Source of the DNA: Leptogorgia sarmentosa
Lineage: Eukaryota
Reading direction: 5' to 3'
DNA length: 64,000 nucleotides
Assembly: GCA_964658305.1 (NCBI GenBank)
Contig: OZ210885.1
Span: 10,602,001-10,666,000 of the forward strand
In this document: piece after piece, positions 1-64,000 of the stretch
How positions within the stretch are numbered: position 1 is the first letter of the stretch
Layout: every line of letters starts with the position of its first letter
Position numbers and translations under genes: made by a program
Notes under the pieces: generated by a model
Told to the model about the DNA's origin: nothing
Database searches by the model: none
What the model saw: only the letters and a program-made list of their open reading frames with translations

Positions 1-2574
1 GCTTTATTTGTGATTTCGTGAACAAAAAAACACCTCAGACACCACTTAGTTTATCTAAGCAATTTGTCATGCTAAAGCGTTTGTTTGTATGTTGTAGTGT
101 TGTAGACTTAAATTTTTCAGACAAGATACTCCTAAAACTAGATAATATCATTTCTAACGTTTTGATCAGAAAAGGTCGGGATCATCAATCATTAACTAGA
201 AATACATATAGGCAGCACAACCCCTCGCCTTACACGCAAAAAAATGCAACTATATTTTTGGAACATGAAGTACTCAAAGTACTGTACTTTAAGTAAAGCA
301 GTGAGAGGTTGTTGTCATGGCAACACGATCGGAATTCAAATTTCTGTATTTTTTTTTAAAACAGTCAAAATATCAGCTTTTATCTTCGTTTTATTGGCAT
401 TTTTTTAAAATTTGGACAACCATTTGTTATCCGCACGTTATTGTGACTAACATAAACTTGAATTTGTTGCGAAATACTACATTTATTTGCATAAAACTTT
501 TTAAATATTCAATTCAATCTTTGATATGAAACAATTTCCAGCCAGACTCCAGTGTTCGCTCGTGTTCTCGGCCAACAATATATTGACGAACTTATCCTGT
601 GTTTCAATCCATGGTCGTTTCGTCCCATTTCTCAGCATTTTATATCTTCCGAGAAGGCTTTTAAAGTCTTACGCACAGATCTTGTCTTTGTTTGCCCTTT
701 CCAAAGCTTTAAGAAGCTCCTTAAAGCTTTAAAAAGCTTCGGCTCTTCATGATAGTCCGCCATTTCTTTGAGATCAGTGATGACCACCCTTCGACGATTA
801 CCTAACCCTAACCCATTAACCGGGTGCAAATAGCCGTGCGGAACTAGAAATACATATATGCAGCAACCCCTCGCCTTACTAACCAAATAATGCAACTATA
901 TTTTTGGAACATGAAGTACTTTAAAGCCGCCTGAGGTTGTTGTCATGGCAACACGAACAGAAATTCGTATTTCTGAATTTTTTTGAAAACTATCAAAATA
1001 TCAGGTTTTATCTTGGTTTTATTGGTATTTTTGGACCAGCAACTGGTCCCCAAACGCTGCTAATCTTGTTGTTGTTGTTGTTGTTGTTGTTAGGGACTGA
1101 TGCCTCTTTAAAAAACCCTAAGGCTCCGTCAATTCGCAAGAGACCGCCGTGAAACTTCACACAGTGATTCTAAGAGATATTCCCCAACGACTGACGGAGT
1201 TAGATTTTTGAGTTTTTGATTTTGAAGAAATTTACAAACGATTTTAACCTGTACCGTATCGGCCCGTACTTAATCGCAATTCACAATATTCAAAATTAGA
1301 TGCATAACTAAAGCAGGTTAAAACCGCTAAGACTTCGTCAGTTCGTATCACATCGCGACAATATTTTGCACAATGATTATCAGGGATATTCTCCATCGAC
1401 TGACGAAGTTAGATTTATGATGTTTAATTTGTAGGAGATTTAAAAGCAATTTTAGATTGTAGCGTAGAGTGCAAATCTTCATATCATTAATATTCATACA
1501 TCTCATTTTGACCTGCATTACTGAAAAATAGTTTCGCAAAGCGCACATGTATCTGCGAATGGCGAAGCAGAACTGACGGATGAGTCGTCGGAAAGCGCAA
1601 TCGGACATGCTAAAAAGTCCAGGTTGCCCTTAAATCTATCACTAAAGTATTGGTTTGCAAGCAATAAATGAACCTAAACTAAAGGTAAGGTACCCCTAAA
1701 TATGAAACTAATCGAACCCCAAAGCTAACGCACAAAATATTAAAACCTAGAACTATACTCAAACAGATTTCCTAAATCAGCATGCTGTCTTATCAAATAT
1801 GATGTTTAGTTAGTGTTGACTGTTCTCATATACAGCATTTCTCACCTTCCTCCTTCGACTCTTTTGTGAAAAATACGAGGAAATTCCTTGCAAAAAAAAC
1901 TTTCTTTGTGCCTCCAATATGCATAAAACTATGGCGTTATACTGAATATCGTGAGTGAGATTACCCAATATCACAAGTAAATGTCATTAAATTATTTAAT
2001 TATATCGTTTTGGCCTTATTTCAATTTTGAACCGCCATCTTGAATATGATTAGATTTAACCTGCGAACAGGAACAACAAAAGCATCTCGCTGCTGATTGG
2101 GCTACTTCAACTGAATGTATCCAGTTTTATATAGCGTGCTGTGACAAAACCATTCATGAGTGGGCCATCTGTACAGTGCTCTGTACGCATTTTCAATTTA
2201 CAAATCGAAACGCCGATAAAACAGCACGCTGCCGTTTCAAATGCTTCGTTAAATTTCAACTGGACATTGACAGGGACCTGCAAAGTCAAGATTGTTTGCT
2301 TAAACCGTCGTACTTAAACATTGCACTTCACATTTTCGCAAAAATCCCATCGAAACATCGCCTTCACTCCTCGATCGCCGCCATCTTGCATTACGTCATT
2401 GTAAACAAAAGCTCGTCGCTCATTGGCTACAAGCTAACAGCTAACAGGGTCATAGCATAGTGTCTGCGAATTCGCAGATACAAAAAGATCAAAATACGTC
2501 AAAGTGAGATCGTGCCATTTGCTTTGTTTCAGGATCAGTTCCTGGTCCAATAGTACAATCGTACTTGTTTTTTA

Positions 2575-3236
2575 ATTTGGTGAACCATTTGTTATCCGTA
2601 CGTTCTTAGCACTAAGATAAACTTGAATTTATTGCGAAATACTGGATTTATTTGCATGAAACTTTTTATTTAAATATTCTTATTTATATAGTCAGTCTTT
2701 GATATATGAGTTTCCGGCCAATGTTCGCTTGTTTTAGGGTAAAATTTGTAAATATTTTGTGAAGCCCTGCATTTAAAAACATAAAATTATACTCTGGAAT
2801 TGAACCGTTAATATATTAAATGCCGCTACGGCCGGCGACCTTTCATACAAATAGTAAATACAAAAGTTCACTGCCGACAAATATTGACGAACTTATCGGT
2901 CCTGTATTTCAATTCATGGTCGTTTCTTCCCCTTTCTCAACGTTTTAAATCTTCTGAGAAGGCTTTTCAAATCTTACAGCGTAGATATTGTCTTTGTTTT
3001 CGCATTTCCAAAAGCTCTAAAAAGCTTTTTAAAAGCTTTGAAAAGCTTTGGCTCTTCATGATAGTCCGCCATATTTTTGAGATCAGTGGTGACCACCCTT
3101 CGACGACGACCCAAATGGCGGCCAAATCGAGCAACTTTGGACTCCGCTATGCTGCCCATTGGCCGGGTGCAAATAGCCGTGCGGAATTATTACCCTCGCC
3201 CCGGGATAACGCCCGGGCGCCGGCGCTTCGCGCCGT
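2575..3236. repeat. Upstream repeat, duplicated at ~415-845; its 3' ~100 bp recurs inverted at 12973-13067
   Basis: Shared AACCATTTGTTATCCG, TTGGCTCTTCATGATAGTCCGCCAT, CCGGGTGCAAATAGCCGTGCGGAA. Confidence 0.75.
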
Positions 3237-3708
3237 TTTCAACGTTTCGAACAAAGGCTCTTTATTGTGAATTCGCGGTTCAGAAGGGGCACATTCTTCA
3301 ATCAAATGTTGTAAAGATGTGCCGGGGCGAAAGGTGTCTTACAAAATTCGTACACGTATTCGTATCACAAAAACGTACCGCGCGTGCGTACATAGAAGCA
3401 AACTGGTATCATTTTGTATGGCACGGCATTTGTCTACTATATTCGGGTTCTCGGCACGGGTAGAAAAACGGCACGAGTGCCAAAAATAGAAATGTTGACA
3501 AGTTGTTAACACATAGAAATTTCACGATGCCGTTCCAATAAAAACCGGCACCCGTAAATGGGCCTTTAGTGCCACGTATTTTGATGTTATCTGCATTTTA
3601 ATGTATGGAGTGCATAAAAATGTTATGAAATTCATTGATTGCAGCTGAAAGTCTTTTTAAATTGCGTATACTTAATTCACGTATATTTTATTTGTAGATC
3701 CCTGTATA

Positions 3709-4297
3709 ATGGAAAGTTACATATCAGATGAAGAATCCAGATGGGTTGTAACAGGTATTTGCCTTACCAAAGTTGTCACTCCCACCTTGAGGAAAGTTGT
3801 CGATGCAGAATTGAAGAGATGGTATCAAGACTTATGTAAGCCACCTGATGAAATTGACAAACAAACTTCTGGAAAGTATAAGAGAACACTTCCGCCATCA
3901 ACCTTTTCCTTACAATATAAAAACATCAACGGCAATAATGTGGGCAAATCTCCCAGTGCATATGACTACGCGGTGAAAGATGCTCTGTCTTTGGCAAAGT
4001 TGTTCGTTCAACCCTTCATGGCAAAGTTTACAGGTTTTGACGATACAATGGATCTTTCTGCTTTACTGACTATCATGTGTGAAGCAGATCCATTCATAAC
4101 ATCTGGTGCCTCAGTGTACGCAAAGAATGTAAGGTCAAACGTGAGAAACGAATGGGCCCATTGTAACTTTCCAAAATGGACCAATGCTTTGTTCAATGAC
4201 GCGATTCAGCACCTGCAATCGTTGGTGAAAAATATAAATTTAACAACTGCGGCTGAAAAAGAAGTGTGTGATGATCTTGAGGATTGGAAAAACAAAG
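3709..4297 (+). CDS. NLR coding exon 1: HEPN-like domain (Rx4H = RNEWAH)
   Basis: Acceptor tttgtag ending 3697 just before the ATG implies an upstream non-coding exon. Helical domain with DLSALL and RNEWAH (R146/H151). Donor AAAG|gtaatg, phase 1. Confidence 0.85.
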
Positions 4298-7200
4298 GTA
4301 ATGATTTAAGTTGCTTATACTTTATCGTATCGTTCGAAGGTGCGATGCTGCAGCTTCCCGCGTGGGAATGTGACCATTTATTGTGTTTCTGATTGATAAT
4401 TTGTGATTGTGTTCACAACAGCAGTGTTGGCAATGTCTTTCCTTAGCGTTTACTGTTATATTTTGCTAAAGTTTAATGACTGTATGCTAATTGTTACGAG
4501 TACACGAGAAAATGCTTCATTTGCTTTTGAAGTCAAACACTTAGCTAAAATCGGAGAATGTAAACCAATGCGCAAAAACAATAATTGTATTGAATAAGTG
4601 AAAAAATGAAAATATAATTAAATTTCGTAACACGCCCTCTTCTAGCGCCAACATTTTAAGGATAAGAAATACATGATGAAGTTTTTATTGACCCCCCTCC
4701 CCCCCCCCCAAAAAAAAAAAAACTGTTGTAAAAACTGTTGTAGGAAAACACAAAAGATCCTGTATTCTTACTGTTGTTAAGTATTATGTGCTGTTGGTCG
4801 TTAACAAAACTATAAAAGACAGTTCATGCCAAAAAACAAAACAAAAAGGGTACTTGAAGATCTTTGTTTATACTTCATTTCTCAGCATGATTGGATTGGA
4901 TTTCACAGACATTTTCGTTTAGATCTTTGGAATTTATAAGGTTCAGAATATCGCTATTAGATTTGAGTGTCCTCAATTTGCTTGTTAAATAAAATCAATG
5001 TGCAAGTGTCTTAAGAAATGCGTAAATATAACATTAAAATGTATAAACTTGACACAACAAATTTTCAGCTATTTAATTTTGAAACATTTTGGTATAATCC
5101 ATCATTTTCCTTCAGTCATTATAGTCACGGATTTTTCTTGTTCGAATTCTTGGTCTATATCGGTCGTGCGTGCAAAAACGTGTTTTCGGACTGAAACATT
5201 TTGGACTATGACTGACAAACCTGTGTCACAAACTTTTGTTTACGTTTTGTCAACGTTTTTAATTAGTTGAACAATCCAAAAAATTTTAAAGTATAAAATC
5301 AATTCATATGCATTATCTCTGTGTTCACCGACGGCACCATGACACATGAAGTATTTCCTGGCAGTTTCTGACATTTTACGAGGTTAAAACAATATGCGCA
5401 GAAAAGATGCGTAGACCGTGACACAGCTGCTTTAATTGCTGACGTATAATACATATCTCGACCAATCTAATCTCTTTTTGTTTCATTAGCTGACATTCAT
5501 TCTTTATTGATAGTTTCAAACGCTTTTGTTGACGGACGATACTCAAAATTAATTAAAGAAAGCTTGTCAGAACTTCGCAGATGTATTGAAAATTGGCATC
5601 TTGAAACAGACACGAAGGTTTGATGAATTTCTATTTTTGTTTTTACAAGCTCAGCATATCTCGCTTTACCGCGGCCATTTGTCGTCTATAATTGCTTACT
5701 AGCTGACCTTTCGATCATGGCGCAGGGTATTTGTGCTATTATGCTATTCGTTTCAGAGCGTAACGGTAAGAATCTTATATCTCTGCAGATGACCGGTGTG
5801 ACAACAAAGCTTGATAATATAGAGTCGAACATTGGTCTAGAGTTACGTGAACTACGCTGCAAAACAGAAAATGTTGAAGAGAAACTTGGTGCTCTTGAGG
5901 AAAAAATCAGGACGATGTGTCATAGTGAAGAAAAACATGAATATTCAGAGATTGCCGAAAATAAAGGTATTATAATTAGCCATTTCCGATTCGAGCAGAG
6001 GACTGAGTCTATTCGCCTGTTTTGGATGGACAAAAATAAACAAAATGCCGAAATTGACAGCTAGGAAGATTTCCTAAAATCTTTCTATAAAACTGCGGTA
6101 TGAGTGCTCAACCAAATAAAAAAGCTTGTGAAGAGCCAACCCAGCTCAACTGCAACGAGAGTGCTTAAATGACAATGTCAGATATTTAAGTTTCATTTTT
6201 CCATTTATGTCAAAATACCGAATTCGTTTATTTTTATTGTCATGTGATCTCGAATTCAGAGTTCAAATATACAAATTATGAGAACTGATGGAACAGAGAG
6301 AGCACAATTGTACTATGCGTTGTGTTCTAGTGTACCCTTATGTTTTCAGCAATTTCCATCCATCAAAGGTATTTGAGGTTAATTTCCATCCTTGAGGTAT
6401 TACAATGAGTCATGTTTATGAAATGAAAAACAAAAGTTAAGACTTTTCTTGTACTAATCACCATGAAAGATATATTTTACCAAAATCGATGTTAAATACA
6501 TGACAACGTTTTGCCTTGCAGTTCTGGTAAAAACTTGTAAAGAGATATCTTTTGAATGAATAATCTCCATGCATTTACTATAAATTTTTTAGGTTCAGTT
6601 GTACTCATCCAGCATAACTCGTTTATTTCCTATCTTAGATTGGTATGGTTTACGCAGTCTACCTCGTGACATGGTGAGAAGACCATCAGAAGTGAACGAC
6701 ATATTGAAGTTACTTACGGAGGGAAATAGTAAAGTTGGTGTGGTGGGAAGTCGCAGCGGTGACGTCGTTGGTATCCGTGGTATGGGGGGTCTGGGTAAGA
6801 CCATCTTAGCTCTGGCTGTCGCATGGGAAGTTTCAGTTTCACGTCAAGTGATATGGCTTGATGTTGGGGAAACTCCTGACTGTTTAGCACTGATTAACAT
6901 CTTAATAAAAGTTCTTGGTGGAGCAAAACCTTTCAGTGTTATCCGTGAAGCACAAGACTGGATTAAAAAGAACACAGTATGTATGCATTCGAATTTTTTG
7001 GGTTCAAAGCCAATTTCAAACAAGCCTTATTTTTATTCTTCCCAGACAAGCTCGTGTAAAGCCCGTTTTCCACTCACATATTTGGCCGCCGCTGGCGAAT
7101 AATTTTGCCACCGACAAATCTCAGTAATTCAGTGGCGAATGAATATAAAACATCATAATTATTCTTGTCAATTTTTTTCGCGAAATAATGTAGTGGAAAA

Positions 7201-10200
7201 TAGGCTTAAGGTTAAAGCATTACCATATTATTTAGATTATTATAAAAGGTACATGTTGTTTAAATAATATGGTATTACTTTACCCGTAACTTGTCTTGGA
7301 GTCCGCTGGGTCGTCCAGGGGTTAGTAACTTATCCACATTTGGTGAGGTTTGTAACTTACGCACTCGCTGAGGCGAACTCGCGATGTCCGAAAACTGTAT
7401 TTCCCGCATTTTCTTCGCTTAAATAAGACCTTTGGGAATTAGCTTGGAATTTGCATTGAAAATTAATGAATATCCAATTATGCATTAAATTAATGGGTAA
7501 TCACGCAGGAAGCAGCGCATAATCCAGTTCTCGCAGTGACAACACTGCGGGCAGCAAATTCAACAACACTTTAATAACTTGTACAACATGCTCCATATTT
7601 CGAGTCGATTGAATCAAAATTCGTGAAAAGAACATAGTTTTTGTGCCCAAGTTATTTTTAAAATGCTCTCCAGCATGAACATTTCCCACTCTGAAAAAGA
7701 AAGGAAAAAGATTTAAATAAACTCAGTGCGAGATGTACCAGAGGGTGTCAATCTGCATAGGTTAACTCAACGTTTTCACAGATTTCGTTAACGCACGTTA
7801 ATTTAAGGAATACTTCATACACTAAACTTTTTTTTGACACGCCCTGTATTTAGTCCTTGTTTCGCTTGGTTGTTCGAGATTCTTGGCTCCGCTGTGTTAC
7901 CCTTGAATTAAAAGTACTATTTAATATATCTTTAATCGGATTTGCATAGGAGTTAATAATGTACGTGGCGCGTTCCTTAAACACTCTCTAAAGTTTTAAT
8001 AAGCTGAAAGGTATAGTCGTACTGCAGTGAAGTCATTTCCAGGCTGTCTAGTGTGAAGACACTCAGCAAAAAGACCATACAGTATCTTACATGTAATATT
8101 TTTCTATCTATTGCAGAGCGATAAAGAATGTCTTGTAGTTCTTGATGATGTTTGGAATGTTAACGACGTTGCTGTGTTTGATACCTTGTCTGAAAAATGT
8201 CAGTTATTGATAACTACCAGAGATGTCAATGTTGTCCGCGGTTCAAAAGGTTTTGTCTACGAAGTCGATATAATGGAACAGGATAAATCTCGAGAGCTAT
8301 TTTTTCAAAGTGCTGGGATTAAGCAAGATGAACTGCCTAGCTTTAGTCCAAAAATGCAGCAAATTATTCAAGAACTATTGAAACAGTGCAAAGGCCTGCC
8401 GCTGGCCCTCTCGCTTGTTGGCTCAAATTTAAACGGCAATCGGTCGAAACAGGCTTGGCAAGATATTTTAGATGGATTTACTACTGATTTGGAAGAACTT
8501 CATTCAGTGGTTGCCACCGACAATTATCCTTATGATAACATCGTTACAGCCATTAATATTAGCTTTGAACGCTTAGAACAATGGGAACAAGAAAAGTTCC
8601 TAGATTTTGGTATATTTCCAGAAGATACAAATATACCTTCAGATGTACTGGAGCTGTTTTGGTCCGCAGAAGGAGCCGGTAGAACATCGTGTGAACCTAG
8701 GAAATCAAGACGTATACTTGATGCTCTTGAAAGAAAATCCATGATTCAAAAAGGTACACGAGCGATGTTTTAGTAAATCCTCACATTAAAATTACTCTAA
8801 ACCGCAAGTCGTGCATTGAATAACTGTCCTTTAAGTCAGAAGTCAAGTTGCAAAACAGTTTTTATGTTTGTATTACTATTTATTAGACAGTTTTAAAAAA
8901 ACGAAAACCTACTGTCCGTTGGATATCGCTTGTCAATGCACCAATGTCAGTAACTGATTGATGCTTGACGTCCCAAAAATCTTTTTTTCAGTACCTCAAC
9001 TTCAAGAGAAGACAAGCTACCGTGTGCATGATTTACTGCTGGATTTTGCCCGGAAAAAACTTAAAGTCACGGGCTCACTAACTGGTGTTCAGCGTTTGTT
9101 TGTGGAGACACTTCGTGGCCAATGCGTCAACGGTGAATGGAATGAAAATTCAACTACCGCGCAAAAAGACTATTACTTCAAGTTCCTTCCCTATCACATC
9201 TCCTCCTCAGAACAACACGGTGAACTACTTCAACTGTTCTTCGATTTAAACTGGCTTCAACAAAAAGTGAAACACATTGACCTACCGTCCGTAGTATCAG
9301 ATTTTCGTTTTTTGGGCACATTGTCACAGGAAACCCAACTCCTCAAATCATCGTTAATGTTTTCTTCCCACGTTATCGAGAAGAATGCTGATTCAATCTG
9401 TCCACAACTGCTAGGTAATAAAATAATGAACTTTATTTTATCAACGTTTCCTATAGTTTAGTTTACTTTTGCATTATCATTACCATTCCATTCTTTCCCC
9501 CATGCTACAGTCGTGGGAAAAAAATTGTAACAGCCCCAAAATCAAGGTGGGAGATTTCACGTAGCAACATTGAATTGGGGGGGGGGTCGAACGTTGGATT
9601 ACAACAACGTTTGTTCAAGATTCAATCTTGAACAAAAGCGTTGTAACTCCCCCCCCCCCCCAAAATCAATGTTGTTGTAAGCCGCTGCTTATTTCCTTTT
9701 CGTAAACGGTCGTTGGCTTCCAAAACGGTCATTACCTTCCCTGCTCACATTTGAATGTTACATAATACATTTCCACTATAAATAGTTTTGTTTTCGAAGA
9801 ATTTCAGCGAGCTCGAAATTTGCTCAGACGGTTAGGCGCACGATGCATCCAAGGGCGTCAATCCTGGGGGGGGATGGGGGGACGCGTCCCCCCCACTTTT
9901 TGAAGTGGGGGGGGACGAATATGTAATTATCCCCCCCCACTTTTTATCATGTTTGAAAAAATTGTTTTTTGGTAATCTTAAAACCCCATGCCTGTATGCT
10001 ATACATCGTGAATTGTGAAGTACAATCAACAATCTGAGATCAGAAGAAAACTATTCGGAGCCTTGGAATAGTTCTGCGAATGAAATCTTAATTGGAAAGG
10101 CAATAAACGGACCTCAGCCACGTACACACGTTCAAATTTGCTTTTGTTTTTATTGATCATTTTATGTACAACTAGTACTGATATAATTGTTAAAGAAATC

Positions 10201-13200
10201 ATTTCATTTGCGATTCAAATCTTTATTGTTTTATTAAAAATAATACGTATTCGAATAATACACATTCGACATCGACAAAAAATTCTCATATAATTTAGGC
10301 AAGAAATTCGGCGGAATTAGTTTTAGTAAAAATCGTTCCTAGAACAATGAAAATGGTATTTGTGCATGATGTTTCAAATGTCAAAATTTTTCGGGGAAGA
10401 TTGCCCCCAGACCCTTCTAGAAAGGGGCACGTTTCATTACTATTTTACAACAGACAGATTTTTGTCTCCCCCCCCCCCCATAGACGTACGAGGCGGAGGG
10501 ACAAGGGGGAAACTGCCCCCCAAAAAATTCAAATAATGAGAACAATCCTCCAGTCGTTCACCTGAACGAGCGTACCAGGAAAGTGGAATTAGGACTCTGA
10601 AATCGCCGTTTCCGGCATTCCAGAGGGTGTTGAATTTCAAAAATTTCTCGCTCGGCGCCAACCATGGTGGCGCCTCGTGACATTCCCTACCTTCAAATTC
10701 GGCAAAGATCTTTCTGCCCCCTCCCTGAAAAAATGTAACCCGTACACTTATGTTCCCCCCCACTTTTTGGAACGGATTGACGCCCTTGGATGCATCTCTC
10801 GCAGTTTTATAGTTCAGGCCCCAGTTCGACGCTTATTCGTGCTATAGTGATTTAAAGTTAAAACATTTTCCCAATATTTTCCCGACTTTTCTTTTTCGGG
10901 TTCAGGATCTGGGCAAAACTGTCATAAACTAGGCAAAAAGCGAGCTAGAAGATTTTTCTGAAGATTTTTGAGTAACACTTAATGAGTTTCTTTGGAAAGA
11001 CAGTTTTATTGGTCTTTCCGGCGCTGATTAAAATGCTTGCTAAGAATTAACGCAGCTAAAACCCGTTGAGTTATTTAGACGTACGCTTGTCAATGAAAAT
11101 AAAATTCAGAAATAGCAAGGGAAATATGTTTCAAAACAAGCATTCATATGCGACGTTCTGGAGAGGAGGTGAAAACAGCCCAAATACCGTCCTCAACAGA
11201 ACATGTGCGACGTCCTAGACTCAACCGGAAGTAAAAAATCCCTCATGCCACGCCATTTTCACGTCCTCGCTGGCTTCGCGTCGTGTTTGCTAATGCCCTG
11301 CAATGTTTTGTTGCGATTTCACGTGTCAACATTGAATTCTGGACAAAAGAGTTGGATTTACAACAACTTTTGTCCAGGATTGTATGCCTCAGCTTGCTAT
11401 GGAATGTTCTTTCTTGGCCTTTGTTGCTCCGTAATTTTCCCTTACGTGCACAATTCTTACGTTGTCTTAGGGGGTGTTTATATGGAGGCGAGCCAGCCCG
11501 GGTACCCGAGCTAGCCCGCTTAGGCGAGCTGATTTCATCTCGCGTTTACTTTCGAGGCGGGCTGACTCGCCAAAACAAACTACTGGTCTCATCGTTATAA
11601 ATAGCAATATTTTCTTACAAACGGGAAATGCACACTTTTGAAAGCTAATTTCCCAGTTATAATTCACAAAATCGTTTACCGAGACCTTTTAAGATTGAAA
11701 TATGCCGAAAAAATCTAATTTGTATCAGTATATTTGCTCGAAAAGCGAAATAAGACCCAGCCCGCTTAGGCGAGCCAGCCCGGGTAATTGCGTTTATATG
11801 GAAATTTTCCAGCCCGCCTAGGCGGGATCCCGCTTTCGCAAAGCGAGATCTCGCCTAGGCGGGCCAGCCCGGTTCCCATATAAACGCAAGATGAACATTA
11901 CTATAAATTATATTATGACATTAGGTCTCGCTTAAGCGAGCCAGCCCGGCTACCCGGGCTAGCTCGCCTCCATATAAACACCCCCTAACCTTCCCTTCCC
12001 TTGTCTTGTCTTACATTGCGTCACGCGCAACCAGAACCTGTATTATTTGGATACAAACTGAATATAAAAAACCAACCCGGCGTAATCATGGGTATTCCAT
12101 AATGTACTCATCTTCGGGTAAAGGAAAACATCTGCCCAAGTCTGGCAAACAGTGCACTAATCACTTCACCTTAACCTGGCTTTACACAACCATAAACTAT
12201 CAATGAAGCTTGACCGAAGTTTCATGTTGTGCGATAATAGAACCAGTAACGATGTAATTGAGTTCCCTGAAACAATCGTGCGGTTGAAAAATACTTCAAA
12301 GGTATTATGGATTGCAGAGAAGAGCGACTCGACGGTTCGAGATTCCTCGCTGGCTTATAAGAAAATAAACGGGCTGACACCATTTATGTATGTCTTACAT
12401 TAGGAATTTTTTAAAAGCCAACTTTGATATTCGCACGAGATCTACTCGATTCTCAAACTGAATTTTCCTATGGCCCCATTATGTGAAAATCACTGAATCG
12501 CGACGAAGAAATGAAAGGTTTTGAAAATTCGTCTAGTATTAATGTTCAATTATTGAAGCAGAGATTTGTGTTATCTGCAGACGCAAAGAGCTGATAATTC
12601 CGCATTTCCTACGAGAGCCGAATTCAACAATATTATAGACAATTCCCATTGTAGACGAGATTTTTGAAATTAATGTCGTATGTGAGTTTTCAATATACGA
12701 GAAAATTACGACCAAATGTCATATAGGTTTTTTGGCGAACGGATATAACCATTTCATACACAGCTCTTAACCAATCAAAACTCTTCAAAGAAATAATATC
12801 GTAATTTTGTTATATAATAAACAATTATTGGATGAGGCTGAGCATGATATCAAGAATTATTCAGACCAAGGTCAATGTTATCTGCCGAAGCGAAACTGAG
12901 GCGTATAACATTGACCGAGGTCTGAATAATTCTTGATATCATGCGAAAGCCGAATCGAATAATCCCCGAGCCACGGCGCGAAGCGCCTTTCGGGCGTTAG
13001 CCCGGGGCGAGGGTAATAATTCCGCACGGCTATTTGCACCCGGGTAATGGGCAGCATAGCGGAGTCCATTGAACTATATATAACTGGAAGGCTACCTTCA
13101 TATTAACGGGAACGAAAAAATTGAAGCCAAAATTTTGCGTGGAATTACCCCCAGACACGCGTGTCTGATCGCAGATCAGATCACCTCCATGAAACCATGA

Positions 13201-16200
13201 CATTAATTTTGTTGAATTTTCTCAGAAGCTAGGTCAATCAGAACAGCAGTATATAAAAGCTATAAGGCTACCTGTCAGGGATGCCGGAAGTTATTCAAGG
13301 GAACGGGTGCAATTTGTTATCAAAAGGGCATATTTTTGACAAAAGGGCACAACCAAATATATGAAAGGGCACTTAAAAACCTATGACACAAGTTAATAAC
13401 TTTTATTGATTTGAAACAAAATTTAAACTATTACTATACATTGAGGCACATAGTCTTTTATGCATAAAGTTATTTCGTGCTCACTGTGCGTTCTGCGTAA
13501 GACGGTAAGATAGTTTAATGTGGCTGTCCAAAGTAGTCATTCCTTTGAGAAGACCTTGAAATAAAGTCTGCTGTTAACTTCTTTGCATTAACGTCGTCAA
13601 TTCTTTGCTTGTGAATTGCTGCAAACATGCAATTTGTAAGCATCCCTGGACACATTCGTGAGAATCCTGTACATAGAATTATGCGCGGTTGTACTAGAAC
13701 ACTAAGTCAATATATCATGGTTCATATAAATATTTTGTTTCGGTCAAACCTGTTCCACGGCACCTTCACTGCACCAGTGGCGTGCGGTGACCAATTGTAG
13801 TAGGCAAGCGGTGTTCATGGCGAAGCCGCGAACACCCTGAAGGGGGGTCTGGGGGGATTCTCCCCCAGAAAATTTTTGCAGTGACTGCACCCGTTGTGCA
13901 CCCGTAGTGCACGGAGGCAACGGGTGCAACTGCACCCACTGCACCCGTGGTTCCGGCATCCCTGCTACCTGTTATGCAGTATTTCATCTGTACTTCAACT
14001 ATCAACTGTCAGCCACCGATGATCAGATAAGAGAACTATAGCACGATCGTAAATATGTCTGTGATCTCATCTTCCCGAAAATGACTATGTTAAACAATTA
14101 AAACTTCCAAGATTTTTTTGAAGACACGACAAAAGAAAGATTATTCTTCCCATAGCTGAATTCGATATTTATGGACTTTATGCATAACCGCACATGTTGC
14201 ATATCCTTCCCGTCGTAAAGAACACTGCTAACTTAATCAAGAACACATGCATACTATACTCTGTTAATCGTTGGTTCTGACGTCAATAATTGTAACTAGC
14301 AACTAAGCATGACAACTGCTAGTATATTGCAGAATTAAGCCTCGTCAGTGTAACATATGCGGAAATAAATCATTTCATAAATACTCGTTCCGTTATCATA
14401 AAATAAATTACTTTTCTTTTTACTGTCACAATATAAAACAGAATACAACATCATTTTCAACAATTGCAAATCTTTCAAAAACGTTTTTTAGTGTCTCATT
14501 TTCAAAATTTTGATATTACTTTATGTCCCCTTTATATGAAAGTCACTGAAGGGGAACGAAAATTTTGTTAAAACAATGAAAAACTTCCTTTACAAATTAG
14601 AAAGGGACTCATATGATTAATTTTAAGAACCTATTGTGTTAATAATCAAGAAACAGATATATATAGTAATCAGATAGGCCCGTTAGTTGTTCAATTTTAA
14701 TTTTTCCCGGTCAAAAAATTGTCTTAATCTTTATATACGCTATTTTAAATGTTATGATTTTGTTACGTGCGTTAATAATGTTGTGTATTTTTGTTTTCCA
14801 GGCAGACTGCTATCTTATGAAGAGTTTCCGGGGATAAAGACGCTATTAGAGCAACTCCGTGCAACATGCACGGAGACTTGCCGTCTTATACCGGAATTCT
14901 CATGTTTAGATTTTGGAGGCCCAGAGATCTTTCGAAAAACGTTTGATTCAGAAGTATGCTCATTAGCGACGTGCAACACCTCATCCGCTACTCTTGTCAT
15001 TTGTGGTTTAGAGAATGGTTCAATCACAATCTTTGACCTTGACACAGGTAGGTAGCCGTGTGGTTAACGTACTATGGATAAAACTAATGGCAAGGTTTGG
15101 GGTTTTCAATAGTTTTTTTTTTCTTTTGTCCGATCGTCTGTCCGGAAAAGGGATAAAACACAGATTCAATGCCGCCTCTGCTTGGAATTGTAATTATATG
15201 TGCAACCATATCCTCACTCACATTTGTAAGAATCATCAGTTCTGAGTTATGCAAGTTGAGCGGCTGCGCGATATACGTGTATAAAAAACTGAGCAAATTT
15301 GAAATCGCTCTCAATTTCGCAAAGCCACTCGGGTGACGTTATTAATTAACAAAACTTTGCAGTGCAAAATCATCCTTTGTCAAGAAACGTTGTACTGGCC
15401 TTCAGCTTCAATTCTTTTTGTTAGCGCTGATAATGAACTAAATAGATAAAAAGTTTAATAAGTACATGTTTGACTTACCTGCTGTCACATGTGCAGTAGT
15501 TGATTAGATCGGAAATTTGACGGCGCTATGATCTCATGGAGCTCACTAGCCACTGGCCTCAGTGCTCATCCCATTATGCTTCGCATCACTATCGGTAATG
15601 TGGCTATGCTTTGCTTCAGTTACATGTCGGTTGTTCTCAGATTACTTACGTGCTTCTCTTTTCGGAATCGGCAAATAATTGATCCGCTCGCCACCGATTA
15701 ATCGCGGTATTTCGTTCGACGTCGTCCAATAATTGATTGTAGGTACCTTAAAATGTAAAACACAACAAACTCGACGACGGTAGTCTAAATTTCAGCTTGA
15801 AAATGAGTGCTGACCTTTTTATGCTTTAAATAGATGTTGGAATTTTTTCAAGAAACAGCTTCACAGGTTCAGCTAAAGCAATGCGATCGTTGCTGTGTAG
15901 TCAACTTGAAGTTACAGCTCTCACGTTGTAATCAGCCTTCACGTTGCTTTGAAGACGTTATAATGCTTGGCTTAACGTTGCGTTGATAACAACAAAGCCG
16001 TTGATACCACAATTTATGCTTGGTTTTTGTTCAGCATAAAAATTTGTTTGTTCGGAAAGCTCGTCGTCGAGTTGGTCACGTTGTAGATCTTAAGGTCCCT
16101 AATCCTCTGCTACAAAATTGCTATGACACCATTTTTGAACTTATCCACAATGCAGTTGTCTTTCTATTAAGAATGACAGAAAAGTCTGGTGATATAGTTA

Positions 16201-19200
16201 TAGTTTGATAAAATAAAAATAAACCACTGTATACACGCGTCATATTTCGCGCAAATAAGTAAGTATTAATAATATTACGCCATCCAAATCTCATTTCGTT
16301 ACACGGATAATTATCCAAATTTTTTAGACCTGCAGCCCACTGCCCCGGTTTTTGAGAAAAGTTTCAGTTTTGGAAGCAGACAAATTCAATTATATAGCGT
16401 ATATATTATGATTATATTATAAACATATTCATACATGCCTTTTTTGCTAAGTAAAAGCTTTGATCTTGCGTATTCACTGAAATGAGAATATAGCTAATAT
16501 GCAGTTGATATGGGTGAGGGAACAAAGGTTTACACTCGAAATAATTGATAATTCATTAGAAAATTAGCCAATCATGTACGGTAGTCGTCGTCATATGATG
16601 ATATTTGAAATTTGGTTTCGATACTTGAAGAGACATGTTCATGCAGATTTACGCTGGGATAAAAATTAATTCAGTCATTTCTTGAACAGGATCAATGTTT
16701 ACTGGGTAAAAAATAAAAAAATCTCACAAATGGCTGGAGGGAATGCTTTTGTCTGCAACATATTAATCAAACTATAAAAACCAATTCGGACAGAGTGACA
16801 TATTATTTCTTCTAAACAATAAAACATACAATTATTAAGAAATCGTGTGCATAAATGATATCTGCCAATTTTAAAATGTGAAAGTTCAGTAATTACAAAT
16901 ACAAGTAGGACAACATTCCTGTGCAATCATTGGTATTCACTGTATAGAACATTTCCTGTTTATGGCCTCATGCATGCTTTTCAATTATCTACTTTCTGCT
17001 CTACCACCAACATCAGCCGCTAAATTTTATCTAAACAGTAGTAAATATATTATAAATTTCAGTAAACTGTTCGGCATTGGAAAACAGCCATAAGTGTGGC
17101 TGCTCTACAATTAAACCCATGTTTGTATAGTATGTGTTTGGTGAAATTTACGATTTAATAAACGAATATACAATTTGTTACATCAAAACAGCAATAGATT
17201 ACGTGTATAGGTTACTTGACCGTTACTCTACCACTTTAGTTATTGAGCCAACGGGGACCAGTAGCGAATCTTACCCAAGCGTTCAAGACGTCACAAAAAT
17301 ATTTCGCACACTTATATTATAGTAGAATTCGCAATCAACCCCAGTTGACTCGATACCTATATCTATGGACATGCACAACAAAGATGAGGGCATACCTTTA
17401 TGAAATCCCAAGAATTAACGAATAAAAACACACGCCTGTGAAACACGCCACAGTTAATTCTGTCACAGTTTATAATTGCTGTTATTTTGTTTTTAGTATT
17501 AACAATCGTTTCGGTGTTTGTCAATCGCTTACATTGCAGTTTAAGTTGCTGTAGCTACGTAATAGTAAAAATGAAAGTAAGCGGTGTAAACAGAGTGTAG
17601 CTGATGGGTTAGTTAATGTTATAGTTACTTGTCTCAATCATTTATTCAATCGCCGCAGTGTTTTGAACAATACTTCCAGTGTAGTAACGATATGAGTGAA
17701 AATGATCTATTACACCCTTTTATGTACGTGCTATCTTATTTTATAAACAGGTAGAGAAGTTCAACAACTACTGGGACATTCTAAGGAAGTTAGCTGTTTG
17801 GCTGTATCACAAAGTGGAACAATACTAGCGTCAGGGTCGTGGGACGGAAGTACAATCCTTTGGAGAATGGACAGTTATGAACAGCTTTTTGTGTTCCAAG
17901 GGGAGAGTGAAGTTTATGCTCTGGATTTCAGTGCAGATGATCAGCGAGTGTTTATTGGAACAGACGATGGTAAGCATCTTAAACACAAGTCAAACAAGGA
18001 TATCAAAATGTTGTTCAGAATAGGTAAACGAAAATTTGCATAAACGTTTTCTCGACTTCCGCTCTGCTTAAAAGTTAGTATTAAAGTGCGCGAGTTTCGA
18101 TAAGAAATAAGATTTTGCTGACGTGTACGGATTTAACGTTTCTGAAGGAACGCCAGAAACGATGCCATTGGAGAAAAAATTAAATCCTTTTCATATTATG
18201 TTTGTCAAATAACTCCGCAAATGATCATACTTTCGGAAATATGTTACCCCGCCGCAGTGGCGTAGCCAGACCTTCATTTTTGGGGGGGCGAAGCAAACGC
18301 GGAAGGCGCGATGCCATCTAGGGGGGTCCGGGGGGGATTCTCCCCCGGGAAAATTTTGAAATCTGGAGTCCCCCAATGGCGATTTAGCCTGTTTCTGGGG
18401 TGAGATTTGTGAAAATGATTGGATTGAGATTGGTAGTCACATGGGTAGTCATCGACCCCCCCCGTAATTTCTACCCAGATTTCATCTTTTTAGGGCGCAG
18501 TCCTTCAGCCTATTGCGGGGCTGAGCCCCCCCGTGCCCCCCCTTGTCTACGCCACTGCCCCGCCGGTACCAAATTGAATATTGGAATACTTTTATTAAAT
18601 TAAAATAATTATTTTTTCTTCAAATACAAATACTTGAAAGTACGATCACAAAATGTTTGTTTTACTTTGCAAATTCAATGGCGTAAATCTCCAGTGACGG
18701 CCCTCGATTGAACTTTTGTGGATGGCCTCTTAATTATACCTCTTAGCTTCACATTTTTACTATGCTAACTCTACGAAATATTCTCCTGAATTCTGCATAT
18801 GATATGCATTTTAATTCTGCTATTTCTTATCGAACATATTATAGCTATTTAACATCTCTTCTGCTTCAATTATACCCAAAAGGCAAAAACGTTCCGTAAA
18901 AAGAAGCACACTAAAATAAGTTCCTATAAAGCAGAAACAATGACAACAGTAAAAGTTTGACTGCAATATACAACAATTAATATACTGTCAACATCCAAGC
19001 ACAATTTAAAAGGCAACAAAATTGTTTCAGCTAGCTACTGAATGATATCAAACATTTTGTTAACTTCAAACATTTTTGCATCATCAGTTTCAATAAAAAT
19101 TATTTGAATTTCACATTAGCCACGGCCCTGAAGAAACCTCTTCCCAGGGCCCCCGGCCAGGTTGGGCCCCTAGTAGTTACGCCTCTGTGCACATTAGCTA

Positions 19201-22200
19201 CACCGCTGCTTACTAAAAAAATTTGCTTCACATTTTAAAGCAAGAACGTTTATGAAGCGGGTTGATGCATATCGTTTCAGTTTTTGGGTTTCACTGTAAC
19301 GTTCCATATTTGAGTGGGAGTACACTCTAATTAGCGACGCAGTCATCACAGTGAGTTAAATATTCACTGTATGTATTCAACTTGTGCTTCGTAGTGAACA
19401 TGTGAAATTCAGAAGGATTTCGTCAGATTCGTTGATACATTTTAGAAAAATGTATTACTTACGAAAAGTACTCTTTCTCTCCAACACCATATTAATTTAG
19501 GTCGAATTCGCCCTATGTCGCGTGCGAATAAACCAGAAGCGAGTTTATCCAAGACTGAAAAACATACGAATACGCACCCTACGTAATCAAAGCCATGTTT
19601 TCCACGTGTTTCATACTATTGCGCAGCCTGATTTATCCTGTTTTAGTAAATGCCGTGCGCGTGCGGAAATTTTTGACAATTGCAAAAAAGCTTGTAGAAA
19701 TGTTTTTATACGTGCAAATAACACGAAATATTCAAAATAAAAAGAACATAACACAGGTTTCATGACTATGCGGCTTCAAGGAGAAATAAGGACATGGAAT
19801 TCAACATATTGAACTCTGTTTTTCTCACTGATAGATGCTAATATGCCTTACGTTTCCGACGATCAATCTTTATTTTTTTTTGTGTGTTGTGTTTTAACTA
19901 CCATGTAACCCACCGTTCGAAAGATCAGTTTATTAGGATTTGAATGGTGTTTGTCTTTATTTCGTGCGGTATATACTCAGTGAAAAAAAGATTTATAAAA
20001 ATTTGTATTTCAACTTTCGGAAACGTGTTGGAGAGAAAGAGAGCTCGTTTGTAATCCGTCGTACATTTCAACCATTTTATCTGAACTCGTACCTGTAACC
20101 TGTTGTACTGTACAACAGGTTACACCTTGTATATAATCGACTACATTTGAAAACAAAGTATATTTTCATTATTTTGAAGCGAAGCCCACTGGCATACATG
20201 GCCCTTGCTTCACGGTTCTAACTTTCACGATCTGTAACCAAGTTTTACCAACAGTACCACTGGTATGGATGCCCTGTACAAAGCATACAATATTTGACCA
20301 CAATGTGGCTATGGTAGAGGGTTGGTTTATGAAATTTACAAACGGCATCGTATCGTGTGATTGGACAATGTTCACTAATTCTTTTTGTGCTTGATGCCAG
20401 GAACAGCAGTTTTACAACGTAGCTGTAGTAAAATGATTTCCGGGGAAAACCAGTTACGTCTGTTTGAGTGGCACCTCTCAACCTTCGTCAAAAGTACAAA
20501 TTGTTCATATTCAAACAATAATTGCAACAGCTGGTTTGAGGATTCCAGAGACTGCGTATCTTCAAACCAGCGGTTAACTGTAAACGTCGTGTAGAGCGCA
20601 GTGAAACGCAGTGTAAAAACATAAGCCAGCAACAGCCAGAGCATGTTCAGCGCCGGAGAGGGACACAATTAAAAACAAGATTTCACAAAATCCTCTAGAG
20701 TTAGACATTATTGAAACATCAGTCTGACGAGTATCCATCATGCGTTGTAGGGCTGAAAGTGTATTGTGTATCTACCGGAGAAAACCTCTCAACAAGTATT
20801 CCTGAGGGAGTCAGGTCGCTGTGTACGACAAAAGATGGACAGTTCATTGCTACTGGTGGATATGACAAGACTATCAAGTTGTGGAAAGCCGATACACTAA
20901 ATTTTGAGGCCAGTTTGGTTGGCCATACAGATTACGTGAGCTGTGTTGTCGCAACAGGTATGCAATACTGTATGAGTTAATATTTCATAACATTTTGAAG
21001 AACTTATTTCAATAGAATCTCTTCAGAATTATATTTGTTATTTCTTTCGGATAAAACATATTCTTTATTATAAACTTCCTTAATGGTTAATAAAGCAAGG
21101 ATTGGAGGGGAATATCATGTTTTGGAATAAAATTTCCCAATTATTGCACAAAAATACCTGCTTGTAACAGCATTACAGCATTCTAATATTGTAAGGAAAA
21201 ATTATGCCTAAAAAGAAAGCAATGTCTTTCCTTAATTGTTAGTATGGTGGTAACCAGTGCTTTCGTGTACAAGCACTATTTTAGGACTTTCTGATTTCTT
21301 TCAAATTTTTAGACTGGTTGTATGTATTTGTATATGCTAAGAGTATTTTAAAATGGCCATTAGATTTATCTATGATAGCTTTCTAAATATACTTTGAGAC
21401 AATTTGCTTGTGTGTATATTTCAACTGATTACCCTGTGTCGCAGACCTTAATGTATAAATTGTGATACTGTACAAGTAGATTCGAAAGACTTGGCATTTA
21501 GGCCGGGTATTGTATATTTTATTAGCGTTTAGACCTCTTGTAAGTAATAATAGTCGGCCCTAAAAGTAGAAGCAGGCCAGGGGCGTAGCCAAGGGGGGGC
21601 AAGGGGGGGCGGTCGCCCCCCCAATAGGCTGAAAGACTGCGCAGTAAAAAGATGAATCCGGGTAGAAATTAGGGGGGGGGGGCGATGACTACCCATGTGT
21701 CTACCAATCTCAATCCAAACATTTTCACAAATCTCACCCCAGAAACACGCTAAATCGCCATTGAGGGACTCCAGATTTCAAAATTTTCCCGGGGGAGAAT
21801 CCCCCCGGACCCCCCTACATGGCATCGCGCCTTCCGCGTTTGCTTCGCCCCCCCAAAAATGAAGGTCTGCCTACGCCACTGAAGCAGGCTATGAAACAAG
21901 GGAATGCATGAGAATCAAGTTGTAGTTTGGGGGGGGGGAGAGGCCCAGGGGGAACAGAATCCAAATCTTTACTACTTTACTATTAAATGTTGCAACTTTA
22001 AGTAAGTTTCAACTTTAACTTTCGATAACTTAGCAACAAGAAGACATGATATTTTTGGTTGGGAAAACTTATTACTGTATTTGCAACTTGCAATCAGCAA
22101 GGCGGCATTTTGAAAAAAAAACATATAAAAGATAGTGAATGATTGAATCCTACAAAATATTTTAGTACATTTGGGAAATTCTCATGTCTATCAGAAAGCT

Positions 22201-25200
22201 GTACAAATCCTAGGCATGAAAGAAGGGCACTTTCTTTTTTAAAAGGACACTTTTTGTTATAACCGTGAAAGTTGGGGGGGGGGGGGGCTCCTTCCAAGTG
22301 CCCCACCATCCTACGCCACTGCTCTGAAATGCATTTCATAGGGATACTGCATGTATATCGACCAAGAACAATTCTAGCCATTTCACACGTATCTAATTAA
22401 TGCACACGTATCGAATTGAACTACAATATATAATAGAATTCAATTACCGGAGAATGAATTGATTTACAAGCTGACAACAGAATATGACAGCATTTTATAC
22501 CATTTGTTTTTAACTTACGAAATTATATAGATAAAGTAACAAATGGAAGCCAACATGAATGTTGTTTGTAAAGTAATATTGTTTTAGATATACTGTCCAT
22601 TGCCAAGATATATAGCCAGGTGTCGTTTGACTTATCTTGTCCATCTTGATTTCAGATCCTCTTATTCCAACAGACAAAATTTATATAGTTAGACCTGTTT
22701 TATAATTGTTGTGACAAACATTTTGCTGTACTGTTAGAACTTGGTAGGTTAGTTGCTTGAATAAATGTGATAATAATTGAATTTAATCAGTCAATTTTCA
22801 CAGCTACTCATTGACATGAAAGAGCAGTTAGGCAACAGTTAAGAGCAGTTAAACACAGTTATGTTCCCAAACATAAGTATGAATACATGTGCAAACTAAT
22901 AATGATGTAATGCAGAAATGAAAATTTCCCATTGCGTTACGTGGTACAGTGTACGTACTGTTCAGTACTGTTACACTCTGGTTTTGAGCAATTGCGATGA
23001 GTTGTTAAGATCTTTTATTAAACTTTTCCGCAACTTTACAGTACATAGTATGGATATAGCTACAGAAGGTAGAAATAGCAACTATAAATTGGAGTACTCT
23101 AATCTTTCCTCAGGAAAAAACTTTTCAGACTTTTCAGAAGTTAAACTTCGTTTTAACACTTATAATATCATAGATTTAAGAAATGACTCCAACAAACTTT
23201 TAGAACTTTGCGGCCCAAATTAAACGTTAAATACGACTGCGTATTTCCTATTTATTTTTTATAAACGAGAAGGAAGTTTATTTTGTATAAAATCCAATTA
23301 AACACGTATTGCGAATTTAACTATTCGAGCAGCTTCAAGAAAGACTACCGTATTTCCTCTATTTAGCGCCTTGGGGGATTATTTACGTTTTCCTGCATTC
23401 AGGTGAGCGGTTATCTGTAGAGGGGACTAAGTAGATGGTGGGGGCTTAATAAATTTTCACCCAAATTTGGTTCCGTAAATATACTAATTCACACAACATA
23501 TCCAGAATATCAATTAACTTCATTACGCATTAAAAAATAAAGGAACGAAAGTTTTTTTTCATAAATGTTTTACTTGATTCTCAGCCGAATTAAACCAAAA
23601 TGTAATCATCTCTCCTTGTGCAATGGCAAACAATTGTGCGAGATGTTCAATATTTCTCAAGTTATCGTGTTCACAGACCAACACACACACACACCATACA
23701 GACAAACCAAGATGATTACATAACCTCTTTGCGGAGGTAATGAGCTTTAACATAATATGCAAAACTAACTAGAAGAATGATGTTACTTTGCACAATTCAT
23801 TCGTGATTATGGCTATTGTACGTGCCAGACGGTTCGCCCATATTTTGAGTATTTCAAGTTTATCCTGACACATTGGAATTTCTTTTTTGCGTAAATTTCT
23901 CTTCAATATCCTAACGGTATTAACAAAATCAACTTTCTGTATATGGACGACTGCAAAATCCATTGCCTAGACTTGCAGAATGCATATATGAAAATTTATC
24001 CTGTCAACGATCGAGTTATTGAATATATTTAGGATATCATGTACTTTGCTTTCCCTTGTTTTTTTGTGCCAGTTCGACTAAAGTGCAAAGTTTCTCGTTT
24101 AGATTCAGGAAAAAACAATCCAATGCTCGTGTCTGGTTCACACGATGGGACAATAAAAATTTGGGATTTAAAAACGTATCAGGAAATTCGTACCCTTGAC
24201 GTTGGATTTGTTGTTACCTGTATTGCTGTGAGCGATGATAAAAAGTATATTATCTTTGGAGACGATGAAGGAAATGTGGAGTTGTGGTGTTTCCACACTG
24301 GAAAGTCCCTTTCCTGTTATGAAGGTCATTCCGCGGACATCAGGTGGGTTCACTCTAGGAACTATTTAATTTACCGCTATTTTCTCGAAAGCATCGTTAT
24401 ATAGCAAGGCAACAACTAAGACCCAATATATAACATTAAGCTTAAGGCGCTCCATATTCTGTCTTATCCATTGTATACATTTAACACAATATTTCCCAGT
24501 CAGACTAAGACGTATACTGCTTCTTGGAATCGGTTTTTGATTACTTGAAAAGATAGCGAGCAACATGAAGTTATTTTTCAGTCATATAAGAATTTCTATT
24601 TATTTCACCATTATACTAATTGGCTCCCGGCTATAGTCGTGCTAAATACTTTAAGCTTATTTGCAATGGACGACTTCCGCTTTAGAAAGATTTTAATGAG
24701 GGATAAACGAGGGACATTTTGTGACGTTATCAAAATTAGAAAAACTAAATGTTTGGTTGTGAAAAGTTCGATAATAAAAGGCCCATCGAAAAGAACTCAC
24801 GATTGGGCGCTTGAAAATGCATATTAGTGATTACCTTCTACCCGCGTTTGGGGAGAGACCAAATAAATCTTGTTGAAGTCTAGATTCCTTCATATATTTC
24901 ATTTTCCCAAAAAGATCGTTGTCAGAATTCTGGCAAGTTATCGCAGGGGGTGGGAGGGGGTGCAGTAGCCTGCCCGGCCCACTCGCCCGCTTCCGAGGTG
25001 TTGAATACGGAAAATGCTGAATTGGTGCCCATTTGTATCACGGGCGCTGAAACTGATAATTAAATTTGTTACTAATTCACGCAAATACAAAAAGTATACA
25101 AATTTGTCAGCTTTTAAGGACTGTATTTTCCGTACTTTGCAACCTTTTGCGATTGAATTTTGCAGTATTACTAATTGGTGAAAGATTTTGTTCACCTTGC

Positions 25201-28200
25201 TTAGACTAAAATTTAGTCAGGAGCGTATGACATCCGATGCAACATTATTTTACCTGTTGTACATCTACCATTACTCTATCTTGTATTGTTGCTTTCGTCG
25301 ATATCAACAGTACTGAACTCCACAATATGTCTATATAGGGCTCCCATTGATAACAGCAATTTTTATTACTGACGGGACTACCCTGCGTAATTAATTGTTT
25401 TATCTATCTATCTATCTTCTTAATTGTTGTCGACATAGTAATAGAACGATTTTTGCTAAAGATAAAGTGACCATAGATGTAGTTTCCATTTGCACTAACA
25501 TTCGATGAATACGACATATTTTCCTGATCATGTATGAATAAATTATACAGCATATTTTGATAATATTGGTTTGTTAAACAATCAATAGTCTGACAGAGAT
25601 CGTCTTTGCCTTTTTTCGGTAGAAAAAATTATTATTAGAAATAAACAATCAATTAACTTGTAATATTTCAGCGGTGTTGCAATAATTCCCAAAGAAAAGA
25701 AGGTATTGACAGCGTCAGAGGATGGAAGTATCAGGGTTTGGAACCTGCGAACTGCTGCGTACATGGAACAAAATAGTCTCTCTGATCATTCAGAAGACGT
25801 CACAGATATTACAATCGCTCGTGGTGACTCTAGATGTGTTTCTGCATCTAAAGATGGCACTTTCAAAGTTTGGAATCTTCACACACAGTGCTTTTCTGTC
25901 ACAGGTATAGTTCAAATTGTCTATTTGGGCCATTCATTTTCATTTTACTAAATTCATATGAACCTGGCCGCTACCTTGTTAATTTTTGTGCTTCAAGTAT
26001 AGTACCATGTTCAAAAACTACTATTTTTACGTAGAACAAATTGACCTGGAAATTCAAATCTTGTAGATACTCGTGTATAATTAGCAAATCGGAATAGTTA
26101 ATCAGAAACGTTCTTGTCTGCAACGCTCTGCACTGATATGAAGACAGAAAACCGGTGGTTAAGTACAGTTGAATGGATAGCAGTCTTTCCTAGAATAATT
26201 ACGTTAATTGCCGTTAATTTGTATATTTCCTAAGATAATTGCATGTAATGAAAAGAATTACTTTGGTATTCTTATAACCAATTATAATTACAAAATTTCA
26301 ACTAGTTTCAAGCAGAATGACGAAATAAAACTTGAAACAAAGCAATAAGTGGTGAGAAATTTTATATTTTGATATTTTGCTCGTGTTGTGTTTGTCATTG
26401 TCGTCTGTGTGTATCAAATATTCCGTAATTGTACACGATTCCTTGTATTCATATAATAAACAAATTACTTCATGCACAGTTGGCTCGTTTGTTCGCATTA
26501 TATTATTTACAAATCGTACACATCTCTATTTACATCATTGACGAAAGGGAAATGTTTTATGAGATTTGGGGACTCTCTAAGACGGAAAGACAATACATAC
26601 GAGATTGGCTACTTCACGGTTGGCGAGTGTATACAATTTTTATTTACCAATTGTGATGGATCGCTAAATACGATTTTAGCTTATACGATCGTGATTTAGC
26701 GATCACAACGAGCAAATAATAACGGTACAAACGAGCAACTGTGAATTTATTTGTTTATTACAGGAGTATAAAGAAGAGTGTAGAGATACGGAATATTTGA
26801 TACTGACAGACAACAATGACAAACACAACGCAAGCAAAATATCAAGATATAAAATTTCTCACCACTTATTGCAACGGTGATTTTTTGCCTTGAACAGTGG
26901 ATAGATGCACACTCATTTCTCTTCTGGTTTGAAATATGTCAATACGAAGTCTTGGAATGGATTTAATATGAAGTTACAGGGTTCCACATAAAGCGTATCA
27001 CGCGGGTGTTGTGCAGTTTCAGCGTGCGTTTCCAGTCCATTCTTTTGATAGTTTATGGTCTAGTCCATTAGAATAAGGTTCAATATGCGACCACACTCTA
27101 AATTCCGAAGTGTTCAGCGTCAGCGAACTCTAAATAAGTGTAAATTTGCACAATTTTGGTGTGGCTAAATGGGTGAGAGGGCGCGAATATTCCTATATCG
27201 TGTTTTGCATTGATTAATTTCTTTGGAAATCCCTCCTATTATTGGTAATAAATACAAACCTGATTTTTTTATGAAATTTATATATATTTAAAATATTGAC
27301 AAATGGTCCAGCATGTGGGAACAATATTATATATTACATTAAAATTTAAATTTACATCTTAACTTTCACAATCCGCTAAATCGTATCGCATTCTAATGAA
27401 CTTTCTCACAATTCCTATAAATATCTAAAGGATGGTAGTCTAGTAGCTCATCCTAATTTATTGCTACAAAGTTATTTATCAATGCAACGTCATATGAATG
27501 GAGGTGCTTGCGATAGCTCAATGTGTGCATTTTTTTACAAGTAAAAAATACATCTCCATTTGTGATGATGAAAATATCTTCTATGATAAAAAAATGGCAA
27601 TATCGAATGCTGGTAGACAATTGCTGTGTAGGTTCCGGATATAATAACATCAACAAGCAACAAAAGTTCTACTTACTACCTAAACGTTAGAAAACAAATT
27701 CACTGCCTATATCGTTCAGTTGGTGAGTAGAACTTACTATCAAGTTATATTAGATACAGTATTGAATCCACTACTCAAGATTTTTCTTTTCATTGTATAA
27801 TATGAATCCTTAAATTGCAAAGATTTTTACATTAATTTTAATAACGCGTCCAACTTGATCATGCACAACCTATTTGTGACTGTTACAGAAAATATCCTTT
27901 TAATGTTTACTTCAATTTCTGAATTGATTATTTCTTCCTTCCTGATCAATAGGTGACCTTGAATGGGCAAAACATGTTGCAGTCTCTGCTGATGATCGCT
28001 ATGTCGTGTCGCTGTCAAAGGATTATCGCTCAACGAAGTCCTCGATAAAGGTGTAGTACACATGCCTATACTAGTCATACTGTGCATATAGAAATACATA
28101 CATAACAATAGAAACGTCCAAACACAAGAAATTTTTTGAATTGTCTGTTCCACGTTTCGACTCGGCGTATTCATTATTAGGAATGTATACCGAATTTTTA

Positions 28201-28658
28201 CAAAACATTGGTACATATAGCTACTTGTGAAACGCATTAATAATGCACGAAGAAAACAAAGAGGAAATCATCAGCATGCAAGTGTCAGTATATGTAATAC
28301 GCAAATTTCGGTTGACTGGCATAAACTATAAGTCTATAACTTTGATTTTCTGATGCTATATGATATCAGATGTGTTTTTAAAATTAAAGAAGGTTTGTAT
28401 CAGACCCTAAAAATCGAAGGCATGGACTGGAAATTCAGACTTAAACTGCACGACATCCGCGTCTTGCGCTTTGTTTTGAAACCTGTAACTTCACATTTAA
28501 TCCATTCCAGGACTTCGTACTGACATATTTTAAACCCGAACCGAAAGAAATGTACATTTACATATAATATATAGTAAGAAAGCATAAGAATGACCGTTTT
28601 AAGTAGGTTATATTTTAATATTAAAAATAGTCTAGTAAAATTGTATATCAGTATATGG

Positions 28659-28691
<33 letters not shown>

Positions 28692-31600
28692 TAATGACCT
28701 TGGATTTTGCAATCTTAAAGATTGAAATACATCGTGAAAAAACATTTGACGCCATCTTATTGTAAACTTATTGTAAACTTATACGATAAGTTTACAATAA
28801 GATGGTGTCAAATGCTTTTTCACGAGGTGCCTATAACTTTTGCACAGTACTGTATATCAACTTCATTCAAACCTGTATGATGACGGTTTCAGGTCAACGT
28901 ACTCATAACCCATGATAGATAATAATTGAAGTATATGAATATGTGACCAGTGTAGGTAGCAGATGGCAACATGAACAACAAATAAAGGTCTACTCAATAC
29001 ATATAAGGGATATACAAATGGATTTGACGTATCCCGCAAAAGGCCCTCGGCGGGAATTAGTGTAACACACTATTCGATCCCACCGAAGGGCCTCTGCTCG
29101 AAACGTAAAATCTGTTTATATTATTTAGGTGGAGCGTAGACTCTTTGCTGCCTGTTAATAAAGCCACTACCAACACAACTGAGTATTTTAAATACAACTT
29201 TTATTTGTATTGTATGTAGTTAGATCATCTGGAAGCAGATTAACCCGATCGTAAAATACCCCCATTACTAAAATCCCCACCATGCAATTTGTCATCTATA
29301 CGGGAAAGACACTTACAGTACTATCTATTTTGTGTTGCTGGAAGACCCAGCAACAACTTACTGAATGCTGAAGTTCTGTCATGTACGAGTTTACATATTC
29401 GTGATGCGACACAAGATATATATTGTTCAAAATCGGTATCTATAGATATGTCTAATTGACATTTGATATAGTCCAATAAATATGAGGCTCGGAAATAATC
29501 ATGTATATAATAGATGACTAGAAGGGGCAAGAATCGTGGAAAAATTCATTTTGGGCAACGCATGCGTAAATAGTAATACCTGTGATCAACTGGTGAAAGA
29601 AATCAAATTTCAACTCCCCCCGCTCGTGTAGTGGAGGGGAGGTCTCATGCAGTAACAATTTATAACGTTCCTGTAACGGGATGGTTGTTCACATGTTAGA
29701 TAGCGCCATCCACTGAATAACTACATTAGTGAACACACCAATTCCTGAGGAAGGACGTTTCATCGAAACGTTAAATCTGTTTCTATCGTTTAGGTAGTGA
29801 TCAACACCGTTGCTCTTTGTTGAATTTCCTAAAACAACCCGTTAAAACTCTGACGCGAATAATACTTAAATATTTTGAAGTTGAATATTCTTTTTTATCA
29901 ATTGCCTGCTCCGTATCTGCGATTTTATACCTTCCCGAGCATTTTAACAACGGTTGAAATATTTGCTAACAAGTATCTAGCCCTATCTGACTTTTCCACA
30001 ATTGGCCACCGTTCCATGGCGGTTCCATTATTAGTCTAACAAACACTCCAATAGACTCCTGAACTCAAGCAAACGAGGAAAACTTTCTGCAGTAGCTTTA
30101 TTCACGAGGTTGTATACATGCAGTTAAACTGTTGAATGCATAAATAAAGTATGAAGACATAAATTGAACAAAATCATTAAAAAGATTGTGTTACTGAGGG
30201 TAATGTGCTTTCCAGCCTATATAGCCACTGATCTCCTACTACCGGATTTATCATCCTTTTGGATTCAGTCTGGAATTTTGAAGTTAGAAAATTTCTAATG
30301 AGATAAGATTCTAAAATGAGTGACATTGATCGCAGTTTCCATTAATGGTATCGCAACATTCATGGTCGGATTATAAAGAAAATGTCTTTGCAGTTTAAGA
30401 CATACACAGAGCTGGTCATAACTTTTCTAGTTCTTTCTAGAACGTTTTAACAGCTTTGTAAAGAATCACACAGCGTACATCTTCGTGTGACCTCATTAGT
30501 TATTCACGGGCAAATTTAAAAGGTAAAAGACACAATTTTTGGAGGAAATTTATTCAGGCAATGTTTAATAAATATTTCAAGTAATAACCTAAAACTGTAG
30601 GAACTTCAAAAGCACCACAGTGGATTTTAGATGGTGTCAGCAATATGGGCACATTTGGTTCATTTATGCATTCCCGAAGCTTTGTCCAGTCATATTCTAG
30701 GTCTGTTCTTAATACGTATATCTCGGAAATTAAAACGTAAAACCTAATCTAGAACGTATTAACTAATTTGTTGTGCTCTATCCCAATCCTTAAAAACTGC
30801 ATAACTTCTGGTTTATAATCGCTTTAAGTAGCACGCATAATATAACTAATTAAACCTATTTACAAAGTCATTCATGTGCGTGTTAGTTATTATATTCATA
30901 ATTAGTTTTGCTAAAATCAATGTAGTCACAAGTTTAAAGCGTTTTTTGCGTACCACACAGAAAAACTTTTCCTTTTATTTTCAAGGTGTGGAATTTGTCT
31001 GATGGCAGTGTGATCAATGGAATTGATAGCGATGGCACACCTGAGATTGTTCGCTTTAGTTCTGATGGGTTGCAAGTCATAATTGGATGCAAAGATTACC
31101 ATGTGTTCATCTGGGACTGGCAAAAGCCTGATGCGTCTTTGAAAGACGTCATTTTACCCGCGTCCTTTACAGTGGAAATAGCACGCGATCGCAACATGAT
31201 TTACACATGCAGCCGGGATATGCATACTTGTGAAATAAATCTCGACTCACTACAAGTATCGACTGTTCGTCAAGGGTCGAGCGTCCCACCAGTAATATCA
31301 CCCGACGGCAAAATAGTATCATTTGGGTCGCTTCAGAATAATGTGTTTTTCCACGGGAAACTGTCAACAAATAGTTTGGTCGAGCATAATGCAGGTGGGT
31401 AAATGGAGGAATATTTGAAACTTCTAAATACTTTTAAGTCATTGTTGCGACTACAGGGTATTGTACTATCTTTATACACGCAAAATTTATGTTTGTGAAA
31501 TATCCGTTTTAGTTGACAATATATTTCTCCGAAAAAAACAGTGCATTCAAATTACTATTGGATTCGATTTAAGAAATCGTCATGGCTTCACGTGCTATTT

Positions 31601-34600
31601 TCTGATTAAGAACAATACAATGAAAACGGTTTCATCGCGAGTATCTACAAGCTGATATGCATTATTTAGGTCGTGTTGCATGTAGAGAAAGAATACCAAC
31701 ACTACAAGATTGCTGTGGTATATAGAAATCCTATAGGATTTGCAGTACATCGTTGCTGCGGTGAATGTAAATCTCAATGCATTTTTAGCTGATCAAGAAT
31801 TTTTTCCCGTCATCCTTTTCAATTTATTTGCATTATACTGTATGTTATGTATATTTAATTTTGACCTTATCAAGATTAGTTCAGTTATCTCACTGTTTGG
31901 AAAGTGCTATAAAGGACCCCAACTACGAGCCCCAATTCTGTAATTCCAGTCATTTTTGACGCCAATATTGTATTTCCTGGGTCATCCTGCTGTTAAAAAT
32001 GCGGGATCCAGTTAAAAATAAATTAACCATTCGACTGTCAGTGATGAGTTTGATCGTCTATGATTTCCATTATCGCGCAACTTACCTTAATCCTTAAACT
32101 GCATTGTTCGTAAAACTGTATGATGACGATCTGCTACTGAAAACAATGCGATCTTGGAAAAAAAAAGAAAAAACGTAATTGTATGTAATTTGTCCCATTT
32201 GTTAATGATCTGGGTGTAACAGTGTGTATTTGTCTGAACCTGCTCGGCATGCAATAATTCACGACAAAACCAAGTATATAAAGATTTTATAGCTATAATG
32301 ACAAGATGGACTATTAGGACAGATTTTATATAAATTGGCTCCAATCCTATGTTAAGAAGTATTTCTTATTCCATGATATTATTTTCATTGAATATAAACA
32401 TCTCAAACAAGGTTATAAATGCAAAACAATCCGGTTAACAATTGACGTGCAGTTGTCTTGGAAAAATAAAACTGAAACTATTTGCCAAAAGGTAACAGCG
32501 TGAATCACTGCCGGCTAACCGTTTCTTTACCACAATATCCTTATTTTGATATATAACGCTATTGTTAGTCCGCACCATAGCCAGAATTCGCGGACATTTC
32601 AGCCCGCGCTATCTTCCCAGCGGCTGTACGAACAATGTCCTCAGAATTCATCAATACCCCTCGATATCCCTCAGCGTTTTCTCATCAAAATAAAAATAGC
32701 AAAAACAGCTGGTACTGAGAAACATAGTCCAACTGTCGAAACCATCTAAATCATCCGACTTGTTTCAACACGTATCTCTCCTCGTGAGGGGTCTCAGCCA
32801 TTCTGAATTTAAATTTTCACGCGTTGCTTTTTGGCAAAGCGCGTTTGCTGATGAATAGAGTCTCGGACTCACTACATATCTATAGGAAAAGGCTGCACCT
32901 CGAGAAAAATTCTTTCTCGCTCCACATTTTGGTACCAAACACGGCATATTATGCATTTTACTCTTGGGACATATTGGTGAACGATAAACTTCAGTTCAAT
33001 ACTAAACGTACACGACTGTTCCGATAACACAGTGGACTTTATTGATTTTGTAACATGAAAAAGCAGAGTGGCTATAGATCGCCAAAACATCCAAGATGAT
33101 GAAACGAATACAAAAGCCACTCGTTTATGCTAAAAGATTTCAACAATGATCGATTGGTGTCTAAGTATCGTGAAATTTGAATTTCAAGATTATAATTATT
33201 TTTCCGAAAAAATATGTTGTTCCCCCATCAAAATTATAAGTTAATTTCTTTGAATATTACTCGCAAAAACCGGAGCCCGGCGTAAAAGTTTATGGTAATT
33301 TGTGTTATTCACTGACTTGCTGTACTTATAAAATATTAATTGATATACTTGACAACTTCAAATGACTTTAAACGTTTTACTTCTTTCAGGTCACCCTGAC
33401 GACTCGATAGTTACAGCAATTGACATCACATCAAATGGGAAATTTGCTTTGTCTGGAAGCAGTTCAGGAACATTGTCACTGGTCGACGTAGAGTGTTCTA
33501 AAATAGTTCAACCCTTCTTCGCAAAGATCGAATCTGGAGTCGCCATACGTTTTGTCTGCGTATTAAGTGATGATGTCCGTTTCGTTTTTGTTGACGAAGC
33601 AAACAGGATCGAACTAAGAACTTTTAATGATACCGAGGCCAGCATTGATTTGGGTCAACCAGAAGTTAAAGTCACTTGCATTACTGCTCTTGGGTCAAAC
33701 TACGCATTGCTTGGTTGTGATGACGGAGAACTGTTATTGTTCCAATTTAACAATAACTCGCAGTTGAAGTTCCCAGCACACGAGGATGCCATTTCTCAAG
33801 TTAGAGGCGAGCTAGGAGGTCATGATCGTTCACGTCGCTTTGCATCGGGGTGTATCGGTGGGTCTGTGAAGCTTTGGAATGTTGAAGAAAACTTACTGAC
33901 GTTAATATGGTCACATGACACCATTCGTTCTCATTCCATTACCGCGTTAGAATTCGTGCCCTGCTCGGATGATATCATAATTGCTTCTGACGACGAGGTA
34001 TGTATATCATTTCCCAAACGAGATTGTCAAACGTTATTTTTAGGGCTTAATACTTGTTGTAGGTAGAGCTGCAATTGAAATTTCATGATGTGAAACAGCA
34101 CATGCACATACACATTATGAAGCGTTTCTAGAATTATTGCAAATTAACTTCGTCCCAATCTTCATTTTGAAAATTGGGAGGCCAATTCGGAAAAAATCCC
34201 CATTGTTCACACCATATCTGGAATAGTTTTGAATAGTTTTTTTTCTTGCTGGATGTTTGTTTCATTACCAGAAATGTGCGAGACGCAATAACCCGAAGCT
34301 ATAATTAAGAAACCGAATTTTAATTTGCAATATTAAAGTGTATATGAAATGAAAATTTCGTAAAAATTTTTCTTACATAATCTGAAAATTTCATCTTTTG
34401 CGAGCGTATTAATACCAATCTTGTTGAAAACTTCGAACTAGAAGTTTGCGAATTTTATGTTCAAAGTTGGGCTGTGAGACATGTTACCTGATGAAATTCC
34501 TGCGCGGCCAAAAGGTCGTTATGACGTATGCAGTGTGACACAGTGCGCTTTTCCTATATGTAAATACTACAAACAATGCTACCTCAACTGCGTTAAACTT

Positions 34601-37600
34601 GGATTTTCTTATAATTGAAGAAAATTCAGACAAATATGTGTTGAGTATATGCGATTCTATGGCTCAAGTAACGATAAGAATACGACAAGTCATGTAAATG
34701 GGCTGCAGAAATACGAAAGCAATCGTGGGTTGCGCTTATACAGATCAACATTATTTACGCTGTTGAGGTCTTATTTGTGGCTTATGGTGAATATTTTTGA
34801 TAAAAAAGGGTTATTCCAGACAACTGGATACAATTAAGATTTATGCAGTCCGTGTACTAGACTGAAGAGCCAAAACAAAATCAAAGTAAACGAAAAGTAT
34901 ACCGGAACGTAATATACCATATATACACCTAGGAAATATGAGTACCTCAGTTTGCCGCACGACATATCATTTGTGTTATGATTTCATCCATTTGCGGTTC
35001 CTTTGCCGCTGGAATACAAAAAGGGCAGTTGCCAATGGAACACGGCCGGTCCGCGAAACGATTAACCAAGCTGGTACATTGTCTATCTTTATTAAAATTC
35101 AGAATGCAGGTAATACCAGAATAATCTGAACAATAGAATACAACCCTGATAGAATACAAGTCTTGGAATCGCACGTTTTGCTTTTTTGTTCAAGATAATT
35201 TCTCCTGTCTTATCAGGTATAAAAGCCTTTGGCCTGCACTGACTGCAGTCAGCTGTATTTTATACATTGTTCGTATCTGCTGGGTCCGTCATGAGACGAT
35301 ATACCCATTACGTATAATTTTTGGCCATGCATTCAAAAATCAAGAATCTCTTTAAGTCTCTTTATAGCATTACTTTCTCACTTCAAAGGTTATTCCGCAA
35401 AATATAGACCACCAATCCCGTCGGTTTTGTTGTGGGTTTGTCTACCTTATAGTTTTAATACCGCAACTGGCTCTACCTGTATATTGTACAACAGACGATG
35501 GTTTAACAACGTCCCTGTTATTTGTTGCTTGTTCTGTATCTCTCTGAGATTAAAATCTTCCATTACTGAACACGTTTCGCATTTAGAAGAAGAAATATAC
35601 AAGCTAATGTCTTGTGATCGGTGAATTTTGTTGGTATTTATTATACGTCTTACCACGGTGTGTCACACTGCATACGTCACAAGGCCGGGATTTTCGATAC
35701 CAGTCCATCTTCAGGTAAAATGTCTTATAGCCCAACGTTGAACGTAAAATTTACAAACTTCTCGTTCGAAATTTTCTACAAGATTGGTATCAAAATGCTC
35801 GGGAAAGATGGAATTTTCAGATCATGATGATGAAGAAGATGCCAAGAAGACGGTAAAACCTTTAAAATTAAACTATGCGAAGACAGTTCTTATTACAATA
35901 TATATTTGCGAATAACATGAGCTAGAAATAGAGTGATCAGGTTAAAACAAATTTCTCATTATACATTAGTTAATAATTATCACTTATTTACTGAGACGGA
36001 GGGAAACATTGTGTTTTGTGGCCCCGAGACCGCCGTTGTTGCCCGAGGCGAAGCCGAGGGCAACAATGGCGGTCGAGGGGCCACAAAACACAATGTTTCG
36101 CGAGGTTTCAGTAAATAAGTGTTTTGTTATATAGTTTAGTGTCAAAATATGAATGAATTCACCGGTTTAATACTGGAGTGAACCAGTGGAGTGACCTTTG
36201 AAACAAAAAAACAGACATTAAATGGGACGCCTTACGCTATCAAAACATCGTAAAAATTTTAAAACATCGTACGATTGAATGAACTTTGGACTTCACGGTT
36301 AACGCGCATGCGCATTGTGCCCATTTAATTGTTGCCCGATCAATAATTTTTTGAATTTTGACCGGTTGGCGAACATGACGTTTTGTGGACCGGCACGTGA
36401 TACGGTTTTGTCCAATCAACAAACAGGAAAATTGAACTTTGACACCAACTATATAACAATGGTCGTTATAAATAACATTTTCTACGGAAAAAAAGCTTCT
36501 ATGTCAGGGCATACACCGAACAAATTTCGAGATGCGAAGGCACCACAACTTCTTTTTCCCACCATCATGCGCTTTTTGTATAAAATACATTTTCAGAACA
36601 GTAAAATAACTTCGTAAATTGGCGAGGTTTTGCTCGATTCTATTCGCAAAGGTTGTTTCCTACTTAACAATTAATCACCTACGATGATATAAAATAGAAA
36701 TTCCATTGTCATGATCGTGCAATTGAACCGTGCAAATATTTCTTTCCATTGCACGGTGGTTTTAATTATTTTCAATCACTCAAAATGTTATTTTCGCACG
36801 CATTTAAAGGCGAATCCATGAACGTGGCGCGACCATGTAACGATGGAATTTTATTTAGTAAACTAACAAAACAAAATGGCCGGTATTTCCGGTCAATGAT
36901 TTATTTTGGTGTCATGTAAAACAAATAATGAATGTTCATTTCGTGCAATGGTAAGAAGAATATTTTCATTCGGTGAAAAATGGAATGTTCTATTCAACTC
37001 GGCGAAATTCTTACCATTACTATTACTGATAGTATAGTATACAAATAATGAATGTTTATGAGTGCAATGGTAAGAATATTTTCTTGAGGTGAAAGATGGA
37101 ATGTTCTATTCAACGAGGCGAAGCCGAGAGTTGAATGGAACATTCCATCTTTCACCGAATGAAAATATTCTTACCATTGCACGAATCAAAACAATCATTA
37201 TTTGACTTACACAGGGTGTATCAGAAAAAAGTTTACTGATGAAAAATATTCTCTAAACTAACGAGCGCTCAAAATTTCCAAAAACTTTCGGTCAGCATGG
37301 GTAGTTTAGCACCCTCTGGTATATCTAGCACTAAGTTTATTTTAAAAACAAACTTTTTTAGAATGGGAAACGTGGTTACTGAAAGGCCCATTAAAAACGG
37401 CTTGCGCCGAAAAAATAAGTTTTGTTCAGACAAATTGATTTAATCGCATGAAAATATGGAGTATGATATACAAGCTATTCAAGTTTTGAGAAATTTGGTG
37501 CACGCTGAGACGAACGTGCGATGTCCGAAAACTGGATTTTCCGCAATTTCTTCGCGTAATTACGGACCTTTGGGAATTAGCTTGCAATTTGCATTGGTAA

Positions 37601-40600
37601 TTAATGCAAATATCCAATTATGCATAAATTAATCGGTAATCACGCAGGAAAGAACGCAAAATCCAGTTTTCGGACATCGCACGTTCGTCTCAGCGTGCAC
37701 TAAATTTCTCAAAACTTGAATAGCTTGTATATCATACTCCATAATTTCATCCGATTAAATCAAATTGTGTGAAGAAAACTTTTTTTTCCGCGCAAGCCGT
37801 TTTTAATGGGCCTTTCAGTAACCACATTTCCAATTCTAAAAAAGTTTGTTTGTAAAATAAACTTAGTGGTAGATATACCAGAGGGTGTTAAACTACCCAG
37901 GTTAACCAAAAGTTTTTGGAAATTTTGAGCGCTCGTTAGTTTAGAGAATGTTTTTCATCAGTAAACTTTTTTTGATACACCCTGTATAATACCAAAATAA
38001 CAAAAGGTTTTTAGCAAGCTGCTGCCATTTTGGTGTATTTTGACAACATAAATCGCATTTACCTGATCGAGAATTGCGTGTAAATAAACTGCGATCACTG
38101 TCCGAAGAGCGTTTTGAAGAATGGATAGATGATTTCACTTCGTGTCATCGTATTGCGAAAAAATGTATCTTGCCCAGGCTTTTTAAAAACTCGGATACAT
38201 TACATTGCGTGATTATTTTGACTTCGTATCATCGTATCATGTCACTGCTTCAAAAGTGGACGGGTATTCTATAACCCTCCCGGGATTTTAAAGTTTGAGC
38301 GCTACGGCAGCACCATCCTTGCGATAGTAACTCCTAGTTAGCACGCATATTGGTGTAACTGAGCTAAAAACATATTGATGGATTTTGGCGTTATCACTGC
38401 GCCATTCGCGATTGGTTTTGCCGAAGGTCTTCGCTAGCGGCCACTGCTCAATTTTAAGTTTAATCCCCCTTCTTTATGTAAAGATTTTACTAATTTAGCT
38501 GCATGTTTTATGCGGCCGTAGTTTTCGATTCTTGGTACATCTGGAACCCAATTTATTTTAAAATCTAAGGCACGTTAATTAAAAATGGCTCTCACAAAAA
38601 AAAACGAAGATAATTGATGCGATTTGATTCAATCGGGTCGATATACGGAAAATAGGTTATATTATCGAGCTTCGAGAAATTTGGTACACGCTGATATTAG
38701 CCGGAGATGTCCGAAGACTTTTCAGCTGTTTCCTGAGTGATGAACAATTAATTTTATGCACGCTCGGATGTTTGCGTAAATTTCAACACAAAATTTGCAA
38801 TCCAATTCTCAAAGGTCCCTATGAAGAGAAGACACGCTTAAATGAATGCAAGAAAGAGTTTTGATTATGGATACAAAGTTTCCTAGAACAAAGACTGGCG
38901 CAATTAAGTGAAAATAAATGACAGTCAATCATCCAAAATATCTTGCCCACCAGAAGTCATATACTCAACTTTGAATTCCAATTTTGCTCCATGGCATGGA
39001 TTGAAAATGTTTATTTTCTGATGAATGTAATTTCCATTTAAGTTATTTGCCTGTTTGATTCCTGATAAGCCTAAATAGAAGGTATAGAGTGTAGATGTTT
39101 AGTACAACATGCAAGATCAAGATCTGTTGAAATTGCTCGAATGTCTATACTTGGGAAAATACTAAATTCAGGATTTAGTATTGTCAGAATTCTCATGCGT
39201 GTATTTTATTTCATGATGACGAATTATATTAATTAACTGTTCACTTATAATTGTTCACATGTAACCTTCATTGCATGGGTAGCAACTTTACCCGGTGCGT
39301 AATAAGGATTTTTTAGCAAGGGCATAACAGACATCAACATTGTGAATAGAGTTGATTTTCATGTTCGTATTGATTTTAGTCAATTACGTTGACGCTGATT
39401 GGCCCAACGTTAAAAATTGGGAAAACAACCTTGTAAAACAACGTTAACATTTTTGGTTTTCTTAATTTTTGTTTGACTTTGTTTGCGCACTGTGTAACTG
39501 TGTGATATACAAGTGACGCTATTAGTAAATTACATTTGCTCGCAAAGTATTCATGAAAAATTACACTCGTGTTTGGCAAAATTGCACTCGTTTTCCGCGC
39601 ATATGGCAATAATTTAGCAAGAATTGTTCTAATAAACGTGAATGATGAAATTTACATTTGCATTGTAATTACGAAACCCAACACTTCATTTAGGTTTACA
39701 CACATAAAGGACAGTTTACTTGATAGATCGTCCGTAAATTTACTGTTAAAAACTGAGGGGATAACACATCCATCCCCTCAGCCGAAAAAGTAGGTCACAT
39801 GTTTCATCCGATCCCCCTCCCCCCCTGCATGATTTACCCCCTTGCCTTGATTCACTCAAAATACCTATATTATGTAAAATAAATTCAAGATTTTCGATTC
39901 TGAAAATTACGCTTTCGAATCGGAATCACGAATTCGAAATACATAATAATAAGCATTTATAACTTAATAACGTTTTGTGAATTGGTGAGAAAATATTTAA
40001 TGGCAGGACGTAATATTGAGCAGTTTTTTGATAATTTTGACAGATTCATCAGGTAAATACAAATGGAGTCGTGCATAGTTACGAATACTTCTACATGGGG
40101 AGAATCCAAACAATTCGCGTGGTCCACAACTCTCTTTTTTGTGCTCATAAGAAGGCATATCGTACTGAAGCTGAAGAGAAAATCACAAAGTGGAACTTGA
40201 ACGGCACCGGGAGCGAAAGCAGCAGTATTTTCTATACCGAGAAAGTTTTAAGAATTAACAATTCTGGCAACCTGGTGGCTATATTAGGTATATAATTTCA
40301 TTGTTATTATTTTATTTTCTTCTCTCAATTGCACGAGTTGTGATCGGGTAATTCATCAGTTTCATCGAGTATAAGCGGAAGTTTCGAGTGAATAACATTG
40401 GAAAACTAGAAGAAAAACATTAGCATAGCCTTAGGGGCCGATTACATGGAGGATTTTCAACCCCGGGGGTTAAGTCAGCCCTGTTGACAGGGCTGAAAAT
40501 TCATCCCTGCCTCCATTGTAAACCCCCATTAAAAATTCACGCGATTACATGAGAAAAGTTTCAACCCAAGGCCGAGTTCAAACCCGGGGTTGAAATTTCA

Positions 40601-43600
40601 TCCTATTTTGGCATACCTGGGATAAAACTTCAGCCCTGGATTAAAATTACACCCGCGGTTGAAATTTTGCCATCTTTCAGCCCTGGGTTAAAATTGTGTG
40701 AGCATGCGTAGTAGCGCTAAGGCTGTCCACAAGATGCTCAGCAACTTTGGAGCAACTTCTACGATTTCAGGCAACTTTTCAAATTTCAGGCAACTTTTTT
40801 CTTTCGAGCAACTTCTTTTATTTTGAGGCAATAATCTAGTACATAATGAAAAAAACCAGCTGAAAACACAAGTTTACTGTTTACAGGTTCAATTTTCTTT
40901 TCCCCTTTTGGTATTTTTGCATAATAAATATTTTAAAGTTTAAACTGCCACGATCAAAATCCAAAAAATAATGGTAGGCATGTTTTACTTCATCTTGCAA
41001 GCATATAGTGGATCCAACCATAACACAACCTAACCCTAACCAACCCTTATTTCCCCATCTTACCCTGGATCCAATTCAACCTTGCAAGACGAAGTACTTA
41101 CCCAATAATACAATGGCGGACAATGACACTTTACCAAGCTCGAGCAGTGACTCTGAGGAAAATCCAGAAGAAAATCAGTCAACCGAAGAAAATCCTTTAG
41201 AGACAGCAGCTGCAGCGGGTGCCAGACTGAGTACACCAGATAAGGCTGACATTTCCCGTAAAAGAAAAGTACAAACCAACCCCACTGGAAAGAAAAATGT
41301 CCGTGGCACTGTCGGTCCAAATGTGTCTGCTTGGGAGCGACTGAAGGAGTTTAAAGACGACTATCTCACCGTGGAATCGGGTAAGCTGAGATGTGATGCA
41401 TGCAAAGAAACGATTTCTAAAAAGAAGAGCTCTGTGCAGAAGCACATTAAATCGCAAAAGCATATCAAATCAAAGGATATCATGAGGAAAAGCAAAATGA
41501 AAGATCAGAGCATCGTTGATCTCATGGCAAGAAACAGTAGAGCAAAAGGATCTACATTACCCGAAGATATGAGACTCTATCGATATGAGCTTGTGGAAAC
41601 TCTTCTAAAGGCGGGAATTCCACTTTCAAAAGCTGACGTGATGAGACCATTTCTCGAAAAACATGGGCATCGATTGACATCCCGCTCACATTTGGCTGAA
41701 TTTATTCCTTTGATTCTTAAGAAAGAGAAAGACACTGTTAAAGCTGAAATTGCTGCAAATGATAATTTTTCTGTAATTTTTGATGGCAGCACTAGGCTAG
41801 GGGAAGCGTTGGCTATTGTCGTGCGTTTTATTGACCAATGGAAAATCAAGCAAAGACTTGTTACATTAGAAGTTCTATCAAAGAGCCTTAATGCAGAACA
41901 ACTTGCACAGCGCTTAATCCAATGTCTGGCTGTTGAGTATGCAATTAAACCGAATCAACTTCTCGCAGCAATCAGAGATGGTGCAGCGGTTAACGGGGCC
42001 GGGTTGCGTCAAGTTAATTTTTACTTCCCCAACATTTTTGATGTGACATGTTTCTCTCACACAATTGATAACGTTGGTGAACACTTTCAATTTACAGTTC
42101 TAGAGACATTTTCAAGGTACTGGAACACAATGTTTTCTCTTAGTCCAGCTGCCAGGTTACTATGGAAGACTAGAACAGGCACAGCAATGCTCCGTAAGTC
42201 GAATACTCGATGGTGGAGTCTTTGGGAAGTACTCAATCAGGTAGTGGAGTATTTTGGAGATGTGGAGCCTTTTCTAAGAGAAAATGATGTTTCTCCCGCA
42301 TGTCGAACGAGGCTATTAGAATTGTTTGATGACCCAGTCAGTGTTCGTGACTTAGAACTTGAACTTGCAGCAATTATTGATGCTGGGAAGCACTTTGTTT
42401 CAGCGACATACTACTTTGAAGGGGATGGGCCTTTAGTGTTTAGCTGCTATGAGCATTTGGCAGCTTTGGCTCATGCAATAGCCATCGATTCTTATCCAAA
42501 CACTGAAGCAAAAGCTCGACAGTATGCTGCTGGAAATGTGCCATTATACAATCAACTAATTGCACAAGCAAAGGCTTGCATTACCCCAGGATTTAGATTC
42601 TACCAACAAAAGTTCAGCAGGGAATTTCATGCCACAGTCCGTGCATTCAAAGCTGCTCGATTATGCTGTCCAATGAAAGTGCAAGAACTGCACCCAGATG
42701 TAGCTTCGGTTCAGGAACTAAAGCAATTTGGATTTTTCACTGATGCTGCAATTGCCCAGCTTGTCGACGAACTTCCAAAGTATCTGGCCATTGCAGAAGG
42801 TGTAGAGATTGAAACGGAGGAAGGGAAAGTGAAGTGGTGGTCTGTTCATGAGAAGGCTCTTCCTAGCTGGTCAACAGCAGTTAAGAAGATTTTATTAGTC
42901 CAACCTAGTTCTGCTTCAGCTGAGCGGGTGTTCAGTTTGCTTCAGAATTCATTCAACAAACAGCAAGATGCTGCGCTGGAAGAAACTGTTGAGGTCTCAG
43001 TCATGCTAAGATATAACAAGCGAGATGACTAATACATGCTCGCGAAAAGAACAGAGCAAACAGTATATTTTTGTTGTGACTAATTGTTGTGTTACTTGTT
43101 TTAGCAAGTTGAAAGCTTAAGCATCATAAACAGTGACCAATTGGAAATTGTTGTTAATGTATTTAGGCAAAGTCGTGTGGTAATATTTGAAAACCAACAA
43201 TAAAATATGGAGCAACTTTTGAGCAACTCTTAGATTTTTTTAGCAACTTTTGGGCAACTTTCTGGGAAATTTTCAGCAACTTCTTAAAAAATTTGGAGCA
43301 TCTTGTGGACAGCCTTAAGTAGCGCATATTTATGAATTCAAGTGAGTGTCACGTGCAGGCATTTTCAACCCCTGTCAACAGGGCTGACTTAAACCCCGGG
43401 GTTGAAAATGCTCCATGTTATCGGCCCCTAACTCTTCAACATTCCGTTCGCGCACTTGTTGCCGCTGCTACTGCACAAATTGAATTGTCGTCGTGAACTC
43501 CAACGCCCACGATAACTCCACCAAACGATTTATTAAATGATTTATCGCTACAGTGATGCAAAGCATCACCGGGCGAGACTTGAGGCCATTCATTATATCA

Positions 43601-46600
43601 GTGACCTCTAAGATTACAGCGCGGCAGACTTAGAGGCCTACATGTGACGTACAGCACGCAAAGTCAAGCTTGCACTTTAAGGGCCTGTTTATATGATCCC
43701 TCTTAACCGGGATTCAATGAAGCGTCAGATGATCTTGAGGTATTGAAATGAGATACGTTTATGAAACAAAACACCCAAAGTTTGGACACTTTTAGTAAAA
43801 ATCAACAAAAAAGATATATTTTACAAAAATTGATGCCCAACAACATCTTGCGTGTTTGATATTTCAGCAGAACAAAATCTTGAGCAATCAGCAGTTTAGC
43901 ATTTCTTCAAATCATAAATGATGACTCATTTGAATACCTTAAAATCATTTTGCGCTTCATTGAATCCCGGGTGAGTGGGATCATATAAACATGCCCTAAG
44001 AAAGCCTTTTTAACCTCCCTGCGTAGGCGTAGCCGTGCAGCGGAGTCTTAAAATGTGCGTGTCTTTTGTCGTCGACGATGTTACAAACTTGCTTCTTGAT
44101 TAATAGGTACATCGGTGTAGGTTTATGGATAATTTGACGTCGGAGCCTTTGTTGTTTTAGGCAAGCACATTTTACTTCCTGCGTTTTGGCCGCAGTTATT
44201 GCGATTTGTAAACTATAAATATAACGAACGTGTAGCTAACAATTTAATTGAGTATATTGTCCTTATTTTATGCTTGATTTCAGCGAAATCTTAATTAAGT
44301 TCCAAAGGAAGGTATATTGTGCATTTATTTTAATAAGATTCTGAAATGAATCTGAAATTGCCGAAATAGCATATACGACTCGAGTTCGCAGAATAACTGT
44401 TAAATATTCGCGGGCCAATCAGGTTTGAATTTAGTGAGTATAGCTCAACGACGTCCGGTTTATCGCACAGCAAAGCGGGTACGCGGATATACAGGGTGTA
44501 TAAAAAAAACGCAATCCATGTTTAAGGCTTTATAACCAAAATAATATAGATTTCCATGTCTTAACTTTTAGTTCATGTTTTAGCCCTATCTTTTTTCTAC
44601 TCAATAAGTGGTCGATTGTGACTTTTTAGGCCATTTAGGACTTCAAAATAAGTGATTTACTGCAAGCAGTCATTTTTAGATGCTTCGAATTCGACGTTCT
44701 TAATTCCGAAGGGGACGTTATCGTTGCATGCGAATATCTTGTTTGAAATATTTTCGCGAAATAATTTTAAAGTCTTAGGCATCATGCCACAGCTCACTAC
44801 AGCAGAAATAATTTTTATTGTTGAAGGTTACTTTGTAACAAAAAGTATTCAGGAAGTTTTAAGATTGTTTCGAATAGCTTTCCCGGATCGACAAGTCCCA
44901 AATTCGACGACCGTTTGGCGTAACGTACTTAAATACCGGGAGATACAGGGGCGGATCCAGACCGATGCAACCGATGCGAATGCATCGGTCAAAATTTCCA
45001 AAAAATGAAACTTTAGCTAAGAATGAAGTGTACTTAGTGTTATTAAGTAATTGCTGAGTACTCAAGTCATTTAAACTTTAACTTTTGGCGAAAATTCAAC
45101 CCAATAATAAACGTTATAAACCCACAGAAAACTAATTCGCATGACAAATAGTACGATCTTCATGTTTATATTACCTTCCTAGTTGCCGCCGTAATTTGCG
45201 CGTCAAATCATCGTCTTTTCCGTTTCTAAACGCCCAGCGCTAATAATATGAATAAACCAATTTGTATCCGTCCGGCTCAGGCAAGCATACCATACGTCAC
45301 GTTACCGGACCATAATTTCCTGTGCATCGGTTGTGCATCGGTCCCTAGTCTTTTCCGCGCAGAGATGTACTGAAACGTCACCAAAACCATTGTTTTAGAG
45401 CTACGTCACGTTACATTTTGCACGCAGACCGATGCACTCTCACATAACGACGGCTCAAAACCACTGTTTTAGGGCCTACGTCACGTTACATTTTGCACGC
45501 AGACCGATGCACTCTTACAGAACGGCGGCTCAATGCATCGCCCCACCGATGCAGAAGGTATTCAGTCACATTCGTCATTAATTTGCATTTTCGAAGAAAA
45601 ATGGCGGCAAGTTGTATTAATATGCAAATGAGCTATGGCCTTTGCTCTTTACTTCGAGAGGATAATTCATCCGCGATCGATGTCTTACGACGGGAATTTG
45701 AGATGAAAGCTGTAGCTATCATTTCCAAGGCGAAGGCTTGGAAAAGGAATTTGTGTGCCAGAAAGCATTCAAGAGACCTGTGTGCTGAAATGCTGATCCC
45801 GAAGCACATAACCCAGAAGTGGCAGCGTGGCGAGTTACGAGCTGCGAAGTAAGGAAGCTAAACTCATTATCATATATTCATAATTCATAATGTGTTTAAT
45901 GTTTACCACGTAAAAAGTAATAGCCATATGATATAATATTACAGTATCTATGGATTATGTATATAATATATAATATTATTTATGTCAACATTCAACGTCA
46001 AACATGGGACACAGACTCACAGTGATACAGTCACACTTGATTTGTGAATGTGATCTCTGTTTTCATAGGAAATTTACAATTCGACATCGTCAAATTTAAT
46101 GTGTACATATAACATATTCCATCAATACATATAATTCAATGAGTAACCAGGATACCAGCTGTTTGTGTCTGTCTCTCTGTGAACCAAACAGATTGGTATT
46201 ATAGCAAATGAATATGGCATGTATTGGTATTTGGTACTGGGTACTGACTACTGAGACTGTAACTAATATTGCTATGGATTTATTACAATATTACAATATT
46301 ATCATGGTATTACAGGATTAGACTATTAGTGTCATAATTCATGTTATTTAACAATTAACCATGATATTGATTATAATATCACTTTACCCACTTTCAGAAC
46401 TCGTGGTGATGGAAATTGCCTATATAGAGCTTGCTCTAAGTTGCTGTGTGGCAATGAAGATCTCTGTCATCTATTGCGAGATCTTACAAGCATTGAGCTC
46501 TACCTACACCAGCAGTTTTATGCGTCCCATCCTTATGTGAAAGACATGAGCCAGCACTTCAATTCTGAAAACACAGCCTTTTCTGCAACAGCTTCAGACT

Positions 46601-49600
46601 CAGCACTGGCTGATGGCTATGATCGTCACAATCCAAGCAGCAGAGTGGCCGTTGTAAAACGAGAGGCAATTAGAAATGCTACCAGCGGTGCATTTTCTCC
46701 CTTAATGTGTCTGTTTGCATTGTCTTCAGTTACTGGAATGCCAATCAGGTCAGTGTATCCAGAAAAATTAGGCACAGTCACAAAGTACTCTCAATACCAA
46801 AATGGAGTTATTCACCCAAGAGCAGAGCACAAACGTTTTTCTGGGAAAGTAGTTCAAGAGATGGACCTCATTCTTCTTTGGTCTGTGGATAGTATGTCCA
46901 GTCTTCCATGTGGAAATGAGATCTTTCAGCCCAACCATTTTGTCCCTTTGGTGGAAGTTAAAGAAAAGGCCAGGGTACCACTAGCAGCACTACCGCCTCC
47001 ACCATTACCTCCACCACCACCAAGCATACCAGGAAAAGCAGCAGTCCCAACACCACCTCCACCACCACCCTTACCAAAAGCAGTAGTACCACCAGCAGCA
47101 GCACCAACCTTACCAGAAGCAGTAGCACTGCCAGTAGCAGCACCTCCACCAATACAAGTAGCAGTATCATCATCACCATCACAGGAACCACCAGCACCAC
47201 CTCAATCGGCACCGACATCATCATCATCAATGAAGGGCAGTCAGCAGCAAAAAATAACTGACTTGTTTAAGGCAACAAACAAGAAAGAAAATGGAAGTGA
47301 AGGTGTGTACTGTACTAGCTTCTTGGTCTTTTTACAGCATAAATGTGTTTACATACTGTATATATTATATACTATTGATATTTTCACATCAATTGCATAC
47401 AGCCTAGATTGCTGGTTTATTAATATAAAAATATTTCTTGTATGCTATCCATATTCTTGTGGCTTACAGTTACCACTTACCATGTTCCGCTATAAATGTG
47501 TAATATTTCTTCTTTTTATATACTGTATATGTATATGTATACTTAAATTCTATAATTTAATGATACATGTACATATGCATTCCGCACTAAAGGATATATA
47601 AGAGAGAGAGAAGAAAATATTATTAATTTGTCTAAAGTAATTCTAATCCATGTTGTGACTGTCCTTTGGTGTTCGACTTTGACCTAGTACATACTGTAGA
47701 GTCTAAACTCTACACCTGTTCTTCTTATTTCAGAATTATCTGCTCGAGATGGTGGTTCAAGTGACCTTGTGCCAGAAAAGGAGGCAAACCAATTGACTGA
47801 GAATGTCTCAGGGAATCTTCCAACAGCAGCAGGAGGACAACGAAAAAGTAAGTACTAGGAATTTTACTAGGTATTTTAGGAACATATTCTTCTTGTAAAG
47901 ATTCAACAACAAATATGCTAATAATGTCAATGGGTGTTAATTAGTCACTTCCTATGTAATTATAGGAAAACTTGTTTTGCAACCTGAACCACTAACACCA
48001 AAGCAATCGAAAACTGATGTTCCTGCTGTTAATCCGTTGGACATTGGGAACTTCATTTCCCCCCATACACATAAAGATAATGATGTCAAACTCAATCTTA
48101 TTGACAACCACTGGCGTCCCTCATCCTCATTTAACTTCCCTTATCGACAATTTGGCTCCAAACAGCAATCTCGTCGTAAGTTTTCTCATCTATGGTGTAA
48201 TCGCTGGTCTTGGCTTTGCTATTCGAAGCTTTATGATGGTGCCTTCTGCCTTGCATGTGTTTTGTTTGGTCACCAGACCGGGCGTAATGGTGATAAATTA
48301 ACAAAGCTTTTTAAAGAGCCATTGACAAATTGGCAAAGTGCTTCAACAAGGCTGGAGGAGCATGAGAAAAAATCCTTGGTCCACCAAGATTCAATGATGA
48401 AGCTTACCCAGTTCAGAAGTATCATGTTGGGGGAGAAGAAAGGCATTGATGAGCAAGCTGACAAGTTAAGGAGCGAGCGCATACAGTATAACAGGGGAAT
48501 AATGCAGTCCATAGTGGAGGCTGTTATTTTTTCTGGCAGGCGGAATTATGCTTTGAGAGGCCACCGTGATGACTCGCAGTATTACACTTCATCCAACCCT
48601 GGTAATTTCCAAGCCCTGCTCCAATTTCGAATTTCTGGAGGAGACACGAAGCTGGAAGAGCATTTTGCAAAATGCAAGAAGAATGCTACTTACCGTTCCA
48701 AGACCATTCAAAATCGCCTAATTGAGATTTGTGGGAAGCAGATTCAAGCAAAAATCATCGCTGAAATCACCACCAGTAATTGCCCAGTTTACTCTGTTCT
48801 AGCAGATGAGGCAACAGATTGTGGCAACAAGGAACAGATGCCAATCACTATACGCTTTGTGGACTCAAAGAATGAGATTCAAGAAAGGTTTATAAAGTTT
48901 GTCAACTGTGATGAGGGTTTGACCGGTGAAGCATTGGCCAAAAATATAGAGGACACGTTGAAGGAAGTTGGTCTGCCACTTGCCAATTGTCGGGGGCAAG
49001 GCTACGATGGAGCCAGCGCCATGTCCAGCATGAGGAAAGGAGTTTCCGGGCGCATTTTGGCGAATAATCCTAAAGCCATTTATGTTCATTGTACCAGCCA
49101 CCGTTTAAATCTTGCAGTTGCCAAGGCCTGTAACATCCCAGCTGTGAGCCACATGCTATCACAAGCGAAGAAACTGGTAAGTTTTTTTTCATCCGTTCCG
49201 CGCGGGCAATTATTATCGAAGAAAATGGAAGAGTTTGGTTTGAAACGTAGAAAGCTTCCAGCTCCGTCCACGACACGTTGGGTTCAACGAATATCCTCCC
49301 TGGACGGCTTTTTAGAGGCTTTCGAGGCAGTTTTCCGAACCCTGGAGTATATGCAGCTTGGTGGTGTCAACAAAGAGTTTGAAAGGTCGAGTAGTGACGC
49401 CCGTGCCTTCCTTCGCATCCTGGAGTCATTTGAGTTTATTGTGGCGATGGTAATCACAACGAACATTCTGGATTACACCATGTCTTTGACTGTCCAACTG
49501 CAGCAGAGGCAAATCGACATTGCAGAGTCCCTCAAGCAAATTAATTTGTTAAAAGCACAGTTAAAGATCTTGCGCACTTCAGTCGACGAATACCATGACA

Positions 49601-52600
49601 AGTTCTACGATGAGGCAGTGGAATTAGCCAATGAAGTTGAAGTAGATGAAAAAACTCCACGTATTTGCAAGCACCAAACTACTCGGGAAAACTACACTGC
49701 AAGTACCCCAAGAGAGTATTACCGACTAAAACTTACCATCCCATTTCTAGATCACCTTATTGAAGAGATGGAGTCACGTTTTCCTTCTGAGATGTGTAAC
49801 CTATACAATGGTTTTTATGTTATTCCTGCTGTTTTTCTTCACTGTAAAGATCTCGACTGGAAAGTTGAATTTATGAAGTTTGTTGCTGCTTATGAGGATG
49901 ACCTACCAAGTCTCCGCAGAATTCATGCCGAGTTAGACATGTGGGAGACCGCCTGGAAGCAAGGTTTAGAAATCATTGAGTATTCTTCAATTGCTGACAC
50001 CTTACGACATTGTAACCGAGTGGCATTTCCAAATATCTTCACGGCTTTGAAGATCCTTGCCTGCATACCCGTTACCACATGTGAATGCGAGCGATCTGTT
50101 TCCGCTCTGCGACGAACAAAGACCTGGTTGAGGACTACGATGGTTAATGAACGGCTCAACGGACTGACCTTAATGCACATCCACGACGATATCAAGATCG
50201 ATGTCTCAGAAGTGATAAACACTTTTGCCAGACAATATCCAACCAGGATGCAATTTCTCGACATCCTTGATGATGACGAAGCTGCCAAAAAACCATAAAA
50301 TTTACCTTTAGTCTCCTACTGCTGAAAATTATGGACATGACCCTCGTGCTGGTGTTGGAAGATAACTGGAACATTTTACTACATTCTCGTCTCAAGTCTC
50401 CTTTCTTGCTGCTGGTGTTGGACGAAAACTAGAACATTTTACTACATTCTCGTCTCAAGTCTCCTTTCTTGCTGCTGGTGTTGGACGAAAACTAGAACAT
50501 TTTACTACATTCTCGTCTCAAGTCTCCTTTCCTGCTGCTGGTGTTGGACGAAAACTAGAACTATTACTACTTATGGCACAGTGGCACTCCCGCACATTGT
50601 TGCTGGACCATCATATTAAACAAGGGAAGGGAGGCGCTTGATAATTTTTTTCTCTTCTTTGGCAGTGAAAAATATTATTGAGCGTTTGTTTTTCCAATTG
50701 TACTGTCATGTTCTTCCTGAGTTGGTGTCACACCAACCTTACTGCCTGGAAGGAAAATGCATTGTGGAAAAGGTAAAGTTGCTAGACGTCTCGTCACGGT
50801 GCTCAACGGTGTTATTTGCAATGTGCGCCTTGTTCTGCTGCCGCGGTAAATACGCGATTATACGCTACTGACGTCATAATATGACGTCATGTGACGTGTG
50901 TTGTGATGTCATAGATGACGTCATGGCTATATGACGTCAAAGTGCATCGGTCAAAAAATATTGTGGATCCGCCCCTGGGGAGATACAGTTTGAAGCAGAT
51001 GCTTTACATGGAAATCATGAACTAATAAGAAGAGTTGCACGGGAAATGCAACGTCGAAGTGATTTGTGTGTGGTGAGAAAGCCAGGCCACGTTGAATGAT
51101 TGTAACCAACTAAAGTTAAATTTTTAATAAATTCAAGCTATCTCAAATTTTAAATTGTCCAATCACACTTACTAAAAATATCATTACTCGCTCATTTCCA
51201 ACTCAAATTTAACAAACAAGCAGTCGTAAGAAAGCGGGAATGATAGAGCTTTCTAACGGTGGTAAATATAGCCTATTTTCTAATACTTTTCGTTATGAAA
51301 ATTGCATTTGAACGTAGGATTGCGTTTTTTTTTACACCCTGTATATTGGCCGAATTTTGTCATTCCTTCGAGAATTTTGGAGCGAATTTACGCTATTTGA
51401 TAAAACATCATTATTTTGATAGTTACACGGGATCCTTCTTGCTGGGAACATCGATTAATTTGGAAAGCGATATATTTAAATGCAAAAAATCGAGGATAGT
51501 TTGTGTGACATATCCCTCCTCTGGTCGCAATGTCTCCATCCTATTATTTTTAGTAATTCTCAGGCGGGCGCGAACAACCTGGGCCAGCTGTGGTTATTTG
51601 AGAGGTGACGATACCCCGGTTCCGGTTTACGGGTACTGGAACGGGAAATGCAGCCGTGCCAGTAACCGTAACCGGGGTATCTTAGCCTCTCTATTAGCTT
51701 CATAGGCCTGTTGGAAATTCTACTCAAATTCATCAAGAGTTGTAAAACAAAAACGGTGCAGCATGTTACAGTGGTAGAAACTGCCTGAACATACAATACA
51801 GAACGAAGGTCCAAAATTTTACTCGCGGTATGACAATGATTTTTCTAGCTCACCTATTCCTTCGCTTAATTCCTTCGGTCGTTATCAAAGAAACATATTA
51901 ACTAGGAACAAAATTTGCTCTGTCTCTAGCGCTGCCAGCAAAATTCCCGTCTAAGATTCATGCAACCAAGCACGCAACGTCAAGCTACTGTACGCAAGAT
52001 TATTGCAATTAAAAGCCTTTCAAAGCATAAAATATGTGAATATAATCTCAGCCATCGGCGCGTTCTGTGACGAAATTATCAAAAGTTACAAAAAAAAATT
52101 AAAACAGTTGATCAGACTTTTTATGTTACATCCATAAACCTGTCCTAACAAGAAGCACAGTAGATGACACCCCGCTTTCAACTGCGAAGGCGTAATCACA
52201 CTGTAACCCCTCACCTCCCGTTAGACGTGAAACTATGTTATCTACCAATTATTCGCGGGAAAAGTTTGAGCATTACTCAGTTTAGTCTGCATAGGTTTTT
52301 AATTTTGTGTCGGCTGTATCGGTCACCTTTATTACCAGGGACGGATTTTCATGTTTTTCACTGAGAGATGCAAAAAATTGTGGAGTGAGGGTGTCGATCG
52401 AACATCAATAAAATATTCTTGCGTGTTTGATTTTCTAAGTTAATTTGCCGCAAAAAAGCGTAGAAACATGTTAATTTTATAGCTACTTTATTGTTAGTAC
52501 ATTGACATTGTGGAGATAGATTTTGAAGGAGTGAACAATTTCTTCGTCCCTCACGAACTCTGCCCCTGGATAGTACGACAGACAGTTTATACCGCCCCTT

Positions 52601-53571
52601 GGAAAGAAACGTCTGATTTAAACCTGTGTCATTTACACGAAACTTGCTGAGAAATTTGTGCACGTAAATCGCAGGTTACTGTGTCTATATTTCCTTATAA
52701 ACATGGCATGTTAAAAAATCTGAAAGTGTTAAAGAATTTATTTATGATGATTAAATAGAACTTGTCGCGCTTCCCGAGACAATCCACAAATACTTCATGT
52801 TCTGAAAACATATTTGGTTATTAAAGCGATAGGTGCTGAATGCGTTCATTTCTAGTTAATGTTATGCATAATTTGTTACCTCTCCCGTCGGTGAGGGGAA
52901 GCGCGTCAGGTAATTTGTTCGTAATGGCAAAATAATTATTCTGTATAACGTAACCGTTAGATAACACGGCTAACAATCCAAAATCATGTGATGGCAATAT
53001 TGATTCGCGTGACATGGCGATTCGATAAAATGGCTGTACATCCAATTTAAAATACGTCTCACGTTGTACCGAAAATTGCCTCGGAAAAAAAGAACATTGG
53101 GTATGATATGCGATCAAAATCTTTCGTTCTAACAGCCACTATAAAATTATAAAACAAGGCTATCAATCCAAAAGTGATCACAAAAATTGCCTCGCGTAAC
53201 ATTGCCGTAACTTAACAGATTTAAAAATTTAAATCACAATTTTAGGTCGTGGTTCTTTGGCGATTGAGAACTTCTTAACTGGAAAGGTTCTCCACAGATT
53301 TCCAATTGAAGATGCTGAGGATATCATGGCGTTGGCATTAGCGCCTGGTGGTGAGTTTCTTTTGTCATGCTCGAAATATGACAAGAGGCTGAAACTGTGG
53401 AAGCTACCAAATGGAGAGTGTGTTGAAGAGTTTCATTTCGACCGGGATGTTCGCGCCATAGCATGTGGCTCAAATGGAATGGTTTGTGTTGGCCTGGCAG
53501 GAGGCCGGGTCTGCTTCCTTCGTCTTAATAAGTTATCCTCGCATTCAAAACAACTGCAACCAAAAGGTTGA
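3709..53571 (+). CDS. 16-exon STAND/NLR gene: HEPN-like N-terminus + coiled coil + NB-ARC + WD40 repeats (APAF-1-like architecture without CARD), ~1,699-1,707 aa
   Basis: Exons 3709-4297, 5514(or 5490)-5617, 5789-5966, 6639-6976, 8117-8753, 8992-9414, 14802-15047, 17751-17969, 20751-20957, 24103-24343, 25672-25904, 27953-28050, 30986-31394, 33390-33997, 40044-40287, 53246-53571. All introns are GT-AG with matching phases; total 5100 nt (5124 with the upstream exon-2 acceptor). Motifs: Walker A GMGGLGKT, Walker B LVVLDDVW, LITTRD, GLPLA, VHD, QLLGRL, GH...W[D/N/K] repeats. Confidence 0.88.
5514..5617 (+). CDS. NLR coding exon 2 (helical linker; alternative in-frame acceptor at 5490)
   Basis: tag|TTTCAAAC...AAG|gtttga; reads VSNAFVDGRYSKLIKESLSELRRCIENWHLETDTK; phase 1 in, 0 out. 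Not in the ORF track. Confidence 0.7.
5789..5966 (+). CDS. NLR coding exon 3 (coiled coil)
   Basis: ctgcag|ATG...AAAG|gtatta; heptad-like LDNIESNIGLELRELRCKTENVEEKLGALEEKI. Confidence 0.8.
6639..6976 (+). CDS. NLR coding exon 4: NB-ARC N-part with Walker A
   Basis: cttag|AT (phase 1); VVGIRGMGGLGKTILA; donor ACA|gtatgt. Confidence 0.9.
7330..7846. mobile_element. Degenerate partial relative of the 37212-37984 fold-back MITE
   Basis: Shares GCGATGTCCGAAAACT...GACCTTTGGGAATTAGCTTG...GTAATCACGCAGGAA and ends ...TTTTTGACACGCCCTG-TA. The left boundary is approximate. Confidence 0.7.
8117..8753 (+). CDS. NLR coding exon 5: NB-ARC Walker B, sensor 1, GxP, winged helix
   Basis: ttgcag|AGC; CLVVLDDVW, LITTRD, CKGLPLAL, GIFPEDTNIP..L.LFW; donor AAAG|gtacac. 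Confidence 0.92.
8992..9414 (+). CDS. NLR coding exon 6: MHD-equivalent (VHD) and APAF-1-like helical domain
   Basis: tttcag|TA; YRVHDLLLDF, LPYH, WLQQK, QLLG; donor CTAG|gtaata. Confidence 0.9.
9850..10788. mobile_element. Non-autonomous hAT-type element
   Basis: 15-bp TIR CAAGGGCGTCAATCC; 8-bp TSD GATGCATC. Confidence 0.9.
11470..11985. mobile_element. PIF/Harbinger-like MITE
   Basis: TIR GGGGGTGTTTATATGGAGGCGAGC; internal AGCCCG repeats; flanks TTA and TAA. Confidence 0.8.
12825..12962. repeat. ~135-bp hairpin with degenerate GCGAA apex
   Basis: GCATGATATCAAGAATTATTCAGACC..GGTCAATGTTAT pairs with ATAACATTGACC..GGTCTGAATAATTCTTGATATCATGC. Confidence 0.78.
13276..13964. mobile_element. 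Non-autonomous hAT-type element
   Basis: 14-bp TIR CAGGGATGCCGGAA; 8-bp TSD CTACCTGT; subterminal TGCACCC and AAAGGGCA repeats. Confidence 0.9.
14802..15047 (+). CDS. NLR coding exon 7: end of helical domain, first WD40
   Basis: ttccag|GC completes QLLG-RLL; ICGLENGSITIFD; donor ACAG|gtaggt. Confidence 0.88.
17751..17969 (+). CDS. NLR coding exon 8 (WD40)
   Basis: aacag|GT; GHSKEVSCLAVS...LASGSWDGSTILW; donor GATG|gtaagc. Confidence 0.9.
18255..18557 (+). mobile_element. hAT-type MITE family A, copy 1
   Basis: TIR CAGTGGCGTAG; 8-bp TSD CCCCGCCG; near-identical to copies at 21578 and 59437. Confidence 0.9.
20751..20957 (+). CDS. NLR coding exon 9 (WD40)
   Basis: ttgtag|GG; IATGGYDKTIKLW...GHTDYVSC; donor ACAG|gtatgc. 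Confidence 0.88.
21578..21881 (-). mobile_element. hAT-type MITE family A, copy 2 (inverted)
   Basis: Ends CAGGGGCGTAG / CTACGCCACTG; 8-bp TSD AAGCAGGC. Confidence 0.9.
24103..24343 (+). CDS. NLR coding exon 10 (WD40)
   Basis: gtttag|AT; LVSGSHDGTIKIWD...GHSADI; donor AG|gtgggt, phase 2. Confidence 0.88.
25672..25904 (+). CDS. NLR coding exon 11 (WD40)
   Basis: tttcag|C (phase 2); LTASEDGSIRVWN...VSASKDGTFKVWN; donor ACAG|gtatag. Confidence 0.88.
26344..26870. repeat. Fold-back element with long imperfect inverted arms
   Basis: AATAAGTGGTGAGAAATTTTATAT...CAAATATTCCGTA mirrored by TACGGAATATTTGATAC...ATATAAAATTTCTCACCACTTATT. Confidence 0.75.
27953..28050 (+). CDS. NLR coding exon 12 (98 nt, WD40)
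   Basis: Pyrimidine tract then aatag|GT; GDLEWAKHVAVSADDRYVVSLSKDYRSTKSSIK joins VWN of exon 13. It supplies the required phase 1 to phase 0 bridge. Not in the ORF track. Confidence 0.78.
30986..31394 (+). CDS. NLR coding exon 13 (WD40)
   Basis: tttcaag|GTG; VWNL...IIGCKDYHVFIWD; donor GCAG|gtgggt. Confidence 0.85.
33390..33997 (+). CDS. NLR coding exon 14 (WD40)
   Basis: ctttcag|GT; GHPDD..VTAI, FASGCIGGSVKLWN; donor GAG|gtatgt. Confidence 0.88.
35973..36131. repeat. ~160-bp hairpin with CCGAGGCGAAGCCGAGG apex
   Basis: CACTTATTTACTGA...TGTGTTTTGTGGCCCC pairs with GGGGCCACAAAACACA...TCAGTAAATAAGTG. Confidence 0.8.
37043..37203. repeat. ~160-bp hairpin with CGAGGCGAAGCCGAG apex; partial duplicate at ~36920-37020
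   Basis: GTGCAATGGTAAGAATATTTTC...GGTGAAAGATGGAATGTTC pairs with GAACATTCCATCTTTCACC...GAAAATATTCTTACCATTGCAC. Confidence 0.8.
37212..37984. mobile_element. Tc1/mariner-type fold-back MITE with ~350-bp inverted arms
   Basis: CAGGGTGTATCA...TGATACACCCTG followed by TA; the arms are close reverse complements. Confidence 0.85.
40044..40287 (+). CDS. NLR coding exon 15 (degenerate beta-propeller)
   Basis: tttgacag|ATT (phase 0), open to TTAG|gtatat (phase 1); the phases fit both neighbours. Confidence 0.72.
40718..43317 (+). mobile_element. Autonomous hAT DNA transposon 1 (2,600 bp)
   Basis: Perfect 22-bp TIR TAAGGCTGTCCACAAGATGCTC; perfect 8-bp TSD AGTAGCGC (40710-40717, 43318-43325); subterminal GCAACTT repeats; intact ORF. 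Confidence 0.95.
41113..43032 (+). CDS. hAT transposase (639 aa from first ATG) with N-terminal C2H2-type zinc finger
   Basis: CDAC...HIKSQKH; catalytic-motif candidates VIFDGST, IRDGAAVN, CFSH, TRWWS, SAERVFS (hAT C-terminal dimerisation region). Single uninterrupted ORF. Confidence 0.92.
   Translation: MADNDTLPSSSSDSEENPEENQSTEENPLETAAAAGARLSTPDKADISRKRKVQTNPTGKKNVRGTVGPNVSAWERLKEFKDDYLTVESGKLRCDACKETISKKKSSVQKHIKSQKHIKSKDIMRKSKMKDQSIVDLMARNSRAKGSTLPEDMRLYRYELVETLLKAGIPLSKADVMRPFLEKHGHRLTSRSHLAEFIPLILKKEKDTVKAEIAANDNFSVIFDGSTRLGEALAIVVRFIDQWKIKQRLVTLEVLSKSLNAEQLAQRLIQCLAVEYAIKPNQLLAAIRDGAAVNGAGLRQVNFYFPNIFDVTCFSHTIDNVGEHFQFTVLETFSRYWNTMFSLSPAARLLWKTRTGTAMLRKSNTRWWSLWEVLNQVVEYFGDVEPFLRENDVSPACRTRLLELFDDPVSVRDLELELAAIIDAGKHFVSATYYFEGDGPLVFSCYEHLAALAHAIAIDSYPNTEAKARQYAAGNVPLYNQLIAQAKACITPGFRFYQQKFSREFHATVRAFKAARLCCPMKVQELHPDVASVQELKQFGFFTDAAIAQLVDELPKYLAIAEGVEIETEEGKVKWWSVHEKALPSWSTAVKKILLVQPSSASAERVFSLLQNSFNKQQDAALEETVEVSVMLRYNKRDD
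43681..43996. mobile_element. PIF/Harbinger-like fold-back MITE
   Basis: TIR GGGCCTGTTTATATGATCCC / GGGATCATATAAACATGCCC; TAA on both sides. Confidence 0.78.
45601..50298 (+). CDS. Spliced OTU-like protease / Pro-rich / TTF-type zinc finger / hAT transposase fusion (~1,199 aa, 4 exons)
   Basis: Exons 45601-45848, 46398-47302, 47734-47847, 47966-50298; GT-AG; phases 2,1,1; total 3600 nt. OTU motifs TRGDGNCLYRA and NHFVPL. Transposase motifs WLCYS..DGAFCLAC, ALRGH, LADEATD, GQGYDGA, HCTSHRLNL, TTRW, CECERSVSAL. Confidence 0.82.
47966..50298 (+). CDS. hAT transposase exon (ZMYM1/THAP12-like; DUF4371-type core and hAT dimerisation region)
   Basis: Uninterrupted 773-aa ORF with DDE-motif candidates, CxxH and RW. 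Confidence 0.93.
50347..50560 (+). repeat. 62-bp tandem repeat (~3.5 copies) downstream of the transposase in hAT 2
   Basis: GCTGGTGTTGGACGAAAACTAGAACATTTT...CTCGTCTCAAGTCTCCTTTC recurs with period 62. Confidence 0.9.
53246..53571 (+). CDS. NLR terminal coding exon 16 (WD40, stop TGA)
   Basis: ttttag|GT; LLSCSKYDKRLKLW...VCVGLAGGRVCFLRL; AATAAA at 53700-53705. Confidence 0.85.
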
Positions 53572-53710
53572 AGACTTAAGAGAAATTGCAACATTGTCTG
53601 AAATGAATATTAAACGTGGAAACAAGGATATGTGGAGTATAGCAATATCAATATTTCTTGCTATGACAAAATACTATAAAATATATATATATATAGTAAA
53701 ATAAAGACTC

Positions 53711-53968
53711 AAAAAACCCAAAATACAATGAAATTAACGCATTGTTGGAATTTGAGAGCCCTTGGAAGTCAAAAATCTGTAAACAGCGATTAAGAAATTA
53801 AGATATACTTGTATTGTGCGTCCAGATTGTTTAGAACCAAAATTTGAATAGAGTAAAATAATGGCTTGCATAATCATTCATGTACTCGTGGGATTAGCTT
53901 ATTGTTAGGGCATTCAAATTCAAACAATGCGTTAATTTCAATGGTTTGGGGTTTTTTGGCACACCCTG
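53711..53968. mobile_element. Tc1-type MITE remnant just 3' of the NLR stop
   Basis: Inverted arms TGAAATTAACGCATTGTT / AACAATGCGTTAATTTCA; right end CACACCCTG. Confidence 0.6.
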
Positions 53969-55791
53969 TGTACTAATATTCGATTATGACTATTTTTTAC
54001 CAAAACAACCAGAATTCCAAGTATTTCTGGAATCTCAAAAGTAGAGATATTGTAAAATATTTGAATGTTCCACCGAAATTATTACGTAATAGGCACAATG
54101 GGTAGAATACAAGGAAGAATATACATTCCAAAACTTGTGGGTTTCTGATTTTCTTAGGGTGGAAAACGTTTCTGAAACGTTGCCGGAAACGGCCATACCA
54201 GAACCTTAACTCTACCTTATTGGTAAGGTCATTTAAGTGTACGAATCAAAGATCGCTTACATTAAGTGTTATATTGCTGTATAACTTTTATAATTACTAT
54301 TGTCACAAGTAAAGGAAAACGAGAAATAGTAAACAGTGGGGGACAGTTATATAGCCGTCCCCCAAGCCAAAAATTCGGGGACTCCACAAGATTGACACCC
54401 TTTATAAAATATTTGGCCCATGTGATTAGCTCATTTGTCGTCACGTACCTTTGGCAAAATATAATGTTCCAACACCTCGCATTTCTTCAAGTATTCGTAA
54501 TTCAGAATCTACGTGAAAAGAAAGATAGTGCAAAAAATTGAGTATCTGTTCCGTACGAAAATAGACTTCGTCTTTTCGTTGACTTCGACTGTTTCGTCTG
54601 TATGGTTAACTTTCAAACCTCGGTCTTCATGTCTTCACATTGGCCTCGGTTTGATATTTACCGTGCACACCTCATGCTTGGTCAGTAAGTACTTGATTTT
54701 TCACCATATTCCAAGATATCAGCGATGAATGGCTATATTTATCCCAAGTGTGGGTCGTTCTTACATGATACTTAAGATGAAATTTTCAGAGTAAATCTTA
54801 AGGCTATTTTCAAGTTTTTTGTTTTCCGTTTTTCGTACGTACGTGTAGGCTCGTAAAAATTCATGAAATTGATTTCAACGCTAGTTTCTATGCAATCACA
54901 TGAATTAATGTAAAGATCTCATACCTTGATTAATAAAATAAAATATAGAGAGATATCAATTTAGACTTTTACGTGCGTACACGTACGTGTAAACCGGGTA
55001 TCTGGAATGCAGCCTTTAGTTGTGAAATTCGAGGCCAACTAATAGGATATTGAAAGCGATAGTTGACTTGTTGAATGGTGAATCGGACAATATCAGTTTG
55101 TCGGAAAATCGGTAAATTTCGTTGGAAATTTTTGAAAGTCATTATTTTGATAATAGGCGCAGGCTTCATATTTTGATATCTTCATATGGCGATTGATTAT
55201 TTCTACTTCAATGTTTAATACATTTTACCTCATTCATTATTCAATATCCCTACTGTCGTCAGTATTTCAAAAATACTTGTCCGGGAGTGGAAATGGGGTG
55301 GAAGGGAAAATATTTCAGTGGCACTCTGCGTGTTTTGAATTCACCTGTCTTATTACAAACATTTTTATTCAGTCCATGCTGTAAATAATTATCGAGAAAA
55401 CGTCATGCTAAGAATTTTCTCTCAATTCTCAATGGCGGTATAGTAAACGTATAAGAATAAGTACAGTGAACATATGTGGAAATGTTTAGCAATTCGCCTA
55501 ATTAATATAAGAGGCAACTGTATATTTGAAAATGATTTTGTTTCAACTTTAGTGTAGATTTTTAGTTGTATTTTCCGGTTTACAATATCGAATTATTATG
55601 GAACATTTGTCAACAAAAGTAAAATTACCAATGATGTTTGCAAATGGTCGTCACATTTACAGCATTATCAGCAAGCCTTACTGAACTTCAGACGTCATTA
55701 TCTCTTATTTTCTAATTTTTTTAAATTTCAGCAGTGTTTTACAGATACAACACTGGACCATGCATCGATCCTTATAATTTTGTTTGCAGAC

Positions 55792-56535
55792 CAGTGCCGG
55801 ATTATCTAGGGGGCAATGGGGGCATTTGCCCCCGGCCCCAGCTCAAAAGCTTATTTACCGGCCCAAGAAAAACAATGTATAAAAAATTTCAGTTGCTGCA
55901 TGTGAGGTTTCGAAAAAATTGGTTTTGATTAAAAATTGGTCAATTGAAAGCCAGGAAGTTCTACAGTCCTAAATTACTCAAGAATTATCTGCGTCTATAG
56001 ACAGACAAAAAGTTCAAATTGGAAAACTCGGGGCACTGATTTTGAGCATAATTTGGGCGAAAATCTGTGGAATAAGGTAATGTCAACAATCCTCCAGTCG
56101 TTCACCTGAACGAGCGTACCAAGAAAGTAGAGTTAGGACTCTGAACTCGCCGTTTCCGGCAATCCAGAGGTTGTAAAAGTTCAGAAATTTCTCGCTCGGC
56201 GCCAACCATGGTGGCACCTCGTGACATTCGCTACCCTCAAATTCGGGCAAAGATAAACTTTCTGCCCCCCGCTGAAAAAATGTGGCCCGTACGCTTATGC
56301 TTAGCATTTAACACGAAATAGTAGACTCACTTAAGTTAATGTCGAAGTGGCTGGTAAATGCCACTTTCACGTTAAAATGCTATTCCCTATGTTCATGCAT
56401 ATTATAGTTCTTGACGATATAATGGACAGGACTTTCAATTTGATTACATATACGTTTCATGTTTTCATATTCACCAAATTACGGATCTTTACTTTTTGTG
56501 TGTCCCCGGCCCAATGATGGGTTAATCCGGCGCTG
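55792..56535. mobile_element. Non-autonomous hAT-type element
   Basis: TIR CAGTGCCGGATTA / TAATCCGGCGCTG; 8-bp TSD TTGCAGAC. Confidence 0.88.
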
Positions 56536-57434
56536 TTGCAGACTAAGGGATACTTCATATGAGAAAAGTTATCTCTGTTGACAAGAAAATATTTCGAATG
56601 TCTAATGACTCAGTTCTGCTCTTATTGAGCACGTTATAACGTCACCACGCTTATCGAGTAAATTGTTTTCGGCCGGGAAAGGCTGGGTCAACCGGGGACG
56701 AATCGGATGGGACTGTCGAACTTACTGGACTATTCTTCATTCCAAACAACACGAATTAATCCACCTTGGTCTGTATGAATATAACAGCAAACCTAATTAA
56801 AATAATTTTAAAAACTTTTTGCAAGATTCATTATGTAGATTTCAGCTTCGGAAGCATGAGCTTGTACCTTGTGGGTTCTTCCGAAGGATCCTGCAAGATC
56901 CATCTTTTGCTCCAGCTAATTTATCAACAACATCAGGACAATCTCGGGCTGAGTTGAATATATCGGCCAATGTTGGAGAACCTGTATTGCCAGGTGAAAA
57001 ACGGCGCAAACAGAATATGAATTGGTAATTTAAATTCTATACTTTTTCGAATAGCAAAAGCTTTTCAAAAGTTGTTGTATTTTGTGACATATTTTGGCAT
57101 CATTAATTAAAGTAAAACTTCTTTAATAAATGATATATGAAATGCGTATGTATTATCGCGTGTTTATTTGAATTGTAGCCTTGCTGCCTCAGTCGCATGA
57201 CTGCTATTCTATTTTTTCAAAATACTAAAAAACTTTAGATTTAAAAAAAAACCAAGTTCTACGCGACATTCAAAGATACATCTATCGTTTTAGGGAAATA
57301 ATTTATACTTTTATTTATTTTTTGTATTGTTTAGAAGTGGAATTTGGATCAACTCGTGAAGTTCCTACGAAAAATGAAGAGCTTGAACCTTGCCAACAAT
57401 GTAGAAGAAACAAGATTTATACTTTTTCCTTCCG

Positions 57435-57600
57435 AAACATGCATGGAAAGGGATGAAAACTGGAGTGCCCGGAGAAAAACCCTCGATCGGAACGCAGGGG
57501 AGATCGACCACACGAAATCCACTCACGTGAAATGTCACACCAGATTTGTCTTAGGTTTTGCGGTGGTGAGAGCCACAATGCGCTACCGCTTTCGTCACCC
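57435..57600 (-). mobile_element. Degenerate tRNA-headed SINE-like fragment
   Basis: Minus strand GGTTTTTCTCCGGGCACTCCAGTTTTC resembles conserved SINE core motifs of invertebrates; the head is weak. Confidence 0.5.
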
Positions 57601-59271
57601 GTACAAAGTTACATGTAATTCGCAATTAATATGCTAACAATATTAGTTCATTGTTTGATTATATTACTTATATATTTTTCTTTATATGCCCGTTTATAGG
57701 AAGATAAAGATGCATAGAGCATCATCAAGGATGGTTCATCGTCCTTTCCCGTTATCTTCGTTTGTGGGACGTTAGATGCCATTTCACGAATATAATATAT
57801 AGTGATATGTACAATCAATCACATTCATAAGTAGTTGGGACACCAATGATCTTAGGACATCAGTCGTATTGTGCGAATAATTAAAAACCATAATAACACC
57901 CCTCCCCTACCTCATCCTTGCAAATTGCAATGAAATGTCACATTTGATCAAACATCACAGGTTGATCAAATATTAGAGCCGAAATTTTATTTTCACGATA
58001 AGTGGTGGTGGTTATGCAAATATTTTATTTTGTGATTTGTAAATTGCAATTTGACTTTAAAGTACAACAAATACTTAAGTAGAAAGTTTTATCCATCACT
58101 GGGTATTAAATATATCATATTTTTTCAGGAAATTTGGTATAGATATCTTGGAGATAAGATTAAAAATGAGCTCCGAAACGAGAGAATGATCCCATTGTTC
58201 TTGCGAGAAAAAGAAAGAATGCAGATGGGCATAAAATGCAGCAAAACTGAGGGCTGTTGTCCGGAGAGGTATTGTGAACTGGGCACCTCCTTGAGTCGAT
58301 GGGGAAGATCAATCTTCATGTAGAGCCCATATTGCATGGATGCAAAAAGAAAAGAAGAACCGACAGCCGAACCAAGAGATTAATTGTGAGCAAGAAAATG
58401 GAATTAACATACTCCTTCAGCCGGCAGATGGTAATTGGACAGAAGCATTTACTGAAGGACATTGGGGATACATATCCTTTCATTTTTGTGAAAAACCATA
58501 ATTATTAGACAATCATTTACAAAGACTAAATATGAAATTAAATTTAGGGAGGCTTAATTTACAAATTTTCTAATGACCGCCTAATATGTAGTCTAAAATG
58601 TTTAGCAGTGTTAGTTCTTATGTTATTCCACTAAAACGTCACTTTTCTCTCTCATTTTTTGTGCTATAGGTAAAATCTGAAGCATTAGCTAAAAAAAGGA
58701 GCTACTACAGCTTTGCATATCAATGCATTCCCTTCTAAAGGTCAAGCCTAAACGACCACGAATTCGAACATGTCGGCGTTTAGAAGAACGACAACTTGGC
58801 ATAATTAAATGTTGAACTGGGGGGATTCGTCATTTCGAGACAACATATATATATATATTGTCAATTTATGGTACGTTTTCGAAGGAAAATCAAATAGTAT
58901 CAAGGACGACAAAATACAGTTTGGAAATGTTCTCTATGTGCAGTTTTTGTTGCTGTAACTCTGCGTTAAATGTGTCCAATTTCCCCAATTGGTTATTGTC
59001 TTACATACACGCGATATAACATTGTTTCAAATGTTCAACTAATTAAAAGTTTGAATACGTATATTCAAATGGTATAGAGATTTCACACAGACAGGCATCT
59101 AGAAAAATGAACACATTGTAAAATATTAAAAAGTATTTCAAAAATTTGCTTGCCCTGTCCTGCTAAATGCATTTATAATGCAAGTATATATTGTTCAACA
59201 TTATACAGCCCGTTTGGCATTACACTCCTGTTGTGCACAGATAGCTCAATTTATTTATATGTCACTGTACT

Positions 59272-59919
59272 CATAGGCGTACGGGCACATTTTTTTGGGG
59301 GGGGGCTGAGCTGAATTTGCCCGAATTACATGACGTCATAGATTTCGTGACGTCATCATAATATTATATAATCTGAGAATACTATAAATGAAAAGCTTTC
59401 CTTTGAAAATTGATATAAAGAGAAATATGTCGTCCCCAGTGGCGTAGCCAGACCTTCTTTTTTTGGGGGGGGGGGCGAAGCAAACGGGGAAGGCGCGATG
59501 GCATCTAGGGGGGTCCGGGGGGATTCTCCCCCGGGAAAATTTTGAAATCTGGAGTCCATCAATGGCGATTTAGCGTGTTTCTGGGGTGAGATTTGTGAAA
59601 ATGTTTGGATTGAGATTGGTAGTCACATGGGTAGTCATCGTCCCCCCCTAATTTCTACCCGGATTTCATCTTTTTACGGCGCAGTCCTTCAGCCTTTTGA
59701 AGGGGCTGAAACCCCCCGTGCCCCCCCCCCCTCCCTTGTCTACGTCACTGGTCGTCCCTAGCCAAACGGAGAAAGGGAAAGTTACTAGCGTAACAACATT
59801 ATCTAATCACCAGACCGTCGCTGCCCGAATGACAAGACAATTTTTGCCCGAATAGATGAATTCTCAAAAAATTTGGGGGGGCTGCAGCCCCCCCAGCCCC
59901 ACCCCCTCGTACGCCTATG
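59272..59919. mobile_element. hAT-type MITE hosting family A copy 3
   Basis: TIR CATAGGCGTACG; 8-bp TSD ACTGTACT. Confidence 0.88.
59437..59750 (+). mobile_element. hAT-type MITE family A, copy 3 (nested in 59272-59919)
   Basis: 8-bp TSD GTCGTCCC; same internal sequence as copy 1. Confidence 0.9.
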
Positions 59920-61250
59920 ACTGTACTGCACTTGTTTAAAAATAACATTGTATAATCATAATTATTCTTATTTTACAGGTAATGAATTACAGGTAATCGT
60001 GCGCATCAACTTAGAATTCATACATCATAAAGACAAATGTCCATGTGTCCCAACTGTCCTGTGTCCCAATCGTCCTGTGTCCAGTTTCAGCAATAACTTA
60101 TAACAAATTCTCTTTTGTAGGACCATGAAGATCCAGATTCATTCTGTTCAACGCAGGTTTGAAATCTCCCTGTGTTAGTATTCGCTGATGAAAAATTAAC
60201 TAAAAATTAACATCGAGTGCCTTATTTACAGAGGATGTGGTGGAAACAACACGAGTATGGTTTGCTTATGCTCCAGTCAATAATAGTATTCATGAATGAA
60301 AGAGTGCCGAGCGATGTTAAAAGTGCCTTTGAAGGAGTTGCGAAAGCGTATACAAAATACAAAGTGGAATGTTCAAAGTAGAGATTAGTACTCTTTAACT
60401 GCATGGGAACTTTATTGAACTGCCAGTGGTTATTTATCATTTATAAACCCGGAGCGAGGGGGATTCGGCGTGATATTTCCCTGGTCCAACGCTTATAGCA
60501 TCTTTCTCATTGAACCCCTGGAAATATGTTATATTATTAATTTATTATTATTATTGTGGGCACCTTTGTGTTCTTGGTAGCAAAAGCACATTCCACACGT
60601 GTCTCATCTAACAAAGTAGGTTCGTGTGTTTGTTATTACTGAATCCATTGTGATTACAGTCGCTTTAGAACTTACCAATAAAGGTTTACTAAGAGAAATA
60701 CAACAAGACTGGCATTCCTTTTTTGTTGCTAAACATCGAGCAGGAATTGATTTTGACTGATCAGAATTTGCTGATAAGGGGGATTTTCTTATGTTCTTTA
60801 GACACTCACATATGTTTGCAACAATACCTTCATCAATGGAGGATAAAAGAGTTTGACGTTCTCATACATTCGTTCTGGTTCTGATGGGATTATATGGTCC
60901 AACATTTCCGAACTTATTGACTGTTAACTGAGTACGCTATGCCGTACACTATGCGTGGCAAACGACGATCAAAATTCTCAAAAAACGGACAAAAGATAAG
61001 AGGAACCGAGACGTCAGGTTTCAGTCAAGCACCTCAACCTGACAACAAAATCACACAGCAAGGTTAGAAGTAAAGACCACCGCCTTAGCGTTACCCCCTA
61101 GAGGGCCCCGCAAACAGGCACGAACACGAAGAGTACTGCTGCCAAAATCAAGGCCAAACGATGCACGAACGAATAGCGAACACGTACTGAATTCACAACA
61201 CTTGACAGCACCACGCAGAAACACGAAAGGAATTCACAACACTTCTTCAA

Positions 61251-61352
61251 CTCTTCGATTCTTGCACTCTTCGATTCTTGCACTCTTCGATTCTTGCACT
61301 CTTCGATTCTTGCACTCTTCCGTCTCTTCGATTCTTGCACTCTTCGATTCTT
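61251..61352. repeat. 16-bp minisatellite CTCTTCGATTCTTGCA (~6 copies)
   Basis: Direct reading of the sequence. Confidence 0.9.
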
Positions 61353-62235
61353 CGAGTCTTCGCCCGGAGGCGATTTACTTGCTATTCCGAGCCTTATTTT
61401 AACAGGGAAAACCGGGCTTAAGATTCCGTACGCGGCCACCCGGAAGGTAATATTTAATTTTCAGTTTATAGCGCATACGTTGTCAAAGTTTTTATCAGTA
61501 ACTTTGTTTTTTCATGGTATGGCTCTATCAACTAAAACTATACATCGCTTCACAGATGATACAACAAAAGAGTAGTTTTATTATAACAATCTTATTGTCA
61601 TTATTTTTTAAAACGTTTTTAGTGATAATCTTAATGCGAAGAATTTAGCGCGCGGGCTCTGAACAAACATCACTGGTTGAAACCAACGTGGTTGTTTTAT
61701 CTCCAGGCATACAACGTTGCCGGCGAACTTTCTCTTCACTGCTTTTTTCATGCGCTCGCTCACCTAGTTGCCGGGTAGCACTCTTTCACGACCGCTGCGT
61801 GAGTGCGGAAATGGTAGACAGCAGACACACATAGAGATCAGAAGGAGACTCGGATTGCGCTTCGGTTGTTTGTGTCAAAAGGGAGACGCAAAGGTGGCAT
61901 GTTCGTTTGAGAAATGTTCGGCATGTTCATTCAGACAATGTGTATTTACTAGCAGTTTGTATGTATGTATGCAGTTGTCAGTGCATACAGTGTCCCGAAA
62001 GCTCACATCCAACATTATTTCATTTTACATCTCGTATTTATAATCCCCGTCGCTGTGCATTATCTTTGGCTTAGTTAGATAAATATAGTGCCAATTTTGA
62101 CAGCTCACAGATGCAGGAACTTCGGCCCTTGCTACTTGCTGATTATCTATCGACACATTTGCGTTTTGTTTTTATGTCCATTGACATAATACTGTTTTAC
62201 CTACAATGTATATTACGATACGTAATTAGTTTGAC

Positions 62236-64000
62236 TTCGTATCATCATATCACGGGGAAAAAATATTTCGTTCAGGTCACACTTCCCATACATAAAAGGA
62301 AATGGATGAAAACTTATTATCAAATCCTCATCAGAGAATTAAACTTTGGACCCCTTGTTTACGAAACGAGTGCTCTAACCTCTGAGCCAATGACGCGACC
62401 TGTTAAAATCTTCCTAGCGTGTTTCTTCCAACATTTTCTTTTATTTTCAACACCCTGAACTTCACACTTCATATTCTAAATTTTTGAAGAAAATAAAGCC
62501 TTATCAGAGATTGCATGCAAGCTTTTCACCAAATGCACTTGTCATAGAAAAAATTGGCGTACAGTCGAGAGCAAAGTAAACTTGTCACAAAAAAACTTGT
62601 CATAGAAAACTTGCTCGTCTGTAAAGGGCTTTAGTCTTTGATTGATTCTTAATATCGAATACATTACAACCAGGTGATCTCGTGTTGGTATTTTAGGCAA
62701 TCAGCGCTCGGAAAGGGTTATCCGAATAGAAATCCATTTTGCTATATTCACCCCATTATATGTTTGGTTATTCTTTATGAAACTAGATGAGAAATTATGT
62801 TTGGTTATGAGAACTATAGCTTTGAGAAAAATTTGGGTTCGTAATAAGATATATTATGTGAGATATTCAGTTGTTTCAATCGAAAAATGGGTTTCTGTCC
62901 GACAGCTAGTCCCAGTCCTTTTCCGTGTATTGAGATCAGCTGGAAGGAAGCGGAACTCTCAAAATCATTTCTCATCATTTCAACTTTCAAAATCATTTCT
63001 CATTCTCAAAACAGTCAAACTGATTTTTTATAACGACGCTATTTACCCCCCACCAGAGGTTTGAACGCTGGACCATTGGTTTACAAGATCAGTGCTCTAA
63101 CCTAGCTGTGAGATAACGAGGCTACTTCTCTTCGAAAGAAACTCATGACGTAAATGTAACTATGAGATTAATTTCACAAATGATCACGTGTTTTTCATAT
63201 AACAAGCTTTTTTCAAAAATTGAATTCCGCTCACACCAACTTGTGATGAAATTACAATTGTTCATTTATGGGTATGTTGTAACTGTAAGAACAACTTAGT
63301 AAAAAGGAAATGGATGAACATTTATTCAAAAAGCCTCATCAGAGGATTGAACTCTGGACCCCTGGTTTACAAGACCAGTGCTCTAACCACTGAGCTAATG
63401 AGGCAACTTCTCTCCCAAAGAAACTCATATGCATAATGTAAATGTAACTATGGAATTATTTTCACACATGATCACGAGTTTTTCATATAATAAGCTTTTC
63501 TGAAAAAATTGAATTCCATTCACACCAACTGTGATAAAATCACAATTGTTCATTTATGGATATATTGTAGAACAACTTAAGAAAAAGGAAATGCATGAAC
63601 ACTTATGAATGACTTATTCACAAAGCATCATCAGAAAATACCATTGTTCATCTATGGGTGTGTAGTAAGAACAACTTACGTAAAAGGAAATGGATGAACA
63701 CTTATTCATATAGCCTCATCAGAGAATTCAGCTCTGGAGACTGGTTTGCTAGCCTATATACTTTAGCCAATTAAGAAGTCAATTATAATTAATTTCCCGG
63801 GTCGTATAATCACCTATTTTTCATGAAATAAATTCTCCTCAAAAATTTTGTTTCAGGTCACACTTCTCATAGAATCACTAGATAACTTGATACCTTGTAA
63901 CGAATAACCGAAAAACAAAATGGCCATGTATTCTTATTCCCAAAGCCCCATCAGATCAGAGAATTGAACACTGTACCCCTAGGTTACGAAACCAGTGTCC
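62236..64000 (-). repeat. Cluster of tRNA-Thr-containing repeat units (degenerate copies at ~62327-62396, ~63045-63123, ~63713-63770, ~63945-64000)
   Basis: Recurrent AAAAGGAAATGGATGAA..TTATTC...CCTCATCAGAG and TTCAGGTCACACTTC flanks; about 288 bp between two adjacent units. Confidence 0.8.
63332..63404 (-). tRNA. tRNA-Thr(TGT), perfect cloverleaf, embedded in a repeat unit
   Basis: Minus strand GCCTCAT-TA-GCTC AGTGGTTA GAGC-A-CTGGT CTTGTAA ACCAG-GGGTC-CAGAG TTCAATC CTCTG-ATGAGGC-T. All four stems pair and a T-run follows. It could instead be a young tRNA-derived repeat. Confidence 0.72.

What the first reader, a model, noticed from the sequence alone, without database searches (positions are those of the whole stretch)
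3709..53571. Animal APAF-1-like STAND receptor whose effector is a putative HEPN RNase instead of a death-fold domain
Seen: a phase-consistent 16-exon ORF with intact NB-ARC motifs (GMGGLGKT, LDDVW, TTRD, GLPLA, VHD) and WD40 repeats. The N-terminal ~200 aa contain RNEWAH (R146-x4-H151) followed by a coiled coil, and I see no CARD/DD/DED/TIR. Established: Rx4H is the catalytic signature of HEPN RNases (Cas13, Csm6, Swt1-like HEPN), which usually need dimerisation; NB-ARC-WD40 proteins oligomerise on ligand binding; STANDs with enzymatic effectors act in bacterial (Avs) and fungal (HET) immunity. Inference: a ligand-gated RNase receptor that cleaves RNA directly instead of recruiting caspases. 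HEPN-like N-termini have been noted on invertebrate NLRs, so the novelty is mainly the combination and the untested mechanism.
Basis: partly seen in the sequence, partly recalled or inferred. Interest (0 to 1): 0.88.

Follow-up and report, generated by a model that had tools for sequence, protein, structure and literature searches.

The report
RNase-headed soft-coral Apaf-1-like receptor
An intact, spliced gene, most likely from a soft coral, encodes an Apaf-1-like sensor whose usual caspase-recruiting head is replaced by a predicted RNA-cutting (HEPN) domain, so it would likely destroy RNA directly when triggered; similar designs are already listed for corals, but none has been tested.

Summary
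The 16-exon gene is real: 1,697 aa, all introns GT-AG, no stop, 56% identical end to end to a transcript-sized relative. Contigs from one study show the exon 1-6 joints.

The head is a HEPN module related to DUF4559 (CXorf38) and Swt1-like HEPN. R146 and H151 are both kept in 121 of 131 divergent relatives. Seven of 88 relatives pass Pfam cut-offs, though this protein does not. The fold search was inconclusive.

In a tree of the NB-ARC region, three HEPN-headed proteins form one clade among DED- or Death-domain-headed relatives. The HEPN and its helical linker were likely borrowed from HEPN-NB-ARC-TPR genes. The same module rides on NACHT, nSTAND3, ROC-COR, AIG1 and kinase proteins of corals, mussels and amphioxus.

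Best reading: an oligomerisation-gated RNase immune receptor (0.55). Activity, ligand and dimer are untested.

HEPN-STAND fusions in cnidarians are published, including HEPN-NACHT-WD40, and this scan noted a brachiopod HEPN-NB-ARC-TPR gene earlier. I did not find the NB-ARC-WD40 pairing or the death-fold swap in print. Verdict: new variant of a known kind.

The parts
3709..4297 (+). Exon 1: HEPN module (aa 1-196), DUF4559/CXorf38- and Swt1-like; D115 at 4051-4053, R146-N147-x3-H151 at 4144-4161
5514..5617 (+). Exon 2: helical extension, homologous to the helix that follows the HEPN in HEPN-NB-ARC-TPR proteins
5789..5966 (+). Exon 3: likely coiled-coil linker (crude heptad count only); ends at a phase-1 intron
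6639..6976 (+). Exon 4: NB-ARC start with Walker A GMGGLGKT
8117..8753 (+). Exon 5: Walker B LDDVW, TTRD, GLPLA, start of winged helix
8992..9414 (+). Exon 6: VHD (MHD-type) motif and following helical domain
14802..15047 (+). Exon 7: linker and start of the WD40 region
17751..17969 (+). Exon 8: WD40
20751..20957 (+). Exon 9: WD40
24109..24343 (+). Exon 10: WD40
25672..25904 (+). Exon 11: WD40
27953..28050 (+). Exon 12: short WD40-region exon, found with P0001
30986..31394 (+). Exon 13: beta-propeller region
33390..33997 (+). Exon 14: WD40
40044..40287 (+). Exon 15: divergent propeller-region exon
53246..53571 (+). Exon 16: last WD40 repeats and stop

Best explanation
The gene encodes an intact HEPN-linker-NB-ARC-WD40 protein, most likely of a soft coral, that likely works as an intracellular immune or stress receptor: a ligand bound by the WD40 propellers would switch the NB-ARC to its ATP state and oligomerise the protein, which would pair the HEPN heads into a predicted composite RNase site that cuts RNA directly instead of recruiting caspases. 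Shown: gene structure, splicing of exons 1-6 (weakest at intron 3), intact NB-ARC motifs, conservation of R146/N147/H151/D115, and the place of the HEPN-headed proteins among death-fold-headed relatives. Established elsewhere: HEPN catalysis needs two RphixxxH motifs (10.64898/2026.05.28.728550); STANDs oligomerise on ligand binding (recalled). Inferred: origin by transfer of an exon 1-3 cassette from the expanded HEPN-NB-ARC-TPR family, RNase activity, gating by oligomerisation, and possible autoinhibition by the helical linker. Ligand and RNA target are unknown; host RNA leading to cell death, or viral RNA, are both open.
For: Conservation: among 131 of 157 aligned rows that cover the motif (full-length rows 27-62% identical to the query), R146 124, N147 122, H151 125, D115 119; both R and H 121 of 131; the query's only other His (H168) 1%. 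33 of 35 long multidomain relatives keep both R and H. Family: 6 of 88 relatives pass the DUF4559 cut-off (one over profile positions 5-204) and 1 passes HEPN_Swt1; at E up to 0.05, 44 and 35 of 109 match HEPN_Swt1 and DUF4559. Atlas neighbours of homologue P0011 aa 1-200 carry DUF4559 (score 0.97, 11% of members) and HEPN_DZIP3/DUF4559 (0.94, 38%/37%). AlphaFold model pLDDT 97, all helical, motif at the end of helix 134-150. Context: 26 of 35 long relatives carry a STAND-type NTPase and 3 a ROC or AIG1 GTPase; one is a kinase-KEN protein. Swap: NB-ARC tree of 21 rows puts the 3 HEPN-headed proteins in one clade (100/99) inside a 10-row clade (100/100) whose other N-terminally complete members are DED- or Death-headed; a DED-headed Nematostella protein lies outside. 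The HEPN domains nest among TPR-type proteins and the linker is homologous to theirs (best E 7e-16).
Confidence: 0.55

Rival explanations
1. The head is an active HEPN RNase, but it is gated mainly by its own helical or coiled-coil linker, or by pairing in trans with the HEPN heads of other receptors (a sensor-helper network), not by a homo-oligomeric wheel.
For: The linker travels with the HEPN in WD40- and TPR-type proteins. CXorf38 is modelled as autoinhibited by a downstream helical bundle (passage). Many paralogous heads exist in one species: 13 of 23 long hits are named from Dendronephthya. Loose ends point to close paralogues in this organism.
Against: NB-ARC motifs are fully intact and match the death-fold-headed relatives, which fits an autonomous switch. 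The module sits on very different NTPases, which is simplest if proximity alone activates it (inference).
Confidence: 0.2
2. The head is a HEPN homologue used as an RNA-binding or protein-recruiting adaptor (a functional stand-in for the DED), without significant catalysis.
For: It occupies the place of an adaptor domain. Eukaryotic Swt1 HEPN, the best-covered structural match, is regarded as inactive (PMC3710099). Conserved basic residues R11, R28, K97 and R142 fit RNA binding.
Against: Swt1 was called inactive because it lost the motif; this family keeps the full R-[NDH]-x3-H in 116 of 131 rows, across corals, mussels and amphioxus.
Confidence: 0.15
3. The head is not a HEPN domain but another helical bundle with a chance Rx4H.
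For: No significant Foldseek hit; VIA rows for HEPN tied with generic bundles; no PDB sequence match for the domain.
Against: Relatives pass curated cut-offs for DUF4559 and HEPN_Swt1 over the motif region; Atlas neighbours are HEPN-family clusters; six HEPN-containing chains, by my reading of the entries, are among the 50 VIA rows.
Confidence: 0.06
4. The gene is a decaying or neutral shuffling product with no receptor function.
For: Intron 15 holds several transposons; relaxed constraint was proposed for CARD-less Apaf-1-like genes.
Against: Open 5-kb frame, spliced contigs, and two further proteins with the same architecture, one only 56% identical, all keeping the HEPN and NB-ARC motifs.
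Confidence: 0.04

Closest known systems
CXorf38-family HEPN (Swt1-like clade) fused to NACHT, Death or ankyrin in cnidarians and cephalochordates (PMC3710099; passages and Table 1 rows read)
   Same: Same HEPN clade by Pfam matches of relatives (DUF4559 = CXorf38 family is recalled); RNxxxH and an Asp about 30 residues upstream; same proposed RNase L-like role.
   Different: A divergent sister family that mostly falls below Pfam cut-offs (81 of 88 relatives); partner is NB-ARC-WD40, not NACHT; no dsRBD, and the Zn-ribbon insert of CXorf38 was not seen in the model's secondary structure.
Stony-coral DZIP3-like HEPN-NACHT-WD40/LRR and HEPN-NB-ARC-TPR receptors (PMC10236652 additional file 17; PMC8260672; pearl oyster PMC9646362)
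   Same: HEPN head, STAND NTPase, repeat sensor; lineage-specific expansion; RNase role proposed, untested.
   Different: Different HEPN family (hhalign to a DZIP3-like HEPN aligns the motif but E 0.2). Of 226 NB-ARC rows in that table, 5 end in WD40 and all 5 are DEATH-headed.
Anthozoan CARD-less Apaf-1-like proteins with DED or Death heads (Nematostella, Dendronephthya, Xenia; PMC10959488 passages)
   Same: Same NB-ARC-WD40 clade; 42-63% identity over the NB-ARC region for the DED- or Death-headed rows.
   Different: Death fold replaced by HEPN plus linker.
Vertebrate APAF-1
   Same: NB-ARC plus WD40 layout and motifs.
   Different: No CARD; 25% identity over the NB-ARC region to the one vertebrate APAF-1 retrieved, on a long branch; WD40 region of about 900 aa.
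Bacterial Avs/bNACHT STANDs with enzymatic effectors (PMC13581612 and 10.1101/2022.07.19.500537, passages) and RNase L/IRE1 (recalled)
   Same: Sensor-switch-enzyme logic; HEPN is listed among bacterial NACHT effectors; RNase L and IRE1 are dimerisation-gated HEPN-type RNases.
   Different: Animal multi-intron gene; no PADLOC match for the query at E up to 0.05; no evidence here for recent transfer of the head from bacteria.

Membership tests
HEPN RNase superfamily | R-[D/N/H]-x3-H motif, conserved | tested here: met
   RNEWAH; full motif in 116 of 131 rows, R and H in 121 of 131
HEPN RNase superfamily | All-helical HEPN fold with the motif at a helix end | tested here: inconclusive
HEPN RNase superfamily | Profile match to a curated HEPN family | tested here: inconclusive
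   Query below cut-off (E 0.078); 7 of 88 relatives above a cut-off; Atlas neighbours HEPN-type
HEPN RNase superfamily | Upstream acidic residue (ExxxR/K in some families; D134 proposed for CXorf38) | tested here: inconclusive
   E34 not conserved (27 of 131); D115 conserved (119 of 131), 31 residues before R146 against 28 in CXorf38; equivalence inferred from spacing
HEPN RNase superfamily | Composite active site in a dimer; metal-independent RNA cleavage | not testable with these tools
   Needs structure and assay
DUF4559/CXorf38 family (PF15112) | Score above Pfam gathering cut-off | tested here: not met
   No DUF4559 match for the query at E up to 1; 6 of 88 relatives pass. Filed as a sister family, not a member.
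DZIP3-like HEPN (PF18738) | Score above Pfam cut-off in this domain | tested here: not met
   No match for the query; hhalign E 0.2; the one hit at E up to 3e-4 among 88 relatives lies in a second domain of P0265
NB-ARC STAND NTPase | Walker A, Walker B, sensor, GLPL and MHD-type motifs; Pfam NB-ARC | tested here: met
NB-ARC STAND NTPase | Ligand-induced nucleotide exchange and oligomerisation | not testable with these tools
   Full-length protein exceeds the folding limits; needs experiment
Canonical APAF-1 (apoptosome scaffold) | N-terminal CARD | tested here: not met
   No CARD in the exon 1 or 3 frames; head is the HEPN module
Canonical APAF-1 (apoptosome scaffold) | C-terminal WD40 propellers | tested here: met
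Canonical APAF-1 (apoptosome scaffold) | Orthology to vertebrate APAF-1 | tested here: inconclusive
   Only one vertebrate row, on a long branch and midpoint root; cnidarian CARD-APAF-1 not sampled

The most novel reading that the evidence does not exclude
Soft corals turned an Apaf-1-like death receptor into an 'RNase apoptosome': an exon cassette carrying an unmodelled HEPN RNase replaced the DED, giving an animal STAND that executes by direct RNA cleavage like bacterial Avs systems. The same hidden HEPN family (537 clusters at 50% identity) is a plug-in executioner on NB-ARC, NACHT, nSTAND3, ROC-COR, AIG1 and kinase scaffolds across corals, mussels and amphioxus, and may account for part of the 'noneDetected' N-termini in coral receptor surveys.
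Probability: 0.4. Interest if true: 0.8.

Novelty: new variant of a known kind. Interest (0 to 1): 0.5.

Why it matters
Animal NLR and Apaf-1 proteins are known as scaffolds that recruit caspases or kinases. HEPN-headed STANDs are common in corals and molluscs, and the papers I read propose RNase activity without testing it. This gene gives a clean test case: close relatives with the same NB-ARC-WD40 body carry DED or Death heads, so heads can be compared on one chassis. A positive result would show caspase-independent, RNase-executed immunity in an early-branching animal and would name a large effector family that Pfam mostly misses.

Tried and rejected
Own-genome search: no genome is held, so paralogues were not counted; contig depth over exon 1 is not a copy number and is not used. 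No RNA holder was listed; X4-X6 are treated as spliced only because contigs skip GT..AG introns. Homodimer prediction of aa 1-196: no answer, score 0.01, alignment not used, controls not folded; this is no evidence either way. Foldseek against the PDB: nothing at E up to 0.001 for either model. VIA: HEPN chains present but tied with generic bundles. PDB sequence searches: none with A1; only coiled-coil matches outside the domain with A2. PADLOC: none for the query; 3 of 109 relatives hit a CARF_HEPN model weakly, positions not checked. A scan of prokaryotic genomes could not start, so bacterial relatives were not sampled. hhalign to a KEN domain gave an 11-column match off the motif and was rejected. 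Exon-2 acceptors at 5650-5757 were rejected in favour of 5514 (P0001 alignment and joints). A single origin of the three WD40-type HEPN heads is neither shown nor firmly rejected (p-AU 0.042 and 0.075). Literature searches behind 'not found in print': HEPN+NLR+cnidaria (20), HEPN/NB-ARC/APAF-1/coral (21), HEPN/STAND/RNase/invertebrate/ribonuclease activity (39), CXorf38+HEPN (67), DUF4559 (68), HEPN/NACHT/anti-phage/bNACHT (78), octocoral/NLR/NB-ARC/HEPN/Apaf-1 (82), HEPN+NB-ARC+WD40 (97), Nematostella/Apaf-1/NB-ARC/death effector domain (98). Subscription journals are mostly outside this library. Supplementary Table 5 of PMC8260672, which covers two octocorals, and the alignments of PMC3710099 were not read and may list this architecture or family.

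Full report
Gene. Six-frame reading found the motifs on the + strand. A search with exon 1 returned 23 long proteins, 14 of them named from the octocorals Dendronephthya gigantea and Paramuricea clavata, so the window is most likely a soft coral (inference). P0001 (1,709 aa on a 5,604-nt contig) aligned along the whole locus and guided a 16-exon model: 1,697 aa, all introns GT-AG, one terminal stop, 56% identity end to end. Contigs from three runs of one study skip introns 1-5 at the predicted sites. The intron 3 joint has short flanks (18-28 letters) and the contigs differ by 1-3%, so they may come from alleles or close paralogues. P0001 and P0145 independently show the same head-to-WD40 continuity. 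Joints after exon 6 were not seen among the rows shown (one search covered intron 6 but listed 15 of 67 joints) or were not tested.

A mobile effector. Of 23 long close relatives, all have RNxWAH and 22 have a P-loop; most continue with TPR, beta-helix and MYND domains, and only P0001 has WD40. Of 35 long distant relatives, 15 carry nSTAND3, 6 NB-ARC, 3 NACHT, 1 NPHP3_N, 1 AAA_16, 2 ROC-COR, 1 AIG1, 1 kinase-KEN, and 5 other or no listed domain; 33 keep R and H. Six of ten looked up carry names: Branchiostoma, Actinia, Mytilus (two), Xenia, Oculina. This is how immune effector domains behave (established knowledge).

The swap. A search with the NB-ARC region of P0001 returned a close anthozoan group. 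Their N-termini are DED (P0144, P0147 and Nematostella P0152 above cut-off; P0146 below), tandem Death (Xenia P0149; P0148 and P0150 labelled by eye), HEPN (P0001, P0145, this gene), or short or unassigned. In a 21-row tree the three HEPN-headed proteins are one clade (100/99) within a clade (100/100) that holds the DED- and Death-headed proteins; the grouping with the two Dendronephthya DED proteins is weaker (88/85); the root is midpoint only. The HEPN domains nest among TPR-type proteins, and the exon 2-3 linker is homologous to theirs, while DED-headed proteins gave no hit. The simplest reading is that an exon 1-3 cassette replaced a death fold. Head and body trees disagree on P0145, which may reflect head exchange between paralogues or long branches.

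Mechanism. NB-ARC motifs match those of the death-fold relatives. HEPN sites form across two domains. Ligand-driven oligomerisation would therefore be a natural way to assemble the site. This step is inferred; nothing here shows activity, oligomer or ligand. Apaf-1-like proteins of lancelet, mouse and human are reported to bind dsDNA (abstract and part 1 of section 5 of PMC11747288), which offers one candidate ligand. Against, PMC10959488 suggests CARD-less paralogues are relaxed and do not oligomerise (passages).

What is known. HEPN-NACHT fusions in cnidarians with a predicted RNA-degrading, apoptotic or antiviral role date from 2013. DZIP3-like HEPN is the commonest NACHT partner in nine cnidarians, with 83 in Dendronephthya (passages of PMC8260672). 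Pearl oyster has over 50 (passages of PMC9646362). Additional file 17 of PMC10236652 lists HEPN-NACHT-WD40 and HEPN-NB-ARC-TPR (first 30 of 323 HEPN places seen). I read all 226 NB-ARC rows: 5 end in WD40 and all are DEATH-headed. That table covers five stony corals only. Bacterial STANDs with enzymatic heads, HEPN included, are described (passages). Passages of PMC8195603 note HEPN fusions in cnidarian and oyster TRADD-N proteins.

Verdict. The concept is published; new here are the NB-ARC-WD40 chassis, the evidence that HEPN replaced a death fold, and a large HEPN subfamily that Pfam mostly misses. New variant of a known kind; interest 0.5.

Noticed in passing
window 40718-43317 (intron 15): Apparently intact hAT transposon: terminal inverted repeats of at least 22 bp, 8-bp target duplication, 684-codon stop-free frame (40978-43029) with the hAT dimerisation domain.
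   Followed up: partly
window 40453-43409: A second inverted-repeat element surrounds that hAT element, which appears to have inserted into it.
   Followed up: partly
window 44946-50977 (intron 15): Second hAT element with inverted ends and an 8-bp target duplication; it holds a 785-codon transposase frame (47941-50295; DUF4371, hAT dimerisation) and an OTU-like protease frame with a proline-rich tail (46330-47598).
   Followed up: partly
P0363 (Xenia): The same HEPN head, motif intact, is fused to a kinase and an RNase L/IRE1-type KEN domain, giving two HEPN-type domains in one chain.
   Followed up: no
P0011, P0265: This HEPN module is followed directly by a DZIP3-like HEPN, a tandem of two different HEPN families that might form an intramolecular site.
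   Followed up: no
P0156-P0161: The NB-ARC region matches unnamed proteins that look bacterial (TIR- or Mrr-like heads, my reading) at E 1e-55 to 1e-70, better than the one vertebrate APAF-1 retrieved (1e-29); origin of this anthozoan clade is open.
   Followed up: partly
window 3696-3708: A splice-acceptor-like AG lies just upstream of the ATG, so an untranslated or coding exon may precede exon 1; some relatives (P0007, P0008) have N-terminal extensions.
   Followed up: no
window 3715, 6643, 6827: Loose contig ends show close paralogues with other starts and other exon 3 ends joined to exon 4-like sequence, suggesting a small gene family in this organism.
   Followed up: no
P0145 aa 255-325: The linker is lengthened by a 7-residue tandem repeat, so coiled-coil length varies between relatives.
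   Followed up: no

Follow-up and report, generated by a model that had tools for sequence, protein, structure and literature searches.

The DNA analysed here is a 64-kb window of contig OZ210885.1 of Leptogorgia sarmentosa, in which a hAT element of 6,032 bp occupies positions 44946-50977. The element ends in perfect 14-bp terminal inverted repeats (TIRs), the left one, CAGGGGCGGATCCA, at 44946-44959 on the plus strand and the right one at 50964-50977 on the minus strand, and lies between 8-bp target site duplications (TSDs), GGGAGATA, at 44938-44945 and 50978-50985. Perfect TIRs and a TSD had been described in an earlier note on this DNA; both were seen again, and an empty site in public DNA runs adds support. 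A contig of run X4 skips 6,040 nucleotides at this site, equal to 6,032 plus 8, and keeps a single copy of the TSD, whose 8 letters fit both sides. Run X1 has a joint similar to that of X4, the left TIR is found with different flanks in runs X2, X3 and X4, and an internally deleted derivative of the element is present in runs X1-X3. This insertion polymorphism marks the element as recently mobile, while transposition by its own protein is predicted. In the left subterminal region (44960-45524), which includes a 75-bp duplication (45375-45524), the motif GACCGATGCA occurs at 44960, 45427 and 45502 on the plus strand and at 44981 and 45334 on the minus strand; it occurs also at 50943, and is present near both element ends. 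These subterminal repeats are likely to be transposase-binding sites, a putative role suggested by hAT biology. The hAT element is itself inserted inside a mariner-like non-autonomous element with inverted repeats (44487-51346; ~820 bp without the hAT), which has a DUF4817 remnant (Pfam E 1.1e-6) and very high contig depth and is not part of the hAT.

The gene of the element lies on the plus strand and has four exons. Exon 1 (45601-45848) contains the ATG, a leader of ~80 aa and the first strand of an OTU domain; exon 2 (46398-47302) encodes the OTU domain, a Pro-rich linker and a PIP-like motif; exon 3 (47734-47847) encodes further linker; and exon 4 (47966-50298) encodes a PRKRIR-like hAT transposase and the stop codon. 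The GT-AG introns between them are of 549 nt (intron 1, phase 2, 45849-46397), 431 nt (intron 2, 47303-47733) and 118 nt (intron 3, 47848-47965). Recomputing the joined frame returned exactly the 3,600 nt and 1,199 aa in four in-frame GT-AG exons given in the earlier note, with the terminal stop as the only one, and recovered the Cys codon at 46417 and the His codon at 46936. The predicted protein consists, in order, of the leader, the OTU domain with Cys90 and His263, a disordered linker and the transposase. Exon 3 is symmetric (114 nt), so that its skipping would keep the frame.

We infer the splicing of the four exons in L. sarmentosa from homologues. Two relatives, P0014 (1,128 aa) and P0010 (1,096 aa), each follow the four-exon model colinearly in a single frame; the exon 1 product is 47-48% identical to the N-termini of these intronless proteins, and exon 3 aligns with the linker of P0014 and has a matching linker exon in locus L006. 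The acceptor of intron 1 falls at the identical codon in loci L001, L003, L006 and L007, while L002, L004 and L005 have no intron at this position, and in L002 exon 1 runs into the OTU exactly where the 95.7%-identical L003 has its acceptor. An AAG|GT donor is found at the matching place of intron 2 in L001, L002, L003, L006 and L007. No intron-skipping joint was present in the contigs of the four public DNA runs, where the introns are retained.

Exon 4 encodes a zinc finger, DUF4371, an RNase H core and a C-terminal dimerisation domain, with Pfam matches to DUF4371 and to Dimer_Tnp_hAT (PF05699, 35.7 bits, cut-off 21.4). The catalytic residues Asp703 (48805-48807) and Asp770 (49006-49008) are Asp in 105 of 105 aligned rows, and Glu1131 (50089-50091) is Glu in all 101 rows covering it; the C and H of the CxxH motif are kept in 105/105 rows and the conserved Trp in 104/105. 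With its 8-bp TSD, short TIRs, DDE/CxxH/Trp residues and dimerisation domain, the element is a hAT. A PDB search with the transposase part found no relative, and the named transposase relatives carry the annotation '52 kDa repressor of the inhibitor of the protein kinase-like'. The PRKRIR/THAP12-like hATs, which presumably belong to the Tip100/Zaphod group, share with it DUF4371, the FAM200-ZBED5 RNase-like domain, Dimer_Tnp_hAT, DDE, CxxH, Trp, the 8-bp TSD and a short TIR. Unlike them, it has a leader and an OTU domain at its N-terminus in place of a THAP domain, for which Pfam gave no match in full-length relatives or in exons 1 and 2.

The domain encoded at 46399-46956 (aa 84-269) is identified by Pfam, PDB profile, AF2 and fold searches as an OTU cysteine protease with an A20/VCPIP1-like His loop. 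It matches Pfam OTU (PF02338) at 25.8 bits (E 1.6e-5, cut-off 23.3), many relatives scoring slightly under the cut-off. Modelling by AF2 with a 99-row alignment gave pLDDT 93.9 and pTM 0.90; from the single sequence pLDDT was 30.6, and the alignment was needed for a usable model. All 29 of the Foldseek matches listed for this model are OTU enzymes, and ranks 1-26 of VIA-align are all OTU-type, the best being OTUD3 (Z 12.3, rmsd 3.4 over 121 residues). The comparison of this region with profiles proposed in the earlier note likewise led to OTU enzymes: the family profile matched VCPIP1, OTUD1, OTUD5, Cezanne and A20 in the PDB, where a search with the single sequence gave only OTUD1, at E 0.041. 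Relatives of the OTU were collected by a HMMER scan, which found 817, the best 150 of the 817 being listed; word-index searches found 4 and 2.

Of the D-x-x-C plus distal His signature proposed in the earlier note, the Cys and His stood and the invariance of the Asp did not. The predicted catalytic Cys90 (46417-46419) is kept in all 75 rows that cover the column, and the predicted catalytic His263 (46936-46938), which is followed by Phe, in 78 of 85, with Val at the His+2 position in 71 rows. Among the 38 fusions, Ser replaces Cys in one of the 14 covering it and His is absent from one of 38. The first position of D-x-x-C is D in 38 and N in 18 of 64 rows; in view of established OTU chemistry, we take this Asp to be more likely a residue of the oxyanion loop than the third catalytic residue. 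The model and alignments identify an OTU fold with an intact Cys/His pair, and suggest that it is likely an active deubiquitinase, with ubiquitin cleavage predicted.

That the OTU is covalently fused to the transposase, as the earlier note had proposed, is supported by the relatives. Among the best 120 transposase relatives, 38 of the 39 with an N-terminal extension of at least 150 aa carry the OTU in one frame. A same-frame OTU is absent in 81 of the 120, some of which may have it on upstream exons, like this copy. A group of 35 rows, full NCBI gene models among them, has no OTU, so that not every PRKRIR-like hAT requires one. One OTU-less clade is nested among the OTU bearers, and monophyly of the OTU group is weakly supported (SH-aLRT 71). 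Two full-length RefSeq copies lie on different Hydractinia contigs. The named members of the fusion group come from cnidarians and bear no annotation but PRKRIR-like, the OTU being absent from their RefSeq and UniRef names.

Other copies keep the OTU, and none of the outcomes that the earlier note had named as refuting its reading was observed. Because dS from this copy to its relatives has reached, or nearly reached, saturation, only two close pairs were relied on: dN/dS of the OTU is 0.088 for L004/L005 (23 synonymous and 7 nonsynonymous changes; 0.17 for the transposase) and 0.115 for L002/L003 (10 and 4). The value of about 0.1, an estimate that the earlier note had left to be made, indicates purifying selection on the OTU. 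The trees of OTU and transposase have 14 of the 18 supported OTU splits in common, 2 of the 18 contradicting the transposase tree, and their distances are correlated in 39 proteins (Mantel rho 0.37, p 1e-4); in a smaller set of seven, OTU and transposase identities gave rho 0.37, which is non-significant (p 0.10). These comparisons point to an old and large lineage of OTU-hAT fusions that has conserved the OTU and passed it on together with the transposase.

Protease cargo recurring across transposon superfamilies is already known; what appears to be new here is an OTU on a hAT. Published examples of deubiquitinase-type cargo come from Ginger1, Helitron and Mutator elements, in agreement with the earlier note, which named none for the hAT superfamily; we found no description of OTU-bearing hATs in the main text of mostly open-access papers. 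The Ginger1 elements with OTU or Ulp1, described from Hydra and other invertebrates by Bao, Kapitonov and Jurka in 2010, likewise have a transposase fused to an OTU-like protease, and introns, but as described there their transposase is of integrase type, their TSD is CCGG/CCGT-specific, their TIRs are 40-270 bp and the protease is C-terminal (PMC2836005). Membership of Ginger1 is excluded by the hAT domains, the 8-bp TSD and the N-terminal OTU of this element. Helitrons and Helentrons with OTU or VTD also have a deubiquitinase built into a transposon protein, but they are rolling-circle elements, the characterised enzymes in these accounts are VTD and not OTU, and their OTUs are said to be frequently broken up (PMC9741609; HELIANO, PMC11417382), in contrast to the conserved and co-inherited OTU of the hAT. 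Vertnin (VRTN) has an OTU-type fold; human vertnin is described as a host gene without a catalytic site, whereas the OTU here is transposon-borne with Cys and His intact (PMC10318531, PMC3024977). The vertnin-like label of the earlier note finds its counterpart in the automatic UniRef name, Vertnin, of the coral relative P0208 (Desmophyllum pertusum). The fold and the Cys loop are shared with A20, Cezanne, TRABID, VCPIP1, OTUD1 and OTUD3, and the His-loop sequence resembles VCPIP1; identity to these is only 14-24%, a likeness in fold for which orthology is not claimed.

We favour, with moderate confidence, the reading that the locus is an intact PRKRIR-like hAT encoding a predicted 1,199-aa fusion whose OTU is likely an active deubiquitinase and would strip degradative ubiquitin chains from the tethered transposase complex. 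The ends, empty site, frame, fold, intact DDE, conserved Cys/His, fusion in relatives, selection and co-inheritance are results given above; the activity on ubiquitin and its substrate are predicted. We argue that basic motifs of the linker, present in 43 of 48 fusion linkers against 22 in shuffles, could carry the protein into the nucleus. There it may be anchored to PCNA, through the PIP-like motif, where DNA is being replicated or repaired. Binding of the subterminal repeats would fall to the hAT domain, and cut and paste would leave the 8-bp duplication. On its flexible linker (64-207 aa across the fusions), the OTU would erase ubiquitin marks set by the host which, if left in place, would have the DNA-bound transposase extracted and degraded by the proteasome. 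Transposon-borne OTU and Ulp1 proteases have been proposed since 2010 to aid transposition (PMC2836005, PMC9741609); Erven et al. (2022) proposed that the DUBs encoded by Helitrons keep transposition proteins from being degraded by the proteasome, and stated that transposon OTU domains were as yet untested (PMC9741609).

The data fit action on the transposase and on host chromatin alike. It is possible, with a clearly lower probability than protection of the transposase, that an active OTU deubiquitinase acts instead on host targets at the break or fork, such as ubiquitinated PCNA, H2A, repair or silencing factors, and steers repair of the donor and target sites. Bao et al. (2010) suggest action of transposon OTU/Ulp1 on DNA-repair factors (PMC2836005). 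In the linker of this copy, the Pro/Ala/Ser-rich low-complexity part, which is expanded here (46975-47230), is followed by QQKITDLF (aa 366-373, 47245-47268), a predicted PCNA-binding site. The PIP consensus is used to recognise PCNA-binding motifs; in its strict form it matches 3 of the 48 fusion linkers, and looser patterns tried first did not exceed shuffles in these 48. In favour of action on host targets, a PIP-like pattern picked after inspection of the data matches 33/48 linkers against 6.1 in shuffles (maximum 15), and 17 of 44 held-out OTU tails, part of them close relatives of this copy, against 5.1 (maximum 13). PCNA binding stays a prediction, and similar PIP-like motifs are seen by eye at the N-termini of the OTU-less relatives P0316, P0293 and P0307, suggesting that the motif is probably the transposase's and not the OTU's.

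A wider and tentative reading, to which we give somewhat less credence than to action on host repair, is that transposons, not hosts, own this OTU family as a mobile deubiquitinase module, a PCNA-tethered counter-defence, of which vertnin is a domesticated, catalytically dead descendant. The defence countered would be ubiquitin-driven removal of transposases; vertnin controls vertebral number. The OTU is found at the N-terminus throughout the PRKRIR-like hAT lineage, at the C-terminus of the hAT-like P0152, ahead of a hAT-like zinc finger in P0208, and on the Zator/ISAzo13-like transposase P0003.

It is doubtful that the OTU is instead a protease for a ubiquitin-like modifier (SUMO, NEDD8) or frees the transposase from a precursor by self-cleavage. 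The low identity to the closest solved OTUs, 17-24%, would leave room for either. The aromatic gatekeeper of DUBs sits directly after the catalytic His, and the residue there is aromatic in 41 of 45 fusion rows, which fits a DUB. Self-cleavage at Gly-Gly is rejected, as such a site occurs in only 4 of 48 linkers, against 2.9 in shuffles. The gatekeeper motif is named in PMC9741609, which also describes viral OTU/papain-like proteases that process polyproteins or ISG15.

We regard it as very unlikely that the OTU is non-catalytic or a host exon that was captured and is carried along passively, or that the locus is a domesticated host gene. Human vertnin is described as an inactive OTU homologue (PMC10318531), and P0208 bears its name; against these readings stand the Cys in 75/75 rows, dN/dS of about 0.1, OTU and transposase trees that track each other, the intact TIRs, the TSD, the empty site, the other flanks and the two Hydractinia copies. 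That OTU and transposase are on separate transcripts in L. sarmentosa, the four-exon join being coincidental, is most improbable: exon 4 alone is a long frame and the four public DNA runs gave no spliced read of this copy, but in intronless relatives the entire fusion is encoded colinearly, and four to five other loci have introns in corresponding positions.

The protected-transposase reading we prefer would make ubiquitin a host brake on cut-and-paste transposition, a question on which the OTU-hAT lineage bears. The lineage is old, intact and tractable for asking why transposons carry deubiquitinases: intronless natural versions of the fusion exist, this copy is intact and recently mobile, and for the hAT superfamily excision and integration are routinely assayed on plasmids. 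It also gives a lead on an origin of vertnin from transposon-borne OTUs, and identifies cnidarian proteins labelled PRKRIR-like or Vertnin as a mis-described set. Two further features of the locus are a 12-nt in-frame insertion variant of the linker in public run X4 and a 63-bp tandem repeat 3' of the stop codon (50347-50561, plus strand); the relative L005 has a tandem repeat behind its stop codon too.

The element under study (44946-50977; 6,032 bp) is a hAT by all features that could be tested here. As the earlier note had claimed, its ends are perfect inverted repeats flanked by a target-site duplication; the repeats measure 14 bp and the duplication 8 bp. Its proposed four-exon join was also reproduced: exons at 45601-45848, 46398-47302, 47734-47847 and 47966-50298, with GT-AG introns, give 3,600 nt encoding 1,199 aa with no internal stop, and the codons of Cys90 and His263 lie at 46417 and 46936. 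In Pfam, exon 2 matches OTU (25.8 bits against a cut-off of 23.3), and exon 4 matches DUF4371 and the hAT dimerisation domain. A tandem repeat follows the stop codon both in this copy (50347-50561) and in the distant relative L005 (3476-3665), with a short TGCTG..TGTTGGA core common to both.

The insertion is polymorphic in contigs from four public runs of two samples, which we read as DNA because introns are retained. These contigs contain the empty site, the left end joined to other flanks, and a contig of 4,320 nt that crosses the coding part with one difference from the window. There is also an internally deleted derivative, of which ∼1.16 kb at the left and the final ∼80 bp remain; in runs X1-X3 its deletion (46105/46112 to 50888/50902) retains exon 1 and removes the OTU and transposase.

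The reading of 46398-46960 as an OTU domain held in Pfam, profile and predicted-fold comparisons alike. Searched with HMMER, 1.84 billion representative sequences yielded 817 relatives at E<=0.001; the window domain was aligned with 98 chosen proteins, 96 from the best 150 of the 817 and two from other searches. The predicted catalytic Cys is present in all 75 rows that cover the column and the His in 78 of 85, while the residue ahead of the Cys, Asp in the window, is variable (D in 38 and N in 18 of 64 rows). The family profile matches VCPIP1 (E 3e-8), OTUD1, OTUD5, Cezanne and A20, and the His loop is similar to that of VCPIP1. AlphaFold, run on this alignment, gave a model with pLDDT 93.9; all 29 rows listed by Foldseek are OTU enzymes, and in VIA-align the structures at ranks 1-26 are all of OTU type, the best having Z 12.3 and rmsd 3.4 over 121 residues. 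The analysis supports directly the anatomy of the element, its predicted OTU fold and conserved Cys/His pair, selection, co-inheritance of the two domains and the insertion polymorphism.

The reading that we favour, held at roughly even confidence, is that the OTU has deubiquitinase activity and is tethered to the transposase while the latter is bound to DNA. It would remove ubiquitin added by the host, and the extraction and degradation of the transposase would thereby be delayed.

The linkers of the fusions (64-207 aa) are unalignable. Basic clusters occur in 43 of 48 linkers, compared with 22 in shuffles, and linkers also carry a short Q-x-x-hydrophobic-then-aromatic motif that resembles the PIP box, the consensus for binding PCNA. 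The PIP-like pattern, chosen after the data were seen, is found in 33 of 48 linkers (6.1 in shuffles) and in 17 of 44 held-out OTU tails, some of which are close kin (5.1 in shuffles). We judge it rather unlikely that the substrates of the OTU at the site are instead PCNA, H2A or repair factors. Since similar motifs open some OTU-less relatives, the sequences suggest that the OTU was placed in front of the ancestral transposase N-terminus. A Gly-Gly site was present in 4 of 48 linkers, which is chance level. It is quite doubtful that the OTU is a protease for a ubiquitin-like modifier or for self-processing.

Whether other copies keep the OTU, as the earlier note had asked, could be followed among transposase relatives (7,983 candidates scored, 743 at E<=1e-30). 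Among the best 120, 39 have at least 150 aa ahead of the transposase in one frame, and 38 of these match the OTU profile; the other 81 were not scorable for OTU, their upstream exons being unseen. The Cys column is covered by 14 of the 38 fusions, 13 of them with Cys and one with Ser; the His is present in 37 of the 38. Named members come from Hydractinia, Clytia and Rhopilema, all labelled PRKRIR-like; the Hydractinia fusion (1,134 aa) has two RefSeq copies on different contigs, and several further clusters include more than one full-length copy situated on contigs of megabase length. Among named proteins, the transposase is closest to those of the octocorals Xenia (67%) and Dendronephthya (64%), and in the nearest Atlas cluster of the intronless relative P0014 the most frequent phylum is Cnidaria (phylum given for 5 of 66 members); these relatives make a cnidarian host likely. 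NCBI lists P0416, one of the proteins of an OTU-hAT cluster, as part of a Bacteroidota MAG, which probably reflects host contamination of the bin.

The dN/dS check proposed for the OTU part gave 0.088 and 0.115 in two close pairs of loci (L004/L005 and L002/L003; Nei-Gojobori), with 0.17 for the transposase of L004/L005; distant pairs are near saturation, at 0.08-0.24 where computable. The trees of the two parts were compared for 39 fusions that cover 110 or more OTU columns, leaving out the near-duplicate P0002; their median identity is 32% for OTU and 41% for transposase. Of 18 OTU splits with SH-aLRT>=85, the transposase tree also supports 14 and contradicts 2, the other 2 being compatible with it, and the distances correlate (Mantel rho 0.37, p 1e-4), so that the two parts have mostly travelled together for long. 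That the OTU is an inert passenger, or the locus a domesticated gene, is very unlikely. One 35-row group of a 105-row tree has no OTU in frame, and another tree, of 59 rows after thinning at 62% identity, has one such clade nested among OTU bearers (enclosing split support 71); these groups count against a simple single-origin story.

P0014 (1,128 aa) and P0010 (1,096 aa) are each a single frame that aligns with the window model, at 47-48% identity in the leader, 61-62% in the OTU and 73% in the catalytic core. A metagenome scan gave 7 loci from 242 pattern matches, of which L004 and L005 encode these two proteins without introns. The AG acceptor at the window intron-1 codon recurs in L001, L003, L006 and L007, five loci show an AAG/GT donor behind the OTU exon, and L006 shares the small linker exon and a third intron as well. 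In L002, exon 1 is joined at the intron-1 codon, and from there on it is 95.7% identical to L003. L002, L004 and L005 may be either transcripts or genomic copies that lack introns; in both cases the exons are joined as predicted, and it is scarcely credible that OTU and transposase lie on separate transcripts. Intron 1 is precisely absent from L002, relative to L003, with intron 2 kept, and L004 and L005 lack introns altogether; if these sequences are genomic, they would be a case of a DNA transposon losing introns precisely.

The OTU-hAT fusion is a real feature, and protease cargo is already known on other transposon types. Published examples are C-terminal OTU or Ulp1 in Ginger1 (PMC2836005), and Ulp1 in Mutator and OTU in Helitrons (PMC2836005, PMC11417382). 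Erven et al. describe Helitron VTD deubiquitinases and state that the OTU domains of transposons had not been tested (PMC9741609). In Ginger1 the OTU is C-terminal, whereas here it is N-terminal to the transposase. Human vertnin is a homologue of OTU proteins that is inactive (PMC10318531); it first drew notice for its helix-turn-helix, which resembles that of transposases (PMC3024977). Literature searched on hAT and OTU gave no description of an OTU-bearing hAT, though Repbase, Dfam or supplements could contain one; such elements are absent from passages of PMC5751038, PMC9017028, PMC7599744, PMC13631171 and PMC5753468.

The same OTU family occurs in other proteins. It is C-terminal on the hAT-like P0152 (weak transposase-profile match, E 9e-6), and in P0142 and the coral protein P0208, named Vertnin by UniRef, it stands before a hAT-like zinc finger of another type. 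P0003 is probably a Zator-like transposase with SAP-like domains; its centre has an ISAzo13-transposase cluster as Atlas lead (score 0.84), a type presumably linked to Zator. In P0050 an LRAT domain is preceded by three OTUs in tandem.

Elsewhere in the window, exons of an NB-ARC and WD40 (APAF-1-like) host gene lie at 3676-9461 and 30938-34066, with no Pfam match for its N-terminal domain. A second, different hAT-like element (40431-43431), 1.5 kb upstream of the first, has 69-nt inverted repeats and an open 684-aa frame (40978-43032) with a zinc finger and Dimer_Tnp_hAT, and no OTU match in Pfam. A small MITE-like element (43680-43997) has 73-nt inverted repeats that are 86% complementary. 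The hAT under study is itself nested in a non-autonomous mariner-like element (44487-51346; ∼820 bp without the hAT), which has TA-CAGGGTG ends and a DUF4817 remnant inside; in every run its contig depth is very high.
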